Part shown: positions 1 to 64,000 of the stretch, one piece after another
Position numbering within the stretch: position 1 is the first letter of the stretch
Layout of the letters: each line of letters begins with the position of its first letter
IMG/VR virus record: IMGVR_UViG_3300032032_000001
Span: 32,001-96,000 of that record
Source of the DNA: a virus
Length of the DNA stretch: 64,000 bases
Direction: 5' to 3' (one strand)
Position numbers and translations under genes: made by a program
Notes under the pieces: model-generated
What the model saw: the letters and a program-made list of their open reading frames with translations, nothing else
The model's database searches: none
Told to the model about the DNA's origin: nothing

Positions 1-144
1 AGATTCACACACGAAGCCAACCCACCGTTGCTAGGTGAATCCGATCCAGCGGCCCCCAACTATTTGGTGGCTTACAATATTTTCGATCCGATCCATATAA
101 CACCTAATGTTGTATTACGGGTTGAGTGGGAACTGCGGTTCTAG
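1..144 (+). CDS. 3' end of a tail/baseplate-associated structural protein (partial)
   Basis: Frame 1 is open from the window edge to TAG at 142-144. It ends ...LVAYNIFDPIHITPNVVLRVEWELRF, a C-terminal pattern typical of tail-collar/baseplate proteins. Not in the ORF track. Confidence 0.6.
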   Translation, partial: RFTHEANPPLLGESDPAAPNYLVAYNIFDPIHITPNVVLRVEWELRF

Positions 145-156
145 GGAGATTTAACT

Positions 157-3100
157 ATGGCGTATAAGTATTTCGGGCGGCTCGCAGGTAAGACGCACAC
201 GGCCCAAAAATCATTAACTGAGTCAGCGCCACCAAACACGCTGACCCCGTTTAATCCGCAGGCACCAGCCACCAAGCTCCTTGCATACGGCGAAGACGCC
301 ACGAGCTTGACGTTCAACAGAGCGTTAAGTGCGTTGGCCTCAAACGTGGACCATATCGCCGCCGTGCTGGACGCGCCGACCACTAAATACGAAATCATTC
401 AGCCGTACAGACAGACCATCGACGGCGACTGGACTGAAGGCCAGTGGAATCATGGCTGTGTATCTCTCGGCCAACAGAGCATGAGCGGGATCGAAACTGG
501 CCAAGAAGAACTTCATATGCCAGAGGTCGCGTCACTTGACCCGACACCGTCGTACTGGGTCCATCTAGGGATTCATAAGTCCAACCTTCCTGAGCGTGTG
601 CGGTTTTTTCGCGTACAGAACTCGATAGTCGGCTCTCCGCAGAGCACGGGCTACAACCTGCACAGTGAAGTCACCTCGGGCGCTCCCAACCCTGAAATTG
701 ACGGGCACGCAGTTCCCTCAGTTCATCACATCGCTAGGCCTGAAGACGCCTACCTCAACACGGCGCTTCATTCTGCTACGCAGTCATATTTTGATTACAC
801 ATACAAAACCCAAGGGACTCAGCAGTATTTGGGTACTGAGGATCACGGGGTAGTTATCCATATTCCGCCAATTGAGCGGATGAAGCCGAACATCGCACCG
901 TACGCGATGGACTGGCACTCGGAGCCTATTTATAAATGGGATGCCGACGGGGTGTACCTCAAGTCGTCTACCTTCGCGTCTCTCAACCTTAGGCCGGGGT
1001 GTTTTGTTGAGATCTCCGGCGACGGGGACGAGTCGGTAAACAAAGGAAACAATGGGCTTTTCCAGGTCGCCGCCATTGGGAAGAGCGATCACCTGCCATC
1101 CATGGGCGGGCCCGGGGATAAGGCAATCTTGACAAGAGGCGGCCTCTGTAAGGTCACTGTTAGAGATTGGCGCATTTACGGTCGAGGCGAGCTAGTGTCT
1201 TGGGCAAGCGCACCGAACCACATGGACCAAGAGGACAACACCGCACAAAAGCCGGGTCTTCGTAAAAATTATGCACACGTTGCATATATAATCCCACGGC
1301 CAGACATCACAGGGAACCCTACGGACGAGCCGGGAGATGTCTACTTAGCCAGTTACGCAGCCGCTGATGATGCTCCGGATGCGATTGGTTTTGGCCCAGC
1401 AACAAAAGCGGGCACACCCGCTGTGGCCGGGTCTGAGAGATATTCTGGAAGGTACCGTTACGGTGACATTGGCTCACCTGATCAAGAGGGGGTTGTGCGG
1501 GACCACACTGGGTCCATTATCATGGACGCCTTGCAGAACCACGGAATCCTTCCCGGCACGCGTCTGTACCACGGCCACGCACACTTCTACCCAGGGAACT
1601 CCCCGTGGGGGACGGCATATCCAGCCGCGTACTCCGAAGTAATGGGGGAGCTAGACGGCGTTCCTGATGGAATCGTTGGTCCCGGCGAGCCCGTAGTCTT
1701 CGACACGGAAACAATGCCGGGGAAAGTTTGGCCATGTGCTCCGTCAGGGTTCGTTCTCAACCCGTCTTTCTCTTTTCACCCGGAAAACTCTCTGTATGCG
1801 GGTGAATACTGTGCTGAGGTCAAGACGCTCACTACGGTCAAGGAATCCCTCTCACCGAACAATGCGGTGAAGGGTGACAGGAAGAAGCCAGAGATATCCA
1901 TCTTGCGAGCTTGGCATAAGTTCATCAGGACAGGGCACATCTCCCCATCAAACGCCCCATGGAACGGGGCTGGTCATTCTTCAGACCCCTCTGCCGCAAT
2001 CATCCCCCCGAAGGGCGATGACTTAAACGTCATGGGTGCGCCGACAAGGACAATCCTTGGCGGGGACCTTTGGCACGTTGTCTTTGAACACCACTTCGGC
2101 ACAGACCACGGGTCTCTCCAATCCGCCTATAATAAGTATCTCCAGATTGGTGGCATGAATGAGTGGGTAGGTGACCACGCCAGCGTTAGCGTTGGGCCAG
2201 ATAAAATTTACTACCCTGTCTTCTTGAACAGCCCCGTAGTAGGTCGGCCATCAACCAGGGCCCGATTCTCCAGCATTAGCGCGGACCACGCGGTCATTTA
2301 CGATGTAAACGTGAAACCGGACGGCGAGTGGTCAACCCAAGGCTGGGACGGGTGGGATTACGGGATGGAAAGAGGCTGGCCCATCGAGGTCGGCACCATT
2401 TTAGCGTTTCCGACCGTTGACGGCAATGTGTCCTGGAAGGTGGCCTACATAGCTAAGGCACCATACGTTGATGACGCACAGGGCCGGGGAATGATCCCCG
2501 GGTACGGACTGAACGCCGCTTACAACACAGACTATTCGGCGAGCCCACTCATGCGTGGGCCAAACGACATTGGCGCTTCGTCTCACAAGGCTGGCTTTGG
2601 TAATGTGATCTGGGTTAACCCCCTAAGACCATTCACCACGGTTCTTCCTGGCGGGGACACGCTTAGCGACGGGGGAACCCACGAGGATGGGTGGAACGGT
2701 TCTTTCGCCAAGGGAGAGATTGCGCATCTGACTAGGTCAAACAATGACCTATACATTTCGCTACACCGCCTTTGCTCTAGAGACAACGACCACGTTCGAG
2801 CAGAAGTAGCGGTTAAGTACGCATCTTCTTCTGCGCAAGTATTAGACGATAATGGCGCAGCCTATGGGCAGCGTAGTTACGATGAGAGCATGGTTGGCGG
2901 CGATGCCCGATCAACCAGAATGCTTCTCACGGACCCGACAACGCAGACGTTCGGAAGCTCTCCTGAGATTGGCGCTTGGGATGTTCCGAATATCGGCCTC
3001 GACGAGATGCACTCTACCTATAGAGATGGCAACTACCCGAAGCATGGCGTGTATCTCTCAAGCAACTACTCAAAGGTAAACGAGAAGTACACATACCCAA

Positions 3101-6100
3101 ACCCCGGTGGCCTAGAAAACAAGCCAGCGTTTGATGCTAGGTCTACCCCGATTGAGATGCAGGATAGGAGTATTCTGGGATCTATTGAGGGTGTCTTATT
3201 GGGGAACTACTCCCCCTTCCACGAGTCCATCGGGACAGGAACCGAGGGCGGCAGGGGCTTATACGACGCCGATAGTTTCGGAGCATTATCTAACGGGGTC
3301 ATTAAGGGTGGCAGAGCGTGGATCAAGCGACAGGAGATCCATAACGGCGCGAGCGATGCTGTTGGTAATCTTTGGGATAACCAAGTCCTGATGACCAACG
3401 CATATCTTCATGTTGGTGGGGCGAAGTGGTTCCAACTTGCCCAAACGCTTACGTTTGCTGTGAACGGAAACTACCTGATCAGTTGGTGTGCGGATCGTAA
3501 AAAGTATATTACTGAGTCAATCACAGAACATTCAAGCGGGCTCATTGAAAACTCTGGTCCACCCACCACGCACTGGGAGGTAGGCCAGGACGCTCGTAAA
3601 ATCTGCTGCTACATCGCGTCAGTAAGCGGCGGTGTTGTTCAGTCTGTAACCGACGTTCGCCTTAGGGTGGGGCGGCAGGACCAAAAGACAAACATCTATG
3701 TTGGCTCCATAAACCCGCTACACGGGCAATCATCACATTTTAATATGATGCACAATGGTGGTTACATCGATGACTCGATGAATTTTAGTACCCTTGGGGA
3801 GGCTTTTGCGGCCTTAACTTTTTGGACCAAGAACTCATCCATTAACAGGCGATGGACTGTCGAAGTCGTTGGCCCGACATTCGAGAGCTATTGGAGATGG
3901 GATAAGACTGCGTACGACAGTAACCTAGCACCGGACGACTCGGCAGAAACTCGCGGCATCGAGTTCCCGATTAAAATCCCATGCAACGGTGTTACCGTGC
4001 GGGGTATTCGCGGGAAGAACGCTGGCGACGGCAAGAACGATGACCTAGCAGGATCCAACTTTTTGTACGCCCACGCTGGATGGGAAAAGGGCGACAACGT
4101 CAAAGAGTCACAGGAAGATGATCGTAATAAGTCTCCTGTTATTTACTGGAAGCACCCACTAGATCGGCCTGTTCCAGGACTGTTTGACCTTGACGGGCGA
4201 TATGGGATTACCTTTGAAAATCTTAGCTTTCATTACCAAGGGACTATAGACTCCTCATTTAGTTCACACACTGATTGGGGCCCTGATTATCGTCGCGACG
4301 TTCCTCAGGATGTTGTCTTCTGTGCGGGGAATGAGGCCTACTTGGATGAACAGCTTCAGGACATTGACCCCGGGGATCAAAACCTCGGTGCTCACGGCAG
4401 AGACAGGGAAGCGTTTGATCATTTGTACGGTAGCCACACAACGCCGTCCAATATGGCATACAGCGGTGGCTGGAAGTTTAGCAACCTGTATGTCCGAGGC
4501 GGCGGTGGCCTCTTAACCACTCTCGATGCGAGATACTCACTAGACAACGTTATCGTCAAAGACTGCCACGCACATGATGTCATGAGCTTTGTCACGATGG
4601 GGATCGACCTGTTCAATATGCCCCACTCTTCTTGGGATCATAAGCAGCAGAGAGGCAAGCATCATACACGGGTTGTTATCGAGAACAACAAGGCGTCCTT
4701 CCCAGGAATACGCCATATTATAAATGGCCAAACCGGTGAAACGGAAATTCACGGAACCTTGACGCACTATGCCCCGGGCACCTTTAATGCTGGCGGTCCT
4801 TTTGAGGAGCAGTGGGAAGACCCGTTTGAGATCACGTATGGCGACGGTGCTGGGTACGACGGGGAGATAACGCCCAATGGCGCGAAATACTTCTGCGGCG
4901 TCTACGCATCACAGTGTAAGGAGATCTACGTAAAAAATAATACGTTCAAGAGCTTCTATGCGGGGGTGGTTTTCGGAAGACCACTTAAGATGAACGTGAG
5001 CCCTGCTTCAGGCTTTAACCAGGAGCCTTTCTGTGAGGGTTACATCGAAAGCAATGTAATCCAGAACACGCAAAGCCATGGGGTGTACGTTTTATCGCAG
5101 ACATCTCCGTCAAACATTCATGTCAAGAATAACACCATCAAAGACCCAGGAATCCCCTACGGGGCGGGAGAACCATGGTCAGGTTCGAACGCGCACCCGA
5201 ACATTTTTGATCACGAGGCATGGGGCATCAAGCTCCTAGCCGGTGGGACTGTTTGTTCTGGGAACGTTATTAATAATACGTGGCGGACCTCGCCCGAACT
5301 AAACTGGGGGTCCGGGAATGAGGGTCACCTGTTCTGCGACAGGACGGGGACAGCATTCCCTGCGTTCTCTAGGTTATACCCAACGGCTGGTGGTATTTAC
5401 GCATACTCCACGAAGACCGGGACGGTGGACCCAAGCAACCCTCTTGAGGGGGAGTGTGTCGGCGTAGAGAATATCATAACCAATAACCACATCTTGTTAT
5501 CTGGGCGAGCTACCTTTGGGGTGCTCATATCAACCGGGTCTTACGGGACACAGGTTATGGACAATAAAATTATCCACGAAGGGTCCCCTGTTCAGGCGGA
5601 CGTGCCAGACTATTCGTCCCAAGACTTCATGGACAACCTCTTCAGATACCCGTGGGGCGTTTGGACTGGGAAGCAGTGCAACAGAACCCAGATCGTTGGG
5701 AACCAGTTGGGCGCGAATGTCTTCATCGCGGAGGAGTCACCCAATTCGATTATCTCGGGGAACTTGGTGTCTATGCCATACTCCATGAGCAAGCCTAAGG
5801 CACAGAATGGGGATGGTGGATGCTTAGTCTATACCTCTTCTTGGGGGACGAGTATTATTAATAATAAACTCTCCTGCGGAAACATTACCATGGGAGGGGT
5901 CGGTACCGGTGTTTCGGACTCAAGAATTACAGGCAACAACCTAGCGCCGTTTGGTGAGGTCCGTATCGACACGTCATCATGGAACGTACTAGATAACGGG
6001 GCCACTGCTTGGACGGCTATCACTATAAATGGATCAGGCTCCAATATTGTAGTCGATGATAACAACACCAACTTCGGCGACATCACTGCCGCGTCTGGCG

Positions 6101-7893
6101 GGCGTTGGCATAACATGAAGGTGACCAACAACAATACCGGACACCTAAGTACGTCAACCGACCACCCGGAATTAGATCCTACTACCCCTGATTATGTCGG
6201 GGGCCACATTTGGGTCAGGCAGGGTGATGGTTGCTCTATCACCAATAACAATACGTCAGGTGGGTTTATCGCCCTAGGTGACACCAGTTCATGGAACGAT
6301 AACTGGTCTCAAGTTGTAGATTTTTCGGCTCCCGGAGCTTCCGGATCGTGGGATTGCTATAACTCCTCTGTCTCGAACAACCGTACACACGGAGGGCCTA
6401 TCCTTGTTCACGGGTACGGCGCTACGATTACGGCGAACAATACTAGGAATGACAAGAACAGCACCAACAACTACTTCCAGTACGACGGACAGATTCGCGT
6501 ATATAATTCTTCCAAGTTAATCGTCAGCAACAACAATGTTCAATCAGGGATCGTAATCCAAGACTGTAGGGTGGGTAACGTTTCCGATAACATTTTTAGG
6601 GGCACAATCGAGCTAGTTGATGCACCTGACTTTGTAGTTGCAGACAACAACGGCGCACTCGAAAACTCATATGATGGCACCCTTTTACTAAAAAGTGACA
6701 TTACCGTAGCTAATTCCTCCGGCACCACTGTGCAGGGGAACAAGCTCATTCGTCAGGGAGGCATCACCTACAGAAACTATGGCGATACGAGCCGGAGCAG
6801 TAATGCTTACAACGCCGGGGTCGTACGTGTGTTTCCAGGAAGTAACACCAACAGCCCGAACAGTTGGTACGGCGGGAGCGTTCCTGCGCAAACAGCTGGA
6901 GATACCATTGAACGACTCGGCGGGGAGGTGCGCATCAGCGCTTCCAAGGGGGCGAGGATAGTTAATAATCAAGTGGCTAGGATCTTCTGTGAGGGCTCAG
7001 ACTTATTACGAATTCAGGGCAACCTGTGTGCCTATGGTGGCGCACGTCCTAAAAACAAGTATAACTGGGGGATCAAGATTGAGGGGCAGTCTGATAACTA
7101 CCTCATCGACGGTAATGAGGTTAAGGGGAACATCCAGATAACTGCGGCGGATGGAAACATAGGGTTGAGCAAATCAGCCGCTTCGTCTGGCGGAATGATC
7201 ACCGGTAACCGCGTTGGTACTGAGTCGATGACCGGAGCCATACACATTTCCAATGGCAATACAATTGGAACTGGTGGAACTGGTGATTGGCGCGGCGGTG
7301 GCGGCATGATTGTTGTTGATGAGATTGGTGGTTGTCACATAACTAACAATCATCTGAATGTGGGCGGCTATGCCGGTGCGCATTCTGGGTATAACTCTAA
7401 CAACGTCTATGACGGTTGTGAGTTTGGCTCCATCTATCTGAACAGGAGAAAGAGGGCCTCTTTCAGGTTGAATACAGCCTCCTCTCCCAATTTCACTATT
7501 TCTTGGCCCCGTTACCAGAAGTCTGTATATGTTGCTAACAACACTATGGGCTCCCTCTGGATTGCGGAACCCTCGTGGATAGAAGAGAACCCAGTGGGGA
7601 CGAATACTTTCCGTGCGCACATGGGGCTCCTACCTAACATGACCGCCAGCACCTCTTATAATGATTCGGGGAGCAACATCGGCGGGAACCACGAGATTAA
7701 CGGAACTGGCCAAATCGATCACTTCAATTATGTACTTGGACTGGATTTTAACTGGGCCTTCTCTGGGAACGCAGATAACTCTGGGTTTGTCCAGCACAAC
7801 AGCTTCATGACGGCACTGATGAGCCTTCCAATCGCCGCACACTGCGCTGGCAATATGTTAGCTAGCAACAATGACCCGGATGATCAGAACTAA
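157..7893 (+). CDS. Giant tail spike/fibre with long right-handed beta-helix (possible depolymerase)
   Basis: 2578 aa, GGAG RBS. The C-terminal half is full of Asn-ladder repeats (IxNNx, VxGN, ISGN) typical of parallel beta-helices, preceded by a FSTLGEAFAAL capping helix. Confidence 0.7.
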   Translation: MAYKYFGRLAGKTHTAQKSLTESAPPNTLTPFNPQAPATKLLAYGEDATSLTFNRALSALASNVDHIAAVLDAPTTKYEIIQPYRQTIDGDWTEGQWNHGCVSLGQQSMSGIETGQEELHMPEVASLDPTPSYWVHLGIHKSNLPERVRFFRVQNSIVGSPQSTGYNLHSEVTSGAPNPEIDGHAVPSVHHIARPEDAYLNTALHSATQSYFDYTYKTQGTQQYLGTEDHGVVIHIPPIERMKPNIAPYAMDWHSEPIYKWDADGVYLKSSTFASLNLRPGCFVEISGDGDESVNKGNNGLFQVAAIGKSDHLPSMGGPGDKAILTRGGLCKVTVRDWRIYGRGELVSWASAPNHMDQEDNTAQKPGLRKNYAHVAYIIPRPDITGNPTDEPGDVYLASYAAADDAPDAIGFGPATKAGTPAVAGSERYSGRYRYGDIGSPDQEGVVRDHTGSIIMDALQNHGILPGTRLYHGHAHFYPGNSPWGTAYPAAYSEVMGELDGVPDGIVGPGEPVVFDTETMPGKVWPCAPSGFVLNPSFSFHPENSLYAGEYCAEVKTLTTVKESLSPNNAVKGDRKKPEISILRAWHKFIRTGHISPSNAPWNGAGHSSDPSAAIIPPKGDDLNVMGAPTRTILGGDLWHVVFEHHFGTDHGSLQSAYNKYLQIGGMNEWVGDHASVSVGPDKIYYPVFLNSPVVGRPSTRARFSSISADHAVIYDVNVKPDGEWSTQGWDGWDYGMERGWPIEVGTILAFPTVDGNVSWKVAYIAKAPYVDDAQGRGMIPGYGLNAAYNTDYSASPLMRGPNDIGASSHKAGFGNVIWVNPLRPFTTVLPGGDTLSDGGTHEDGWNGSFAKGEIAHLTRSNNDLYISLHRLCSRDNDHVRAEVAVKYASSSAQVLDDNGAAYGQRSYDESMVGGDARSTRMLLTDPTTQTFGSSPEIGAWDVPNIGLDEMHSTYRDGNYPKHGVYLSSNYSKVNEKYTYPNPGGLENKPAFDARSTPIEMQDRSILGSIEGVLLGNYSPFHESIGTGTEGGRGLYDADSFGALSNGVIKGGRAWIKRQEIHNGASDAVGNLWDNQVLMTNAYLHVGGAKWFQLAQTLTFAVNGNYLISWCADRKKYITESITEHSSGLIENSGPPTTHWEVGQDARKICCYIASVSGGVVQSVTDVRLRVGRQDQKTNIYVGSINPLHGQSSHFNMMHNGGYIDDSMNFSTLGEAFAALTFWTKNSSINRRWTVEVVGPTFESYWRWDKTAYDSNLAPDDSAETRGIEFPIKIPCNGVTVRGIRGKNAGDGKNDDLAGSNFLYAHAGWEKGDNVKESQEDDRNKSPVIYWKHPLDRPVPGLFDLDGRYGITFENLSFHYQGTIDSSFSSHTDWGPDYRRDVPQDVVFCAGNEAYLDEQLQDIDPGDQNLGAHGRDREAFDHLYGSHTTPSNMAYSGGWKFSNLYVRGGGGLLTTLDARYSLDNVIVKDCHAHDVMSFVTMGIDLFNMPHSSWDHKQQRGKHHTRVVIENNKASFPGIRHIINGQTGETEIHGTLTHYAPGTFNAGGPFEEQWEDPFEITYGDGAGYDGEITPNGAKYFCGVYASQCKEIYVKNNTFKSFYAGVVFGRPLKMNVSPASGFNQEPFCEGYIESNVIQNTQSHGVYVLSQTSPSNIHVKNNTIKDPGIPYGAGEPWSGSNAHPNIFDHEAWGIKLLAGGTVCSGNVINNTWRTSPELNWGSGNEGHLFCDRTGTAFPAFSRLYPTAGGIYAYSTKTGTVDPSNPLEGECVGVENIITNNHILLSGRATFGVLISTGSYGTQVMDNKIIHEGSPVQADVPDYSSQDFMDNLFRYPWGVWTGKQCNRTQIVGNQLGANVFIAEESPNSIISGNLVSMPYSMSKPKAQNGDGGCLVYTSSWGTSIINNKLSCGNITMGGVGTGVSDSRITGNNLAPFGEVRIDTSSWNVLDNGATAWTAITINGSGSNIVVDDNNTNFGDITAASGGRWHNMKVTNNNTGHLSTSTDHPELDPTTPDYVGGHIWVRQGDGCSITNNNTSGGFIALGDTSSWNDNWSQVVDFSAPGASGSWDCYNSSVSNNRTHGGPILVHGYGATITANNTRNDKNSTNNYFQYDGQIRVYNSSKLIVSNNNVQSGIVIQDCRVGNVSDNIFRGTIELVDAPDFVVADNNGALENSYDGTLLLKSDITVANSSGTTVQGNKLIRQGGITYRNYGDTSRSSNAYNAGVVRVFPGSNTNSPNSWYGGSVPAQTAGDTIERLGGEVRISASKGARIVNNQVARIFCEGSDLLRIQGNLCAYGGARPKNKYNWGIKIEGQSDNYLIDGNEVKGNIQITAADGNIGLSKSAASSGGMITGNRVGTESMTGAIHISNGNTIGTGGTGDWRGGGGMIVVDEIGGCHITNNHLNVGGYAGAHSGYNSNNVYDGCEFGSIYLNRRKRASFRLNTASSPNFTISWPRYQKSVYVANNTMGSLWIAEPSWIEENPVGTNTFRAHMGLLPNMTASTSYNDSGSNIGGNHEINGTGQIDHFNYVLGLDFNWAFSGNADNSGFVQHNSFMTALMSLPIAAHCAGNMLASNNDPDDQN

Positions 7894-7942
7894 AAAGTAG
7901 GCGTAGCCGGAACTCCCCTCCCCATGACGGGGAGGGGGTTCC
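7892..7942. terminator. Intrinsic terminator between convergent genes
   Basis: GGAACTCCCCTCCCC-ATGAC-GGGGAGGGGGTTCC hairpin (7909-7942). The A-run at 7892-7896 gives a U tract on the minus strand. Confidence 0.8.
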
Positions 7943-7958
7943 AAGCCCAATGAAAGAC

Positions 7959-8348
7959 CTAGCCAATCTTGCCTTCAGCGGCTGCTGCCTTGGCACCGCC
8001 CACAAGGGCTTCGGCCAACTGCCGCTTGTTCATCTTAGAGTATCCGGAGACACCCTGCTCACGAGCAGCGAGGCGCAAGTCCTTAACAGGCCTACTGCTC
8101 ATCACAGCTTGGACAGCCTCGGACGCGGCGGGTACTTTCTTTTTAGTATCCTTCTTTGCGGTGCGCTTCGCCGTAGTCTCGCTTGCGAGCTTCTTGGCAT
8201 TGGTGCGAGCGCGTCGCTTCTTGGCGCTACGTTTAATAGCGCCGGTGGTCCCTTCAATACCTTTCACGGTGTAGAAGGTGGCAACACCAACCATGACAGC
8301 TTGGATTGAACGAACAATAACAGGGTTACGAAGAATTCCACTTAGCAT
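7959..8348 (-). CDS. Basic protein with C-terminal Rho_N (helix-extension-helix) domain
   Basis: ATG at 8348 with AAGGAGG RBS. VKDLRLAAREQGVSGYSKMNKRQLAEAL matches Rho_N. Lys/Ala-rich linker and hydrophobic N-terminal helix. Confidence 0.75.
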   Translation of the reverse strand: MLSGILRNPVIVRSIQAVMVGVATFYTVKGIEGTTGAIKRSAKKRRARTNAKKLASETTAKRTAKKDTKKKVPAASEAVQAVMSSRPVKDLRLAAREQGVSGYSKMNKRQLAEALVGGAKAAAAEGKIG

Positions 8349-8402
8349 AATATCCTCCTTCAGGATTTGGTTGTGGATAGCGATAGAAGAGTATTCTTCC
8401 AT

Positions 8403-8418
8403 CACTATTCTTATGCCT
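8403..8418 (-). promoter_or_regulatory. Putative phage promoter WGGYATAAG-N4-RTG, copy 1
   Basis: Minus strand AGGCATAAG-AATA-GTG. Hairpin GATGGAAGA-ATAC-TCTTCTATC (8382-8403) starts at the predicted +1 G. Confidence 0.75.
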
Positions 8419-8446
8419 AAAAAAGGGGGCACTTTTGCACCCCCTT
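8419..8446 (-). terminator. Intrinsic terminator
   Basis: Minus strand GGGGGTGC-AAAA-GTGCCCCC hairpin followed by T6, just after the phosphoesterase stop. Confidence 0.8.
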
Positions 8447-8452
8447 AGTCCC

Positions 8453-9205
8453 CTAGCAGATGTGGATAGGGTCACAGTAAACGGAATCCGCCTTCACCGC
8501 GTGAAACCCAACGTTGTCGCCGTCCTTCAGGATTGCTGCGCAAAGGTGCCCACCATGAACACAGCCCAAGTCCAATCCCGTTGCGTGCTTAAACTCGACG
8601 GGGGAGTTGTGGGATGTGAACGGTTGGTGTCCGAAGTAGACATGTCCAAAACGACCATCGTAGATATCTGCCCAAAAGTCATCCTGAGGAGTCTCTTCCC
8701 CAAAGACGACCATTGACCCAGAGTCATCCACAAACCGAATGAACATTGTCCGCTCGGCCCTCTTTCGCTGCTTATTTGACATCTCACCCAAGACGGCAGG
8801 GAGCGCCTCCATCCTCGGGGTGATACCCCCGTGGACAACCACGAAATCATCACGTTTCACATATGTGACTACCTTGCTCCGTAGCCAATCGCGTAAATCC
8901 TGGTCTGTTGACTCCATAACGCCGGACAGCTCAGTAGCGTATTTCATCTCCATCGCTTTTTCGACGCCACCGTTCTCTACCTTCTTCCAGAATCGAATGT
9001 TTCTCGACTCGTGATTTCCCTGGACTACCGTCGCCTTGTCGCCAAGGTTTCGGACGTACTTGAGAACTCCGGAGCTATCTGGGCCCTTATCAACCAAGTC
9101 CCCAACGAATATATACTCCGTCACCCCACGGTCGCTCAGGTCTCCAATAAGCACCTTTAGTTCTTTGAGACATCCGTGAACATCTCCAATAATTGCTGTA
9201 GCCAT
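8453..9205 (-). CDS. Calcineurin-like metallophosphoesterase (PPP/ApaH/PrpE-like)
   Basis: Motifs GDVHG, GDLVDKG, GNHE, VHGG, FGH, LDLGC. AAGGAGG RBS. Confidence 0.9.
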   Translation of the reverse strand: MATAIIGDVHGCLKELKVLIGDLSDRGVTEYIFVGDLVDKGPDSSGVLKYVRNLGDKATVVQGNHESRNIRFWKKVENGGVEKAMEMKYATELSGVMESTDQDLRDWLRSKVVTYVKRDDFVVVHGGITPRMEALPAVLGEMSNKQRKRAERTMFIRFVDDSGSMVVFGEETPQDDFWADIYDGRFGHVYFGHQPFTSHNSPVEFKHATGLDLGCVHGGHLCAAILKDGDNVGFHAVKADSVYCDPIHIC

Positions 9206-9251
9206 AAGGCTATCCTCCTTGTGGTTGTGTTTTGGTAAGGAACTTTCCTTA

Positions 9252-9267
9252 CATAGCTCTTATGCCA
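9252..9267 (-). promoter_or_regulatory. Putative phage promoter, copy 2
   Basis: Minus strand TGGCATAAG-AGCT-ATG. Perfect hairpin GTAAGGA-AAGT-TCCTTAC (9235-9252) starts at the predicted +1 G. Confidence 0.75.
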
Positions 9268-9293
9268 TTATTAGTGTGTGATATTGCGTAGAT

Positions 9294-9333
9294 AAAAAAA
9301 GGGAGAGAGCCTTCGTAAGAAGACCCTCTCCCT
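9294..9333 (-). terminator. Intrinsic terminator ending the long replication operon
   Basis: Minus strand GGGAGAGGGTCTTC-TTAC-GAAGGCTCTCTCCC followed by T7. Confidence 0.85.
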
Positions 9334-9360
9334 TAACCACAACCCCGAAGGAGGACGGGA

Positions 9361-10101
9361 TTACTTTACGTACTTACTTGGATCAGGGACCTTGGTAAGG
9401 TCTTTGATCATGGGCTCGTCCTCCTCAACAATAATACTGTTGATGATGTACACGAGTGTATTCGTAAGTAGGTTATTTGCCTGAGTCTGTTCTTGGCGGA
9501 TCGCCTGTAGTTGACTTTCAAGCTCAGAGAGCTTGCTCATCAAGGCGGTCGCGGCAGGATTTTTCTCAGTTGTTTTGATTTCCAGATCCGCAGGGGCGGC
9601 CTCTGCAACCTCATCAACCTCCTCAACCTTCTTAAATCCCGTAGTTGCTTTTCGCTTAGGGCTTTTGGTTGACTTCTTGATCGGTGCCACAGCTGGCTTA
9701 GCTACTGCCTCTGGCTTTTTACGGGGTCGCCCCCTCTTCTTCTTAGGCTCTTCCACCACAGCCTCGACAGGGGTCTTTACCTCTTCCGAGACCTCGTCGC
9801 TGGTGTCCTCATCGGTCCCCTCAGGGGGCCAGGACGGGGCGGTGCATTCGCCAAGAATAAATTTTTGTAGACGCTTGATGTAACTTCCAACACCCGTTCT
9901 AAAGGTGTCTTCAATTCCTACGCCGCTGATACTAAGCCCAGCAAACTCTTCTGCTCGCTCATGAATCCATGAGACTACTTCAGCCTCTTTCATGGTGTAA
10001 GCATCGAGAGGCTCTAAGCCCATTCCTACGATTGCAATTTTTCTCAATTCGGCACGGTCTAAAGGACCGAGCATTTTCTTTGTAAAGCGTTTAGTCGCCA
10101 T
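9361..10101 (-). CDS. AT-hook DNA-binding protein with C-terminal coiled coil
   Basis: Likely start MATKRF at 10101. KKKRGRPRKK AT-hook, acidic/basic low-complexity linker, heptad segment LMSKLSELESQLQAIRQEQ. Confidence 0.65.
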   Translation of the reverse strand: MATKRFTKKMLGPLDRAELRKIAIVGMGLEPLDAYTMKEAEVVSWIHERAEEFAGLSISGVGIEDTFRTGVGSYIKRLQKFILGECTAPSWPPEGTDEDTSDEVSEEVKTPVEAVVEEPKKKRGRPRKKPEAVAKPAVAPIKKSTKSPKRKATTGFKKVEEVDEVAEAAPADLEIKTTEKNPAATALMSKLSELESQLQAIRQEQTQANNLLTNTLVYIINSIIVEEDEPMIKDLTKVPDPSKYVK

Positions 10102-10381
10102 AGGTAGTTTCCTCCATAAGTTTGTTGTGACAGTACACAACGACACCGTCATGATGATTGTAACAGTTACCATCGCACGGCAGTGATAGCCTGTTCCGGT
10201 TCTCCTTAATGTACTTTGTTAGTTTATCTCTTATTGGGTTAATTGGGCTATTTGTGACTTCATCTGTCTTATACTGAAGAAAGTCGTGTAATTGCTGGGT
10301 AGGCGTTGATGGGCAAGCCCGGACTCCCATCTGCTCCCAAACAATATGCAGCAACTCACTCTTACTCGCACCCGGGTTCAT
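10091..10381 (-). CDS. Hypothetical protein with Cys/His cluster
   Basis: Overlaps both neighbours in the operon. Contains PCDGNCYNHH...YCH. Confidence 0.65.
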   Translation of the reverse strand: MNPGASKSELLHIVWEQMGVRACPSTPTQQLHDFLQYKTDEVTNSPINPIRDKLTKYIKENRNRLSLPCDGNCYNHHDGVVVYCHNKLMEETTYGD

Positions 10382-10803
10382 GATAACTCCTGTATACTAA
10401 ACCTGATACCAACAAAGTCGCTATCAGGGCCGTGGTGCTTTTTTACGAACTCCTCTATAAAGCAGGAGTCATCAATAGCTAAGCACTCAGCAATAACGTC
10501 CTCTAGTACCTTGACCAAGTTAGATACGTCGCGTCGCTTATATCTAGTCTTGGCCTTCTTTGGCCACCCCTTGTTATATAACGAGGGTAGGAAATAGTGG
10601 ATATTTAATCGGTACGGGTGATCCGGATTCAGTGGGCGCTTTTTGAAGCCCACCTGCTTCGCAATTTGAACAGAGGCCTTAGCTTTGAACTGCTTCATTT
10701 TAGATGACGGCCTTGGGCCACGAGTCGTGTAAACGTACATGTCATTCACCGAGGGAGGGAGTATGTCAATCTCCGCCTCAAAAACAATTGGTTCAGTCTT
10801 CAC
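10378..10803 (-). CDS. rusA: RusA-like Holliday junction resolvase
   Basis: LPPSVNDMY and RRDVSNLVKVLEDVI...IDDS (DxxNxxKxxxD...DD). Probable GTG start at 10803. Confidence 0.85.
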   Translation of the reverse strand: MKTEPIVFEAEIDILPPSVNDMYVYTTRGPRPSSKMKQFKAKASVQIAKQVGFKKRPLNPDHPYRLNIHYFLPSLYNKGWPKKAKTRYKRRDVSNLVKVLEDVIAECLAIDDSCFIEEFVKKHHGPDSDFVGIRFSIQELS

Positions 10804-11359
10804 GCCGCACCCGCTTAAAATTACCCGGAAAGGATTTAGATTTTGATGGCTGCGGCCTTGAGAAAACCTCTTGCCTGTCGCCATCCTCCTGGGTTCGGAA
10901 CCACAACTCCCGACCCAGCCGATCCATACTCTTACTTATTTTACGGAGCCTAGCCTCATGCACGTCTACCTGGGCTTTAAAATAAACGTAGTCTCTTTTG
11001 GCACCTAGGCATGATTTTGTGATGAACGCCTTCCGCAGCTCTGAGTTTGTAAGCTTGCTGTCCCTCGCCGTGGCCAAGGTGGCCTCCGCCGCGACAATTT
11101 CTAACCTAGCTTTGCTTATGGTCGCATAACTACTAGCCTTAGCCAGTTGGTCTGATATGTATTCGAAAAACGACAAATAGGAATCATACAGACCCTTGAT
11201 GTCCTCGTTTGGGAGGTACTTCAGGCCTTGTGGGATCCTAGGCTCCTCACCGGGTGGTTCCCGGTCAGGGGAAAATCCGGTAGCCCGTAAGTCGTTCTCT
11301 AACGTAGTTCTTAGCGCCAGGAAGACATCCTCCTCCTGGTCTGGTTTTTTATCCATCAA
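10793..11359 (-). CDS. Helical hypothetical protein, possibly UvsY-like recombination mediator
   Basis: Coiled-coil-like, ends ...DRLGRELWFRT, lies in the recombination cluster. Function inferred from context only. Confidence 0.45.
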   Translation of the reverse strand: MMDKKPDQEEDVFLALRTTLENDLRATGFSPDREPPGEEPRIPQGLKYLPNEDIKGLYDSYLSFFEYISDQLAKASSYATISKARLEIVAAEATLATARDSKLTNSELRKAFITKSCLGAKRDYVYFKAQVDVHEARLRKISKSMDRLGRELWFRTQEDGDRQEVFSRPQPSKSKSFPGNFKRVRRED

Positions 11360-11365
11360 TCCCCC

Positions 11366-12073
11366 TTAGAATTCGGGCTGACACGTGTGTGCGAACTTGC
11401 ATGTACGGCACACCCATTTATTAGGTTCTCTGGGTGGTTCTGTCCCGGCGGTTACATGCGCCTCGACACCCTTTATGACTTCAAGAACCTCCTCCCAGAT
11501 TCGGTTCTCAAACTTAACCTTGAACAGCCGCATAGAGCCAGTTGCACGATTCACATATAAGAGCTGACACCTGGGGATGTTCAGTGCAAACATGTATGCG
11601 TGTATCTGGTAAATATGCTCAGCTTTAGGTTTTGTAAGATTTCTGTAGACGCTTTCGCCGACCGTCTTGATCTCCAAGACCCACTCTTTGTCATAGAAAA
11701 CACCGTCACAGTGCCCAGCTATATGAAGGTCTTCGGAACTGATCGGGACTTCTGACTTGAAGTCTTCGAACTCTTTTTCTAGCTTAGCCTGGATCATGTC
11801 GTGAAGAGCATGTCCCATATCAAAAAGCATCCGAAGATCAGCAGGGATACGGCTCTCAGGCTCCTCCCCAATCCTGTCGTACCAAACAGCACGCTTACAC
11901 GCGCCAGGGTTTAGTGACGACGGGTGGTACACATGGGTTTTTCGGCTCCATGAGTCCTTGTTCATGTCCTCATGGATACGGTCAACCTCATTCATTATAT
12001 TGAAGTCTCTGTCCCACTCCGGCGCTTCCTCTCGAAGACACTTTTCTGGGACCCTAAACTTTTTCTTTGTCAT
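11366..12073 (-). CDS. Cas4/RecB-like PD-(D/E)xK exonuclease
   Basis: HPSS..ACKRAVWY, GHALH, GHCDG, LEIKT, QIHAY and C-terminal CRTC...C (1+3 Cys Fe-S staple). Confidence 0.85.
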   Translation of the reverse strand: MTKKKFRVPEKCLREEAPEWDRDFNIMNEVDRIHEDMNKDSWSRKTHVYHPSSLNPGACKRAVWYDRIGEEPESRIPADLRMLFDMGHALHDMIQAKLEKEFEDFKSEVPISSEDLHIAGHCDGVFYDKEWVLEIKTVGESVYRNLTKPKAEHIYQIHAYMFALNIPRCQLLYVNRATGSMRLFKVKFENRIWEEVLEVIKGVEAHVTAGTEPPREPNKWVCRTCKFAHTCQPEF

Positions 12074-12837
12074 TCTGGTATTCCTTTTGCGAACTCAAGG
12101 AATTTACCGTAACTCATGATGGTGTACTCATTGGTTCCTATTGTAAGCGTGATACGCTGCCCAGTGAGAAGCGCACTTACGTGGTTAAGTGTTATGGTGA
12201 AACTCTTCTTCGGCGGCCTGCCACCAAGACAGGACAGCCCCTCAAATGAGTCCAAAAAGTTATCATCAAGCTCCTGGTGTGGGACGACGGCAACTTCGCC
12301 CCCTTTGTTAAGCTCGATTATGTAGGCTGGTATCTTTCCTTGTGAGTACGCTTGCTTCCTCAGAAACTCTAAGTCTTTCACGCTCACACTCATCTTATTG
12401 CTCTTAGTTGTCTTGGCCTCGACGAGGATACTTGGGGTTATTACATCCCTTCGGTAGCCCCATCTGGATCCGGAGGCGGGCTGTCGCTTACCATCCAGGT
12501 CTTCAGCTATTCTTACTTCTTGTTTTTTGCTGGCCTCATGGTTCGTCAACACGGCTATAGCCTCCTCTATTACTACGTAATATTTATCATTCTCGTAAAT
12601 GTCCTCAGCGCTTTTAGTCCAGTCGATTCTTCCTAGGATCATCCTAGCAAGCTCTAAGAACTTCTCGGGCACATACACCAGCACCGCTAAGCCACTCTCA
12701 ACATGCGTTATGTTGTAGTCCGTATCGAGCCGTGCCGACCCAGGACGCTTATGCATAAAGAGTCCAGGAAGGAACGGTAACGCGTCGATAACGACTAACT
12801 TGCCTTGCGGGCCGGTGCATATACTCAATCTAGCCAT
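12070..12837 (-). CDS. PD-(D/E)xK nuclease, Hjc-like resolvase domain with N-terminal extension
   Basis: KQEVRIAEDLDGKRQPASGS...RDV...LVEAKTT. Confidence 0.7.
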   Translation of the reverse strand: MARLSICTGPQGKLVVIDALPFLPGLFMHKRPGSARLDTDYNITHVESGLAVLVYVPEKFLELARMILGRIDWTKSAEDIYENDKYYVVIEEAIAVLTNHEASKKQEVRIAEDLDGKRQPASGSRWGYRRDVITPSILVEAKTTKSNKMSVSVKDLEFLRKQAYSQGKIPAYIIELNKGGEVAVVPHQELDDNFLDSFEGLSCLGGRPPKKSFTITLNHVSALLTGQRITLTIGTNEYTIMSYGKFLEFAKGIPE

Positions 12838-13882
12838 CGGAAACCCTCTTCAAAACTTCTGCCCTAACTTCAGCAACCAGCTTCGGGGACTTCTTCAGTA
12901 CATCAACGACGCCCTCTAGTCCGCCTTCTATCTTGTCCTCGTAATCCAGGATGTAATAGAAGCGACCCTTGTTAAAGACTACGTTATACGCCTTGGCGCT
13001 ATTAGCAAGATCTGCGACCATATCGACCCCCTCATTAAACATGAAGGTGTACTCGCCCTCAGACCCCTCGCTTATCCCATGCTTGCCTTTGGAGATTTTC
13101 CATTTAATGTCTTTACCTACCTTCTCCTTGCCCTTCTTTATAAAGGCCCCGGGGCGTAGGTGGATATCGACAGCTTTGGCGTGCTTGAGGGCGTAGCCCC
13201 CAGGCTGGGTATACGGATTATACTTCGCTGAGTGTGCGTTCATGTTGGCCCGTACAGGGTTAATCATTACAACGCAGGTACCGTTTGGTGTACCGTCCTC
13301 GCCAGGAACACGCATGGCGCTATAGAATTTGCGACAGAAGTTACTAAGCAGTGACGCCCAAGTCGCTATTTTAGCGTCCTCACCTAGCCCTTTGACCACG
13401 TTGTCCCGAGTCTCCCCGGACCCTAACTCGTTGATAACCAGAAGCTGAAATTTCTGAGACTTTACAATCTCAAGCATAACGTCCAGCATAACCTCTGCGG
13501 GCTTATCTGAATCTTCAGAAGCTAGGTCTACGAATAGGAAATTTCCGGTGCCTGATAGATCAACACCCGCAAGCTCCATGAAAGAAGGGTCAGGTTTGTA
13601 GCCAAATGACATCCAGGCGACATTGGACTCAGCGCCATACTTCTTTTGTACCTCTGCGATAAGTCTGTTGGAAAGGTAGTCTTTACCAACGCCGTCAGGA
13701 CCAAATAACTGGATCATTGACCCAGCAGGAAGCCCACCCTTCAGAGCGATATCAAGTGACAATATCCCCGTTGGGAGTCTCGTATCGAACGGGGTAGCTA
13801 CCTCAGACATTGGCTGTATTACAGCGGCTCCGCCCATTCTTTTTTGTACACTCTTAATAAGTTGGCTTATGTCGTTAGCCAT
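12830..13882 (-). CDS. recA: RecA/UvsX-like recombinase with atypical ATPase motifs
   Basis: PTGILSLDIALKGGLPAG, GPDGVGKD (Walker A), PGGYALKH, KISKGK. Confidence 0.85.
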   Translation of the reverse strand: MANDISQLIKSVQKRMGGAAVIQPMSEVATPFDTRLPTGILSLDIALKGGLPAGSMIQLFGPDGVGKDYLSNRLIAEVQKKYGAESNVAWMSFGYKPDPSFMELAGVDLSGTGNFLFVDLASEDSDKPAEVMLDVMLEIVKSQKFQLLVINELGSGETRDNVVKGLGEDAKIATWASLLSNFCRKFYSAMRVPGEDGTPNGTCVVMINPVRANMNAHSAKYNPYTQPGGYALKHAKAVDIHLRPGAFIKKGKEKVGKDIKWKISKGKHGISEGSEGEYTFMFNEGVDMVADLANSAKAYNVVFNKGRFYYILDYEDKIEGGLEGVVDVLKKSPKLVAEVRAEVLKRVSDG

Positions 13883-14127
13883 TATTCCTCCTCAAGCTCC
13901 TTCTTGATCTTCTTGAATTCATCAGCAAGCTCAGGGCTTACCTCCTCAAGATTCTCGTCGTAGAGCTTAGTCATGTCGTTAAATAGTTTCATTTTGAAAT
14001 CTTTGATCATGCTCGGAGCCTCGCCAGACGCGACCTTTTCCATCGCCTCATCCTCGGACTCACAGAGCTTCATTTTGATTAGGGTAGCAACCACTTGAGT
14101 TGAGTCCCCGTACTTTTCCATAGCCAT
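13882..14127 (-). CDS. Small acidic hypothetical protein
   Basis: 81 aa, 1-nt overlaps with both neighbours, AAGGAG RBS. Confidence 0.7.
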   Translation of the reverse strand: MAMEKYGDSTQVVATLIKMKLCESEDEAMEKVASGEAPSMIKDFKMKLFNDMTKLYDENLEEVSPELADEFKKIKKELEEE

Positions 14128-14621
14128 TACTTATCTCCTTCTGGGTCTAGTCTGATCAGTGAATCGCGCTCTTTACCCATGATTGTTTTAGCATGGTCCG
14201 CTCCGATCACCCCGAGGTTCACGGTGAGGTACGCACCATTAGTTAGTTCGATTATTGCGTTGTCGTCACCTGTGCACAGGAATAGGTTTCCGATAGTGTC
14301 CCCCTCCTCCAAGCAGGTATTTACCGCCCCCGCGATTTCTCGCAAGGCTTCCCTTCGGGCGTCGAAAATATTACTGAGTTCTGTTGCCACGATTCTCTCC
14401 TTCTGGTCTCTTGTTTTTGCTTTTATCAACCACTCCTCCTTGGAAGCCGTTGATCTTGTTGAAAAGCCTCTTGAGTAAATTAACCTAACAGGTCGCCTAC
14501 TCTTTGTATATCTTGCTCCACGTTCGGAGTGGTTATGCTCCCAGACGCGCCTACCCACATCGGTTGTTATGCCGGTGTAGATAGACCCGCCTGAGCACAT
14601 TACGGTGTAGACTGCCCACAC
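14127..14621 (-). CDS. GIY-YIG nuclease (UPF0213/SLX1-like)
   Basis: VY...IYTGITTDVGRRVWEHN...GARYTKSRRPVRLIY...ASKEEWLIK. Confidence 0.9.
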   Translation of the reverse strand: MWAVYTVMCSGGSIYTGITTDVGRRVWEHNHSERGARYTKSRRPVRLIYSRGFSTRSTASKEEWLIKAKTRDQKERIVATELSNIFDARREALREIAGAVNTCLEEGDTIGNLFLCTGDDNAIIELTNGAYLTVNLGVIGADHAKTIMGKERDSLIRLDPEGDK

Positions 14622-14690
14622 TTATCTATAATCCCTAAGGTAGATAAGTATGGACATTCCGGCCACCATTCCAAAAATGAATGACATCAT
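14622..14690 (-). CDS. 22-aa hydrophobic micro-protein
   Basis: MMSFIFGMVAGMSILIYLRDYR. GGAG RBS, fills the gap between neighbours. Below the ORF-track cut-off. Confidence 0.6.
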   Translation of the reverse strand: MMSFIFGMVAGMSILIYLRDYR

Positions 14691-14693
14691 CAA

Positions 14694-15029
14694 TTACTCC
14701 GGTAGAAGTGATAGCTGTTTAGGTTCTGGTGGGATAAGCTCCCATACCGTAGCCCCTCTACCACTTCTTGTAGGCCTTCTGCTACCACTATCCCTAATAT
14801 GGCCAGACAGGACCAGCTCTCTTCGACGAGCACTGGCTGTCTGATGTCTTAGGTCTAGGGCAACTTCAACCTCATCGTCAGTAGCTCCCTGAAGCCCCGC
14901 CTCCTTGATGAAGGTGAGGACCTTAAAGCGCAGTGTGGACGAAGATGGCTTAATTGACTCTGCCGCAGCTTCACTTGTATCTGAACCACTAACGAATGGT
15001 GGATTCCCTCCATAGCTTTCATGGCTCAT
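14694..15029 (-). CDS. Winged-helix DNA-binding protein
   Basis: DTSEAAA...GATDDEVEVALDLRHQTASARRRELV...DSGSRRPTRSGRGATVW, a common phage wHTH pattern. Confidence 0.8.
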   Translation of the reverse strand: MSHESYGGNPPFVSGSDTSEAAAESIKPSSSTLRFKVLTFIKEAGLQGATDDEVEVALDLRHQTASARRRELVLSGHIRDSGSRRPTRSGRGATVWELIPPEPKQLSLLPE

Positions 15030-15220
15030 AAGCCCTCCTCATCCAGTCTGGCCCCTGTAGTGATTTCGTAATGGAGGATCTCCCCAGTAGACAGGCACTC
15101 TACAGAAGCAACTGTTTCTTCAGTCTTGATTCGCTCAACGGTCTCCCGAAGGGCGTGCCAAGGGGATTCAGCAGTAAGCTCATCTTCAATTATTACTCTG
15201 TAATGTCGCTCATCACTCAT
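15026..15220 (-). CDS. Hypothetical protein
   Basis: 64 aa, overlapping start/stop with neighbours. Confidence 0.6.
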   Translation of the reverse strand: MSDERHYRVIIEDELTAESPWHALRETVERIKTEETVASVECLSTGEILHYEITTGARLDEEGL

Positions 15221-15458
15221 CTACCCACTCCGTAGCTTCTTTGAGGGTCATAGGCTGTATAAACAGCGGAGTGCTATCACCAACCCAAGCGCCAAGCGTA
15301 TTGTATTCAAAGAAATCCTCGGCCTCTTCTCTTGTGCCGCCGTCACGCATAAGTATCTCTATGCATTTTTCACGGTCGTATGCAGCGACAGGTACAGAAA
15401 AACCATACCTATGCGCCACACCCACGAAGGCCTCCTCTAATCCGTTAGCCAGCATCAT
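15213..15458 (-). CDS. Conserved hypothetical phage protein
   Basis: ANGLEEAFVG...AYDREKCIEIL...EEAEDFFEYNTLGAWVGDSTPLFI, a pattern common in aquatic phages. ATG at 15458 with AAGGAGG RBS. Confidence 0.75.
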   Translation of the reverse strand: MMLANGLEEAFVGVAHRYGFSVPVAAYDREKCIEILMRDGGTREEAEDFFEYNTLGAWVGDSTPLFIQPMTLKEATEWVDE

Positions 15459-15672
15459 GAGCAGCCTCCTTCGTAACACTCCCACACAGAAAGCATCTGA
15501 TTTCGACGCTTAGTGCTGAGTCGTTAACGTACGAAACGCCTTCACAGAATGCTTGCGCCTCGGCCTTTGATACGGGCCCGAAAATTGAGCCACCACTATT
15601 TACTTCCTCGTAGTCGGAATCGTCTAGATCCCCTACAACAACAACATGGTATAGGTGCGGTATATCCGTCAT
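15445..15672 (-). CDS. Hypothetical protein
   Basis: 75 aa, start overlaps the polymerase stop. Confidence 0.6.
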   Translation of the reverse strand: MTDIPHLYHVVVVGDLDDSDYEEVNSGGSIFGPVSKAEAQAFCEGVSYVNDSALSVEIRCFLCGSVTKEAAHDAG

Positions 15673-17558
15673 TTACACTCCAGCCAGTTCGAGCCGTATT
15701 TGCTCGTGGTTTCGAGCGGTACATCTAAATCAAAGTAAAAAGGGTGCCCCATAAGATATGCGATACGCTCGTTTAGCTCTTTGTCTTCAGACCACTCATT
15801 TGGTATTTCAAATACAATTTCATCATGAACCTGGATGATCATTCGACACCCAGACTTTGTAACTAGCGGGTCTTCCCACAGCTTTACCATCGCCATTTTA
15901 GTGATGTCTGCCGCAGAACCCTGAATAGGTGAGTTCTTCACCTTGCGCTCCGCTTGTGCAACATCACCACCCACCCGGGACCTTAGTCCTGGGACAAGTC
16001 GGCGACGCCCTAAGATCGTGGAGCAAAACCCAACATCTCTTGCGTCACCGATGGCTCTCTTGAAATACTTAGTCACCTTCGGAAAGGCGGAGAAGTACTG
16101 CTTGATAAGCAACCGAGCCTCATCAATATGGCAACCTAAGGTTCCCGCCAAAGCACCGGCACCCTGTCCATACATGAGTCCGAAGTTGATAGCCTTTGCG
16201 CCTTTTCTGTGGCCAAGAAGCTTTTTCTCATATTCGGAGATCTCTTCATCGTTATCGTCTTTCCTGCGAGCCTTGATGATGTCCTCATATGGAACCTTAA
16301 ACATCTTGGCCGCTGTAGACGAGTGAACGTCGAGACCGCTGCGTATGGACTCTGATAGGGTATTGTCTCCGGACAGGTGCGCCAAGATCCTCATCTCTAG
16401 TTGGGCATAATCTGCTGCGAGCAGGGTGTACCCAGAGCTGGGGAGATAGGCTGACCTAATGTACGGTGGCTGGTTTTGTAGGTTAGGATCGCTCGAACTA
16501 AGTCGCCCCGTTCTTGCGCCCGTCTGATTGAACGATGCGTGGATTTTCCCATCGACATGGATCTTTTCAAGGAGGTTAGAGATGTAAGTCCCAAGCTTCT
16601 TATCCAGATCCCTGTACTCCAGGAGCTTCTCTGCGTAGTCACAACCGTCCTTAGCCCACTTACCCAAGACATCTTTATTGAGTTGGGGTTTTCCTTTTTC
16701 CGTGTGAGACAGGGGCCTGCGCCCAAGATCCCCGAAAAAGAACTCACCCATTTGATCATTACTCTTTAGGTTTACATATAAGCGACCAGTAGCCCTCCCA
16801 AACCATTTCTGGATTGACAGGAGTTTGTCCTCGATAATCGGAGCCTGTTCGAGGAGGTCGTCTCTGTTGATGACTACCCCGTGGCGCTCCATCTCCCAGA
16901 GGACTCTGGTGAAAGGAAGCTCCGTTTTCACGTAGTAATCCCACAAGGTGGGGTATTCGTCGTCTGGTATTTCGAGAGTCAGCAACTCTTCCCTGACCTC
17001 AAAGAAAAGCTTATATGTGGCGTATGCATCAAGAGCAGCGTAGTTGCAGACTATGTCCTCGTTCTCAGCGTCAAGGAGAACTTCATGAAGCTTCCTCTTC
17101 CTCAATTGTTTACCGAACACAGCCTTAAACGGAACCATGTCGATGCCGAGGTAGTGTTTAGATAGAAACTTTAAGTCATGAGCGAGGGTGTCATCCACCA
17201 GAGCGTGCATAACCATTGTGTCGTAGACACGGTAATGATTATGTTGTGCGTGGCGGTAGACATCGATCCCTATATTAAGAAGCATCCAACAGTCAAAGTT
17301 GGCGTTATGCATAATAAGTTTTATTTCGGGATCTTCTAATAGGTCTTTGAAGTAAGGAATTACTTCAGGCCAGATGGCCCAACGTTCTTCGCCATCACTG
17401 ATAGCCAGGATGATGGCGCGGTCTTTTTGCCGAGACAGGCCGGTTGTTTCAGTATCAACCGCTAATATTGGTTTAGCGCGTAAGCGCTCCACAACTTCCA
17501 GAGCCTCGTCCGGGTCAGCGACACGCACGGGTTCCGGGAGAACAGAAAACATTCCCAT
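15669..17558 (-). CDS. polA: Family A DNA polymerase with 3'-5' exonuclease
   Basis: Exo motifs DTET, HNANFD, YAALDA. Pol motifs TGRLSS, ADYAQLE, RKGAKAINFGLMYG, QGSAAD, QVHDE. Confidence 0.97.
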   Translation of the reverse strand: MGMFSVLPEPVRVADPDEALEVVERLRAKPILAVDTETTGLSRQKDRAIILAISDGEERWAIWPEVIPYFKDLLEDPEIKLIMHNANFDCWMLLNIGIDVYRHAQHNHYRVYDTMVMHALVDDTLAHDLKFLSKHYLGIDMVPFKAVFGKQLRKRKLHEVLLDAENEDIVCNYAALDAYATYKLFFEVREELLTLEIPDDEYPTLWDYYVKTELPFTRVLWEMERHGVVINRDDLLEQAPIIEDKLLSIQKWFGRATGRLYVNLKSNDQMGEFFFGDLGRRPLSHTEKGKPQLNKDVLGKWAKDGCDYAEKLLEYRDLDKKLGTYISNLLEKIHVDGKIHASFNQTGARTGRLSSSDPNLQNQPPYIRSAYLPSSGYTLLAADYAQLEMRILAHLSGDNTLSESIRSGLDVHSSTAAKMFKVPYEDIIKARRKDDNDEEISEYEKKLLGHRKGAKAINFGLMYGQGAGALAGTLGCHIDEARLLIKQYFSAFPKVTKYFKRAIGDARDVGFCSTILGRRRLVPGLRSRVGGDVAQAERKVKNSPIQGSAADITKMAMVKLWEDPLVTKSGCRMIIQVHDEIVFEIPNEWSEDKELNERIAYLMGHPFYFDLDVPLETTSKYGSNWLECK

Positions 17559-17574
17559 CGTTACCTCCTTGGGG

Positions 17575-17631
17575 AAAAAACAGAACGCAGGAGGGAGGAG
17601 TGCGGTTAAGAAAACCTCCCCCCTGCTTCTG
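17575..17631 (-). terminator. Internal terminator/attenuator between SSB and DNA polymerase
   Basis: Minus strand CAGAAGCAGGGGGGAGG, 16-nt loop, CCTCCCTCCTGCGTTCTG, then T6, immediately before the polA RBS. Confidence 0.7.
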
Positions 17632-17645
17632 CTAGTCTTTAGGGA

Positions 17646-18797
17646 TTAGAACGGGATGGAATCGTCGTCTTCCTCGTCGTGCCCCGCCTCATAGTGCTTG
17701 TCCAGAATGGTTTGAGCAGATCCGTCAAACGGATTGTCTCGCCCCATGGACTTTGCTTGATCATCTAGCTCCTGCATACCCAGGAAGTAATTGAAGTCGA
17801 ATGGGTCAAGATCGCCATCTCTAGCGTCCTCGATAGGTTCAGACTTCATTGCGCTAACGATGTGAAAGGACGTACGTCCCCCGCTGACTTGGTCAGCAGC
17901 AATCACAACATCGCACTCTTCCCACCCAAGCTGGGTTGGGCTATCACAACCTTGTGTGTAGGTTTTTCGACTACCAAAACCTTTCGGCTTAACACACTCA
18001 ATGATGTGGTCAGCCATGCCATGGTACTCGCACTCCTCACACGTAACAGGCGCAGTTCGCAGAGCGTCCTCATCCTCCTCGGAGATTCCTTCCTCGGAAG
18101 TATGTGACGCAAGCTCAGTCCCACAATCACCACACTTATATCCAATCGTGCTGATCTCCCCATCGGAGCAACTGGCACATTTGTTGGACACTTCGCTAAG
18201 CTTTTCGAGAAGCAGGCGCTTCTGTGAGGGCCACAGCTCCCACCAAAGCTTCCTTCCGTAGACGATGTCGTAGTCAGCGTGGGCCGAACTTGGGTGAGAA
18301 ATACGCCCATTTCGGTCCGGTGCCGGTACGCGTTCAAACGTAAAGTATTCGTAACCGTTACTACTCGTGTGTGGGATCTTGTAAAAATCCTCCATCACGA
18401 ACACGGATACAGCACACTTCTCATCTGCCCAGAAGCTCTCGTTTTCATCTTCGGCGCAATAGTAATAGAGGACGCAAGGAACCTCACGTTCACCATTCCA
18501 GCTGTTGCTGATGATTTGGCGCTTTTGCCCCGTAGGCGTTGTCACCCATTTGGCGTAGTACTTGTAGAAAGCACCCTTACTACTTGTTGGGATGATACGG
18601 ATGCGGGTCTCCATCTCATCGGGTTTGAATTTATTGTCCCGCATACGAAGCTTCCATGCCGGTACGCGCTTCTTCTCAAAGTTAGCGCCCCCAGCACCGT
18701 TGCCCTTGAAGGATTTTCCACCCTTCTTGGACAGCATCTTGCTTCGGACTTTGGACTCTTTCTGTTGTGCATGAAATTCATCAAAACTAATTGGCAT
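17646..18797 (-). CDS. Putative single-stranded DNA-binding protein, Cys-rich
   Basis: Acidic tail DEEDDDSIPF typical of SSBs. RIRIIP gp32-like strand. Three CxxC pairs. Lies between primase and polymerase. Confidence 0.7.
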   Translation of the reverse strand: MPISFDEFHAQQKESKVRSKMLSKKGGKSFKGNGAGGANFEKKRVPAWKLRMRDNKFKPDEMETRIRIIPTSSKGAFYKYYAKWVTTPTGQKRQIISNSWNGEREVPCVLYYYCAEDENESFWADEKCAVSVFVMEDFYKIPHTSSNGYEYFTFERVPAPDRNGRISHPSSAHADYDIVYGRKLWWELWPSQKRLLLEKLSEVSNKCASCSDGEISTIGYKCGDCGTELASHTSEEGISEEDEDALRTAPVTCEECEYHGMADHIIECVKPKGFGSRKTYTQGCDSPTQLGWEECDVVIAADQVSGGRTSFHIVSAMKSEPIEDARDGDLDPFDFNYFLGMQELDDQAKSMGRDNPFDGSAQTILDKHYEAGHDEEDDDSIPF

Positions 18798-18816
18798 TTT
18801 TTTCTCCTTTTTTTGG

Positions 18817-19782
18817 TCACGGCCTTAGCGCCGCCTCAACTGCCAGTCTTACTTCTGTCTTTGTTAAATCGTCTGGGGATATGGGTTCATCAGACCTGTA
18901 GTCAGCGACCCTCACCTCAATACCGTATAATTGATTAATAATCTTCTCAGTTGCCTCCCTTCCAGCTGAGTCGTTGTCAAGAAATAGTACAACCCTGTTT
19001 GTCACCCTTTGGAGCAGGAGAACTTGTTCCCTACTCATATGGGATCCTAGCAAGGCAACGGTGTCCGGATAACCGGACTGAACGCACCACAGGCACGCCT
19101 TAAAACCCTCGCATACCACAACTGGCATGTCAATACATGTATACATTCTTCTTGGATAGAACTTGTCTAGTCCGTAAAGAATTTTCTTCTTATCCAACTC
19201 ATAGCTTCGGTTTACTTCATAGAATTCGGAGCGGTATATTTTATACCGTGGGTGGTCTCCCCTAACCGTTCTCCCTGAGATACCAACAAGGTTTCCATTG
19301 TGGTCTCGCAGGGCGAAAGTTATCCGCTTTCGACCTCTATCAAACCCAACGTCGTAGTCCCGTAGGAGGTCAACGTTATACCCGTCCTCCACAAGACTTT
19401 TGGGGAGGTACTCGAACATACCCAACACAGCCTCCGGCAAGGAGGGCTGGTCGAGCTTAACCGTATGTAGGGTTGGTTTTTTCTTTTGCGGGCTCGCCGC
19501 AAGCTCCTGCTTTATCGTGTCTATGAGCTTGTGCCCAACTTTGAGCCTCCGAAGAAGCCCCGTTAGGGTGTAGCCCTCATTACACGTATGACAGAAAGAC
19601 ATACCGGTATGTCTAGAGTGTGTAGACTTACCGACGTAAACATAGAAGGATGGCCGACTCTCTTGCCCAGACTTGTGGAAAGGGCAGTAAGCCGGGATAT
19701 TCTCCCCCGGAGTTTCGGCTTCTATAAACCGAATATGTCCAGATAATACAGCAATGGTTTCTTCCTTGGATAGTCCGATCAT
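18817..19782 (-). CDS. dnaG: DNA primase (Zn finger + TOPRIM)
   Basis: CPFH...CHTC, GISGR, LYGL, VCEG, FLDNDSAG. Confidence 0.9.
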   Translation of the reverse strand: MIGLSKEETIAVLSGHIRFIEAETPGENIPAYCPFHKSGQESRPSFYVYVGKSTHSRHTGMSFCHTCNEGYTLTGLLRRLKVGHKLIDTIKQELAASPQKKKPTLHTVKLDQPSLPEAVLGMFEYLPKSLVEDGYNVDLLRDYDVGFDRGRKRITFALRDHNGNLVGISGRTVRGDHPRYKIYRSEFYEVNRSYELDKKKILYGLDKFYPRRMYTCIDMPVVVCEGFKACLWCVQSGYPDTVALLGSHMSREQVLLLQRVTNRVVLFLDNDSAGREATEKIINQLYGIEVRVADYRSDEPISPDDLTKTEVRLAVEAALRP

Positions 19783-21206
19783 CCAGTTGCCGCATCCTCA
19801 TCGATTTCATCGGGAGTTCGCGTAGATGATCTAGACTGGTCCATGAGCGGACTAGCGACAACGGCGGTTACCTCGGGTAAAGAACTGCTCTCGCTGAACC
19901 CGTCCCCTTCATCCGCATCCTCCGACACGTCGCCGATTGAGTACAGATTATCGTGGGCATACCCGAAGTTCTCGGCAGCCAACGCATGTATTGTGAATCC
20001 TTCATCAGTAGTCTCTCTCGCAGCCGCGAGATGGAGACTTATCTCCTGCTTACGCTTGTGGTAAACAAGTCGAATACCAACGTCACAGTCCATTACCGCG
20101 CCAGTGTTCATGGCTAACGATGCTGTTCCGCGAGACTTTGAGTATTTGTATGCAGACCGCTCGTTCTCTTGAAGGATCGCAAGAACGGGTATTCCGGTTG
20201 ACTTCGCAATCTGCTTGATCTGTCTGTTGATGGCAGAGAGAACCTTCCAGTCCAAAGCATTGGCGCTGGTATTAACTCCTGGGAGTTCAAGCATGTACGA
20301 AGAGTCAAGTAGGACGAAATGCGGCCTGTAGATATCAATCTTTCGACGGATCTCTGACGGACCACCCGGTGACCCATCGGCACGATCACAGTCTGTGAAG
20401 ATAAGTTCTCCTGGAAAATCAGGGGAACAGGTTTCCTCAACGGATTGTAACAAGTGGGTCTGCTCGGCTACCGAGAGCGTTGCTTCCTTTAGCCGTGTAT
20501 AGTTTATGCCCGCGTTGATGGCGGTAATACGCCTTCGCATTTGAGTCCACGTCATCTCCTTGCTGTAAACAAGGACACGACGACCAGACTTGAACAACTT
20601 TGCGGCCACAAGGAGCCCGAACCAAGTCTTCATAGACTTGGGCAGAGCCCAGACCATAATAAAGTCCCCCGGCTGGATACCTTGTGTTGCGGCATTTAGC
20701 CTGGACCATGGCCAAGGCATACCGGTGAGACCGTTTGTCTCACCCGTTCTCCGTAGCTCGTCAATGGTCTCCTCTAGGGCCACTTGTGAGAAGGTAACGT
20801 CGTTTGAACGCGTGGTTCTCTCTTGTAGCCCTCCCAACAAATCATGCAGGTTCGTTAGCGCAGAAAACGGGTCTGTCCCGATCTCCTCCTGCCATGTCGA
20901 AACCGCTTTCTCGCACTCCCTCTTTAAGTAACTCCCTTTGATTTTTTCACACAAGTCGTGGACGTTTTCCACGGCGCGGGGCAAATCTAGACTTGGGAAC
21001 TGCTCTGCGAGAGATTGCTCACTTGGGATATACCCGAAGTTATTCGGCCTTCTATAGTGAGCATCAATGGTGGAGAAAAGAGACTTAGCCTCCATTGACC
21101 CCAATGTCTTAAAATGGACGCCCTCCTTTAGAACAGACTCCCACACACGTGGTGGATCATCTGCGCGAATAACGCTTGAAATTAGTTGCAACTCCCAATT
21201 AGCCAT
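19779..21206 (-). CDS. dnaB: DnaB-like replicative helicase
   Basis: LTGMPWPW, ALPKSMKT (Walker A), YSKEM, LLDSSY, AILQEN. Confidence 0.88.
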   Translation of the reverse strand: MANWELQLISSVIRADDPPRVWESVLKEGVHFKTLGSMEAKSLFSTIDAHYRRPNNFGYIPSEQSLAEQFPSLDLPRAVENVHDLCEKIKGSYLKRECEKAVSTWQEEIGTDPFSALTNLHDLLGGLQERTTRSNDVTFSQVALEETIDELRRTGETNGLTGMPWPWSRLNAATQGIQPGDFIMVWALPKSMKTWFGLLVAAKLFKSGRRVLVYSKEMTWTQMRRRITAINAGINYTRLKEATLSVAEQTHLLQSVEETCSPDFPGELIFTDCDRADGSPGGPSEIRRKIDIYRPHFVLLDSSYMLELPGVNTSANALDWKVLSAINRQIKQIAKSTGIPVLAILQENERSAYKYSKSRGTASLAMNTGAVMDCDVGIRLVYHKRKQEISLHLAAARETTDEGFTIHALAAENFGYAHDNLYSIGDVSEDADEGDGFSESSSLPEVTAVVASPLMDQSRSSTRTPDEIDEDAATG

Positions 21207-21215
21207 GTTCCCTCC

Positions 21216-21521
21216 TTAGATCTCCTGATTTATTAGGCCTTTGATTTTTTCATTTACTTTCTCTTCACTGAGTTCTTCCGTCTCTGCCACGCGGGTAAGA
21301 AAGGTGGACTCAATTGCCTCTATGAGGCGATTAGCCGCCTCTTGAACTTCATCGGACTCGTCTACATCGTTTACGTCAGCACTCCCACAAGGCCAATCAC
21401 CGACCCGAAAACCAATCTTGGCTGATACTCGTGGTCGGTGTGAGGGCCCGTGGAAATGCTTGGAAACTTGAACTTCGTAACATAGAAGCGAGTCGATTTT
21501 CACGTTGTCTATTTTTTTCAT
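21216..21521 (-). CDS. Hypothetical protein
   Basis: Coupled ORF in the operon. Confidence 0.65.
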   Translation of the reverse strand: MKKIDNVKIDSLLCYEVQVSKHFHGPSHRPRVSAKIGFRVGDWPCGSADVNDVDESDEVQEAANRLIEAIESTFLTRVAETEELSEEKVNEKIKGLINQEI

Positions 21522-21934
21522 TCGAACTTACCCTTGTAAAGCCTTTCCTGGATATCAGTCACATGTCCAAGAAGGGCTCTTCCCATATGTTCTCGGGAAG
21601 ACTCCCAGGCTAAGTCATAGGCCATTTCGTGACCAGATCTAATTGCATCTTCGTCTTGATCGCAGCGAACTGTGACCGATGAGAAGATCTCTACACCATA
21701 GGGGACTTTGTCCCATTGCCCGTCACCGTAACGAACGGCGTCAGATACTTTTGTTGATACCGAAGCTGTAACGGTTGCCACCTCTTTGTCCCCACTAACA
21801 AGTGAGTCCACGGGGACTTGCTCTTCAATGCGTTCCGCCATGTCTTTCTCCTCAAAGTTTGCGTCTTTATATGATTTACGGATGTGTATAGTGCGGGACG
21901 CATGAGCGCCCCGCACACTAAATTTCTTGGACAT
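21518..21934 (-). CDS. Hypothetical protein
   Basis: Coupled ORF in the operon. Confidence 0.65.
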   Translation of the reverse strand: MSKKFSVRGAHASRTIHIRKSYKDANFEEKDMAERIEEQVPVDSLVSGDKEVATVTASVSTKVSDAVRYGDGQWDKVPYGVEIFSSVTVRCDQDEDAIRSGHEMAYDLAWESSREHMGRALLGHVTDIQERLYKGKFE

Positions 21935-22365
21935 TACCCGACCTTGATCTTGATCTCCGCTGGGCCAACGACTCGCGGAGTCCCGAAGACCTTTTTCCGA
22001 AAATCATTAATTTGCTCAGCGGTAAACTGACCAGAGATAAGGCCCTGCTCTATAGCCTTGGAGTTGATTTTACCAATCACGCCAGGGGTCGTAAGAACCT
22101 CCATAGGGAGCGCGTGGGCAGTATAGTCGTAAGACTCTGGAGCCTTGTGGCGAGTGAATGATCCTACGGCCATTCCCTCATTACCCTCTACACCCTTGAG
22201 CGCTGTCTTAGCCTCTCCGTGCAGATGGTTGTACCGCTCGGCCAACTCGAAGAAAATGTCGAATACCTGCTGGTGGTCACCGATATACTCGGTGATCGCT
22301 TCGCGGGCTTCTTCAAAACGATTACAAGCCTCTGTGGCTTTCTTTCTTGATCCTTTGTAACTCAT
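21934..22365 (-). CDS. Hypothetical protein
   Basis: Coupled ORF, GGAGG RBS. Confidence 0.7.
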   Translation of the reverse strand: MSYKGSRKKATEACNRFEEAREAITEYIGDHQQVFDIFFELAERYNHLHGEAKTALKGVEGNEGMAVGSFTRHKAPESYDYTAHALPMEVLTTPGVIGKINSKAIEQGLISGQFTAEQINDFRKKVFGTPRVVGPAEIKIKVG

Positions 22366-23033
22366 TATCTGTCCTCCTTTAGAACATTGAATTTTGATGC
22401 AACATCGAGGGCGTCCTTGATGTTTCCAATTGTCTTATTCCACATACCCCCGACATTTTGTGAGGGGTCGCGGTACAGTTGATTGACCGAGGGGAGCACC
22501 ATCATCGGTACCGCATACTCAACCAGATTTCCCTGTATATATGCCTCAGTAACTCTCCCACGGGCCTCGACCACAGATGTAGGACGAAGCGTTACCCCCT
22601 TCATAGCGGCGCTGCCGAATGCGAGGATAATGTGTGGTTCTATAATGTTGATCTCTGCGTGGAGCCTGCTGCGGCAAGCTGCCAACTCCCCAGGCTTCGG
22701 CGCGGAGAGCATGTCTATCCGCCCACGGGGTCGTGGGGCCAAGCTTGAGCTTGGGCAGGACACTACCGGCGTTACCCATACATATGATGGGTCAATCCCG
22801 GCCTTCTTAAGAACGGACGCGAGGAATTTCCCTTCGCCCCCATCCAGCGGATTGCCGGTAACGGCTGCTCGCGGACTTACTCGGTCAACGACAGCAACTA
22901 TCTTGGTGTGTAGTTTCCCCTGCCCCCGTATCAATACCTTACGGTGTTTGTGTAGCGGGCAGAGGGTACAATCTCTATGGTCGAACAGAAGCTCGTCAAT
23001 CTTCTCTTCCAATACTCTTGTGTCTGAATCCAT
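22365..23033 (-). CDS. Family 4 uracil-DNA-glycosylase-fold protein, catalytic motifs degenerate
   Basis: CTLCPLHKHR, GQG, VWVTPVVSCP, ACRSRLHAEINIIEPHIILAFGSAA, ARGR are present. GEAPG and HPS motifs are replaced. Confidence 0.8.
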   Translation of the reverse strand: MDSDTRVLEEKIDELLFDHRDCTLCPLHKHRKVLIRGQGKLHTKIVAVVDRVSPRAAVTGNPLDGGEGKFLASVLKKAGIDPSYVWVTPVVSCPSSSLAPRPRGRIDMLSAPKPGELAACRSRLHAEINIIEPHIILAFGSAAMKGVTLRPTSVVEARGRVTEAYIQGNLVEYAVPMMVLPSVNQLYRDPSQNVGGMWNKTIGNIKDALDVASKFNVLKEDR

Positions 23034-24420
23034 TCGCTACAATCTTCCGTCGTAAGTTTCTACACATGGCCCCTGCTGGGCCAAACTTGTAGTCATCAAT
23101 GACAACCACAATTGGTTCTTTTTTTCCTGGTGATTTTCTCTCAATCCTACCCTTACCTTGTTGAAATGCGCCCCACGCCTTGAAGGGTGTAGCGAAAACA
23201 AGAGTATCTAGGGCAGCAACATCAAGACCCTCCCGAGCCACCCCGAAGGTGGCGAAGGTCACATCGCTATCACGGATTACCTGTGTCCGCATGTCACCGG
23301 AGGTGTCCCCGGTTACGGCACCGGCTGTATACCTATTCATACACTCCGTGTCGAGCAACTTCTGTAAAAGTACTTTGGGATGGTCTTTACTGTGAGTCAG
23401 GACAAGGATCTTCCTCCCCTTCCCTAGCGCATCTTGCACAACGGCTAAGATTTCCCTGTTACGGGAGCCAAGCTCTGAGAAGTACGTGTACATTTTCCCG
23501 GCGGAAAACTCGCCCGTAATGTCTTTGATCCTTGAGTCATCCTTAGGCACCGTGGTCTTAACTTTCTTGAAGTAGATCTGCGCCTCAAGATCACCAACCA
23601 AGTCACTGTAGAATATCGGCCCAATATGCGCGTAATATACGTCCTCTAACCCATCCTCACGGTTAGGCGTGGCGGTCAGCCCGTATCTATTACCGTAAAA
23701 TAATGGAGCGGTCTGGCTGAATGTAGCGGCAGACAGGTGGTGGACTTCATCGAAGATGACCGTCCCAAACCTCGACCGTACGTCATGTGGGATCGTGTGT
23801 GCCCGCTTTGCGAGCGTATGGATCATTGCTAGAACAAGCGGCTTATCCCACTCCTCCTTAGACCCCTGCACGATACCAATATCATCCTCCCCTATCCCCA
23901 GAAACTCCAATGCCCGGTCTTTCCACTGATCCATTAGCCCTGAGTTATTAACAATTACTACGGCGGGGTAGCCTCTTTTAGCGATTTTCTTTAGGGCCAT
24001 TACGGTTTTCCCCTTGCCGCAGGCTAGGTTCAAAACGCCGAATTGCTGGTCCTTAAAGGCATCCCAGGCCTTTTGCTGGTCCGCGTCTCTTGGTTTAATT
24101 TTGTCCCCAAAATCAAACTTCTCTAGAGAATCTTCGAGGCGCAGTTCGCCCCACTTTCCAATTTTTTCTTTCCACTCCTCTTCCGTAAAAAAGTGCCTAG
24201 CTATTACAACGTAATCTCCCAGGTCACGTGCAAGCGAGAAAGTGTTAGTTTCCCCAGTCCTTTCGTTGACGGAGATGACTTTCGACGCGTTTATTAGCGC
24301 TTTTTTATTAGGGATCTCTTCCGAAGGGACCCACATCCAAGCAGACCGGTGCGCCCCGGAAAGAGCTTCACCAGAGTCTGTTTCGGGAAGATATAGTGGC
24401 TTTTTCTTTTTAGTAGCCAA
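22996..24420 (-). CDS. SF2 DNA helicase (XPB/UvsW-like)
   Basis: LACGKGKT, DEVHH, GLTATPNREDG, REGLDV, QGKGRIER. TTG start with GAGG RBS. Confidence 0.93.
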   Translation of the reverse strand: MATKKKKPLYLPETDSGEALSGAHRSAWMWVPSEEIPNKKALINASKVISVNERTGETNTFSLARDLGDYVVIARHFFTEEEWKEKIGKWGELRLEDSLEKFDFGDKIKPRDADQQKAWDAFKDQQFGVLNLACGKGKTVMALKKIAKRGYPAVVIVNNSGLMDQWKDRALEFLGIGEDDIGIVQGSKEEWDKPLVLAMIHTLAKRAHTIPHDVRSRFGTVIFDEVHHLSAATFSQTAPLFYGNRYGLTATPNREDGLEDVYYAHIGPIFYSDLVGDLEAQIYFKKVKTTVPKDDSRIKDITGEFSAGKMYTYFSELGSRNREILAVVQDALGKGRKILVLTHSKDHPKVLLQKLLDTECMNRYTAGAVTGDTSGDMRTQVIRDSDVTFATFGVAREGLDVAALDTLVFATPFKAWGAFQQGKGRIERKSPGKKEPIVVVIDDYKFGPAGAMCRNLRRKIVANGFRHKSIGRED

Positions 24421-24421
24421 G

Positions 24422-24868
24422 TTAGTCCTCCAAAATTTTTGTTATTCTCTGTTTAATAAAATACTCCAGACTTTCAGTCCTGGAGCCCTCTAGATGCTCG
24501 AAAAACAAGTTAATTAGCTGGTCTACCTTGTTCTCGTCTATCTGTTCAGTTGTGATGAATTTTTTAAGCTCTGAGTTGGCGGCGGGGCCACAAGCTCTTT
24601 TTTTGGCTAGCACTTTTTCTGTCCTAGCCTTGCATACAGCAGCTATGAGTTTCTTTGCGTCCTCATCCACTTCAGGGTTTACGCCGAGAGCGGCGAACAT
24701 TTTCATTAGACTTTGGTTGGAGGGGGCCGACACGCCCGCCTCATATTGGCGGACGGTCTCCCTGCTGAGTCCGCATTCGATTGCAAACTTTCTACAGGAA
24801 TAGCCCCTTTCCAGCCTCAGTCCTTGGAGTAGCCCTCCAAAGTGACTCGTCAACTCTCCCACGATCAC
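24422..24868 (-). CDS. XRE-family HTH regulator
   Basis: FGGLLQGLRLERGYSCRKFAIECGLSRETVRQYEAGVSAPS. Confidence 0.85.
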   Translation of the reverse strand: MIVGELTSHFGGLLQGLRLERGYSCRKFAIECGLSRETVRQYEAGVSAPSNQSLMKMFAALGVNPEVDEDAKKLIAAVCKARTEKVLAKKRACGPAANSELKKFITTEQIDENKVDQLINLFFEHLEGSRTESLEYFIKQRITKILED

Positions 24869-25176
24869 TCCTCATCAGATTCGAAATCCTTGCCACAAAC
24901 AGTACTGTCTTGACAGCTATCTTTGTATACGACAGGATCTTCTTTGTCACAAGCTTGATCTTGGTCAAGAAGGTATTGTTCTGAATCTTCTGGATTTGCG
25001 ATCTGGTTAGACGTGTTATTATTTCCTTGTGATCGGAGTTGGTGAGAAATGGTTGACAGCATATCGGCAAAGCCGTCTATAGCTATCTCAAGGAAGTCTT
25101 TTCCTTGCGGGTCTCGTAACTCCTTTGGTACTTCTACTTTAATGGTATATCTATTATCATCAATTGACATGTTCAC
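24865..25176 (-). CDS. Acidic hypothetical protein, first gene of the replication operon
   Basis: GTG start with GGAGG RBS, directly downstream of promoter copy 3. Confidence 0.65.
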   Translation of the reverse strand: MNMSIDDNRYTIKVEVPKELRDPQGKDFLEIAIDGFADMLSTISHQLRSQGNNNTSNQIANPEDSEQYLLDQDQACDKEDPVVYKDSCQDSTVCGKDFESDEE

Positions 25177-25211
25177 TGGCCTCCGGGTTTAGTGTAATTG
25201 TGTGTGGTTAG

Positions 25212-25227
25212 CATGGTGCTTATACCA
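25212..25227 (-). promoter_or_regulatory. Putative phage promoter, copy 3
   Basis: Minus strand TGGTATAAG-CACC-ATG at the strand-switch point, followed by an A/C-rich leader. Confidence 0.75.
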
Positions 25228-25257
25228 AAAAGCAACTAGCCCTTGTGGAGATACGGC

Positions 25258-26289
25258 ATGACAGAATTTTCAGGTACTTACGACCATTACGACGATAACG
25301 GGCTCCTGCTCCGAAAGGAGATGGGCAGCAAAGGGATCCCTCCGGTGATTAAAACCGCAACGGATCTCTCTAACCCGGCAACACGGCATGACGGAGATTA
25401 TGCTGTTGTGGCCGATACAAACCATGGGGTCGTGTACAAGTACCCGGTCTCGGACGCGGGCAACGCGGTAGCTTCGGCGGTTTATTTCTCAGAGTACGGG
25501 CACAAGCTCCCTCAGGGAATCAAGAAGACCGCAGCAAAAGCTATCAACGATGCCCTGGTTGACTTCGGCTTCACACCGCCGGAGGACTTAACCAAGACAG
25601 CCTCAATGGAGCTTGGCTACAGCGGGGAAGGTGACAACATCTCCCTTGAGAAGCTTTTCGGCATTGGTGGTGAAGATGATCCCATGGAGCTTGTTGAGGA
25701 CGCCTTCTCTAAGTTAAGCCCCCGAGGCAAGAGCCGGTTGGCTATGCAGGTTAAGGAGGCAGGCCTCATGGAGGCTGCCCCAGAAGAGCTGTTGGACTAC
25801 TTGTCCAGCGATGAGCCCGGGGTCGGAGCCAACTTTGATGTAGCGGTGGACACACGAAAGCTGGTCCTTCTTGATCCGGCAGCAGCCGGTGAGCTTGATG
25901 AGCTACAGAAGACCTCCCAGTCAAAATTCCTCGATCCAGAGGCTGTCGCGGAGGAGTTATCCCTTTTTGATCAGAAGCACCAGATCACCCACCTGTATGA
26001 TCGTGTAATAATTGATCCATGGAAGGCTGTTCATGGGGATCTATCGAAAACCGCATCGCACGGCATGACAATTGACGCTGACCAGCTTACTGATGTTGCC
26101 GAAGTTGCCGGTAAAGAGTATACATCTGACGCAATTAGCACCTGGGTGAACGATTCAGGGCTTGAGAAACTCACTGATGCATTCGGTGAGGACTTTGCCG
26201 GGGAGTTCAAAGAGGACCCCGCAAACGTGTTCAAAAGCCTACCGGTCACCCATAGGAATGCTATAGCGCGGATGATTGATGAAAGCTGA
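25258..26289 (+). CDS. Putative head-module protein with K-x-A motifs
   Basis: GGAG RBS. IKTAT, KKTAA, TKTAS, VKEAG, SKTAS. Two genes upstream of portal. Confidence 0.65.
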   Translation: MTEFSGTYDHYDDNGLLLRKEMGSKGIPPVIKTATDLSNPATRHDGDYAVVADTNHGVVYKYPVSDAGNAVASAVYFSEYGHKLPQGIKKTAAKAINDALVDFGFTPPEDLTKTASMELGYSGEGDNISLEKLFGIGGEDDPMELVEDAFSKLSPRGKSRLAMQVKEAGLMEAAPEELLDYLSSDEPGVGANFDVAVDTRKLVLLDPAAAGELDELQKTSQSKFLDPEAVAEELSLFDQKHQITHLYDRVIIDPWKAVHGDLSKTASHGMTIDADQLTDVAEVAGKEYTSDAISTWVNDSGLEKLTDAFGEDFAGEFKEDPANVFKSLPVTHRNAIARMIDES

Positions 26290-26956
26290 GAAGACTAAAC
26301 AAGTTGGGAAGCCTGCTGATGAGGTAATACGCACAGCCTTTACAAATAAGGATGTGCACCCGCTTGTTTTGAATCTGATCATGGTGAAAGAGTTTGGTCC
26401 CGACTACCTCGCCTGGGAGCCTGAGACCTGCTGGATTGAGATTGCACGAACGTGGAACTCCACCATATCAGAGGTGAACAGGAACAAGATCCAAGCCGTT
26501 CGAATGTGTCACACAACCGATCAGCCATACGAGCGCTGGGAGGCCTTTGACATTGTTGCGTCCGGATTGGTCGGGGTCCCACCGAAGTTTGATCTTATAC
26601 AGAAGCCCACTCCCCATAGAGCAGCATTCGCCCTTGAGGTGCTTGCGCAGATTAAAGAAGAGGCCAAGGTTTCTAGCGAAGTCTATAAGTATGTCTCCGC
26701 CTGTATGCTTGACTACGGCATGGTGTATGGATCCGGCCCGCTGGAGCCGTGTAACAGTATAATGGCCAGCGTTCTGGATGGGCATGGCATATCTCAACAA
26801 GAGTCCGTCAAAAAAGCGTTGCGTAAGAACCGCAAACCAACCTTTGATGGTAATAATGATAGTGATGTGCAGCTAATGAAAACACTTTCCGTAAAGGACT
26901 TCCTTGAAGGAACATCCAGGATGCTGCTAATCCAATTAAAGAAGCATCTTCCGTAG
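26279..26956 (+). CDS. Hypothetical protein upstream of portal
   Basis: Long ORF overlapping the previous stop. Confidence 0.7.
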   Translation: MKAEKTKQVGKPADEVIRTAFTNKDVHPLVLNLIMVKEFGPDYLAWEPETCWIEIARTWNSTISEVNRNKIQAVRMCHTTDQPYERWEAFDIVASGLVGVPPKFDLIQKPTPHRAAFALEVLAQIKEEAKVSSEVYKYVSACMLDYGMVYGSGPLEPCNSIMASVLDGHGISQQESVKKALRKNRKPTFDGNNDSDVQLMKTLSVKDFLEGTSRMLLIQLKKHLP

Positions 26957-26967
26957 GGAGTTAAAGT

Positions 26968-28998
26968 ATGGCGTATTCAAACAATAGAACGGGTCGATAT
27001 TCTTTAGGCGCGAGATCCAGAGCAAAGACTATTGGGAAGCCAGAGTCGTTTTATCCTAGCCCCTTTTTCGATGTCGCCCAGAACTACCTGCCCAAGACAA
27101 TTAAAGAAACTTTCGATTGGTGCCTCTACTACCAGCTAACCAACCCGTTGATCAGCGCGGTGACAAGCAAGCTCGCTACATACCCGATCACAGACCTCAT
27201 CTACGAAGATGATAACGAAGGTCTTGTTGAGATGTATCGGAGCATGTTCGAGGGACAGTTCCTTTTAAGGCAGTTTCTGATTGAAACAAACCTGGATAGG
27301 TACACGTATGGAAACGCTTTTGTGTCCGTATCTTTCCCGTTCAAGAAGGTTCTAAAATGCCGCAACTGTGGTGACGCTAACCCTGCCCGTGAAGTTAAGT
27401 ACAAATGGAAGAGCTTCGCGTTCCATATGACCTGTGAAAAATGTATGCACGTAGGCCTCGCCGATGTGAAGGATGAGCCAATAAAGTCGGCCCAGCAGAT
27501 ACGGCTGATTAGATGGAATCCAAAAAGCATCACGGTTAAGTACAATGAGGTAACAGGGCAGAGCCAGTATTACTACAACATGCCGAGGCACATGAGAAAC
27601 GACATCATGCTTGGCAAACCGGCAATGATCGAAACGATCCCACAGGTGTTTATTGAGTCGCTCAAAAAGAAGCGGTCTATTCTCCTGGAAAGCTCTAAGC
27701 TTTTTCACTGCCGACGCGCCTCTGTCTCTAGAGACCCTTCGGATAGCGGCTGGGGAGCCCCTCTGATTCTCCCGGTCCTGAAGGACATCTTTTTCTTACA
27801 GATCTTGCGGAAAGCGCAGGAAGCTGTCGCAATGGAACACGTTGTTCCTATGCGAGTAATGTTCCCACAAGTCACAACGGACGGGAACAATCCGTACGCC
27901 CACGTTAATCTACAGGATTGGCAGGACGAGGTCTCAGGCCAGATCAAAAAGTGGAGGATGGACAACAACCACATCCCCGTCATGCCTGTGCCGATTGGGT
28001 ACCAAATGATCGGCGGGCAGGGAAAATCCCTCCTCCTTCACCAAGAGCTGCGAGTCTATAACGACCAGATTATCGCAGGCATGGGCGTCCCCACAGGGTT
28101 TTTCTACGGAGAGCAGCAATACTCTGGGGCATCCGTTAACCTACGCGCCCTTGAGAACGAGTTCTTGGGAAACCGGCAGGACATGCTCAGGCTTGTAGAA
28201 TTTGTCAGGGATCGCGTTTGCGCATTCTTGGATCTGCCCAGGATGACTCTCAAGTTTAAGCCCTTCAAGATGGCTGATGACATTCAGAGAGCCTCTTTTG
28301 ATATGAACCTCGCTAATGCGGGCATGATCAGCCGAAGAAGCTTCTTGGAGTCGAGGGACTTCAACTTCGACACGGAGCAAGAGCTTATCCACGAAGAGGG
28401 TAAGAAGCTAAATAGATCACAACGTGAGGGCATGATCGCCAACGCTGAATCTCAGGGCGAAGCAATGCTTATCCAGACTAGATACCAGATCCAGTCTCAA
28501 GAATTACAGATGGAGGCCCAGCAGCAACAGCAAGCCTCTGGAATGGCCCCTCCTCCCGGCCAACCCCAACAGGGTCAGCCGCAAGAGGGTCAACCACAAC
28601 AAGGACCGCCTCAGGAGGGGGCTCCCCCGGAAGCAGCGCAGCAACCGGGACCAGAAGGTGCTGCGCCTCCGCCCGATCAACAGGGCGGCGGCCAGCCATC
28701 TCCAGAACAGGGCGCACCTCTCCCAGAAGAGGCTACCGCAGGGGCGGATCAGAGCCCTATGGGGGCAGCAAATACCGGCCAAATGGTAGACATGTTCGCC
28801 CAAGCTAAGCGTGTCTCCTCACAGATAAAAAAGATGAATGAAGTAGATAGATACCGAGCTATGGCGCAATTACGCGCCAGTAGCCCGGATCTATATATGC
28901 TTGTTAACAACGCTCTTTCCGGCGCTGGAATAAAGACTATGCAGCCTTTACCCGAGAAGCTTCCATCTAGAGCGAACCCTGATAGGGCGCAGATCTAA
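26968..28998 (+). CDS. Portal protein with Zn-ribbon insertion and Gln/Pro-rich tail
   Basis: NPLISAVTSKLATYPI, YGNAFV, WGAPLILPVLK, IIAGMGVP...YSGASV portal-like motifs. CRNC...CEKC insertion. Confidence 0.8.
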   Translation: MAYSNNRTGRYSLGARSRAKTIGKPESFYPSPFFDVAQNYLPKTIKETFDWCLYYQLTNPLISAVTSKLATYPITDLIYEDDNEGLVEMYRSMFEGQFLLRQFLIETNLDRYTYGNAFVSVSFPFKKVLKCRNCGDANPAREVKYKWKSFAFHMTCEKCMHVGLADVKDEPIKSAQQIRLIRWNPKSITVKYNEVTGQSQYYYNMPRHMRNDIMLGKPAMIETIPQVFIESLKKKRSILLESSKLFHCRRASVSRDPSDSGWGAPLILPVLKDIFFLQILRKAQEAVAMEHVVPMRVMFPQVTTDGNNPYAHVNLQDWQDEVSGQIKKWRMDNNHIPVMPVPIGYQMIGGQGKSLLLHQELRVYNDQIIAGMGVPTGFFYGEQQYSGASVNLRALENEFLGNRQDMLRLVEFVRDRVCAFLDLPRMTLKFKPFKMADDIQRASFDMNLANAGMISRRSFLESRDFNFDTEQELIHEEGKKLNRSQREGMIANAESQGEAMLIQTRYQIQSQELQMEAQQQQQASGMAPPPGQPQQGQPQEGQPQQGPPQEGAPPEAAQQPGPEGAAPPPDQQGGGQPSPEQGAPLPEEATAGADQSPMGAANTGQMVDMFAQAKRVSSQIKKMNEVDRYRAMAQLRASSPDLYMLVNNALSGAGIKTMQPLPEKLPSRANPDRAQI

Positions 28999-29229
28999 TC
29001 ATGTGTTTTGAATTGCTATTAACATTGCGGACTTCTTGTTACACCGGTCGCATCTACCACGTTGGTAGAATGCGGAAGGATGGTCCACTTGTTTAATGCA
29101 AACAGAACATACCCACGCAACACAACCAGTGTTTTCAAGAAAGTGGATACACTCGCCGCAGTTCTTTGGCTCGTTGCACCACATGCTGGCAACGTCGCAA
29201 GCAATGGGTTTTGGTGCGCGGGTACTCAT
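28999..29229 (-). CDS. Small Cys-rich (Zn-finger-like) protein
   Basis: 76 aa with CGEC, CSVC, CDRC plus three further Cys. Stop abuts the portal stop. Confidence 0.65.
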   Translation of the reverse strand: MSTRAPKPIACDVASMWCNEPKNCGECIHFLENTGCVAWVCSVCIKQVDHPSAFYQRGRCDRCNKKSAMLIAIQNT

Positions 29230-29241
29230 TTGCTACTCTCT

Positions 29242-29337
29242 TTAGCCGGAAGGTACCAGCGCTGCGTTAACGGCGTTCGCCACTTCCGCACAAGTATTAA
29301 CATACGTTGTAGCACTATTTTTTGCGGAACAACTCAT
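29242..29337 (-). CDS. 31-aa micro-protein
   Basis: MSCSAKNSATTYVNTCAEVANAVNAALVPSG. AGGAG RBS, first ORF after promoter copy 4. Not in the ORF track. Confidence 0.55.
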   Translation of the reverse strand: MSCSAKNSATTYVNTCAEVANAVNAALVPSG

Positions 29338-29371
29338 ATAAACTCTCCTGTTTGTTTAGGGCAGTATTACC

Positions 29372-29387
29372 CATAATTCTTATACCT
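29372..29387 (-). promoter_or_regulatory. Putative phage promoter, copy 4
   Basis: Minus strand AGGTATAAG-AATT-ATG. Hairpin GGGTA-ATAC-TGCCC (29359-29372) starts at the predicted +1 G. Confidence 0.75.
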
Positions 29388-29419
29388 AATATGGAGGCCG
29401 GGTTAGCACGGAGGATTAA

Positions 29420-32400
29420 ATGTCGAATATTCTAGATCCCCAGAGGGTGATGAAAGCCCTCGAAGACGGGACCATAGAGCAAATTAGTAGCTTCTTTCCT
29501 TTGGAAGGTAAGAAACATGCCTTGGTCGCAGACAAAATCTACTCTGGCGGGGAAGTAGACCTAGATGATATCAGTAGCCAAAAGAACGCGAGACTTAGAG
29601 GTAGGACGTGGGCGCAAGGCCTTTACGGGGACTTCTCTTTAATAAACAAAGAGACCGGTAAAACCATAGATACGGCTAAAAGACTCAAGGTCGCGAGCCT
29701 CCCAAAGATAACCCGCCGATACAGCTACATCGTAGACGGAACAGAATACCAAGTAGACAACCAGTGGCGTCTGAAGTCAGGCGTGTATACCCGAAGAAAA
29801 GCCAACGGGGAGCTTGAAAGCCAGTTTAACCTTGCCGAGGGCCGTGGATTCCGCATGGGATTTGACCCGTCTAAGCGCCGGTTTCTGGTCACTTATGGGT
29901 CCTCGAACGTGCAGCTTCTCCCGGTCCTTCAAGCGCTAGGCGTTCCTGATGATAAAATCAGGGAGGCGTGGGGTGACACCCTGTACGCACGGAGCATGGC
30001 CGACAAGAAACGCGGCGAGGTTGTAAAGCTGGCCAAAGTATTGTCACGCGGGGCAGCCCCGGCGAACGATACTGAAGCGGCAAGTATAATTAAGGAAGCT
30101 TACGCTGGTACCAAGCTGCTCCCTGACACAACCAAAATCACCCTGGGGTCAGCGTTTGACTCGGTAAATGGGGACGCTCTCCTGGCTACATCGTCTAAGT
30201 TATTAGGCGTTAATAGGGGAGAGAGGGATGTTGATAACCGAGACTCTCTACGGTTTAAGGAGCTTTGGTCAATAAATGACCATATTCCGGAACGAATTCA
30301 GAACTCTCAGCGCAGGATCAAATACAAGCTCGGAAACAATGTGGACCGGAGAGACAGCGTCAGATCTATTATCACGTCTGATATCTTCAACATCCCCATT
30401 AAGACGTTCTTTACGTCAACGAGCCTGTCGCAGCAGACATCCCAGGTTAATCCTGTGGACATGATGGGCGGGTTTCTCCGTACGACAATCATGGGGCAAG
30501 GCGGTATCGTGAGCGAAAACGCCGTGTCCGAAGACGCCAAGCTGATCGACTCTAGTTACCTAGGGTTTATTGATCCGGTACACACTCCTGAAGGAAAGAG
30601 GTCTGGCATCAGTGGCCACCTCTCTCTTGGGGTAGAGAAGCACGGCACCACGCCAAAGATACAGGTGTACGACGTTAAGGAGAAAAAGTTCGCGGCACGG
30701 AGCCCTGGAGAGCTTGTCGGGAAAGCGGTCGCGTTCCCTGATCAGTATTCTTTTAGTGGCAAAGCGCCCAAGGCTATCAGTGATCTGGTTACGGTAGTCA
30801 GGAAGGATGGAGGCGACCCTGAAAAGATCAGCCCCTCCGAAGTCGATTACATCATAAAGACCCCTAAGCAGCTGTTCTCGATAACAGCTAACCTAGTGCC
30901 GTTCCTTCCGTCGGATCAAGCCAACCGCGCCGGTATGGCCACCCGCCACTTAGAGCAGGCGATCTCATTAAAAGACCGTGAGGAGCCCTTGGTTCAGGTC
31001 ACATCCGGAAACCCTAGTGAGAAGTACAAGACCTGGGAGAAGATTGTGGGGTCTTTTACGAGCCACACAAGCCGCGTCTCCGGGACGGTTGAGACCGTCG
31101 GGAAGAACAAGATTGTGGTTCGCGGGAGCGACGGTGAGAAGCACGAGGTTCCCCTCTATGACAACTTCCCACTAAACGACAAGAAGGCCTTTATTTCAAG
31201 CACCCCAACGGTTGCAAAGGGGGACAAGGTTAAGGCCGGTCAAGCTGTGGCGGATACGAACTTCACTAAGAATGGGACGTTGGCGATGGGGACAAACCTA
31301 CGCGTCGCCTATCTACCATATAAGGGGTTAGTGTTTGAGGATGGTATCGTTATATCTGAGACCGCTTCAAATAAGCTTATCAGTGAGCACCTCCATAAAA
31401 ACAGGGCGTATGTCGAGAAATCCATGGGAGTTGGTCTGAAGAAGTTCAGGGCAAATTTCCCTGGGTACGTGACCGAGGATAACGCCGCAAAGCTCGATGA
31501 AGATGGCGTGATAAAGAAGGGTCAAAAAGTTGACCCAGGTGACGTATTAATGACAGTCCTGCAAAAGACGGAGCCCTCTAAGGAGCAGCTACTTCTTAAG
31601 GGGATCCATAAGTCACTAATAAGGCCCTACAAGAACAAGTCTGTGACTTGGGACAAACCGTATACTGGCGTCGTAACGGATGTTGTTAGGAATGGTCGCG
31701 AGATTGTTGCGTACGTCAAGACCGAGGAATCGGCAGATGTTGGCGATAAGCTTACTGGGAGACACGGTAACAAGGGTGTGATTACAGCCGTAGTTCCTGA
31801 TGAGGAAATGCCGAGGGACGCTGACGGCAACCCCGTCCAATTGATCTTAAATCCATCGGGGGTTCCTGGACGAATCAACCTGGGACAGGTTCTGGAGACC
31901 AGTCTGGGCAAGGTGGCTAAAAAGCGCGGGGAGCCTTATGCCGTTGAGAACTTTCAATCTAATGACAGCAAGAAAGTCGTTACCGTACGTGAGCATAAGC
32001 GCACCGTTAAAACTACAAGTGGTGACACTAAAGAAATCACCGTTAAAGAGCACACTAGGGAACTTGGTTACCAAGAAAGAGTTAAGCAGATTTTGGCCGA
32101 AGAGGGTGTGTCTGAGACAACTGAACTATTTGACCCCGAGACTGGAAAGAGTCTGGGAGAGGTACTGGTAGGCCAGCACTACACTCTTAAGTTAATGCAT
32201 CAGGTGGATAAGAAGCTTCGAGCAAGGGCGCATGGGTACGGGCACGACTATGATGCCAACCTCGTCCCTAAGGGCGGCGGGGAGTCCGGTGCTGCTCAGA
32301 GGTTTGGGGAACTAGGTCTATATGCAATGCTTGCACACGGCGCGACCTCAAATATACGAGAGGCACTGACCTACAAGAGCGATAAGGCGCAAGACGAAGT

Positions 32401-35400
32401 TTGGACAGCTGTGCAGACAGGGGCGATCTTACCGGCACCAAAATCCTCGTTCGCATATGAAAAGTTCCTTGCGTACATGCAGGGACTAGGCCTCAACGTG
32501 GAGAAGGAGGGCAACGGGTTAGTTGTCAGTCCTCTCACGGAAAAGCAGATTAAAGAAGCGTCTAACGGGGAGATCAAAGACGGAAGCAAGGTGATCAGAG
32601 GGAAAGACCTGAAGCCTGAAAAGGGCGGTCTTTTTGATGAGACCGTGACCGGAGGTCCCGGCGGGAAGCACTGGGCACATATGGTGCTTGGGATGTCCAT
32701 GCCCAACCCGATGTTTGAGAAGTCAGTCAGATCATTACTCGGTATCACCGGGAAGCAGTACGACGGCATTGTCGATGGCTCTCTGGGGTTTGATGAGAAC
32801 GGGGATGTTGTGCCAGCAGCCGATGGCATTCAGACGGGGCCCGAGGCATTAACGAGGGCGCTGGGTAGCATCAACGTAGATAAAGATTTAGCGAGCGCCA
32901 AGAAAGACATAAAAACAGCTCGTAGGAACAATTTGGATAAGCTGAACAAGAAGATCAAGTATCTTCTCATGCTTAAGAAAAATGGTCTTTCGCCAAAAGA
33001 GGCGTACACGACATCAGTTGTTCCGGTTCTACCCCCCGTATTCCGACCAATCACGGCTATGGAGGGCGGTGACTTAAACATCGATGGCACAAACATGCTT
33101 TACAGAGACATCGCCATCCTCAGCCAAAAGCTCAAAGAGTCCACCGGGGTCCTTCCCGAGGAAGCCATCTCCGCCCTTCGAGGCGACCTGTATGACGCTG
33201 TTGATGCGTTGATGGGGACATCCACGCCCTCTGAGTCGGCCACCATGACGGACGGGCAAGCCCGCCCACCCGGAATCCTCACCATCCTGTCCGGCAGGCA
33301 GTCGCCCAAGCAGAGCTTTTTTCATAAGCGCATCTTGGATCGAAAGCAGGACATTTCTATGCGGTCGGTGATTGTTCCCAACATGGATCTGCACTTGGAT
33401 GAAATCGGCCTTCCTAGAAAAGGGGCCATGAAAATATACAGACCATTTGTGGTGAAAGAGCTTGTTAGAATGGGGTACACGCCCCTTAGGGCGCGTGAGG
33501 AGATCGAGAAGAAAACGCCCCTTGCGGATAGAGCGCTTGAGGTTGCCGTAAAGAAGCGGCCCGTGTTCTTTAAGCGAGACCCTGTCCTGCATAAGTTTGG
33601 GATTATGGCCTTCCGCCCCAAGCTTCACGACGAATCATCTATTCATATCCACCCCCTGGTGACCGGCGGCTTTAACGCCGACTTTGACGGCGACACGATG
33701 GCTGTGTTTCTTCCTGTGTCCCAGGAGTCTATCGACGAAGCGGAAAAACTACTCCCGTCCAAGAACCTGTTTAACCCCGCCACTGGAAAGGTCATGTACC
33801 AGCCCACATTGGAGGGGCAGCTTGGACTGTTCCTGCTTACGCAGATGGGGAAGAATACCAAGAAGAGCTTTGGCTCGGAAAAGGAAGCGATAGCCTCTGC
33901 GAAAGCGGGGGACACCGCTATGTCTGACGTTGTTTCTGTTGGCGGGAAAAAGACTACGGCAGGTAGATTATTATTCAATAATGCGCTGCCCTCTAAAGTC
34001 CGTTCAGACAAGCTTCTTACTGATCCAGACATGGTTATGGGGAAGAAGAATCTCCAGGCAGTCCTTCGTGGCATTGCTACCAAGTCGCCAGCCGAGTTTC
34101 AGGTAGCGGTTGATAAGATTAAAGATCTTGGGTTTGGGCACGCTTACAATATCGGGTTCTCGTTCAACCTCGGAGACTTTGACGCGATGAGAGATCTTCG
34201 GGAAAAGAAGATGAAGGGGGCGCACGCTAAGGAGGCGGTTATCCGCAAGCAAGAGCGGATGAAGCTCATATCCCCGGAGGCCGCAGAAAAGAAGATCATA
34301 GATCTGTACACGGAGGTCACACAGGATTTATCCACAGAGGCGAAAAAGATCTTGGACAAGAAAGGCAACAAGTTGAGGACGATGGAGAAAGCTGGGGTGA
34401 AGCCCGCCTGGGCTCAGTTGCAGCAGATGCTTATTGGTCCGATGCTGTTGGAGAACGCTAAAGGGCGCGTCATCCCAGTGCCTGTTGATCGATCATACTC
34501 GGAAGGGTTGCGGTCATCCGACTATTGGGTTGCCTCCTCCGGCGCTCGAAAAGGCCTTATTGAAAAAGTCCAGTCTGTGCAAAAGCCTGGAGCTTTGAAC
34601 AAACAGCTTGCAAATACAATGATGTCGTACATCGTCACCGCAGATGACTGCGGGACAACTAAGGGCATCGCCCTAGATGCCGCTGACTCAGACCTTGTTG
34701 ATAGATTTACGGCTAAGCCTATAAGCGCTAAAGGGTTACGAGTTTCGGCCAACACCGCACTAACTCCTGCCCTAGTGTCACGGATAAAGAGCGCTAAGGT
34801 GTCTAAGATTGTCGTTAAGTCCCCTCTCAAGTGTGAGGCTAAAAAAGGGCTGTGCTCAAAGTGCTACGGGCTACAAGACAACGGACTCCCGATCTCAAAA
34901 GGTACGAATATTGGCGTTATAGCCGGTACCGCGCTGGGAGAGCGGGGGACCCAGTTGTCTATGAAAACCTTTCATACTGGTGGTGTCGCTGGCTCATCCG
35001 GCGGAGTCGTTGGTGGGATAGATCGCATTAGCCAACTACTCAAGATGCCAGCAACTCTCCCCAACGCTGCTGTTCTCTCCCCAGCAACCGCGACTGTTTC
35101 CAGTATCAAAGAAAGCCCCGTGGGTGGTTTTGATATGACAATCGGGAATGAGGATATTTACGTCCCTGCCGGGAGAACCCTGAAGGTAACTAAGGGCTCC
35201 AAGGTGAAGAAGGGGCAGCAGATTTCCAGTGGTGTAATTGACCCACGGGATCTTCTATCTAAAACCAACGTAGATACCGTACAGGCATACATCGCTGATG
35301 AGATTAATAGGGTTTATAAAGCAGAGGGCATTAAGCGCCGAAACATCGAAGTGGTGACTAAGGCGATAACTAATCTCGGCAGAGTAACTAACCCTGGCGG

Positions 35401-35689
35401 GTCTGATTTTATCAAAAATGACTACATCTCTATATCACACGCTAATGCCCTAAATAGATCTGGGAAGCTGAAGGAGCCGTTGGTGGTTGAGCCAACGCTT
35501 CGTGGAATTGAGACCCTTCCCCTAGACCAAACAACGGACTGGCTGGCAAGGCTTCAATACCGGAAGTTAAAGGAGACATTTATTAGGGCCGCCAACGAGG
35601 GCTGGGAATCTGATATACATGGAGTGCACCCAACCCCAGGCATCGCCTATTCGGCAGAGTTTGGGAAAGGTAAGGAGGGCCCCTACTGA
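29420..35689 (+). CDS. rpoBC: Two-barrel DNA-directed RNA polymerase, fused beta-beta'
   Basis: Beta motifs: HTPEG, PFLPSDQANRA, FEDGIVISE, GDKLTGRHGNKG, LNPSGVPGRINLGQ, LKLMHQVDKK, QRFGE. Beta' motifs: KPEKGGLFD, VLPPVFRP, RDPVLH, NADFDGD (33674-33694), GARKGL, DDCGT, CSKCYG, GERGTQLSMKTFHTGG. Confidence 0.97.
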   Translation: MSNILDPQRVMKALEDGTIEQISSFFPLEGKKHALVADKIYSGGEVDLDDISSQKNARLRGRTWAQGLYGDFSLINKETGKTIDTAKRLKVASLPKITRRYSYIVDGTEYQVDNQWRLKSGVYTRRKANGELESQFNLAEGRGFRMGFDPSKRRFLVTYGSSNVQLLPVLQALGVPDDKIREAWGDTLYARSMADKKRGEVVKLAKVLSRGAAPANDTEAASIIKEAYAGTKLLPDTTKITLGSAFDSVNGDALLATSSKLLGVNRGERDVDNRDSLRFKELWSINDHIPERIQNSQRRIKYKLGNNVDRRDSVRSIITSDIFNIPIKTFFTSTSLSQQTSQVNPVDMMGGFLRTTIMGQGGIVSENAVSEDAKLIDSSYLGFIDPVHTPEGKRSGISGHLSLGVEKHGTTPKIQVYDVKEKKFAARSPGELVGKAVAFPDQYSFSGKAPKAISDLVTVVRKDGGDPEKISPSEVDYIIKTPKQLFSITANLVPFLPSDQANRAGMATRHLEQAISLKDREEPLVQVTSGNPSEKYKTWEKIVGSFTSHTSRVSGTVETVGKNKIVVRGSDGEKHEVPLYDNFPLNDKKAFISSTPTVAKGDKVKAGQAVADTNFTKNGTLAMGTNLRVAYLPYKGLVFEDGIVISETASNKLISEHLHKNRAYVEKSMGVGLKKFRANFPGYVTEDNAAKLDEDGVIKKGQKVDPGDVLMTVLQKTEPSKEQLLLKGIHKSLIRPYKNKSVTWDKPYTGVVTDVVRNGREIVAYVKTEESADVGDKLTGRHGNKGVITAVVPDEEMPRDADGNPVQLILNPSGVPGRINLGQVLETSLGKVAKKRGEPYAVENFQSNDSKKVVTVREHKRTVKTTSGDTKEITVKEHTRELGYQERVKQILAEEGVSETTELFDPETGKSLGEVLVGQHYTLKLMHQVDKKLRARAHGYGHDYDANLVPKGGGESGAAQRFGELGLYAMLAHGATSNIREALTYKSDKAQDEVWTAVQTGAILPAPKSSFAYEKFLAYMQGLGLNVEKEGNGLVVSPLTEKQIKEASNGEIKDGSKVIRGKDLKPEKGGLFDETVTGGPGGKHWAHMVLGMSMPNPMFEKSVRSLLGITGKQYDGIVDGSLGFDENGDVVPAADGIQTGPEALTRALGSINVDKDLASAKKDIKTARRNNLDKLNKKIKYLLMLKKNGLSPKEAYTTSVVPVLPPVFRPITAMEGGDLNIDGTNMLYRDIAILSQKLKESTGVLPEEAISALRGDLYDAVDALMGTSTPSESATMTDGQARPPGILTILSGRQSPKQSFFHKRILDRKQDISMRSVIVPNMDLHLDEIGLPRKGAMKIYRPFVVKELVRMGYTPLRAREEIEKKTPLADRALEVAVKKRPVFFKRDPVLHKFGIMAFRPKLHDESSIHIHPLVTGGFNADFDGDTMAVFLPVSQESIDEAEKLLPSKNLFNPATGKVMYQPTLEGQLGLFLLTQMGKNTKKSFGSEKEAIASAKAGDTAMSDVVSVGGKKTTAGRLLFNNALPSKVRSDKLLTDPDMVMGKKNLQAVLRGIATKSPAEFQVAVDKIKDLGFGHAYNIGFSFNLGDFDAMRDLREKKMKGAHAKEAVIRKQERMKLISPEAAEKKIIDLYTEVTQDLSTEAKKILDKKGNKLRTMEKAGVKPAWAQLQQMLIGPMLLENAKGRVIPVPVDRSYSEGLRSSDYWVASSGARKGLIEKVQSVQKPGALNKQLANTMMSYIVTADDCGTTKGIALDAADSDLVDRFTAKPISAKGLRVSANTALTPALVSRIKSAKVSKIVVKSPLKCEAKKGLCSKCYGLQDNGLPISKGTNIGVIAGTALGERGTQLSMKTFHTGGVAGSSGGVVGGIDRISQLLKMPATLPNAAVLSPATATVSSIKESPVGGFDMTIGNEDIYVPAGRTLKVTKGSKVKKGQQISSGVIDPRDLLSKTNVDTVQAYIADEINRVYKAEGIKRRNIEVVTKAITNLGRVTNPGGSDFIKNDYISISHANALNRSGKLKEPLVVEPTLRGIETLPLDQTTDWLARLQYRKLKETFIRAANEGWESDIHGVHPTPGIAYSAEFGKGKEGPY

Positions 35690-37155
35690 TGGATGATCTA
35701 ACCAGCGCAAACCCGGAGGGGTCGTTTGAGGACTCATATACAAAAACAGGAGCCCAATCGGACGGGCCCGCAAGCATTCAGCTCGCTCAGATAACTAACG
35801 TTAACCCGGAAGAGTACACTGTCGATGTGATGACGACCTACACGCATAAGGCGTTGGTTGACCTCCCGTTCGCTTCGCCGTTATGCCACCGAGATCATCG
35901 CGGCGGCATGTACGCTATGCCGGAGAGAGACGCGTACTGTTACGTGTGCCAGTGCCAGGATGGGACATCTTTTGTCTTAGGGTTTATTAACAACCCCGTT
36001 ACCATAGTGCCTGAAGAGTACGCAGCCGTTGAGGGCTCAACAGCGGAACTGATAACGGAAACAGCAGACAAGGGACCAAGCTTTAAGGGCGCTCGTGGGC
36101 ACCTGGAGCCTGGGGATATTTTCCTGGGCACCCTGGACGGTAACAGCGTTATCGTTCGAAGGGGTGGGATGGTCCAAATCGGGTCTACGTCATTAGCGCA
36201 ACGCATCTATCTGCCGGTCGAGAACGTCATAAGAGATTACTTTCAGAGATACCAAGCAGTAAGCCCTGTAGGGGAGATCGACTGGGGGCACGCTATTTTA
36301 GTGGAGGGCGAGACGCCCACGCAACAGGGCGGGTATCTCGCTAAAGACCTAAAAGACGACAATATCCCCAGCGAGGTCTTAGAGGTCGCTGAGAAGACCC
36401 CTGTTCTTGTTAAGTACAATATTAAAGACCTGTGCCAAGAAGATGTCACTGAAGGCAAGTACACAGTTGAGCTTAGGGTTGGAAGGCTTACGGCGGAACA
36501 GCTTGATCCCGAAGAAGACCCTGAGCATGTGTTCGGTCAGGCGGACCACAAGGCGTCCTCGGACCCGAGAGTAGAAAAACCTGTCAAGGCGTCTTCTGGT
36601 GACAAGGGCATTATAAAAGAAGAAAAGGGCGTTCTAAGTTTCACGATATACCAGCATGATGATGGTGTAGATGACAAGGAACGCGTTAGGTACGTATTCC
36701 AACTTAACAGGGATGGTGATAATCTAATCTTTACGCGTGGAAATATTCACGCCGAAGTATCCCAGACCGTATATGCAAATGTCCGTGAAGGCATTAAGAT
36801 CGTGTACGGAGACAAGGGCGGTAGCAAGGAAACCAAGGAAAACAAACAGTCCATAATTGAATTATTACAGGATAATGATTTCAAGGCGTTTGTTAAGAAT
36901 ATGGTTATAGAGTGCATGGAGGGCTATCACCTAAAGTCCCCCAAAGAGGTTTACATCGAAGGAGAGGCTGAGGTGCAGCTAGGTAAAAAAGGACAAGGCG
37001 GCGCGGATCAATCGGTAGTTCTTTTGGACGATCTGGCAACTTGGCTTACCACAAGCTTTTCCTGCATGACCGCTTGGGGCCCCAGTGGACCTGTTATCAC
37101 ACCACCCACACAGTCGGACATTGCGTCAGCCAGTGTGAAGGCAAAGAAGGGGTAG
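35689..37155 (+). CDS. Baseplate central spike (gp5/gpV-like)
   Basis: N-terminal OB-fold-like AQITNVNPEEYTVDV...YAMPE, beta-rich C-terminus ending TAWGPSGP. Confidence 0.6.
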   Translation: MDDLTSANPEGSFEDSYTKTGAQSDGPASIQLAQITNVNPEEYTVDVMTTYTHKALVDLPFASPLCHRDHRGGMYAMPERDAYCYVCQCQDGTSFVLGFINNPVTIVPEEYAAVEGSTAELITETADKGPSFKGARGHLEPGDIFLGTLDGNSVIVRRGGMVQIGSTSLAQRIYLPVENVIRDYFQRYQAVSPVGEIDWGHAILVEGETPTQQGGYLAKDLKDDNIPSEVLEVAEKTPVLVKYNIKDLCQEDVTEGKYTVELRVGRLTAEQLDPEEDPEHVFGQADHKASSDPRVEKPVKASSGDKGIIKEEKGVLSFTIYQHDDGVDDKERVRYVFQLNRDGDNLIFTRGNIHAEVSQTVYANVREGIKIVYGDKGGSKETKENKQSIIELLQDNDFKAFVKNMVIECMEGYHLKSPKEVYIEGEAEVQLGKKGQGGADQSVVLLDDLATWLTTSFSCMTAWGPSGPVITPPTQSDIASASVKAKKG

Positions 37156-37159
37156 TATT

Positions 37160-37630
37160 ATGCCATTAGCTGGCGCTTTTAATGATATGAAACAAGCTAT
37201 ATTGTCCTTTGACCTGTCGCCCGGATTTCATGCCGGTAATGAGTGGGCAAAGGTAGCGGAAGCTTATTTCCAGAACGGAACCAACCCTGTCTGGGCTGAC
37301 CTAAGCGCGGGCAAGGCCCAGTTTGCCGCGACAATGGGCCAGGAGATTCCTGCTGACCCGATGCCCGCTGCTGCTATTATTTTCGCTAACGCGTGGGCGG
37401 CTTTTGCGGGAACCTGTGTAGCGAGCTGCTCACCAGGACTCCCCGGATTTATCCCGCCCATAGCGCCGCCACCAAACCCGCCCACTTTTACGTGGAGTGC
37501 TCCGGCAGACACTGTGGACGCGCAGGTGACACAACTTTTGGCAGATTTAACCACGTGGGTTAATGCTGGAACCGTGGCGGTACCGCCTCCGGGACCAGGA
37601 AGTCCTATTCCTACGCCCCCATGGACATAG
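37160..37630 (+). CDS. Pro/Ala-rich spike-associated protein
   Basis: Follows the spike gene. Function from context only. Confidence 0.55.
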   Translation: MPLAGAFNDMKQAILSFDLSPGFHAGNEWAKVAEAYFQNGTNPVWADLSAGKAQFAATMGQEIPADPMPAAAIIFANAWAAFAGTCVASCSPGLPGFIPPIAPPPNPPTFTWSAPADTVDAQVTQLLADLTTWVNAGTVAVPPPGPGSPIPTPPWT

Positions 37631-37639
37631 GAGTAGTCA

Positions 37640-37717
37640 GTGACTTCAACAACTGATAAATACGCTGTATTATTAAAACGGACTAAGAGCCAAGCAACCG
37701 TGGACTCAAAGTCGTAG
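37640..37717 (+). CDS. Possible 25-aa micro-protein
   Basis: GTG start with AGGAG RBS; (M)TSTTDKYAVLLKRTKSQATVDSKS; stop overlaps the next RBS. Confidence 0.35.
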   Translation: MTSTTDKYAVLLKRTKSQATVDSKS

Positions 37718-37727
37718 GAGTTAAATC

Positions 37728-39704
37728 ATGGAACTAATTAGAAAATTGCAGGGACCAGCGTTTGAAAAAACAGCGGGCAAATTCCTGCTCGGGGATAACC
37801 CGAATACGTACGCAAGCGAGTTGATCGCACACCTGTACAAACAACACCCTTACTTGGGGCAGTATCAGGTGAACATCTCCATCCAGGGGCAAGACCAAAG
37901 CATGGGGTTCTTGTACGGGGTTTTTCTGGTTAGTCAGAATTCTGATGTCCCGCCCCCGAGCGGGCAGCAGCAGATGGGACAGGTCATTAGTCAGGGCCAG
38001 CCACCAGCGGACCCTAAAGAGAGCGTTAGAATACCCATTATCGTTGAGAATAAGAGAGCGTACTCCTACGACGTTTTCATTACTCCAGACGGAAGGTTTC
38101 TACCCCTCAGTGAGGAGCGGGTCGCTTCGGCAATGTTTGATTCCTCGCCGTACTCAGTGGCCCCGGCCCTGAAAGACACTGCTAATCCTTCAGCAGCGTC
38201 CCAAAACATCAGTCCAGAGATGCCTACGTCAGCGGACGGCTCAGCGGGTGGTGGTACCCCCCTAAGCAAGATGTCTTCCTTGGATTTCGTGAGAATCTCT
38301 AAGGAAAGTGTGAATGACTTCCTGAACAAGATCGCGGTTGATCAGACCCTTGTTGACGCAGCGTCTATTAATTCTAGCTTCGCCGAGGCTCTCACTAAAC
38401 TAGCGTCAGCCACCCCCGAAGAGGCCGCTGAAGAAAGCGCTGATACGATTGGCGATTTTGATGCGGCTGTTATCTCGAAGGTCTCTGGTGGATATCGCGT
38501 AAAGACAGCGGTAGCTAACGGGAACTTTACTAACGAGATCTTTATTGAGAACAAGAACGCAGAAACAATCCCAGTGGATCTTCGCCAAGCCATCATTAAG
38601 CACGGATCGGTTTTATTATCCGGTAATAATGATGAACTTCTTGGCGTCCTGCCTACCTATGGCCTTGAGTCTGTAGTTGATTCTGGGGTCTATTCTGTCA
38701 TCAATAAGCACGGGAGTGCCCAACGGGCAGCAATTATTACGGACGTAATATCCTTGAGCGGCAAGAGCATGGGCGTCAACCTTGTGGTTGGTAAGTCCGG
38801 TGCCGCAATCCAGGAGAAAGTCGCCGGTGTCCAGTGCGGAGAATTGAACTTCTCTGAGCTGGCTGGCGGGAATCCTCATGGTGATGGCGTCTTTCTTTTT
38901 AAGTCTGCTAACGCTGTGTCCCCACCTGTTGAGGTTAAGCACGCAGTTCTCACGCAGGGTAGTGCGCCTGAGTTTATCTGTGACCACCCGATGCTTGGTA
39001 ATATTACGGTCAAGACCGCGAATGTTGTCAGGCCTACACAGGAAACCGATAACTCCTTCTTAGTCCCTAGTGATACCGTGTTCCTGCCTCTTGAGTTTGG
39101 GGCTAGATACGGAGAAGAGATTGACTCCGTAGAAAAGATCGCCAGCCGAAGAGATGCTATCAATAAGGTTAGGATCGTATCTAACGGATCTGAGTTCTCC
39201 TTTTCCGGGAAGCCCGTTGAGCATCTTGAGAAGAACGCGAATCTCAATTCCGAAGACACCCTTTTGCGTATTGGCCTGCTTGGGGACTCCTCAGAGGGAG
39301 CGCTGAAGAAATTAGCTGCGGCATCCCGAGGGGAAGAGGTAACGTTTGTTCCGAGTAATAGAATTATTAACGATTTACCGGGGTCCGACGCTGACGAGGA
39401 AATCGCTAATATTGCAAATATTATCAGACTAGATTTGGTAAAGGAGGCCGCTGCGCTATCTGGGGCAGACACCGTGGACTCAGTATTATCGCTTAATTTT
39501 ATTACCCCGGAGAATGTTCAGGGGTATATTGACGCACTACCAACTTTTGAGGAGTCTTCGTCGAAACTTGCTGAACTACTTGTTGGGGTTCGGCTCGGTT
39601 TATCTGATGTTCCTGAGGCAGCGGTATCTTCTGCGCTTCGTGGAATGGAGCGTGCAGTCCAAGGGCTCAAGAAGCTCCAAATCAGGTCAAATGCGACGAT
39701 TTAA
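37728..39704 (+). CDS. Head-module protein rich in K-x-A motifs
   Basis: EKTAG, TKLAS, VKTAV, EKVAG, VKTAN, EKIAS, KKLAA, VKEAA. AGGAG RBS. Confidence 0.65.
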   Translation: MELIRKLQGPAFEKTAGKFLLGDNPNTYASELIAHLYKQHPYLGQYQVNISIQGQDQSMGFLYGVFLVSQNSDVPPPSGQQQMGQVISQGQPPADPKESVRIPIIVENKRAYSYDVFITPDGRFLPLSEERVASAMFDSSPYSVAPALKDTANPSAASQNISPEMPTSADGSAGGGTPLSKMSSLDFVRISKESVNDFLNKIAVDQTLVDAASINSSFAEALTKLASATPEEAAEESADTIGDFDAAVISKVSGGYRVKTAVANGNFTNEIFIENKNAETIPVDLRQAIIKHGSVLLSGNNDELLGVLPTYGLESVVDSGVYSVINKHGSAQRAAIITDVISLSGKSMGVNLVVGKSGAAIQEKVAGVQCGELNFSELAGGNPHGDGVFLFKSANAVSPPVEVKHAVLTQGSAPEFICDHPMLGNITVKTANVVRPTQETDNSFLVPSDTVFLPLEFGARYGEEIDSVEKIASRRDAINKVRIVSNGSEFSFSGKPVEHLEKNANLNSEDTLLRIGLLGDSSEGALKKLAAASRGEEVTFVPSNRIINDLPGSDADEEIANIANIIRLDLVKEAAALSGADTVDSVLSLNFITPENVQGYIDALPTFEESSSKLAELLVGVRLGLSDVPEAAVSSALRGMERAVQGLKKLQIRSNATI

Positions 39705-39709
39705 TAGAT

Positions 39710-40525
39710 ATGAAGCAACCGAACGAATATTGGCTAAAATATATGCTGATGTTCTCGGGCCTGACCCTGGAGCAGATTGCCGAAATGGCGATCATGTACG
39801 AGATGACGCCGCCGGATACAACGTATCTGTCCGCGCTTAGGGACAAACTCCTAGAAACGCGCCCGACACCATTTCGCATAACCTCTACCGAAGCCCGAGC
39901 ATGGGTGCGTAGGCAGAGGTTTATGTCGTTGGTCAAAGAAGATAAGTACGCTGTAAAAGCGAGGGACCTTCTTGGGGACACACGAGTTCGCCCAATCGTA
40001 GAGGCATTAATTTTATCAGACATGCCCCATGACGAGGTGTCTTCATATACTAAGATTATCACGGGGGCACAGGTTTCCAAACGCACGCTCGAAATGTTCC
40101 AGCACTACTTCTGGAATCGCGATTTATTATCAACTAGGCAGTGGTACTCCTACCTAGAGGGCCATCCTAAAAACATCACCCTTAAGGCGTGTTACGCACA
40201 AGGCCCGAAGTTTGCGCTTTGGAAATCAGGATACCGACCAGAGCTTCAGCAGAAGGAGGTCATTAAGGGCCTGTTTGATGAATCTGCCATGCGTTTTTTT
40301 GAGACCACTGCCATGCCCAACGGCAAAGACACGGCGATGACGGCGAAGCTTTGGGCTGAAAATATATTTAGAGCTACAGAAGAATTAAATAGGACCGGGG
40401 ACGCTGTTCAGCAGGTGGTTGACGGCCTACGTGACATTGCAATTAAATTGGGCAAGCGGGACATATCTAGCATCCACGAACTGGCTGACCCAGCAGATGA
40501 GGAGGACAGTGATGTTCGGGAGTGA
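39710..40525 (+). CDS. Hypothetical protein (possible terminase small subunit or DNA-binding protein)
   Basis: Helical, HTH-like segments, in the packaging region. Function is a guess. Confidence 0.45.
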   Translation: MKQPNEYWLKYMLMFSGLTLEQIAEMAIMYEMTPPDTTYLSALRDKLLETRPTPFRITSTEARAWVRRQRFMSLVKEDKYAVKARDLLGDTRVRPIVEALILSDMPHDEVSSYTKIITGAQVSKRTLEMFQHYFWNRDLLSTRQWYSYLEGHPKNITLKACYAQGPKFALWKSGYRPELQQKEVIKGLFDESAMRFFETTAMPNGKDTAMTAKLWAENIFRATEELNRTGDAVQQVVDGLRDIAIKLGKRDISSIHELADPADEEDSDVRE

Positions 40526-40835
40526 CGTGTCTATACAGGCAATTATATTCAAACCGGCGAAGACCAAAATTCCAGGGGTTCGATCTGAGTACTATTTAAC
40601 GGATAATGGTATCAAGTTCCATCTTTGGAAAGACCCTGAGTTTCCTGAGGGTCTAGGGGACCACATACTTAAGGCTTGGGGAAGGTTCCCAAAAGAAACA
40701 CTAATTGTTGAGTATGTCCCCGAAGTTGATAGTTGGTATGCCGAGATAAAAGAAATCGGAATCGGACTTAGTGAGATGCTGATAGAGAGCCTGCTTAAAA
40801 AAATAGCGGCGGAGGTAAAAAAAGCTGATGGCTAG
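40512..40835 (+). CDS. Hypothetical protein
   Basis: ATG at 40512 with GGAGG RBS, overlaps both neighbours. Confidence 0.65.
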   Translation: MFGSDVSIQAIIFKPAKTKIPGVRSEYYLTDNGIKFHLWKDPEFPEGLGDHILKAWGRFPKETLIVEYVPEVDSWYAEIKEIGIGLSEMLIESLLKKIAAEVKKADG

Positions 40836-41559
40836 TAAACCAAAAAAGCAAGACCCAACGTATTTCAAGGCGCTTGCGGCATCAGCTCCCGTCTTTGGCG
40901 CGAAGGCAATCATCGGCGATCTCCCTAAAGGCGCGTTAGAAAAGGCTGTCCAATTAAAGATCGAACGCAACACTCCCATGAAGCGCGGACTCAAGCAGGG
41001 GGTAAAGGGCCGTGGATTTGGCAGAGCTGTTGGCGGACTTACTGGGGTTCTTACAGCGCCCCTGTACCTTAAAGGGTTGAGTCTTCTTAGCTCGAAGAAA
41101 CGCTCGGACAAGAAAAAAGGTATGGCCCTAATCTCAGGCGTCACAGGAGCTTACCAGCTTCAAAAAGGCGTTAATGAGGGGTTCTTCGAGCACGCCAGGA
41201 AAGGTAGGGGTGCCGCCGTTAAGCGTGGATTAGGGCTTGGTCTTGGAAGGCTTTCCTACAAAGTTCCTGCCGCCTTACTGATGGCAAAAGCCGTGGCTGA
41301 TGGGCAGAAGAAGGGCAAGGGTAATAAAGGTTTAGCCAACGTAGCCCTCTTGGGCGCTCTGTCTGGCGCGGGTAGCCGTGTTGGAGATGTGGCTAGTGAG
41401 AAGGTGTTCGGAAAGATTACCTCAGGAAAGAAGATTAATTTTAATAAAGCGCTCGGTAGGAAAGTCTTGGGTGCCGCCGGTGGCGGCGCTGCTGGTGGAC
41501 TGCTTGGTGGGCTTATTTTGTCCAAGGCTGTCTCAATGGCTAAAGACTCACTCAAGTAA
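40828..41559 (+). CDS. Basic Gly/Ala-rich protein with glycine-zipper helices
   Basis: GRAVGGLTGVL and GAAGGGAAGGLLGGLIL segments, very Lys-rich. Confidence 0.65.
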   Translation: MASKPKKQDPTYFKALAASAPVFGAKAIIGDLPKGALEKAVQLKIERNTPMKRGLKQGVKGRGFGRAVGGLTGVLTAPLYLKGLSLLSSKKRSDKKKGMALISGVTGAYQLQKGVNEGFFEHARKGRGAAVKRGLGLGLGRLSYKVPAALLMAKAVADGQKKGKGNKGLANVALLGALSGAGSRVGDVASEKVFGKITSGKKINFNKALGRKVLGAAGGGAAGGLLGGLILSKAVSMAKDSLK

Positions 41560-41571
41560 AGGATACTCAAG

Positions 41572-42180
41572 ATGGATAACAAAGAACTCAAAAAATCTGC
41601 CTTAGCCCAAACGCTAAAAGAGAAGCTCTCAGCGGCTGTCCAGGCGGGGAACCCTATGCAGGCCAAGCCCACACCGAATATGGGTAAATTGCAGCAAGAC
41701 CCGAAGATTCAACAAGCCGTAGCTGAGGCCAAAAAGATGAATAAGGGGGACCTGAAAGCTGGCGTTAAAAACATGATGGCCCAAAACACCCAGGCTAAAA
41801 ACACCCAGGGCACGCCGCCTGCGCCAGCAGCGCAACCGGCACCAGCAGCGCAACCAGCAGCGCCAATGGGAAGCGCCCAGGCGGCGACACAGGGTATGCA
41901 ACCCGCTCCTCCGCCTCCCGCCCCGCCCCAGCAGGCTATCAAAAAGCCTCCTGTAGCTCTCGCAGCTGGAGCGGCACAGCCCGCTCCTCCAACAGAGGAT
42001 CAGAGGAAAGAGCAAGCTAAAACTGAGCATACCCAAAGGGCGTTAGTAGGTAATACTGCCCCGGACCCACAGCAGGCCGCTATTAAAAGACAGAAAAGGT
42101 TCACCCGAGGAGGGGGAAATTTTCAGGCACGGCTAGATAGGGCCCGGGCAAGAACAGCGCAGGGCACGGAGACACCATAA
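41572..42180 (+). CDS. Pro/Ala/Gln-rich low-complexity protein
   Basis: KKSAL and EKLSA near the N-terminus, PAAQPA repeats. Confidence 0.65.
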   Translation: MDNKELKKSALAQTLKEKLSAAVQAGNPMQAKPTPNMGKLQQDPKIQQAVAEAKKMNKGDLKAGVKNMMAQNTQAKNTQGTPPAPAAQPAPAAQPAAPMGSAQAATQGMQPAPPPPAPPQQAIKKPPVALAAGAAQPAPPTEDQRKEQAKTEHTQRALVGNTAPDPQQAAIKRQKRFTRGGGNFQARLDRARARTAQGTETP

Positions 42181-44000
42181 TGAGCCTGGGCGACTACCTC
42201 ATAAAATCCGCCGCTGCGGACGTTGGCAAGGAGAAGAAGCCTCACGGCACCGGTATCCCTGCCATGAAGGAGTGGTTCGCCCCATACCCGCACCAAAAGA
42301 GAGCCATTGACCGACTGTTCTCCAACAAGGGCAAGATGATTCTGGCCCACGAGATGGGGACCGGAAAAACCGCAGCGTCTATCTACGGCTTTGAGCGCCT
42401 CCGTCACGAAGGGAAAGCAAAGAAAGCCTTGGTGGTGTGCCCCTCAGGGCTTAGAGCAAACTTCGCTGAGGGCGGAGTACAGAAATTCACGACAAGTTCT
42501 GTCGAGGTCGTTGGTTCAGCGTCTGAGGTCTCCAAGAAGGCTGGGTATGTTAGGCCCGGTAGCGAAGGTGGCGCAGCGTACACGATTGTCAGCTACGCGC
42601 AGTTCAGGCGAGACCCTGAAGGATTCATGAAAAGAACGGGGGCTGACACCCTCATCCTTGATGAGTTCCACAAGACGCGTAATGAGCGAGCCTCCACGTT
42701 TAAGGCAGCGCTCGCCGCCCGCAGGTACGCCCATAACTTCATGGGGCTTACAGCATCACTGATTAATAACAATCCAGGCGAAGTGGCTACGCTGATGACT
42801 ATCTCTGAGAAGAACAGAGATATGTCTCCAACAGAATTTCGGAAAAGGTTCACCAAGACCATTGGCTACACAAAAGGATTTGGTGGCGGAAAAAAGAAAA
42901 TCAAAGGCTTTAAGAACGTAGAGGAACTTAAAGCTCGTACCCAGCCAAAGATCGACCATGTCCGGACAGGCGACCTGAAGGGCAAAACTATGCCCAGGAA
43001 AGATGTCCAAAACATTGATGTTGAGATGTCCCCCAAGCAGTACCAGCTGTACCAACTGGCATTAGACAAGCTCGGGCCCCTGAAAGAACGGGTGCTTCGG
43101 AGCGACCCAAACGTTTCAGTCAGAGAGGCGGAGTTCCTGTTCGCGCAAATATCTGCCGCTAGACAGGTCGCAAACTCAGTCCACACGGGACGCAAGGACA
43201 TCACTCCTGAGAAATCGTCCAGAATCACCCCGAAGGTGAACAGGCTGCTGACGGACACCGAGTCTCATTTAGCTTCAAAGCCGGATAACAAAGTTGTCCT
43301 CTATTCTAACCTTGTTCGGGGAGGGGTTGATGTCCTCTCTGCTGGGCTGACGGCTCGTGGCATTGATCACGCACTGTTTGTAGGCAAGGGCAAGGAGGTC
43401 GGTGGCAGGAAGGTGACTGGGATAACCAGACAGAAGGGCGTTCAGGAGTACAAGGACGGGAAGAAGCGAGTAATTGTTCTGAGTGGTGCGGGCGCTGAAG
43501 GCCTGGACCTTAAGAACTCCACTGCTTTTTACGCCCTGGATGGACACTTCAACCCGCAGCGTATTCTACAGGCAGAAGCGCGTGCAAGACGGCTGGGCGG
43601 CCAGAAGCATCGTGAAGAAAAGAACCGGGCAGTGGACACGCGTAGGTATAGGAGCGTGGTCCCGAAGTCGTCCCACCCAGGGATCATCGGCAAGATGTTC
43701 GGAAGAAAGGTGCCTAAGACAACGGACCAGTGGATGTACGATGTCGCAGGCCGGAAGCATAAAGAGCAGGAACAGTTCTACAAGGCCTTCCGAGAGCCGC
43801 CTAAGCATATTTATAAGTATAGAGACAAGAACGGGAGGGTTCGATATGTATACCCCAAAAAGCAGCAAAAGCAGCAGAGTAAGCCAGGAATCTTTTCTAG
43901 ACTCTTCTCCAGAAAGCCCACCGTCCCAACTGCTGAGCAAGTTGGGCGTGCGACAGGTACCCAGCTTGCGATTAGCGCAAACAGACCAACGGTGTCTTAA
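42180..44000 (+). CDS. SNF2-like SF2 ATPase
   Basis: HEMGTGKT, VVCPSGL, LDEFH, LTAS, GAEGLDL, FNPQRILQAEARARR. Confidence 0.9.
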   Translation: MSLGDYLIKSAAADVGKEKKPHGTGIPAMKEWFAPYPHQKRAIDRLFSNKGKMILAHEMGTGKTAASIYGFERLRHEGKAKKALVVCPSGLRANFAEGGVQKFTTSSVEVVGSASEVSKKAGYVRPGSEGGAAYTIVSYAQFRRDPEGFMKRTGADTLILDEFHKTRNERASTFKAALAARRYAHNFMGLTASLINNNPGEVATLMTISEKNRDMSPTEFRKRFTKTIGYTKGFGGGKKKIKGFKNVEELKARTQPKIDHVRTGDLKGKTMPRKDVQNIDVEMSPKQYQLYQLALDKLGPLKERVLRSDPNVSVREAEFLFAQISAARQVANSVHTGRKDITPEKSSRITPKVNRLLTDTESHLASKPDNKVVLYSNLVRGGVDVLSAGLTARGIDHALFVGKGKEVGGRKVTGITRQKGVQEYKDGKKRVIVLSGAGAEGLDLKNSTAFYALDGHFNPQRILQAEARARRLGGQKHREEKNRAVDTRRYRSVVPKSSHPGIIGKMFGRKVPKTTDQWMYDVAGRKHKEQEQFYKAFREPPKHIYKYRDKNGRVRYVYPKKQQKQQSKPGIFSRLFSRKPTVPTAEQVGRATGTQLAISANRPTVS

Positions 44001-44130
44001 CTGTGCTCAGTTTATGTACGCTGCTGGCCGTGCCCACTCGGGCGATGGGGAGTGCTCTATGCACCGCACACCTGTTAGGGAAGACTTTGTGTGCGATGGG
44101 TGGGAAGACGTTAACGGCGACGAAGAGTGA
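43846..44130 (+). CDS. Overlapping 94-aa protein with HiPIP-like four-Cys motif
   Basis: ATG at 43846 with GGGAGG 7 nt upstream. CLNC-x16-C-x12-CDGW. Confidence 0.6.
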   Translation: MYTPKSSKSSRVSQESFLDSSPESPPSQLLSKLGVRQVPSLRLAQTDQRCLNCAQFMYAAGRAHSGDGECSMHRTPVREDFVCDGWEDVNGDEE

Positions 44131-44342
44131 TTATAGCAGTACCGGTCTTCTTATTGATTGTTATCTTGGCTCTTGGGATGAAATCTTTGACTAACTGGCC
44201 AATCAATTGTTTATTATGGTGTGATATTGGTGGCCACAATTTTAACACGTAGGTATTTTCTTCTGTATGAGTGTATTCGATAAAATCATTACCGACTGCT
44301 CTAGAAAGAGAGCCAGCAAGCCGATGGATGGTGTCTTTAGCT

Positions 44343-45968
44343 ATGTCGCTTCCGTATGAAATAGCAGAGGAAAGCCCGGATCGGTCGTTGTTTCCTACTG
44401 AGTTTGTTGGGTCTTTCTTCAACATCCCCTCCCTGGGTGAGCTTGAGAAGTTCTCCTTTAGGGGGCGTAGGTACCTTGTGCCTATCTACGACACGCCCGC
44501 CAAGAGGCTTCTGCTTCAGTGCGGTCGTCAGGTTGAGAAAAGTACGACCCTGGGTAATATTATCCTAACATACTCAATGCTACGCAGACACTTTAGATCA
44601 CTGTTTGTCAGCCCGACGCAGCAGCAGACTGAGACATTCTCTAGGGATAGAATTGCTACACCTACCGAGCTTTCGTCAACCCTTAAAGCGTTTACTCGTG
44701 GGGATGGGACTAAAGACAACGTATTGTACAAGAAGTATGTAACCGGTTCGGATATTACGCTGAGATACGCCTTCCTACACGCTGATCGTGTTCGTGGTAT
44801 CTCCGCAGACATGCTCTTGCTAGATGAGATCCAGGACATTTTGACAGATGTGATTCCTGTTATTGAGGAGTCCCTGTCCCACTCGCCGTTTAAGATTCTT
44901 AGGTATTCCGGCACGCCCAAAAGCCTGGACAATACGATCAGCTACTACTGGAATCAGTTTTCCACCCAAAACGAATGGGTAATCCCCTGCGAGGCGTGCA
45001 ATAAGTGGAACGTTATTGGTGAGAACAGTATTGGCCCCGTAGGGCTTATTTGCGACAAGTGCGGCAAGTCTATAGATCCTGATCATCAAAGAGCGCAATG
45101 GGCATCCATGAGATCTCCGGAGTGGCTTACTAATCCGCCTGTGAATACTCCGTTTGAGGGTTACAGGATCCCCCAGGTGATCGCCCCGTGGATAAACTGG
45201 AACGACATTCTAGACAAACAAAAGCGCTACAGCAGGGCGCAGTTCTTTAACGAGGTTCTTGGGCTTGGCTACGACTCTGGTGAAAAGCCGATTACCCGAG
45301 ACCTTCTGATTGAACACTGTTCCAATGAACCGAATAACCTAGAAACAGCACTAAAGCTCAATGCGCGAGGAACCGGGGCCTGCTGCATGGGGATTGACTG
45401 GGGAACGGGAGAAAACACCTACACCGTCCTTACTGTTGGGAAATACTTCGGTAATAAGTTTAGATATATCTACTTCAAGCAGTTTTCTGGACCTGAGGCT
45501 GAGCCAGAAGTGATGATGAAAAACATTGTCAACTTAGTGCATCAATTTAAATGCGAATGTATCGGCGTTGACTACGGCGGTGGGTTTGACCGCAACGATA
45601 AGCTGATCCGAACTTTTGGGATAACACGTATCGCTAGATATCAGTATGTAAATACGCGGCGCATATACTTCGACAAAACGCTTGCAAGGTTTATGGTTAA
45701 TAGAACCGAAGCGTTGATGTCGGTCATTAATGCGTTAAACAGGAAAGATACATTCATGCTCCCCAGGTGGGATACTTTTGAGACGCCCTTTGCAAGCGAC
45801 ATGCTTTCTGTATTTACTGAGTACAACGAGGCCCGAAGAACGACTATTATTAATAAGACTCCTGGGACTACGGACGATACATTGCACGCAATGACTTACT
45901 GTTTCCTAGCGTCTATGATAAAGCACCCAAGACCTGATATATTAGCACCGAGTGGAGACAAAGACTAG
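44343..45968 (+). CDS. terL: Terminase large subunit (lambda GpA-like); start uncertain between 44271 and 44343
   Basis: GRQVEKS, RVRGISAD, LLDEIQD, SGTP, CEAC...CDKC, FNEVLG, GIDWG, DDTLHA. Confidence 0.92.
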   Translation: MSLPYEIAEESPDRSLFPTEFVGSFFNIPSLGELEKFSFRGRRYLVPIYDTPAKRLLLQCGRQVEKSTTLGNIILTYSMLRRHFRSLFVSPTQQQTETFSRDRIATPTELSSTLKAFTRGDGTKDNVLYKKYVTGSDITLRYAFLHADRVRGISADMLLLDEIQDILTDVIPVIEESLSHSPFKILRYSGTPKSLDNTISYYWNQFSTQNEWVIPCEACNKWNVIGENSIGPVGLICDKCGKSIDPDHQRAQWASMRSPEWLTNPPVNTPFEGYRIPQVIAPWINWNDILDKQKRYSRAQFFNEVLGLGYDSGEKPITRDLLIEHCSNEPNNLETALKLNARGTGACCMGIDWGTGENTYTVLTVGKYFGNKFRYIYFKQFSGPEAEPEVMMKNIVNLVHQFKCECIGVDYGGGFDRNDKLIRTFGITRIARYQYVNTRRIYFDKTLARFMVNRTEALMSVINALNRKDTFMLPRWDTFETPFASDMLSVFTEYNEARRTTIINKTPGTTDDTLHAMTYCFLASMIKHPRPDILAPSGDKD

Positions 45969-46526
45969 ATGTTCAGCAAGCAAGCCAAATTAAGATCTTT
46001 GCTTAAAGCAAAGCTGCGTGAAGCAGGACTCCTGAAGTCCGTGCGTAGCGGTAAGCTAGATTTTAAGGAGCTTGGTAATAGCCCTATGTTTCGGGTCCCA
46101 GACTCCCTAAAGAAGGTTAAGGGGCTTACCCCTGATGACCTCACAAGTCTGAAGAAACACCACCATGGACGACTTGCGGCCCGAAACCCTGATAAGGGTT
46201 ACTTGGCTGCCGCTAATGAACTCGGAGAGAAAGGTGCCATCTCTGAGGCCGAGATGCATAAATTAATTTCTGATCACCCACACTGGTCCAATATCGCTAA
46301 AGGGCTTCTAGCTAAAGGCAGCAAAAAAACAAAGACGCTGGGTCTAACCAGATCTGAGATTCTGGAGAATCCTGGGGCGGCGGCTGCTGGAGAAGTTATT
46401 ACTAGGGATATGGTCAAGGGGCTCTCAAGGGCCTTCAAGGGTAAAGAAGGCCTACTTAAGGGCAAGAAAATAAACGTTAACCTGCGAGTGAGCGGCGAGA
46501 AGCCCCAGCTCAGAGTTATCAAGTAA
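45969..46526 (+). CDS. Basic hypothetical protein
   Basis: Starts MFSKQAK, Lys-rich. Confidence 0.65.
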   Translation: MFSKQAKLRSLLKAKLREAGLLKSVRSGKLDFKELGNSPMFRVPDSLKKVKGLTPDDLTSLKKHHHGRLAARNPDKGYLAAANELGEKGAISEAEMHKLISDHPHWSNIAKGLLAKGSKKTKTLGLTRSEILENPGAAAAGEVITRDMVKGLSRAFKGKEGLLKGKKINVNLRVSGEKPQLRVIK

Positions 46527-46537
46527 AGGGGTATACC

Positions 46538-47599
46538 ATGGATTTTGTTCAATATTTATCATCTAAAGAAGATGCTGGCGCATCTCCAGAAACTCTCCGC
46601 CAACTGGGTAGCCGTGCCGCAGTGCGCTTTGTTCAGGAAAAAGCCCCGCTAAACCATTCTATAGCCTCTATGGCTAAGGAAGCTGGGTTGAATATTGAGC
46701 AGGTTAGACGTGTGGCGGAGTACGCTAATAATGCTACATTCGCCCACCTGTTCAAGAACGGGTACGAAAAAAACATCACCTTCCCCATGGCTGACGCCTC
46801 CGCGATCATGCAGGAGAAGGACTCAACGGTCACCAAGACCGCCTCAACTAAGCCATATATCCCAGAGAGCAAGTATATTCCAGGACAGGAGTACGTCAGC
46901 ATCGACGACGCTTTCGGGGCGTCCGAAGACCTTGAAAAGGTTGCAGGCATCTCTGACACGGAACGACATGTTAAAGCGCTAGAATTTTTAGACCTAAAAA
47001 GGGAATCGGACAGGCTGGATAGTGAAATTAAGCTGGCCGCCGATGAGTTTGCCATCAAGCTGCACGGTCTTAAAGACTTGTGTAAAGAAGCAGCCAATAG
47101 CGGGTACACCCCGAGCACTATTGGGGCTGCCATTGAGTCGGCGAACCCCTCCGATGGTCTCCTCTCCGTCATTAAGACTGACTTTGAGGATTCGGTTTCT
47201 TTCGGGCATATGGACAAGCTCGCCTTTGGCGGCATGGCTGTTATGCCGGGGAACCCGGTCACTGGGCTCACCCAGGACCTGGAAGGCGTTAGCGGGAAGC
47301 TGGTTACAGCGCAGCAAGCTATGCACCGAGTCCAGATGGCCATGACCGAACTTTTAGGAATCCTTAGAGGCCCCGCTCCGGGAAGCGATATGGCCAACAC
47401 AGTCTTCAACCCAGGCGGTATGGGCTCTCAGCCCGCGCCTCCCCCAGGAGCCCCGGCTGCTCCGCAAGCGGCTGGCGCTCCTCCCCAGGAGACACCGTCG
47501 GCCTCTCCCCCCTCGCAGGGCGCAGCCGGGGCACCTACCTCCCCCGAACCCCAAGCACAGGGTGGTGGGTTAGGTCAATTATTTGGAGGTAATAGATGA
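46538..47599 (+). CDS. Head-module protein with K-x-A motifs
   Basis: LNIEQVRRVAEYANNATF; TKTAS, EKVAG, IKLAA, CKEAA, DKLAF; Pro-rich tail. Confidence 0.65.
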   Translation: MDFVQYLSSKEDAGASPETLRQLGSRAAVRFVQEKAPLNHSIASMAKEAGLNIEQVRRVAEYANNATFAHLFKNGYEKNITFPMADASAIMQEKDSTVTKTASTKPYIPESKYIPGQEYVSIDDAFGASEDLEKVAGISDTERHVKALEFLDLKRESDRLDSEIKLAADEFAIKLHGLKDLCKEAANSGYTPSTIGAAIESANPSDGLLSVIKTDFEDSVSFGHMDKLAFGGMAVMPGNPVTGLTQDLEGVSGKLVTAQQAMHRVQMAMTELLGILRGPAPGSDMANTVFNPGGMGSQPAPPPGAPAAPQAAGAPPQETPSASPPSQGAAGAPTSPEPQAQGGGLGQLFGGNR

Positions 47600-48264
47600 T
47601 CGATCCAGCAAGAAAGATTGCCCTACTTACGGAGCTTGAGAAGCGAGCCGCCCCTGGGGATAGCTGGGATAATATTAAATCCTCTATTCGTGGTGGCGTT
47701 GACAGGATGAAGAATGCGCCAGTCATGGGCGGCCCCTCCCTAAACAAGATGATGAGTAGGGCGCACGGTGCCGCATGGGCTGGTCCGTCGAAAGTAGTCG
47801 CCGCTCCGATCAAGTCTGGAACCGAGCGTGCCAAAGAGCTTCTCCTCGGCGAGAAAGCTACGCACGGCCCACACAAAGGCTCCCGCCTGCACCCAGTCAA
47901 GGGTGGCCCTGGCGGGTACCATGGTGGACTTAAGGTTATCGAGAAGGCTGAGTATGATGCCATCAAGGCAGGCTCGAAGAAGGGGCAGGTCTCCGCAAGC
48001 AAAATTGGCGGTAAGACGTTCTATTTTAAGCGTAAGTTTAGACCAGGAGGCCTCGCTGGTGTGATGATGCGTCACCCAGGGAAGTCGGCGCTAGGAGCCC
48101 TAGCTCTTTACTGGCTCGCAAAGAAAGAAAACAGGCAGGCTGCTGGGCAAGCGGTCGGAGGTATGCTTCCAGGTATGCCGAAGGGCCCAACCGAGGACGT
48201 TCAAAAAGAATGGTCCCAGCAACTGTCTTACAAAAACCCGCTGTCTGAACAGGCCTGGGGATAA
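47596..48264 (+). CDS. Basic Gly-rich protein with ELEKRAA leader
   Basis: Leader ends LTELEKRAA. Hydrophobic helix RHPGKSALGALALYWLA. Confidence 0.65.
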   Translation: MIDPARKIALLTELEKRAAPGDSWDNIKSSIRGGVDRMKNAPVMGGPSLNKMMSRAHGAAWAGPSKVVAAPIKSGTERAKELLLGEKATHGPHKGSRLHPVKGGPGGYHGGLKVIEKAEYDAIKAGSKKGQVSASKIGGKTFYFKRKFRPGGLAGVMMRHPGKSALGALALYWLAKKENRQAAGQAVGGMLPGMPKGPTEDVQKEWSQQLSYKNPLSEQAWG

Positions 48265-48274
48265 GGAGTCCACA

Positions 48275-48757
48275 ATGGATAAAGAAGCTAAATTTCGACT
48301 CATGAAAGCCCTCAAGAACTCCGGCATTGCCCGTATGTACAGGGGGGCCATGACACCATCTGTGAGAGAAGGCCTCCAGAAAGGCCTTGTCTGGGGAACC
48401 GGTGCGGCTGGCCTTACGGCAGGTATTCGCGGTATGGATGCGGCCATCGATTCGGTGCGTGTACCCAGGCAAAAGCGTAAGGCTTTTAATGATATGATCG
48501 AGGATAACCCAACCCTCAAGAAAGAGAACACAAAGGATGTCGCCCGTATCTTTAATACGCTGCACACCTTCAACCCAGAGATGGCGAGTGATCCTCTGGT
48601 TGCCGGGTCTTTTATGCGTAGAGCACTCCAGTTCAAAGATGAGGGCCTTCAACCAGTCGATGTGAAGACTTTGGCTGAAGTTAGGAAGCTACACTCAGAC
48701 GGTAAGCGAAAAGAAACGCTACTTCAGGCCATGTTTGGCTCAAGCTTGCCAGGGTAA
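48275..48757 (+). CDS. Putative virion protein
   Basis: MDKEAK start, hydrophobic GLVWGTGAAGLTAGI, AAGGAG RBS. Confidence 0.65.
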   Translation: MDKEAKFRLMKALKNSGIARMYRGAMTPSVREGLQKGLVWGTGAAGLTAGIRGMDAAIDSVRVPRQKRKAFNDMIEDNPTLKKENTKDVARIFNTLHTFNPEMASDPLVAGSFMRRALQFKDEGLQPVDVKTLAEVRKLHSDGKRKETLLQAMFGSSLPG

Positions 48758-48760
48758 ACA

Positions 48761-49447
48761 ATGAGCAGTGGGAAAAAGAATAAGCGATTCCAAGAGTCAA
48801 GGGCTGCTGAGTTTCTAGCGTCCCCTGCTGGGAAAGCTTTGTCTTCCGCTGCGTTTACAGGGGTTTCTCTTGTCGGACTTAGGAAAATCCTGAGAACAAG
48901 GGGCATCCGAAAAAGATTGCCCACATCGTTCAAGGATATGAAGGGGGATGTTCGGGGTCTTTCAAACAAAGACCTCAGAAGCGCCTCCGGGTTATCCGCA
49001 ATTATGGGCGCTGCGTTTGCTGGACCAGACAAGAGTACCTACGCGAACAATCTGAATAAGCGACTACTCTCTGGTGGAAAACTTACCCGGACGGAGCGGA
49101 AGCGCTTGTTTGGGGGGGAAGCCCCGAAGGCGCGGAAGAAGAAGTCTAAAACCGGCTTTAATGATGTGTACTGGTCTCCTAAGAAATGGGGGGCCGCGAT
49201 GGCAGCATCGACAGGGCTCGGTAGTTTAGTGTCTGGATCCATGGGTAGAGGGTGGTCATTCACGCCCAGGGTGGCTGCGGGGCAAGCTCTTCTTAGTTTC
49301 CCAACCATGATGGGTGAGGCCACAATAAGAAAAGAAATTCAAACCAGAGCCTTAGCAAGTAGGCTCAGTAGCGGTAAAGATCTTCTGCCCGCTGAGAAGC
49401 GGCTGCTCTCTACGATGAAGAAGATTAGGGCGGAAGGCGGAAAATAA
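48761..49447 (+). CDS. Basic protein with amphipathic helices
   Basis: Lys/Arg-rich with several Gly/Ala/Ser hydrophobic helices. Confidence 0.6.
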   Translation: MSSGKKNKRFQESRAAEFLASPAGKALSSAAFTGVSLVGLRKILRTRGIRKRLPTSFKDMKGDVRGLSNKDLRSASGLSAIMGAAFAGPDKSTYANNLNKRLLSGGKLTRTERKRLFGGEAPKARKKKSKTGFNDVYWSPKKWGAAMAASTGLGSLVSGSMGRGWSFTPRVAAGQALLSFPTMMGEATIRKEIQTRALASRLSSGKDLLPAEKRLLSTMKKIRAEGGK

Positions 49448-51129
49448 TGCTTAAATTACTTACATTCCCAGGGTCAGACGATGATGGGAACATTTTTGTT
49501 CAAGCCATCAACCCGGCAGAAGACTTAACTAAAGTCGCCGACGGGACCCTTTCCCCCGAGATCTCGAATCACATCTCCACGCTGAAAAGCAGCCCCGGCT
49601 GTTTGTTTGTTCTAGTTAACGCTTTGGGGGCTGGTGAGTATTACGGTAGTAATATTAACGGTGATTACTTTGAGGAGTCTGAGCTAAACCCCAAAACCCC
49701 CACAGATTTGGCAGGGTACAAGACTTTCGCTAACGCGGGCATCTACAGGCACCATAAGAATAAAGACATAGCTAAGTCTATGGGTCAGGTTGTGTTCTCA
49801 AATTACAACCCCGTAATGCACCGAGTTGAGCTGATCATACGGGTTGATAGGACAAAAGCGGAGTCAGAGGGCCATTCGGATCTTGTCCGTAGGCTTGATG
49901 CGGGTGAACACCCTGCGGTCAGTATGGGGTGTAAGGTTAAGTACGATGTGTGCTCAATATGTGGCCACAAGTCCAAGACTAGGGCCGACTACTGCGTACA
50001 CGCTAAAACAATGATGGGTAAGGTGTTCCCAGACGGTAGAAAGGTTTTCGTATACAATCCTAGGCCAAGGTTTTTCGACCTAAGCTTTGTTGTTATTGGT
50101 GCAGACCGAACAAGTTACGCAATGGCAAAGGTCGCCAGCGTGTATGGTGGCTCATCTGCCTATGCCGCAGAAGCGGAAGGTTTGCGGGACGGGGATACGG
50201 TTTCAATGCTCAAAGAGAAGCTGGCAAAGAAGCAGAAAGTGTCTCAAATACTTAAGCAGGTGCCCGCCATGTCGGCAAAGGTTATGCCCCCGATAACCAG
50301 GGCGGAGCCTAATATCGGGTGCTCATGCTTAAACCAGCTTGGAAAGCAACCGCTCCAGAAAGTCCTAACAACCTCTGCGTCTAGCGGGATTGTTTTGAAG
50401 CCGCAAGAGTTCCAGAGAATTGTACTTGTTAGGATGGGGCACAAGCCTTTGGCTGATAGACTTGACAGGTCCGGGCAAATTTTCCCAGAATCGTCAAATG
50501 TTGACCGAAGCGTTATTATTGGTAGACCCCATGACCATTCTCATGGCATTAGAGATTTATTGATGAATATTCTCCAACAAAGGAGTATGTTCGGACCGGT
50601 ATTGCGTAAACGCATTATCATTATTAAGAAGATGGGGCCTTCTACAGAGGCCCACCCACAGCATATGCTAGGGATGCGGAAATTAAGTGGCATTAAAGAT
50701 ACCAATCTATCAAGTGGGGAAAAGGCTCTTCTTAATAAGATCGGTGCAAGTTACAATGGTTACCGCGAGCAACTATTAGAGAAAATAGGATCTATAGTTG
50801 ATAATATTACGAGAGGTGATATAAAATTGCTTTCCGCAATCGACAATGGCACAGGATTAGAAGATGCCTTTACCGGAGACCCCATGACTAAAGAAGCAAC
50901 GCTGCCGTTCGCTTTGTTGGGTGTACTTCCTATGGCTTATCTTTACGGGGCCCACGCACGAACTAAGCGAGGTCGCGGCCAATCACTAAGTGCTCTTGAT
51001 ACTTTTGTGGAAAAACATCCGGTTTTAGCATCCTCTGTTTTCCTTGGATTGACACGGCTTGGGGCAAAAATGTCTTCAGCGGGTATGTTCAAACAGGGAC
51101 TGGAGAAGCTCCTTGCTAAAATCGATTAA
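49447..51129 (+). CDS. Prohead maturation protease (HK97 gp4/assemblin-like) with Zn insertion
   Basis: NINGDYF, YRHHKN (His), AVSMGC (Ser), CSICG...CVH, FFDLSFVVIGAD. Upstream of scaffolds and capsid. Confidence 0.8.
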   Translation: MLKLLTFPGSDDDGNIFVQAINPAEDLTKVADGTLSPEISNHISTLKSSPGCLFVLVNALGAGEYYGSNINGDYFEESELNPKTPTDLAGYKTFANAGIYRHHKNKDIAKSMGQVVFSNYNPVMHRVELIIRVDRTKAESEGHSDLVRRLDAGEHPAVSMGCKVKYDVCSICGHKSKTRADYCVHAKTMMGKVFPDGRKVFVYNPRPRFFDLSFVVIGADRTSYAMAKVASVYGGSSAYAAEAEGLRDGDTVSMLKEKLAKKQKVSQILKQVPAMSAKVMPPITRAEPNIGCSCLNQLGKQPLQKVLTTSASSGIVLKPQEFQRIVLVRMGHKPLADRLDRSGQIFPESSNVDRSVIIGRPHDHSHGIRDLLMNILQQRSMFGPVLRKRIIIIKKMGPSTEAHPQHMLGMRKLSGIKDTNLSSGEKALLNKIGASYNGYREQLLEKIGSIVDNITRGDIKLLSAIDNGTGLEDAFTGDPMTKEATLPFALLGVLPMAYLYGAHARTKRGRGQSLSALDTFVEKHPVLASSVFLGLTRLGAKMSSAGMFKQGLEKLLAKID

Positions 51130-51228
51130 ACGCCATGTGGTATTTAGGCTGAATATCGGCCAAAGATGGTGCCCCGGCAGGACCGTGTTAAAACTTGAAA
51201 ACTCAAATCCCTTAAGGAGGGTAAAACG

Positions 51229-51840
51229 ATGAACGAACTGTTAGCACAGGCCTACGGAACAGCCGACAATATCCAGATCAACTCTGGCGTAGAGAAGACT
51301 GCCGAGGCCGCACTACTTGAAGAACTTGAAAAAATCGCAAGCGCTGAGGGCATTGACCTCAACGAATTCGACGATAATGACATCATGGAAATTATCGGCG
51401 AAGCGCTTGGTGAGACCGAGAAGGTGGCCGCTGCCACTGAAGAGACTGAAGAGGTTGCTGAAGAGGGCGAGGCCAAATTGGCTGAAGCTGACTTCCTTGG
51501 CCGAACCATGGCTCACTCGTTCTACGATGAACTTACCTCCATTCAGCATGGTGGCACTGAGAAGACCGCCGCTCGCAACAGCGACAACTTCTTGAAGGTT
51601 GCTGCTGATGAGGTCAACGCTGATGAGATTGACCCTGAAATGGCTCAGGCTTTTGAGGACGCTGCTATGGCTCGCGCTTCTGAGATTATCGAATATCTCG
51701 ACAGCGGTGAAGTTAAGCAGTCTTCTGCTGCGTACGATGACGAAGAGCTTGACTCTGCTGTCACCGAGCGTGCCGGAGAGCTTCTCAGTGAGGCTGGTTA
51801 TGACGTAGAGGCAATTTCTGCGGCACTCACTGGCGAGTAA
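51229..51840 (+). CDS. Acidic scaffold/core protein
   Basis: Very acidic. EKTAE, EKIAS, EKVAA, AKLAE, EKTAA, LKVAA. AAGGAGG RBS. Confidence 0.7.
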   Translation: MNELLAQAYGTADNIQINSGVEKTAEAALLEELEKIASAEGIDLNEFDDNDIMEIIGEALGETEKVAAATEETEEVAEEGEAKLAEADFLGRTMAHSFYDELTSIQHGGTEKTAARNSDNFLKVAADEVNADEIDPEMAQAFEDAAMARASEIIEYLDSGEVKQSSAAYDDEELDSAVTERAGELLSEAGYDVEAISAALTGE

Positions 51841-51845
51841 TTACT

Positions 51846-52037
51846 TTGTCTAAGAGGGATAAACAAAAGCAGGAGAAGATCGAAAGGCTCAAGAAAGCAT
51901 TTCGAAAAGCGCAGGAAGAGGGTGAAGACTCTCTAAAAAAGGGCTCTAAGGAGCTTAAAAATAACCCTGACAGGTCTGCCTTGTTTACCTTATTAGCTGG
52001 TAATATAATCAACAGGAGTAAATCGCAGAAGCGATAA
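51846..52037 (+). CDS. Small basic hypothetical protein
   Basis: 63 aa, TTG start, fills the gap. Confidence 0.45.
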   Translation: MSKRDKQKQEKIERLKKAFRKAQEEGEDSLKKGSKELKNNPDRSALFTLLAGNIINRSKSQKR

Positions 52038-52047
52038 TAAGAGACAA

Positions 52048-52075
52048 CCCCCGCTCGGGGAAACTCGGGCGGGGG
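52048..52075 (+). promoter_or_regulatory. GC-rich GAAA-tetraloop hairpin without U tract
   Basis: CCCCCGCTCGGG-GAAA-CTCGGGCGGGGG just upstream of the AGGAG RBS of 52099. Confidence 0.6.
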
Positions 52076-52098
52076 GAGTCCCCAGGAGAAAAGCACAT

Positions 52099-52887
52099 AT
52101 GTCATCTTTAGACACACTTATACAAAAGCTTGCTGGGGCCGCCTCTTCCGCTTCCACGTCCGAATCCTCTTCGGCAAACCCACCTAGCAAGGAAGCGACG
52201 CTAACGGACCCCGTGTATGTCGAGAAATTGGCCTCTGCGGTCGATTTTATTATCGATACCTGGGGAAGTGAGCCGGAAGAGGTCGGGACCACCGCTCGAC
52301 CAGAGCTAGATAATCATACTGCGGTCAAAACCGCTGCACCAGTGGAAGAAGTTCCGGCTGAGGCAGTAGTAGAGGCCGATATTAACTCTGTGACTAAAAT
52401 CTCAGAACTCTTAAAAACCAAGCTTCAAACAAAGCTTGCTTCCCGCCGTGAGGCTGAAAGCGCTGCAATTGAAGAACGTGGCTCTCAGATCGCAGAAAGC
52501 GTTCTAGGGAAGCTTCTTGAGTTAAGAGGCGATGTTGACGAGTTGAAGAACGAGTTCAACGACTCTACCCCGGAAGAGGTAGAGGATGTTATTGCTCGGA
52601 GCTTCTACTCAGATAATAATGATAATAATATGGATAGCGAGAACGAATCTGACTCAAATGAGGCAGATGGTGAGGCAGCGATCAAGGCAGCAGCCGCAGA
52701 TCAAAGTCTTGCTGATGTGCTGAATGCAGCACTTGGTACTGACGAACAAACCGATGAGAGTGTCCAAGAGGACACAAAGACCGCTGGGGTTCGTGGTAGC
52801 GATGGGTCAACTAAGACCCGTAAGGCGGCCACTACGCTTCTAAAAGAGAAGTTAATGGCCAAACAAGGTGAGGAGGCACAATCATGA
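52099..52887 (+). CDS. Acidic scaffold/core protein
   Basis: QKLAG, SKEAT, EKLAS, VKTAA, TKLAS, IKAAA, TKTAG. Confidence 0.7.
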   Translation: MSSLDTLIQKLAGAASSASTSESSSANPPSKEATLTDPVYVEKLASAVDFIIDTWGSEPEEVGTTARPELDNHTAVKTAAPVEEVPAEAVVEADINSVTKISELLKTKLQTKLASRREAESAAIEERGSQIAESVLGKLLELRGDVDELKNEFNDSTPEEVEDVIARSFYSDNNDNNMDSENESDSNEADGEAAIKAAAADQSLADVLNAALGTDEQTDESVQEDTKTAGVRGSDGSTKTRKAATTLLKEKLMAKQGEEAQS

Positions 52888-53231
52888 GCAAACTAACCAA
52901 GGAATCAACCCAAGAGGTGTTGTCCCAAGTACCTGAGGCCCTTAGGGCTTTAGTTGACGAGAACACCAAGCTCGCATCTGCTTTGGCAGAATATGAGCGC
53001 AGGGATAAAGCTGAGGAAATCGTTTCAATGATGGATGCCCGTGGCTTCTCAGACAAAGCAACTCCTTTTAAGAAGAAGGTGGCAGCCCTGTTAGCTTCTA
53101 AGAAGGATTTGTCTGTAGTTAAAGAAGCTCTGGCCCTATCCGCACCTGATTTGTCCTTTGCATCACTCTCCGACGTGCCGGAACATAGAGATGCAACATC
53201 CGCCTTCGAGAACTTTCTTCTCGAAGATTAA
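52884..53231 (+). CDS. Scaffold-like coiled-coil protein
   Basis: TKLAS, KKVAA; ends AFENFLLED. Confidence 0.65.
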   Translation: MSKLTKESTQEVLSQVPEALRALVDENTKLASALAEYERRDKAEEIVSMMDARGFSDKATPFKKKVAALLASKKDLSVVKEALALSAPDLSFASLSDVPEHRDATSAFENFLLED

Positions 53232-53253
53232 ACTGTAACTGGAGGAAAATAAA

Positions 53254-53835
53254 ATGGCATTACAACCATTAGAAGCCACCAGACGGCGGAGTGTAAGCCC
53301 TACCACGTCAACTCTTCACATGCTTGTCGAAGATATTGACTGTAGTGCTTTAACTGCTGCGCCCGAAGATGGTCAATTTATTGTCGCGGTCTCTAAGACT
53401 GGACAGGACGGGGCTGGGCTAACGCTCAACCACGACAACGCTGGATCTGTTGATTCGTTAGGCGCTGGTCTGTCCATGGTCTGGGGTTCCGCTCAACGGT
53501 CTGATCGACAGGCACGAGGAGACGCTCGCGTCCCCGTTATCCGCAAGGGTGGCGGTCGCTTTCGTACCAAGTGTTTCTTGCGTGACGACAACGATGGTGA
53601 TCTTTCAACTAAGTACATCGAGGGTGCGGCGTTAACCGTTGCTCCCCCGGCTACGGCGTTGCAAGGATCTACTGATCGTTTGATGATCACAACCGTCTCG
53701 TCTGCTGCTGGCAACGACAACTGTTGGGTTATTGGTTACTGCATCCGCGTAATCACTGATTCGATTGTTTCCGGAACCGGCGAAATCGAGTTTTACCTGT
53801 ACGACCAACCACGTCTCGTCCAGACGGACGACTAA
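53254..53835 (+). CDS. Putative capsid decoration/cement protein
   Basis: Beta-rich 193 aa immediately upstream of the capsid gene, GGAGG RBS. Confidence 0.6.
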   Translation: MALQPLEATRRRSVSPTTSTLHMLVEDIDCSALTAAPEDGQFIVAVSKTGQDGAGLTLNHDNAGSVDSLGAGLSMVWGSAQRSDRQARGDARVPVIRKGGGRFRTKCFLRDDNDGDLSTKYIEGAALTVAPPATALQGSTDRLMITTVSSAAGNDNCWVIGYCIRVITDSIVSGTGEIEFYLYDQPRLVQTDD

Positions 53836-53847
53836 AGGAGGATAATC

Positions 53848-55044
53848 ATGTCTAGTGTACCTAGCGAAGTCCTCAACGAGTTGTTTGTAAGCAAACTCGA
53901 TTCTGAGGCTGGAAAAGAAAAGATCGCTGCTCTTGGTGGCGATTACATTAAAGATCGTTTGCGTGAGGAGAGCTTTGCTCGCAAAATTCTTCCCCCGAAG
54001 ACGGTTTCACGCTCTGACCTTCAGGTCAGTGTTAGTCACGATACCCTGGTTAAGATCGTAGAGGTCGAACCCCAGAGCCGTGCCATGAGTATGTCTTTCC
54101 GAGGTCAGCCCTCGGTTAAGTACTACACTGGTCCGCGCTTTGAGGTGCCCTTCCACACGGTGGGCTCCGAGCGATACGAGCAGACTGAGCAGGAGTTGAT
54201 GGCATACACGATGCCTATTACGGAGATCATCCGTCGTAACATCGTGAACGACATCCAAGAGGTTGAGGACACTGTGTTCTTGAGCCACATGGAGTCGGCA
54301 TGTCAATCGCTTCAGCAGGATGCACAGGATCTTGTCTTTGGTGCTGATTACGCGGCAAACGTTTCTTTCACTGCAAAGAACGTTAACGCAAACAGCGTCC
54401 CTGAGATTGGTAAGTGTAAGGGTGTTGATGTCCTTCAAAACGCGGACGCTGGCTTAGCCGACGGTCTCGCAAACGACGAGGACCTTGCGTTCCCCGTCCA
54501 GAAGGATGACTTCATTAAGTTGTTCCAACTCTTCACGGGCTCGGGTAACCGAGGTTCGCGTCTGCGTTGTGATCAATTCCTGATGACTGATACCGATTTT
54601 GAAGATCTTAACGCTTGGGTCCATGCGGACATGGGTGAGAAGATTGTCGGTGAGACTACTGTTGACGGGTACAAGTACTCTACGGTTATTGGCCGTAAGT
54701 TTGTTCGTACCTTGAAGACGGACATTCTCCGCCCCGGCAATATCTACGCCTTTGCTGCCGCTGAGTACCTTGGTGGCTTCTTGCTTCTCAACAAGACGAA
54801 GTTCTACGCTGATAAAGAGCGTAACCGAGTCTCGTTCGAGGCGTGGGAAGATATCGGCATGTACATCGGCAACGTTGCTGGTGTCCGTAAGCTTGAATTG
54901 TATGCAGGTTCTGTTGAGACCGTTACTGCGACTCCCAACACGAACACGCGTGCTGCTCGCTTGCCTGTTGATGAAACCGATCTCGGTAAGAAGAACAACC
55001 TCGTCGAGGAAGGCCAGACCTTCCCCGCCGTAACGTCCTTCTAA
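53848..55044 (+). CDS. Major capsid protein (HK97 fold)
   Basis: 398 aa, AAGGAGG RBS, followed by a UUCG hairpin. IKDRLREESFARKILPP, DIQEVEDTVFL, FEAWEDIGMYIGN. Position after protease and scaffolds. Confidence 0.85.
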   Translation: MSSVPSEVLNELFVSKLDSEAGKEKIAALGGDYIKDRLREESFARKILPPKTVSRSDLQVSVSHDTLVKIVEVEPQSRAMSMSFRGQPSVKYYTGPRFEVPFHTVGSERYEQTEQELMAYTMPITEIIRRNIVNDIQEVEDTVFLSHMESACQSLQQDAQDLVFGADYAANVSFTAKNVNANSVPEIGKCKGVDVLQNADAGLADGLANDEDLAFPVQKDDFIKLFQLFTGSGNRGSRLRCDQFLMTDTDFEDLNAWVHADMGEKIVGETTVDGYKYSTVIGRKFVRTLKTDILRPGNIYAFAAAEYLGGFLLLNKTKFYADKERNRVSFEAWEDIGMYIGNVAGVRKLELYAGSVETVTATPNTNTRAARLPVDETDLGKKNNLVEEGQTFPAVTSF

Positions 55045-55053
55045 TTTGCCCTC

Positions 55054-55103
55054 GTGGGGGTGCCCCTGGCTTCGGCTGGGGGCACCTTCCACTTACTTTA
55101 TTT
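55054..55103 (+). terminator. Terminator after the major capsid gene
   Basis: GTGGGGGTGCCCCTGGC-TTCG-GCTGGGGGCACCTTCCAC then TTACTTTATTT. Confidence 0.8.
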
Positions 55104-55116
55104 GGAGGTAATAAAG

Positions 55117-55677
55117 ATGCCTTACATCATCAAAGCATTAATTGGCGGTCGAAGAGACCCGCTACACAAGCCCAAAAAGGGCGGTAGGCATTTGTCCCCT
55201 GCCTCTCGACGCGCATATGGGCGCTTGACAATTGGGAACAGAACTATCAAACGCGGAAAACAGATTTCCGTAAGTGACGATGTCTATGATCAATTTAAGA
55301 CTAAGATTGACGCACTCGCTGAGAGCGGAATCATTGCTCTTACCAAGACAGGTCACACTAAGGATGGGTGGAAACAAGAACAGCTCCACGCACCAGCGCC
55401 CCCTGCTCACGCCCCTGAGCCACCCGCTCCAGAGGTTAAAGAAGAAGAGCCTACACGGGGTGTAATTGAAATCGATATGTCTCCAGCTGACGAGCCAGTA
55501 GAGGAGCCCGTTGTTGTGGCTGCCCCTGAGCCGGAGCCAGAAGAGCCGAAGGCCGAAGAGCCCGCCCCAAATAAGCGTGCATCTAAGAAGGTATTGGCTA
55601 AGGAAGACAAAACTGAAGAGGCACCTGCCGAAAAGCCAAAGAGACGTGGTCGAAGAAAAAGCAAGAAGGATGACTAA
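55117..55677 (+). CDS. Hypothetical protein, Pro/Glu-rich with basic tail
   Basis: ATG at 55117 with GGAGG RBS. Confidence 0.7.
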   Translation: MPYIIKALIGGRRDPLHKPKKGGRHLSPASRRAYGRLTIGNRTIKRGKQISVSDDVYDQFKTKIDALAESGIIALTKTGHTKDGWKQEQLHAPAPPAHAPEPPAPEVKEEEPTRGVIEIDMSPADEPVEEPVVVAAPEPEPEEPKAEEPAPNKRASKKVLAKEDKTEEAPAEKPKRRGRRKSKKDD

Positions 55678-55935
55678 ATGTATATTCGAAGCGAAAGAAA
55701 GGCTTGGAATATCGAAGGAACCTACTTGATTCCTGGAGCCACCATGTCCATCGATCAGGCAACGTTGAGTAAATATCAGCGTCTGGTCGATAGGGGTGAC
55801 TTGGTTGTGTTTGAGAGAGACCCAAACGCAAAGAAGGTAGCTGCTAAGCCTACGGTGGAGGTCCCTCCTGAGAAGGAGCCTAAGCCTAAGGCAAAGAGAA
55901 AAAGAAGCACTAAGAAGAAGGTAACTGATGCCTAA
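55678..55935 (+). CDS. Hypothetical protein with basic tail
   Basis: Abuts the previous stop. Confidence 0.65.
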   Translation: MYIRSERKAWNIEGTYLIPGATMSIDQATLSKYQRLVDRGDLVVFERDPNAKKVAAKPTVEVPPEKEPKPKAKRKRSTKKKVTDA

Positions 55936-56461
55936 TGATCCTCTAAAGCCTAGCGGTGATGCGCACGGAATCGATGCGTCTGCGAAAAAGGGATTGCCAG
56001 AGAAGCTGGTAAATCTCATCGCACTGATCCGCGCAAAGCTTAGGGATTATCCGGAACTCAATCGCCTTATTGAAGGTAACGAAACCTCTGATAGAGAGAT
56101 CGCGTTTGCGATCATGGAAGCAATTGACGACTTCAACACATCTCCCCCACTTATCGGGCAGTTTGGGTTGGAGAACTTTCCGTCTACCTCCCTTCTTATC
56201 AGAGGCTCTATTATCAACGTGCTTGAGTCTGTCGGCTTACTACAGACACGTAACCAAATGAACTATTCAGACGGACAAGGCTTACAAGTTGGTGTCTCTG
56301 ACAAAGCTCCCATGCTCATGAACTGGATTAATCTCTATACGAACCAGTATGAGCAGAAGAAGTTTCGTCTTAAACAGGCAATCAATCTTGGCGGAGCTTT
56401 GAACGGCTCAGCGGTACCTTCCGAGTATGTGCTCGTGAATGGGTACTTTGATGATCTGTAG
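55928..56461 (+). CDS. Head-tail adaptor (neck) protein
   Basis: Helical, IRAKLRD...AIDDFN...YSDG, downstream of capsid. Confidence 0.65.
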   Translation: MPNDPLKPSGDAHGIDASAKKGLPEKLVNLIALIRAKLRDYPELNRLIEGNETSDREIAFAIMEAIDDFNTSPPLIGQFGLENFPSTSLLIRGSIINVLESVGLLQTRNQMNYSDGQGLQVGVSDKAPMLMNWINLYTNQYEQKKFRLKQAINLGGALNGSAVPSEYVLVNGYFDDL

Positions 56462-56472
56462 GAGATACTGAT

Positions 56473-56901
56473 ATGGCACAGATTCCAAATAAGAAGCTTG
56501 AGATTCTGAATTTCGGTCAACCAGTTCCGCTCGCGGACAACGGGACCGAAGTTATTAAAATCCCAGACTCACACCTTTACACGAACTTCTCCCTTACCTT
56601 GGGCACGCTTACCAATGTAGCTGTCACAGTTTCGGGCCTTGTTTCTGGATCAACTGAGCCTGGGGTCGCCGCCCCCGGAGCCAACGTAGGCTCTAAAGAG
56701 ATTGTGCTCATCGGCGGATCCACAACGAACAACGAAGTTGATGTAAAGCCTCAGAAGAACCAAACGTCCACCTGGGCCCTAAGCACTCCTTTTCCGGGAG
56801 GTGTAGAGGTCACAGTTGTAAACACTACCGGTGGAAATGTCGTGCTCAATTTAGCAGTGATGATGTCTGGGTCTCTGTATAGCTCGGGGAGGAACTCATG
56901 A
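56473..56901 (+). CDS. Hypothetical beta-rich structural protein
   Basis: AGGAG RBS, Thr/Val/Gly-rich. Confidence 0.6.
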   Translation: MAQIPNKKLEILNFGQPVPLADNGTEVIKIPDSHLYTNFSLTLGTLTNVAVTVSGLVSGSTEPGVAAPGANVGSKEIVLIGGSTTNNEVDVKPQKNQTSTWALSTPFPGGVEVTVVNTTGGNVVLNLAVMMSGSLYSSGRNS

Positions 56902-57260
56902 ACCCATTCGACACTTTGGCCGAGAGTAACACCGACGACAACTACCTTGCGCGTGTTGAGTTCTTCTTAAGCCTTAAGGAAAAGATCGGAAGTGTTTCGT
57001 CCGTCAAATCTATCGCTAAGGATGAGGTTAAGGCCCTTCTTAAATCTAAAGGCGTCGGCAGCGCCAAGCTCAGAAGCGCACTTTCTGGGAAGATGAACAA
57101 GCCTAAAGACATCCCAGGGTTCTCCAAGAAGCTTGGGCCCAAGTCTGATGTAAAAGTCAAAAGCACCAAGATCAAGAGCCCCGACAAAGTTAAAGCACCC
57201 AAGAGTGAGGCTAAGCAGAAGCTAGTCTCCGCGCTTAAGAGACTAAAGGCGGGGATCTAG
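56898..57260 (+). CDS. Lys-rich hypothetical protein
   Basis: Acidic leader ending KEKIGS, then a very basic body. Confidence 0.6.
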   Translation: MNPFDTLAESNTDDNYLARVEFFLSLKEKIGSVSSVKSIAKDEVKALLKSKGVGSAKLRSALSGKMNKPKDIPGFSKKLGPKSDVKVKSTKIKSPDKVKAPKSEAKQKLVSALKRLKAGI

Positions 57261-58156
57261 TGATCAAAGTCTCGGACATACGGGTACGCAGCTTTAATGT
57301 TGATTACCTAGATATCTATTGGGATATCGAGCCCGCGTTCGAAGACTTGAATAACTATGAGTTTGTTGTAGAGCGCTCCGAGAACGAATTCGGTCCGTAC
57401 GAGCCGCTTACAGGGCCCATCATTGACAAGTATCACATAAGAGATATTACCCTTCGTGGCCGATTTACATATTACACGAAAATATACTATCGTGTCCGTG
57501 TTAGTAATCGCGAAACGGGGGAGAGCTTAGTATATCCTGAGACTGGTGGCTCGAAGTTAGCCGCTAAGCCGGATTTAGCCGCTCTAGAGATGGCAAGACT
57601 TAACAACCTAAGACTGAAAGAGTTTTCCGGAAGGAAGCTGTGGATCTTCCCAAAAAGAAAGATGGGGCAGCGGTGTAGTATCTGCTGGGACCAGACATCT
57701 GGGAGAAAGCTTAGGTCACAATGCCCCAACTGTTTCGATACTACATGGGTCGGGGGTTATCATGCCCCTGTTGAGACCTACGGCTTAATTGCCACACCAA
57801 ACGAGCAGACTATCCACGCGAACTTCGGAAACGTGGAAAATGAGAACACTTCATTTAATCTGGGAAACTTCCCTGAGTTGTTTGAGGGCGATCTCGTCGT
57901 GGAGGCCGAAAACGTCCGATGGCGTGTGGCCTCCTCCGTGTCTAAAGTAAAGAAATCTCGTTCGTTGGTACGACAACAGGCTGCTTTGCATAGAATACCT
58001 AAAGGGGATATCGAATATAGAATTCCTCTTAACCTCTCCGATGAAGAGATCAGCATTTTGACTGCTTCCCCGGAAAGGAATTATACAAACCCCCAGACAA
58101 TGTCTGAGGCTAAATTGTCTAATGTGTTAACCGACGTTTTTGGAAATAGATCTTAG
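57260..58156 (+). CDS. Head closure/neck protein with FN3-like N-terminus and Zn finger
   Basis: YLDIYW...FVVERSE...YYRVRV; RCSICWD...CPNCFDTTWVGGY; GDLVVE..NVRWRV. Confidence 0.6.
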   Translation: MIKVSDIRVRSFNVDYLDIYWDIEPAFEDLNNYEFVVERSENEFGPYEPLTGPIIDKYHIRDITLRGRFTYYTKIYYRVRVSNRETGESLVYPETGGSKLAAKPDLAALEMARLNNLRLKEFSGRKLWIFPKRKMGQRCSICWDQTSGRKLRSQCPNCFDTTWVGGYHAPVETYGLIATPNEQTIHANFGNVENENTSFNLGNFPELFEGDLVVEAENVRWRVASSVSKVKKSRSLVRQQAALHRIPKGDIEYRIPLNLSDEEISILTASPERNYTNPQTMSEAKLSNVLTDVFGNRS

Positions 58157-58157
58157 A

Positions 58158-58778
58158 ATGACTGCTTTAGCGAACGAAACCACCTTTGTGCTGCCTGACG
58201 ACCGACTGGTCGTAGCAACACGTGCGTGGATTATCTTCCTACAAGGCTTATTTAAAGGTCGTCCTGCCGGTTTTCATAAGTGGTCTCCCAATATTGATGA
58301 GACTGAGATTATAATTACAGATCAGAACCCCTCTCATATCGAGAGCACGAACAATAGACCGATTATTTGTACAGCAAGAGGTCCAGCAACATGGTCAGGA
58401 ACTTCATTAAGCCAAGCGATGCAGCCAGTGTTTCATTCGCCAGCCAAGGTGATGTCCGACATGATGGGGACTTCGATGACACTTAGTGTGGTTGCCAGGG
58501 AAGGGTTAGAAGCCCAGAGTCTGGCATACTTGATTTTTAGAATGATACCTATCTTTAAGCCGCAGATTATGCGATTGGGAAGAATGCACGCGATTGGTAA
58601 TAATATTACCTTGACCCAGGAAACCCAAATGGGACAAATTGTCCCTGGCTCGTCTACACCTGAATGGAAAATGGTCCAGTTAATGATTCCATTTTATATA
58701 CAGGATGTAATATCGGCAGATGAGAAGGACTTCTACTCAATGGTGCAAGCTGTTAACCTACATATGGGTTTGGGATAG
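58158..58778 (+). CDS. Tail terminator/completion protein
   Basis: RPIICTARG...AREGLEAQSLA; immediately upstream of the sheath. Confidence 0.55.
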   Translation: MTALANETTFVLPDDRLVVATRAWIIFLQGLFKGRPAGFHKWSPNIDETEIIITDQNPSHIESTNNRPIICTARGPATWSGTSLSQAMQPVFHSPAKVMSDMMGTSMTLSVVAREGLEAQSLAYLIFRMIPIFKPQIMRLGRMHAIGNNITLTQETQMGQIVPGSSTPEWKMVQLMIPFYIQDVISADEKDFYSMVQAVNLHMGLG

Positions 58779-58802
58779 CAAACCGACAGGAGTAATAAAG
58801 AA

Positions 58803-61800
58803 ATGGCAACGCTTACTCGTCCAGGCGTCGAAATCGCACAAGAAATTACTGCGGGTGCGCCGACAATATTGACCCCAACTTTGGTTCCGTGCCTAGTTGG
58901 GCCTTGTTTTCAAATCGTCTCCCCTCTGACCGAGGATGGTGCTTTGAACACCGGGGCTATCGTTTCGGTAGCCGCCCTTGTTCAGAGTGATCAACCGCTT
59001 CCAGCGGCCCTGAGTTTATCAGGTCGTTCGATGCAGATTAAGGTCAACAATGGGCAGGTGCAAACCATCAACTTCCCAGTGACTATTAACGGCGAGGCAA
59101 TCGACCACGCATTAACTGTTAATACGATCAACAAGCAGCTCACGGGCGCTGTTGCGGAAATCGTTGGTGATAAGCTCAACATCCGGACCAACTCAAAGGG
59201 TTCCAGTCAGAGTATTGAGTTAATCAATATTGCTGACCCAAATGTTGAGGCATATTCACTCTTAGAGATTAACCAACTTGTTGGTGTGGTTGTTACTGGC
59301 CAGAGCCAGTACACTAATATCTCTTACACTGTCCCCTACTCCAGTTTTCCGTCTCCGATGGCTTCCGTGGACGAGGTAGTCATTACAGACGAAAACACTA
59401 AGATGTACCGATACTTCGGTGGGACTCTTAGAGAATTCTCTGAGGATAGTGCAATTAATACGAACGCTTACGCGTGGAACGTTATGCAGGTTGCTGACCA
59501 TACGGTCGCCTCCGCACATAGCCCCGCGTTTGGAGACTCTAAGTCTTGGATGTTCGGCAAGGTTAAGGCTGGGTCTAAGACAGACACCATGCAGCACCTT
59601 GGTTCCGATGCCTACCTAGAGTTCCCCCTCTGCCATGATGTGGCCCCTGATGGAGGCTCCCTCGGAGTAATGACCCAGTGGCCAGACCCCCGTGGAAAGA
59701 ACAAGATTGTTCTCCACGCTAAGGGTATGAGTGACTACACGAGCAGCGGAATTCTCTCTTCTATGGGGACTGCCGCAAGTCTTGGTAATGCTGGTAATAA
59801 TCTTTCGCTAACCATGTCGCACAACGCTGGTCTTGGTGATGGCGCTACGGTTGTTTATACGCCGGGTACCGGTCTAGAAGTGACCGTTTCCGACGACACC
59901 ACTTTCGCCACGTTGGCTGCTGCTATTGCTGCATCGCCATCCTTGGCTGACGCCTCGGGCGAGATGTCCGTAACGCTGGAAAGTGATGTGGACGACCCTG
60001 CCGTAGCAACTGTGCGTAATTTCACCGCAGGTAACCCTGCTGGAGCACCTTGGAACAACGCCAACACGTGTTCCCTTAACCTTTCTTACGGTTCTGACCC
60101 TGTTGACTTTAGCATCGACGCTCCAGTCGCTGAGGGTTGTGGCCAAGGTGAGGCTAACAACGAGAACCTCTCGCAGGCACATGTTTGTGGCGCTGTTCCA
60201 ATCGGCGGCGGCGACACGGCAACCGACCTAGGCATCGCTGGGGAGACCATTAGTGTCTCTATCGACGGTGGCGCAGCTGTCTCCCATACCTTTATTGGTG
60301 GGGACCCTGTTATTGGTGGTCTGAACACCGCCCTGACTGGGGTAGGTACTGCGACGCAGGTTGGTTATGCCTTAAGCAATGATATTGGCGAGACTTTTCA
60401 GCCTATCCGAATCACCTCTGTCTCAGACAACGGGCACGACTCTACTATTGAAATCTCCGCAGATAACGCACTTGTTATCCAGAGACTGTTTAGTGGTTCG
60501 GCCTCCGGTTCTGGCTCAGCCGCCCCGGCTGCTCAGACTGCCGCTCTGAATGAAGATCGTGGCGGGCTCCTTACCTCTGCTGCGTACAACGCTGTCACTG
60601 GGCAGAATGAGTCGGTCAACCAGCGAGCCTTGGTTCCTGGTAGCGTGACGATTCAAATCGACGGAGCCGTCGCCATTGGCTGTATCGCGGGAATCGGTGA
60701 CGATACCTGTAACGCCACCGCTGGTAACGCAGCCGCTACTGTTAATATTGAGGTTGACGGCGGAGCGACCAGTTTTGACGTTAATATGCCCGCTGGCGGA
60801 TGGCCGGGAGACCCGGGCGCTGCCGCCGCTGCTATGCAGGCGGGAATTGTTGCCGCCGGTGGTGGCTTAGATTCCCAGATCTGTGCTTCAGAGCACGCGG
60901 GAACTGTTGTCATCTCCAGGTTCTCCGGCAATGTTGGCGACTCTATCGCCATCCTCAGTACCGGTGACGCTGATCTTGCTGCGTACTTTGCGAACACGGA
61001 TGTGACATCCACTTGCGAAGCAACCTCCATCACTCTTAGGGACTCTGGCGCAAGCCCTGCGTTCCGAGTTGAATGTACGGCTGCCTCCACTGGATCTCAG
61101 ATTGGTGTAGCTGGAACTCTTGATGAGTGGGTTATGGGTGGAGCGGAGGCCGACAATACTGGTAGAGCCGCGACACAGATCAACTACTCCTCGGGTGACA
61201 TTAACTTCGCTTTTGCTGGTGACGATTTCGCGGGCGCTTACGCCGATGCACATCCGATTACCATGAAGCTCGGTGCCGCACCTAGCGCTACGGTTACTTA
61301 CAACCGATCTTGGGCCAATACGGTTCAAGCGGCTAAGCAGGGGTATACCGGAAAGCTTCATCACGGTCAGAGCAACAGAACGATTCTCTCCGACTTTGTT
61401 TCACACGATGGCAATGTCCTTGGTCGCGTTTCTGCGATTGAAGACTTCGCTGCTGGGGGTGCTACTTTTAGTGGAGCCCAGGTTGTCCTTTCTGAGTTCG
61501 CTCTGGACAACAAGCAGCTCTCTAACAAGTGGTACATGACTGCTGACGGCGTAGTTGCCGGATCTGTTGACAACCCACGTGTTGAGCCTGAGGCAAGCGG
61601 AAACGATCTTGAGCAGATCTACACTCTGAAGCACGCTCTTAACCGAGACTCTTCGGGCGTAGCGATCTCCGGAGGCGCAGACATCTATGTTGACTACAGC
61701 GCTCTCCGAAGAGACGTTACAGGATCTGCTGCGGACCCAGGATTATTAGTCTTTAATAGTATTGCTGAAGTAGAGGCAAATATCGGGCCTATTAGTCCTG

Positions 61801-63155
61801 ATAACCCCCTTGCTTTCGGTATGTACTTGGCGTTCCTCAACACCTCAAACATCAACATCGCAGCATTCGGTGTCGATGAGGTTACTGCGGATGCGCCACA
61901 GGGGACTGTTAAAGCATACGCTGAGGCACTTGACTTCTTACAGATGAAGGAAGTCTACGCTCTTGCTCCTCTCACGCATGACATGGAAGTGTTCAAGGTG
62001 TTCAACCAACACGTGAACGACATGTCGGCACCTACGGGCAAGAAAGAGCGGATGGTGCTTTGCTGTCCAGAGCTTCCTTCTGAGAAGCCCTCGATCCTAG
62101 CCTTCTCCTCAACGGACTTCGAGATTAGTCCAGAGGGTGGCGGAAAGTGGAGACTAACTGACGCGAATGGTGGAAACATCATGCTGGCTCTAAATGAGTC
62201 CACTGTTAAGGATGCTAACGGAAACCCGCTCGACCTGAGCGTTGGCGACTCGTTGCTCCCTGAGCAGGATGTTTATATCGACCGTGAGGGAGATCCCTAC
62301 CGATACCTGATCACCGCACTTCCCGCTGCCGATGCCGTAATCATCGAGCCTGCGAATGATGTGTGGCGTCCAGGCGTCTACGGCCCAGGAACGGGTGGCA
62401 ACGCTGACGCGTATTACAACAACGCTAATCCTGAGGATTGGGCAGCTACTGGAGAAGGTGCTTCCATCTTCGTTAGACAGGCAGCTACTGATTTGTCTAC
62501 CACTGGTGGCAAGCTCGCTACCTGTGAGACTCTCGCGGAGATTGCTGGCGGACCTACCGGGTTCCAGAACCGAAGACTCGTACTTGTTCTTCCAGACCAA
62601 GTTGGTGTTTCGATTGGTGGCCTTGAGTCCGCTGTGAACGGCTACTACTTATGTGGTGCCATCGCTGCAATGATTGGTCAGCAGAATCCATCACAACCGT
62701 TTACCAACCTGCCTATGGTTGGGTTTACGCGCCCGATTGGATCCAATGACTTGTTCAGCGAAAACGCTATGTCCACGGCTGCTGCTGGTGGGATTTACTG
62801 GGTTATTCAGGACAATCCTGGCGGAGCGCTGGTGTCAAGGCACCAATTAACAACGGACCTCACTTCTATTAAGACTAGAGAAATGTCTATTCTTAAGGCT
62901 GTGGATTACGTTGCTAAATTAATGAGAGGACAGGTTAAGCGATTTATCGGTCGCAATAACATCACTAAGCAGCTTCTCGAAGCCATCTCTTTGGGGATGC
63001 AGGGATCGCTCGCTAGTGTAACTGGTTCGGTTGTAGCTGAGGCCACTCTTGATTCTTTGACTCAAGACTCGGACCAGCCGGATACAATTAGAGCGGAAGT
63101 GACCTTGGTTCCGTTCTATCCCGCAAACTACATCAAGATCACTATTTACGTGTAA
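58803..63155 (+). CDS. Contractile tail sheath protein with large insertions
   Basis: N-terminal RPGVEIAQE...PCLVG. C-terminal YLCGAIAAM, SRHQLTT, TREMSILKAVDYV, FIG, PFYPANYIKITIYV. Confidence 0.9.
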   Translation: MATLTRPGVEIAQEITAGAPTILTPTLVPCLVGPCFQIVSPLTEDGALNTGAIVSVAALVQSDQPLPAALSLSGRSMQIKVNNGQVQTINFPVTINGEAIDHALTVNTINKQLTGAVAEIVGDKLNIRTNSKGSSQSIELINIADPNVEAYSLLEINQLVGVVVTGQSQYTNISYTVPYSSFPSPMASVDEVVITDENTKMYRYFGGTLREFSEDSAINTNAYAWNVMQVADHTVASAHSPAFGDSKSWMFGKVKAGSKTDTMQHLGSDAYLEFPLCHDVAPDGGSLGVMTQWPDPRGKNKIVLHAKGMSDYTSSGILSSMGTAASLGNAGNNLSLTMSHNAGLGDGATVVYTPGTGLEVTVSDDTTFATLAAAIAASPSLADASGEMSVTLESDVDDPAVATVRNFTAGNPAGAPWNNANTCSLNLSYGSDPVDFSIDAPVAEGCGQGEANNENLSQAHVCGAVPIGGGDTATDLGIAGETISVSIDGGAAVSHTFIGGDPVIGGLNTALTGVGTATQVGYALSNDIGETFQPIRITSVSDNGHDSTIEISADNALVIQRLFSGSASGSGSAAPAAQTAALNEDRGGLLTSAAYNAVTGQNESVNQRALVPGSVTIQIDGAVAIGCIAGIGDDTCNATAGNAAATVNIEVDGGATSFDVNMPAGGWPGDPGAAAAAMQAGIVAAGGGLDSQICASEHAGTVVISRFSGNVGDSIAILSTGDADLAAYFANTDVTSTCEATSITLRDSGASPAFRVECTAASTGSQIGVAGTLDEWVMGGAEADNTGRAATQINYSSGDINFAFAGDDFAGAYADAHPITMKLGAAPSATVTYNRSWANTVQAAKQGYTGKLHHGQSNRTILSDFVSHDGNVLGRVSAIEDFAAGGATFSGAQVVLSEFALDNKQLSNKWYMTADGVVAGSVDNPRVEPEASGNDLEQIYTLKHALNRDSSGVAISGGADIYVDYSALRRDVTGSAADPGLLVFNSIAEVEANIGPISPDNPLAFGMYLAFLNTSNINIAAFGVDEVTADAPQGTVKAYAEALDFLQMKEVYALAPLTHDMEVFKVFNQHVNDMSAPTGKKERMVLCCPELPSEKPSILAFSSTDFEISPEGGGKWRLTDANGGNIMLALNESTVKDANGNPLDLSVGDSLLPEQDVYIDREGDPYRYLITALPAADAVIIEPANDVWRPGVYGPGTGGNADAYYNNANPEDWAATGEGASIFVRQAATDLSTTGGKLATCETLAEIAGGPTGFQNRRLVLVLPDQVGVSIGGLESAVNGYYLCGAIAAMIGQQNPSQPFTNLPMVGFTRPIGSNDLFSENAMSTAAAGGIYWVIQDNPGGALVSRHQLTTDLTSIKTREMSILKAVDYVAKLMRGQVKRFIGRNNITKQLLEAISLGMQGSLASVTGSVVAEATLDSLTQDSDQPDTIRAEVTLVPFYPANYIKITIYV

Positions 63156-63182
63156 TAAAGCCCACGTTTAAGGAGAAAGAAA

Positions 63183-63440
63183 ATGGCAAGTAAAGCTTTT
63201 GGATCGCAAAAAAGACCCGCTGGTAAAGAGTTTCGTGACGGAACTGTCGGAGAGGCCCTTGACGAAGTGTACAAGGACGTTGACGCCGGATTCGCTAACC
63301 TGGAACAGCCACTCATCGCTGACTCCGCTGAAGTAGGCGGTAACGAGGCAGCAAACGAGGCTAGCATTATTGCTCACGCAGCAAAGATTAACGAGATCCT
63401 CGTTGCCCTTAAGGCGGCTGGAATCGTTGCAGAAGCGTAA
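63183..63440 (+). CDS. Small protein with head-fibre-like C-terminal helix
   Basis: AAGGAG RBS; ends AKINEILVALKAAGIVA. Confidence 0.55.
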   Translation: MASKAFGSQKRPAGKEFRDGTVGEALDEVYKDVDAGFANLEQPLIADSAEVGGNEAANEASIIAHAAKINEILVALKAAGIVAEA

Positions 63441-63474
63441 GCTCACCACGGAACCACCTGATAAGGAGTAATTC

Positions 63475-64000
63475 ATGCCCGGTTTAGAAAATTGGTCACC
63501 ATATAAGACCCACGTACAGGGTGGTCTGCGAGAAGGTAACTTCCTAAACGGGCAGTTCATCCTCATCTGCGCGGGACCACCGTTCTTTAGTCAGCTCGCC
63601 CTTGGGTCTGGAGACTCTGATCTGTCGAATACCATCGTGTATCCGATTGGTTTGACCCAGAACATCGCGCTGTCTCAGAACAAAGCCATCAGTCGAATCT
63701 TTGAGATTGGTTCGGACCGAAGCTACTTCATCTCTGGCCGAAGCGTTGGACAGTTGTCCCTCGGCAGAGTTGTGTATCACGGACCTTCCCTTCTTCGCTG
63801 CTTGTACGCATACTATGACACCACTAATGGTGACGTTGATGAGTACAAGATCCGTCCTTTGATGGAGACAGCAGGTTTGGGAATCAACCCCTTCTCCACC
63901 GAAGGCGCTGATAGTGTTAGTTCGGGACTTCACTCTGTGAAGATTCCCCCAGGTTACGACAACATGTTCTTGAACTTGGCGTCGGATCTGTTCAGCCAGC
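63475..64000 (+). CDS. Tail tube protein (partial, runs off the window)
   Basis: ATG at 63475 with AAGGAG RBS, open to the end. YPIGLTQNIALSQNKAISRIFEIGSDRSYFISGR is tube-like. Follows the sheath. Not in the ORF track. Confidence 0.75.
   Translation, partial: MPGLENWSPYKTHVQGGLREGNFLNGQFILICAGPPFFSQLALGSGDSDLSNTIVYPIGLTQNIALSQNKAISRIFEIGSDRSYFISGRSVGQLSLGRVVYHGPSLLRCLYAYYDTTNGDVDEYKIRPLMETAGLGINPFSTEGADSVSSGLHSVKIPPGYDNMFLNLASDLFSQ

Follow-up and report, generated by a model that had tools for sequence, protein, structure and literature searches.

The window analysed here, a stretch of 64,000 nucleotides from the 148-kb genome of a phage, contains four leftward transcription units and, on the other strand, a rightward block in which the gene for a single-chain beta-beta' multisubunit RNA polymerase is accompanied by a terminase, a head-maturation protease and a sheath-like gene. 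The motif WGGYATAAG-N4-RTG, which the initial annotation had placed at 8403-8418, 9252-9267, 25212-25227 and 29372-29387, matched the window at exactly these four positions, all on the minus strand. The relevant features are as follows.

8382..8403, minus strand: leader hairpin of P1, 9 bp, starting at the predicted +1 (-11.0 kcal/mol, z -5.5)
8403..8438, minus strand: candidate promoter P1, GCAAA (-35 to -31), AGG-CATAAG, AATAG-T-G; predicted +1 is G 8403
8419..8446, minus strand: intrinsic terminator, 10-bp stem and T-run, closing the P2 unit; its loop holds the P1 -35 block
9235..9252, minus strand: leader hairpin of P2, 7 bp, starting at the predicted +1 (-7.9 kcal/mol, z -4.0)
9252..9287, minus strand: candidate promoter P2, GCAAT, TGG-CATAAG, AGCTA-T-G; predicted +1 at 9252
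9299..9334, minus strand: intrinsic terminator, 16-bp stem and T-run, closing the P3 operon about 30 nt upstream of P2
10261..10295, minus strand: ambiguous fifth copy, GCAAT-N16-AG-TATAAG-ACAGA-T-G
25212..25247, minus strand: candidate promoter P3, CACAA, TGG-TATAAG, CACCA-T-G; predicted +1 at 25212
29359..29372, minus strand: leader hairpin of P4, 5 bp, starting at the predicted +1, weak on its own (z -1.2)
29372..29407, minus strand: candidate promoter P4, GCTAA, AGG-TATAAG, AATTA-T-G; predicted +1 at 29372
29420..35689, plus strand: single-chain beta-beta' multisubunit RNA polymerase gene, 2089 aa, the proposed catalytic enzyme

The four sites exist as had been described. Each of them heads a leftward unit that is closed by a terminator, and P1 to P4 are all intergenic and oriented toward the next gene. 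The reported adjacency to terminators was also seen, P1 and P2 lying directly after hairpin-plus-T-run structures. P1 precedes a gene for a Lys-rich protein of 130 aa (7959-8347) and P2 a metallophosphatase gene (8453-9205). P3, in which the -35 block is weak, heads a replication and recombination operon of about 16 kb running from 25170 down to 9361 and encoding an HTH regulator (24422-24868, the second gene), helicases, primase, DNA polymerase, a UvsX-like recombinase, a Cas4-like nuclease and RusA. P4 is divergent from the polymerase gene and is followed by two small ORFs (about 29337 to 28999). The leaders, counted from the final G of the motif to the start codon, are 56, 47, 42 and 35 nt long for P1 to P4, respectively. 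A scan with the sigma-70 consensus detected no other promoter candidate in the four gaps. The fifth copy lies within a conserved ORF of 96 aa, where TAT-AAG forms Tyr-Lys codons, and it may be either an internal promoter for the gene at 9361-10173 or a by-product of protein conservation.

The four matches in the window compare with 0.04 expected from shuffled sequences; since this pattern had been fitted to the sites post hoc, tests independent of it were also run. The 8-mer GGTATAAG was the top or near-top intergenic-enriched 8-mer of the 148-kb genome, with 8 of its 12 copies in the intergenic 7-8 % of the sequence (P 2e-7 to 7e-7), although the gene calls are crude and some error in the intergenic and coding labels is to be expected. 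The initial annotation had seen no common -35 element, but a shared block is present at -35 to -31 in P1 to P4 (GCAAA, GCAAT, CACAA and GCTAA). A two-block pattern defined on the source genome occurred there in 11 strict copies (0.4 expected) and was then counted in two complete relatives, which carry 12 and 11 copies where simulations gave 0.45 and 0.33. The set is not confined to the four sites first described; about 14 further candidates were found in the genome in addition to the ambiguous fifth copy. The motif class is genome-wide and lineage-wide.

The layout derived from these sites consists of GCAAa near -35, 16-17 nt, GG at -14/-13, TATAAG at -12 to -7, five nucleotides, T at -1 and G at +1. 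Across 41 sites from the source genome and the two complete relatives both blocks are conserved and the spacer between them varies by 1 nt only; G is kept at -14/-13 and T-G at -1/+1 is found in nearly all. The sites listed all face a downstream gene. With a fixed spacer, gene-directed orientation and intergenic enrichment, the class has the properties of two-block promoters of the sigma-70 family. No published description of the motif was found. This combination of sequence features indicates that the four window sites are genuine promoters; the phage to which they belong is large and uncultured.

T at -7 is the most conserved position of sigma-70 promoters. The initial annotation had stressed that the -10 boxes end in G instead, and all four window sites do. 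When the last base of the box was left free, intergenic sites with a -35 block had G and T in ratios of 8:1, 7:1 and 7:2 in the three genomes, that is, G in 22 of the 26 two-block intergenic sites (about 85 %). Coding DNA gave no preference for G at this base. One orthologous site reads TATAAT in all three genomes, and G at -7 is therefore preferred and not obligatory.

The TATAAG box recurs in the two complete relatives, and both blocks are retained at the P4 spot in close relatives. At the orthologous place by the polymerase gene, the majority of the loci inspected carried TATAAG-N4-(A/T)TG, even where polymerase identity was as low as about 40 %, with flanks that are unrelated among the loci; at least one of them (L021) is without the box at this place. 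In 57 distant loci (GC up to 0.64) the last base of intergenic TATAAN was G in 37 cases, C in 14, A in 7 and T in 6. Salmonella phage Arash carries GYATAAG-N6-G 27 times on the reverse strand and 3 times on the forward strand, against 3 and 5 for the controls, and GGTATAAG is its top intergenic 8-mer (20 of 31 copies intergenic, P 1.4e-13). In Vibrio phage D181, GTTATAAG was intergenic in 14 of 18 copies and 32 of the 40 intergenic TATAAG copies share one strand. The same signal is thus shared by dozens of relatives, among them phages of Salmonella and Vibrio that have been cultured. Throughout the lineage the -10 box does not change, whereas Arash (tCCAATAA) and D181 (tCAATAA) have a different -35 block.

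The final G of the motif is the most likely transcription start site, judging from the position of the leader hairpins. A hairpin starts exactly at this G in 22 of 50 sites, compared with a background of 17.8 % (P 1.6e-5), and the profile of hairpin offsets peaks at the G. In the relative G003 the hairpin signal was not significant (4 of 16), and overall leader folding energies did not differ from background. At the P4 leader, inspection by eye revealed stems of other sequence at the same place in the relatives.

A fragment of a sigma factor comprising region 4 is encoded at genome positions 31-189 (E 9e-5), in a frame that runs off the contig, so that only the last 64 residues are retained. 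They are 81 % identical to the C-terminus of ORFs of about 300 aa in relatives, which exceed the Pfam Sigma70_r3 cut-off; a profile built from these ORFs matched solved SigA, RpoD, RpoS, SigB and FliA chains, down to E 3e-14. The phage lineage thus encodes a sigma-70-family protein of its own. All 5 close relatives and 16 of the 18 distant ones carry the gene alongside that of the fused beta-beta' polymerase. A search of 50,697 phage records matched it only in Arash and Vibrio phages D69, D181 and D148, all four of which are among the closest polymerase matches. The similarity to the proteins of Arash and D181, the phages with the deviating -35 blocks, covers residues 72-236 only, with region 4 similarity undetectable; in this comparison of about three lineages, promoter blocks and sigma regions may vary together. 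Promoter specificity most likely derives from the phage sigma-70-family factor. The initial reading of the motif as the promoter of the phage RNA polymerase is partly supported: the class is phage-specific and not host sigma-70, and the phage's own multisubunit polymerase is the most likely enzyme. The two-block sigma-type layout and the sigma factor had been missed; the gene for the latter could not be seen, since it falls outside the window and is truncated where the contig ends.

The phage polymerase is about 28-29 % identical to bacterial beta and beta'. Beta, beta' and sigma have been reported as abundant in Arash virions, with beta as the most detected protein of the virion proteome and beta' and sigma gp10 also listed (PMC10585845). 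Structure prediction for the sigma factor with polymerase residues 1030-1530 gave a docking score of 0.74, while the best control reached 0.00. Among solved complexes, 58 of 80 attained this mark, as did 2 of 110 mismatched pairs. At least 39 % of contacts were common to the runs and the partner pLDDT was at least 62. The predicted interface joins polymerase residues 1217-1260, the clamp helices, with sigma residues 84-128. Contact at the clamp helices is the textbook sigma-beta' interface. The docking pass may stem from resemblance to holoenzymes of known structure, of which this family has many, and speaks for likeness rather than binding. From co-occurrence, the published virion proteome of a relative and structure prediction we infer that the sites are most likely read by the phage's own sigma and one-chain polymerase rather than by the host enzyme.

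The motif is thus probably a two-block sigma-type promoter class for the non-structural genes of the phage, served by the phage sigma factor and the phage's own polymerase. A phage-encoded factor of the sigma-70 family, about 300 aa long and comprising regions 2, 3 and 4, would recognize both blocks, region 2/3 reading GG-TATAAG and region 4 the -35 block, while docked onto the clamp helices of the single-chain enzyme. Transcription would start at the conserved G, seven nucleotides past the -10 box, and many transcripts would fold into a stem-loop from their first base. By analogy with Arash, polymerase and sigma may enter the cell within the virion, and these promoters would therefore be used first.

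It is unlikely that the phage sigma reads these promoters while recruiting the host core enzyme, the phage polymerase using other signals. Redirection of the host core by phage sigma factors is an established precedent (reviewed in PMC7824862), and the profile match to bacterial SigA and RpoD chains would suit such a role. A second transcription mode must also exist, because the structural genes yielded no promoter class. Against recruitment of the host core stand the almost exclusive co-occurrence of sigma and polymerase (21 of 23 relatives and 4 of the 50,697 records), the packaging of all three proteins in the Arash virion, and the conservation in the phage enzyme of a clamp-helix docking site, at which docking is predicted with a clear margin over the controls, subject to the resemblance to solved complexes.

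Recognition of ordinary extended -10 promoters (TGn-TATAAT) by the housekeeping sigma holoenzyme of the host is less probable still. There are points of likeness: the blocks are about 17 nt apart, TGG or GG with G at -14 precedes a TATAA-type core at -12 to -8, a purine start is predicted 7 nt past the box with a pyrimidine at -1, the one conserved TATAAT site is a perfect host box, and the phage lineage encodes a sigma-70-family protein with regions 2, 3 and 4. Nevertheless, the sigma-70/SigA -10 element with T at -7 does not describe a class in which G is favoured in three genomes, and in place of TTGACA, expected 16-18 nt upstream of it, GCAAa was found. The sigma-70 consensus occurred at or below chance in all three window scans; one of these scans gave counts below the shuffle mean and no site at P1 to P4. 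The same -10 box persists at GC contents from 0.45 to 0.64 and in phages of both Salmonella and Vibrio, and the -35 block changes with the phage in no way expected from the host. The almost invariant T-G at -1/+1 is likewise unusual for sigma-70, and the proposed core is a phage single-chain beta-beta' fusion. Very improbable is a different cis element, such as an operator of an HTH regulator or a site of RNA processing, replication or packaging. The hairpins adjoining the motif and the HTH regulator gene in the P3 operon would fit such an element, but the copies strictly face the downstream gene at 35-56 nt before start codons, two of them come right after terminators, where a new unit must begin, the fixed-spacer geometry is that of sigma-type promoters, and the gaps hold no other promoter candidate.

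SPO1 gp28, T4 gp55 and phiEco32 gp36 are phage sigma factors that redirect the host core polymerase; the promoter sequence of T4 gp55 is TATAAATA. As in the lineage described here, a phage sigma-like protein provides a phage-specific promoter code for one gene class. Those phages are without a polymerase of their own, whereas in this lineage sigma is found alongside a multisubunit polymerase of the phage, the two being packaged together in Arash; their promoter sequences are unrelated to the phage motif except for the TATAA core of T4 late promoters. Jumbo phages resemble this lineage in having a phage multisubunit enzyme with its own promoter code and a conserved box near -10. The late promoter of phiKZ is T-A-T-G(+1), that of AR9 is AACA-N6-TW, and jumbo-phage early motifs are AT-rich and centred near -10 (PMC7598289). 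T-A-T-G with G at +1 is shared by P2, P4 and two sites outside the window. The phiKZ-type late promoter is defined by T(-3)-A-T-G(+1) as its sole conserved element, lacks an upstream box and is read by a split enzyme without sigma (PMC7598289). The class does not correspond to it, as TATG is present at some sites only, the upstream blocks are strong, the polymerase is one chain and a sigma gene is present. In phiKZ and AR9 the enzyme consists of 4-5 polypeptides, shows no -35 block and has gp68 and gp226, respectively, in place of a sigma-family factor, unlike the one-chain polymerase paired here with a true sigma-family protein.

Arash (OQ632216.1; PMC10585845), D69, D148 and D181 are the nearest cultured systems: their polymerases rank among the closest matches (about 30 % identity), and no other cultured phages were found with this sigma factor. 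They use the same -10/start box, which reads GGTATAAG-N5-TG in Arash and GTTATAAG-taatat-R in D181 and heads non-structural genes on one strand; the -35 blocks are other ones, and in the Arash annotation beta and beta' are two genes. Promoters are not discussed in the publication on Arash (PMC10585845).

It is possible, and put forward tentatively, that this large and mostly uncultured lineage, comprising more than 70 metagenomic members together with Arash and Vibrio phages D69, D148 and D181, possesses a self-sufficient, virion-delivered holoenzyme, made of the single-chain beta-beta' polymerase and its own sigma, with a private code in which TATAAG is fixed across hosts and the -35 block drifts with sigma region 4. 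If so, its early genes would be independent of host transcription by a route unlike those of N4, phiKZ and crAss-like phages. A review of jumbo phages describes phages with their own multisubunit polymerase and no sigma, or with sigma and no polymerase (PMC7824862); this lineage, which has both, represents a third arrangement. The motif is a first handle on what the sigma-plus-polymerase machinery reads: it predicts exact start sites and key bases (G at -7, the GCAA block and T-G at -1/+1) and allows non-structural transcription units to be annotated from sequence alone in dozens of uncultured phages of 120-195 kb, for which Arash grown on Salmonella is a cultured proxy. To our knowledge, every cellular sigma-70 promoter prefers T where TATAAG has G. 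The lineage would thus be a natural experiment on the reading of -7 by sigma region 2, and if the phage sigma reads G at this position, nature would have supplied a variant of the base-flipping step that is best studied in the melting of bacterial promoters.

All four minus-strand copies of WGGYATAAG-N4-RTG reported in the initial annotation were recovered in the window, where shuffled sequences are expected to contain 0.04. Reading of the sequence placed each of them in an intergenic region and oriented towards the next leftward gene, 35-56 nt upstream of a start codon with a Shine-Dalgarno sequence, and a hairpin followed by a T run was seen immediately before P1 and P2, in agreement with the terminators described earlier. 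On the basis of site orientation, starts bearing Shine-Dalgarno sequences and terminators, the bounds of all four leftward units are thus clear:

P1, window 8403-8418, minus strand: predicted promoter of the unit encoding a 130-aa Lys-rich protein
P2, window 9252-9267, minus strand: predicted promoter of the metallophosphatase unit
P3, window 25212-25227, minus strand: predicted promoter of the 16-kb replication and recombination operon
P4, window 29372-29387, minus strand: predicted promoter of a unit of two small ORFs

According to PHROGs, the P3 operon encodes helicases, a primase, DNA polymerase, a UvsX-like recombinase, a Cas4-like nuclease, RusA and an HTH regulator; no near-identical match was obtained when the replication block was compared by megablast with 50,697 phage records. 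The 8-mer GGYATAAG alone was not significant in the window (6 copies versus 3.0 expected), and the longer pattern had been fitted post hoc, so tests independent of the pattern were needed.

Motif discovery in intergenic DNA, suggested earlier as a check, was run on the whole genome (a single contig of 148,364 bp, 83 % complete according to CheckV, of which the window covers 32001-96000). In this k-mer screen of intergenic versus total DNA GGTATAAG ranked first among 8-mers, 8 of its 12 copies falling within 7-8 % of the DNA (P 2e-7 to 7e-7). About ten further intergenic, gene-oriented copies of YATAAG-N6-G are present outside the window. When the sites were aligned, positions -35 to -31 emerged as a second block, GCAAa, and positions -19 to -16 as rich in T. 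G occupies -14 and -13, and T-G -1/+1, in 14 or 15 of the 15 sites. Copies of the strict two-block pattern number 11 in the genome (0.38 in simulations) and 4 in the window (0.17). The earlier statement that no -35 element is shared did not hold: all four window sites have such a block in register (GCAAA, GCAAT, CACAA and GCTAA at P1 to P4), that of P1 forming the loop of the upstream terminator. The motif was described in no publication found when the literature on TATAAG phage promoters and later work on Salmonella phage Arash was searched.

Two genes for transcription proteins were identified in the genome:

window 29420-35689, plus strand: single-chain beta-beta' multisubunit RNA polymerase, 2089 aa
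genome 1-192 (L077:1-192), plus strand: truncated sigma-70-family gene, last 64 residues with the region 4 helix-turn-helix, 32 kb before the window

Five Pfam Rpb1/Rpb2 domains above cut-off were found in the polymerase, with concordant PHROGs assignments. Its nearest counterparts from cultured phages (Vibrio D181, D148 and D69 and Salmonella Arash) show about 30 % identity, and bacterial rpoB and rpoC 28-29 %. The rightward block containing its gene also comprises a terminase, a head-maturation protease, a sheath-like gene and an SNF2-type helicase. The latter (window 42180-44000, plus strand; PHROG DNA helicase, E 1e-52) lies a few genes 3' of the polymerase. In Arash the DNA helicase gp217, abundant in the virion, is encoded next to beta' (PMC10585845). 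The SNF2/helicase-type protein of the window may be a transcription partner travelling with the polymerase.

The sigma fragment was recognized by a region 4 match to TIGR02937 at genome 31-189 (E 9e-5), the only model to detect it, and its reading frame extends past the 5' contig end. Each of five close relatives has an ORF of about 300 aa matching TIGR02937 over regions 2 to 4, and the 64-residue fragment is 81 % identical to the C-termini of these ORFs, which also exceed the Pfam Sigma70_r3 cut-off. A profile of 15 sigma sequences matched the solved chains of SigA, RpoD, RpoS, SigB and FliA, with E values as low as 3e-14. Of 18 distant relatives 16 have the gene, including 12 of the 13 that are at least 90 % complete. 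Only four of the 50,697 phage records matched the lineage sigma, namely Arash (gp10) and Vibrio D69, D181 and D148 (one ORF each), all among the closest polymerase matches. The tblastn match to the Arash and D181 sigmas is confined to residues 72-236, region 4 having no detectable similarity. Arash gp10 found no match in this genome, whether all ORFs were searched with phmmer or all six frames were searched, and neither did Pfam Sigma70_r2 in six frames; this agrees with the contig keeping only region 4 and with the likeness to gp10 covering residues 72-236 only. Two other candidates were rejected: a weak Sigma70_r4 match (genome 56740-56820) belongs to the HTH regulator encoded in the P3 operon, and a possible second sigma, matching weakly in the relative G002, is a ParB-like protein, picked up spuriously through its helix-turn-helix. 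The homologue of the latter in this genome (103009-103983, minus strand, about 7 kb past the window end) carries a ParB-like motif, GYRRL. In the Arash virion beta is the most detected protein, and beta' and gp10 are also listed (PMC10585845). Gene position and the analogy with gp10 suggest that the lineage sigma may likewise be packaged.

With the polymerase protein 74 IMG/VR loci were retrieved (36-91 % identity, contigs up to 195 kb). Most of the loci examined, with identities down to about 40 %, have TATAAG-N4-(A/T)TG at the orthologous position, pointing away from the polymerase gene, within unrelated flanks; at least one locus (L021) has no box. The complete genomes of two relatives were analysed in full: the two-block pattern, as defined in the present genome, gave 12 copies in G003 (173 kb) and 11 in G004 (180 kb), versus 0.45 and 0.33 in simulations; GGTATAAG is among the top intergenic 8-mers in G003 too. 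In 57 distant loci the last base of intergenic TATAAN was G in 37 cases, C in 14, A in 7 and T in 6, and the upstream blocks were GCAAAA or TGAAAA.

The Arash genome has 27 copies of GYATAAG-N6-G on its reverse strand and 3 on the forward (controls, 3 and 5), and GGTATAAG is the top intergenic 8-mer (20 of 31 copies, P 1.4e-13). The consensus tGGTATAAG-taaag-T-GTAA stands 5' of leftward non-structural genes; the -35 region is tCCAATAA, whereas it is GCAAa here. One of the three forward-strand copies (OQ632216.1, 11589-11602) lies just 5' of gp9-gp10, which hints that transcription of the Arash sigma may depend on its own promoter class. The strict GYATAAG-N6-G was not enriched in D181 (10 copies versus 17 in controls), because the box in this phage is GTTATAAG (14 of 18 copies intergenic by k-mer analysis) and the start can be A as well as G. 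Intergenic TATAAG is found on one strand in 32 of 40 copies, and the -35 block is tCAATAA. Other 8-mers enriched in intergenic DNA of D181 (OZ196140.1), TATATATA (22/26) and TGTTGCAA/TTGCAACA (10/11), may represent additional regulatory motifs of this phage. The -10/start box is therefore the same in the Salmonella and Vibrio phages and in the uncultured ones, over a GC range of 0.45-0.64. The -35 block differs exactly where sigma region 4 has no detectable similarity, as predicted for a promoter read by sigma, the comparison covering about three lineages.

The final G, proposed earlier as +1, is the favoured start on three indirect counts. It lies 7 nt past the -10 box, as is usual for holoenzymes of the sigma-70 family. 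Multisubunit polymerases prefer to start at a pyrimidine-purine step, which T(-1)-G(+1) provides, and in D181 the same position holds G or A. Of 50 sites from three genomes, 22 have a local hairpin that begins exactly at this G, versus 17.8 % of random G-starting 32-mers (P 1.6e-5), and the profile of hairpin-start offsets peaks there. In the window the hairpins are strong at P1 (z -5.5) and P2 (z -4.0), weak at P4 and absent at P3. In G003 alone the signal was not significant, and overall leader folding energy did not differ from background (P 0.08, 0.50, 0.28), only the position of the stem start being significant. Stem-loops at the very 5' end stabilise bacterial mRNAs, and the hairpins would fit a 5' end at G.

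We consider it probable that the phage sigma-70-family factor, bound to its own single-chain polymerase, would recognise the promoter and start at G. The beta' clamp-helix segment is recognisable in an alignment of 14 polymerases. When the complex of the sigma from the relative G001 with polymerase residues 1030-1530 was predicted using alignments for both chains, a score of 0.74 was obtained (best control, 0.00); 58 of 80 solved complexes attain that mark, as do 2 of 110 mismatched pairs. The docking runs had at least 39 % of contacts in common, with a partner pLDDT of at least 62. In the predicted interface polymerase 1217-1260 faces sigma residues 84-128 and 158-165, which corresponds to the textbook contact of sigma region 2 with the clamp helix. 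The sigma-clamp-helix interface looks preserved in the model, which speaks of likeness and not of binding, and the pass may stem from resemblance to solved holoenzymes. The docking prediction is also compatible with binding of sigma to the host core; the same phage sigma acting on host core polymerase is the main rival, though a rather unlikely one.

Reading of the promoters by host sigma-70 alone is less likely still, as the -10 box ends in G, not T, and the consensus scan gave no site at P1-P4, with window counts at or below the shuffle mean. When the last -10 base was left free, two-block intergenic sites had G:T ratios of 8:1, 7:1 and 7:2 in three genomes, and copies in coding DNA had no preference for G. 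The single T-ending site, TATAAT, is orthologous in all three (genome 110936, minus; G003 50838, plus; G004 51108, minus) and stands in front of DNA lacking a clear ORF, so G at -7 is strongly preferred and not absolute; in this genome the site lies about 15 kb past the window end. A role of the motif other than in a promoter is given very little credence.

For the rightward structural block (window 25243-64000, plus strand), which includes the polymerase gene, the search for a promoter class gave none: the TATAAG motif is absent there and sigma-70 consensus matches stand at chance level. Two candidates were discarded there: copies of TAATAAA mostly overlap stop codons or stand in ribosome-site contexts, and TATAAATA gave no coherent alignment. 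Three giant ORFs, at window 157-7893 (2578 aa) and genome 13319-19225 (1969 aa) and 20180-26050 (1957 aa), all on the plus strand, possibly encode internal or ejected virion proteins; the 2578-aa ORF, the one scanned, has no PHROG or Pfam family match.

Jumbo phages have been described as encoding either a polymerase without sigma or a sigma without polymerase (PMC7824862), and the lineage, with both genes, is therefore an exception. The motif is real, and what the window shows locally is a promoter class of non-structural genes that extends across the lineage.
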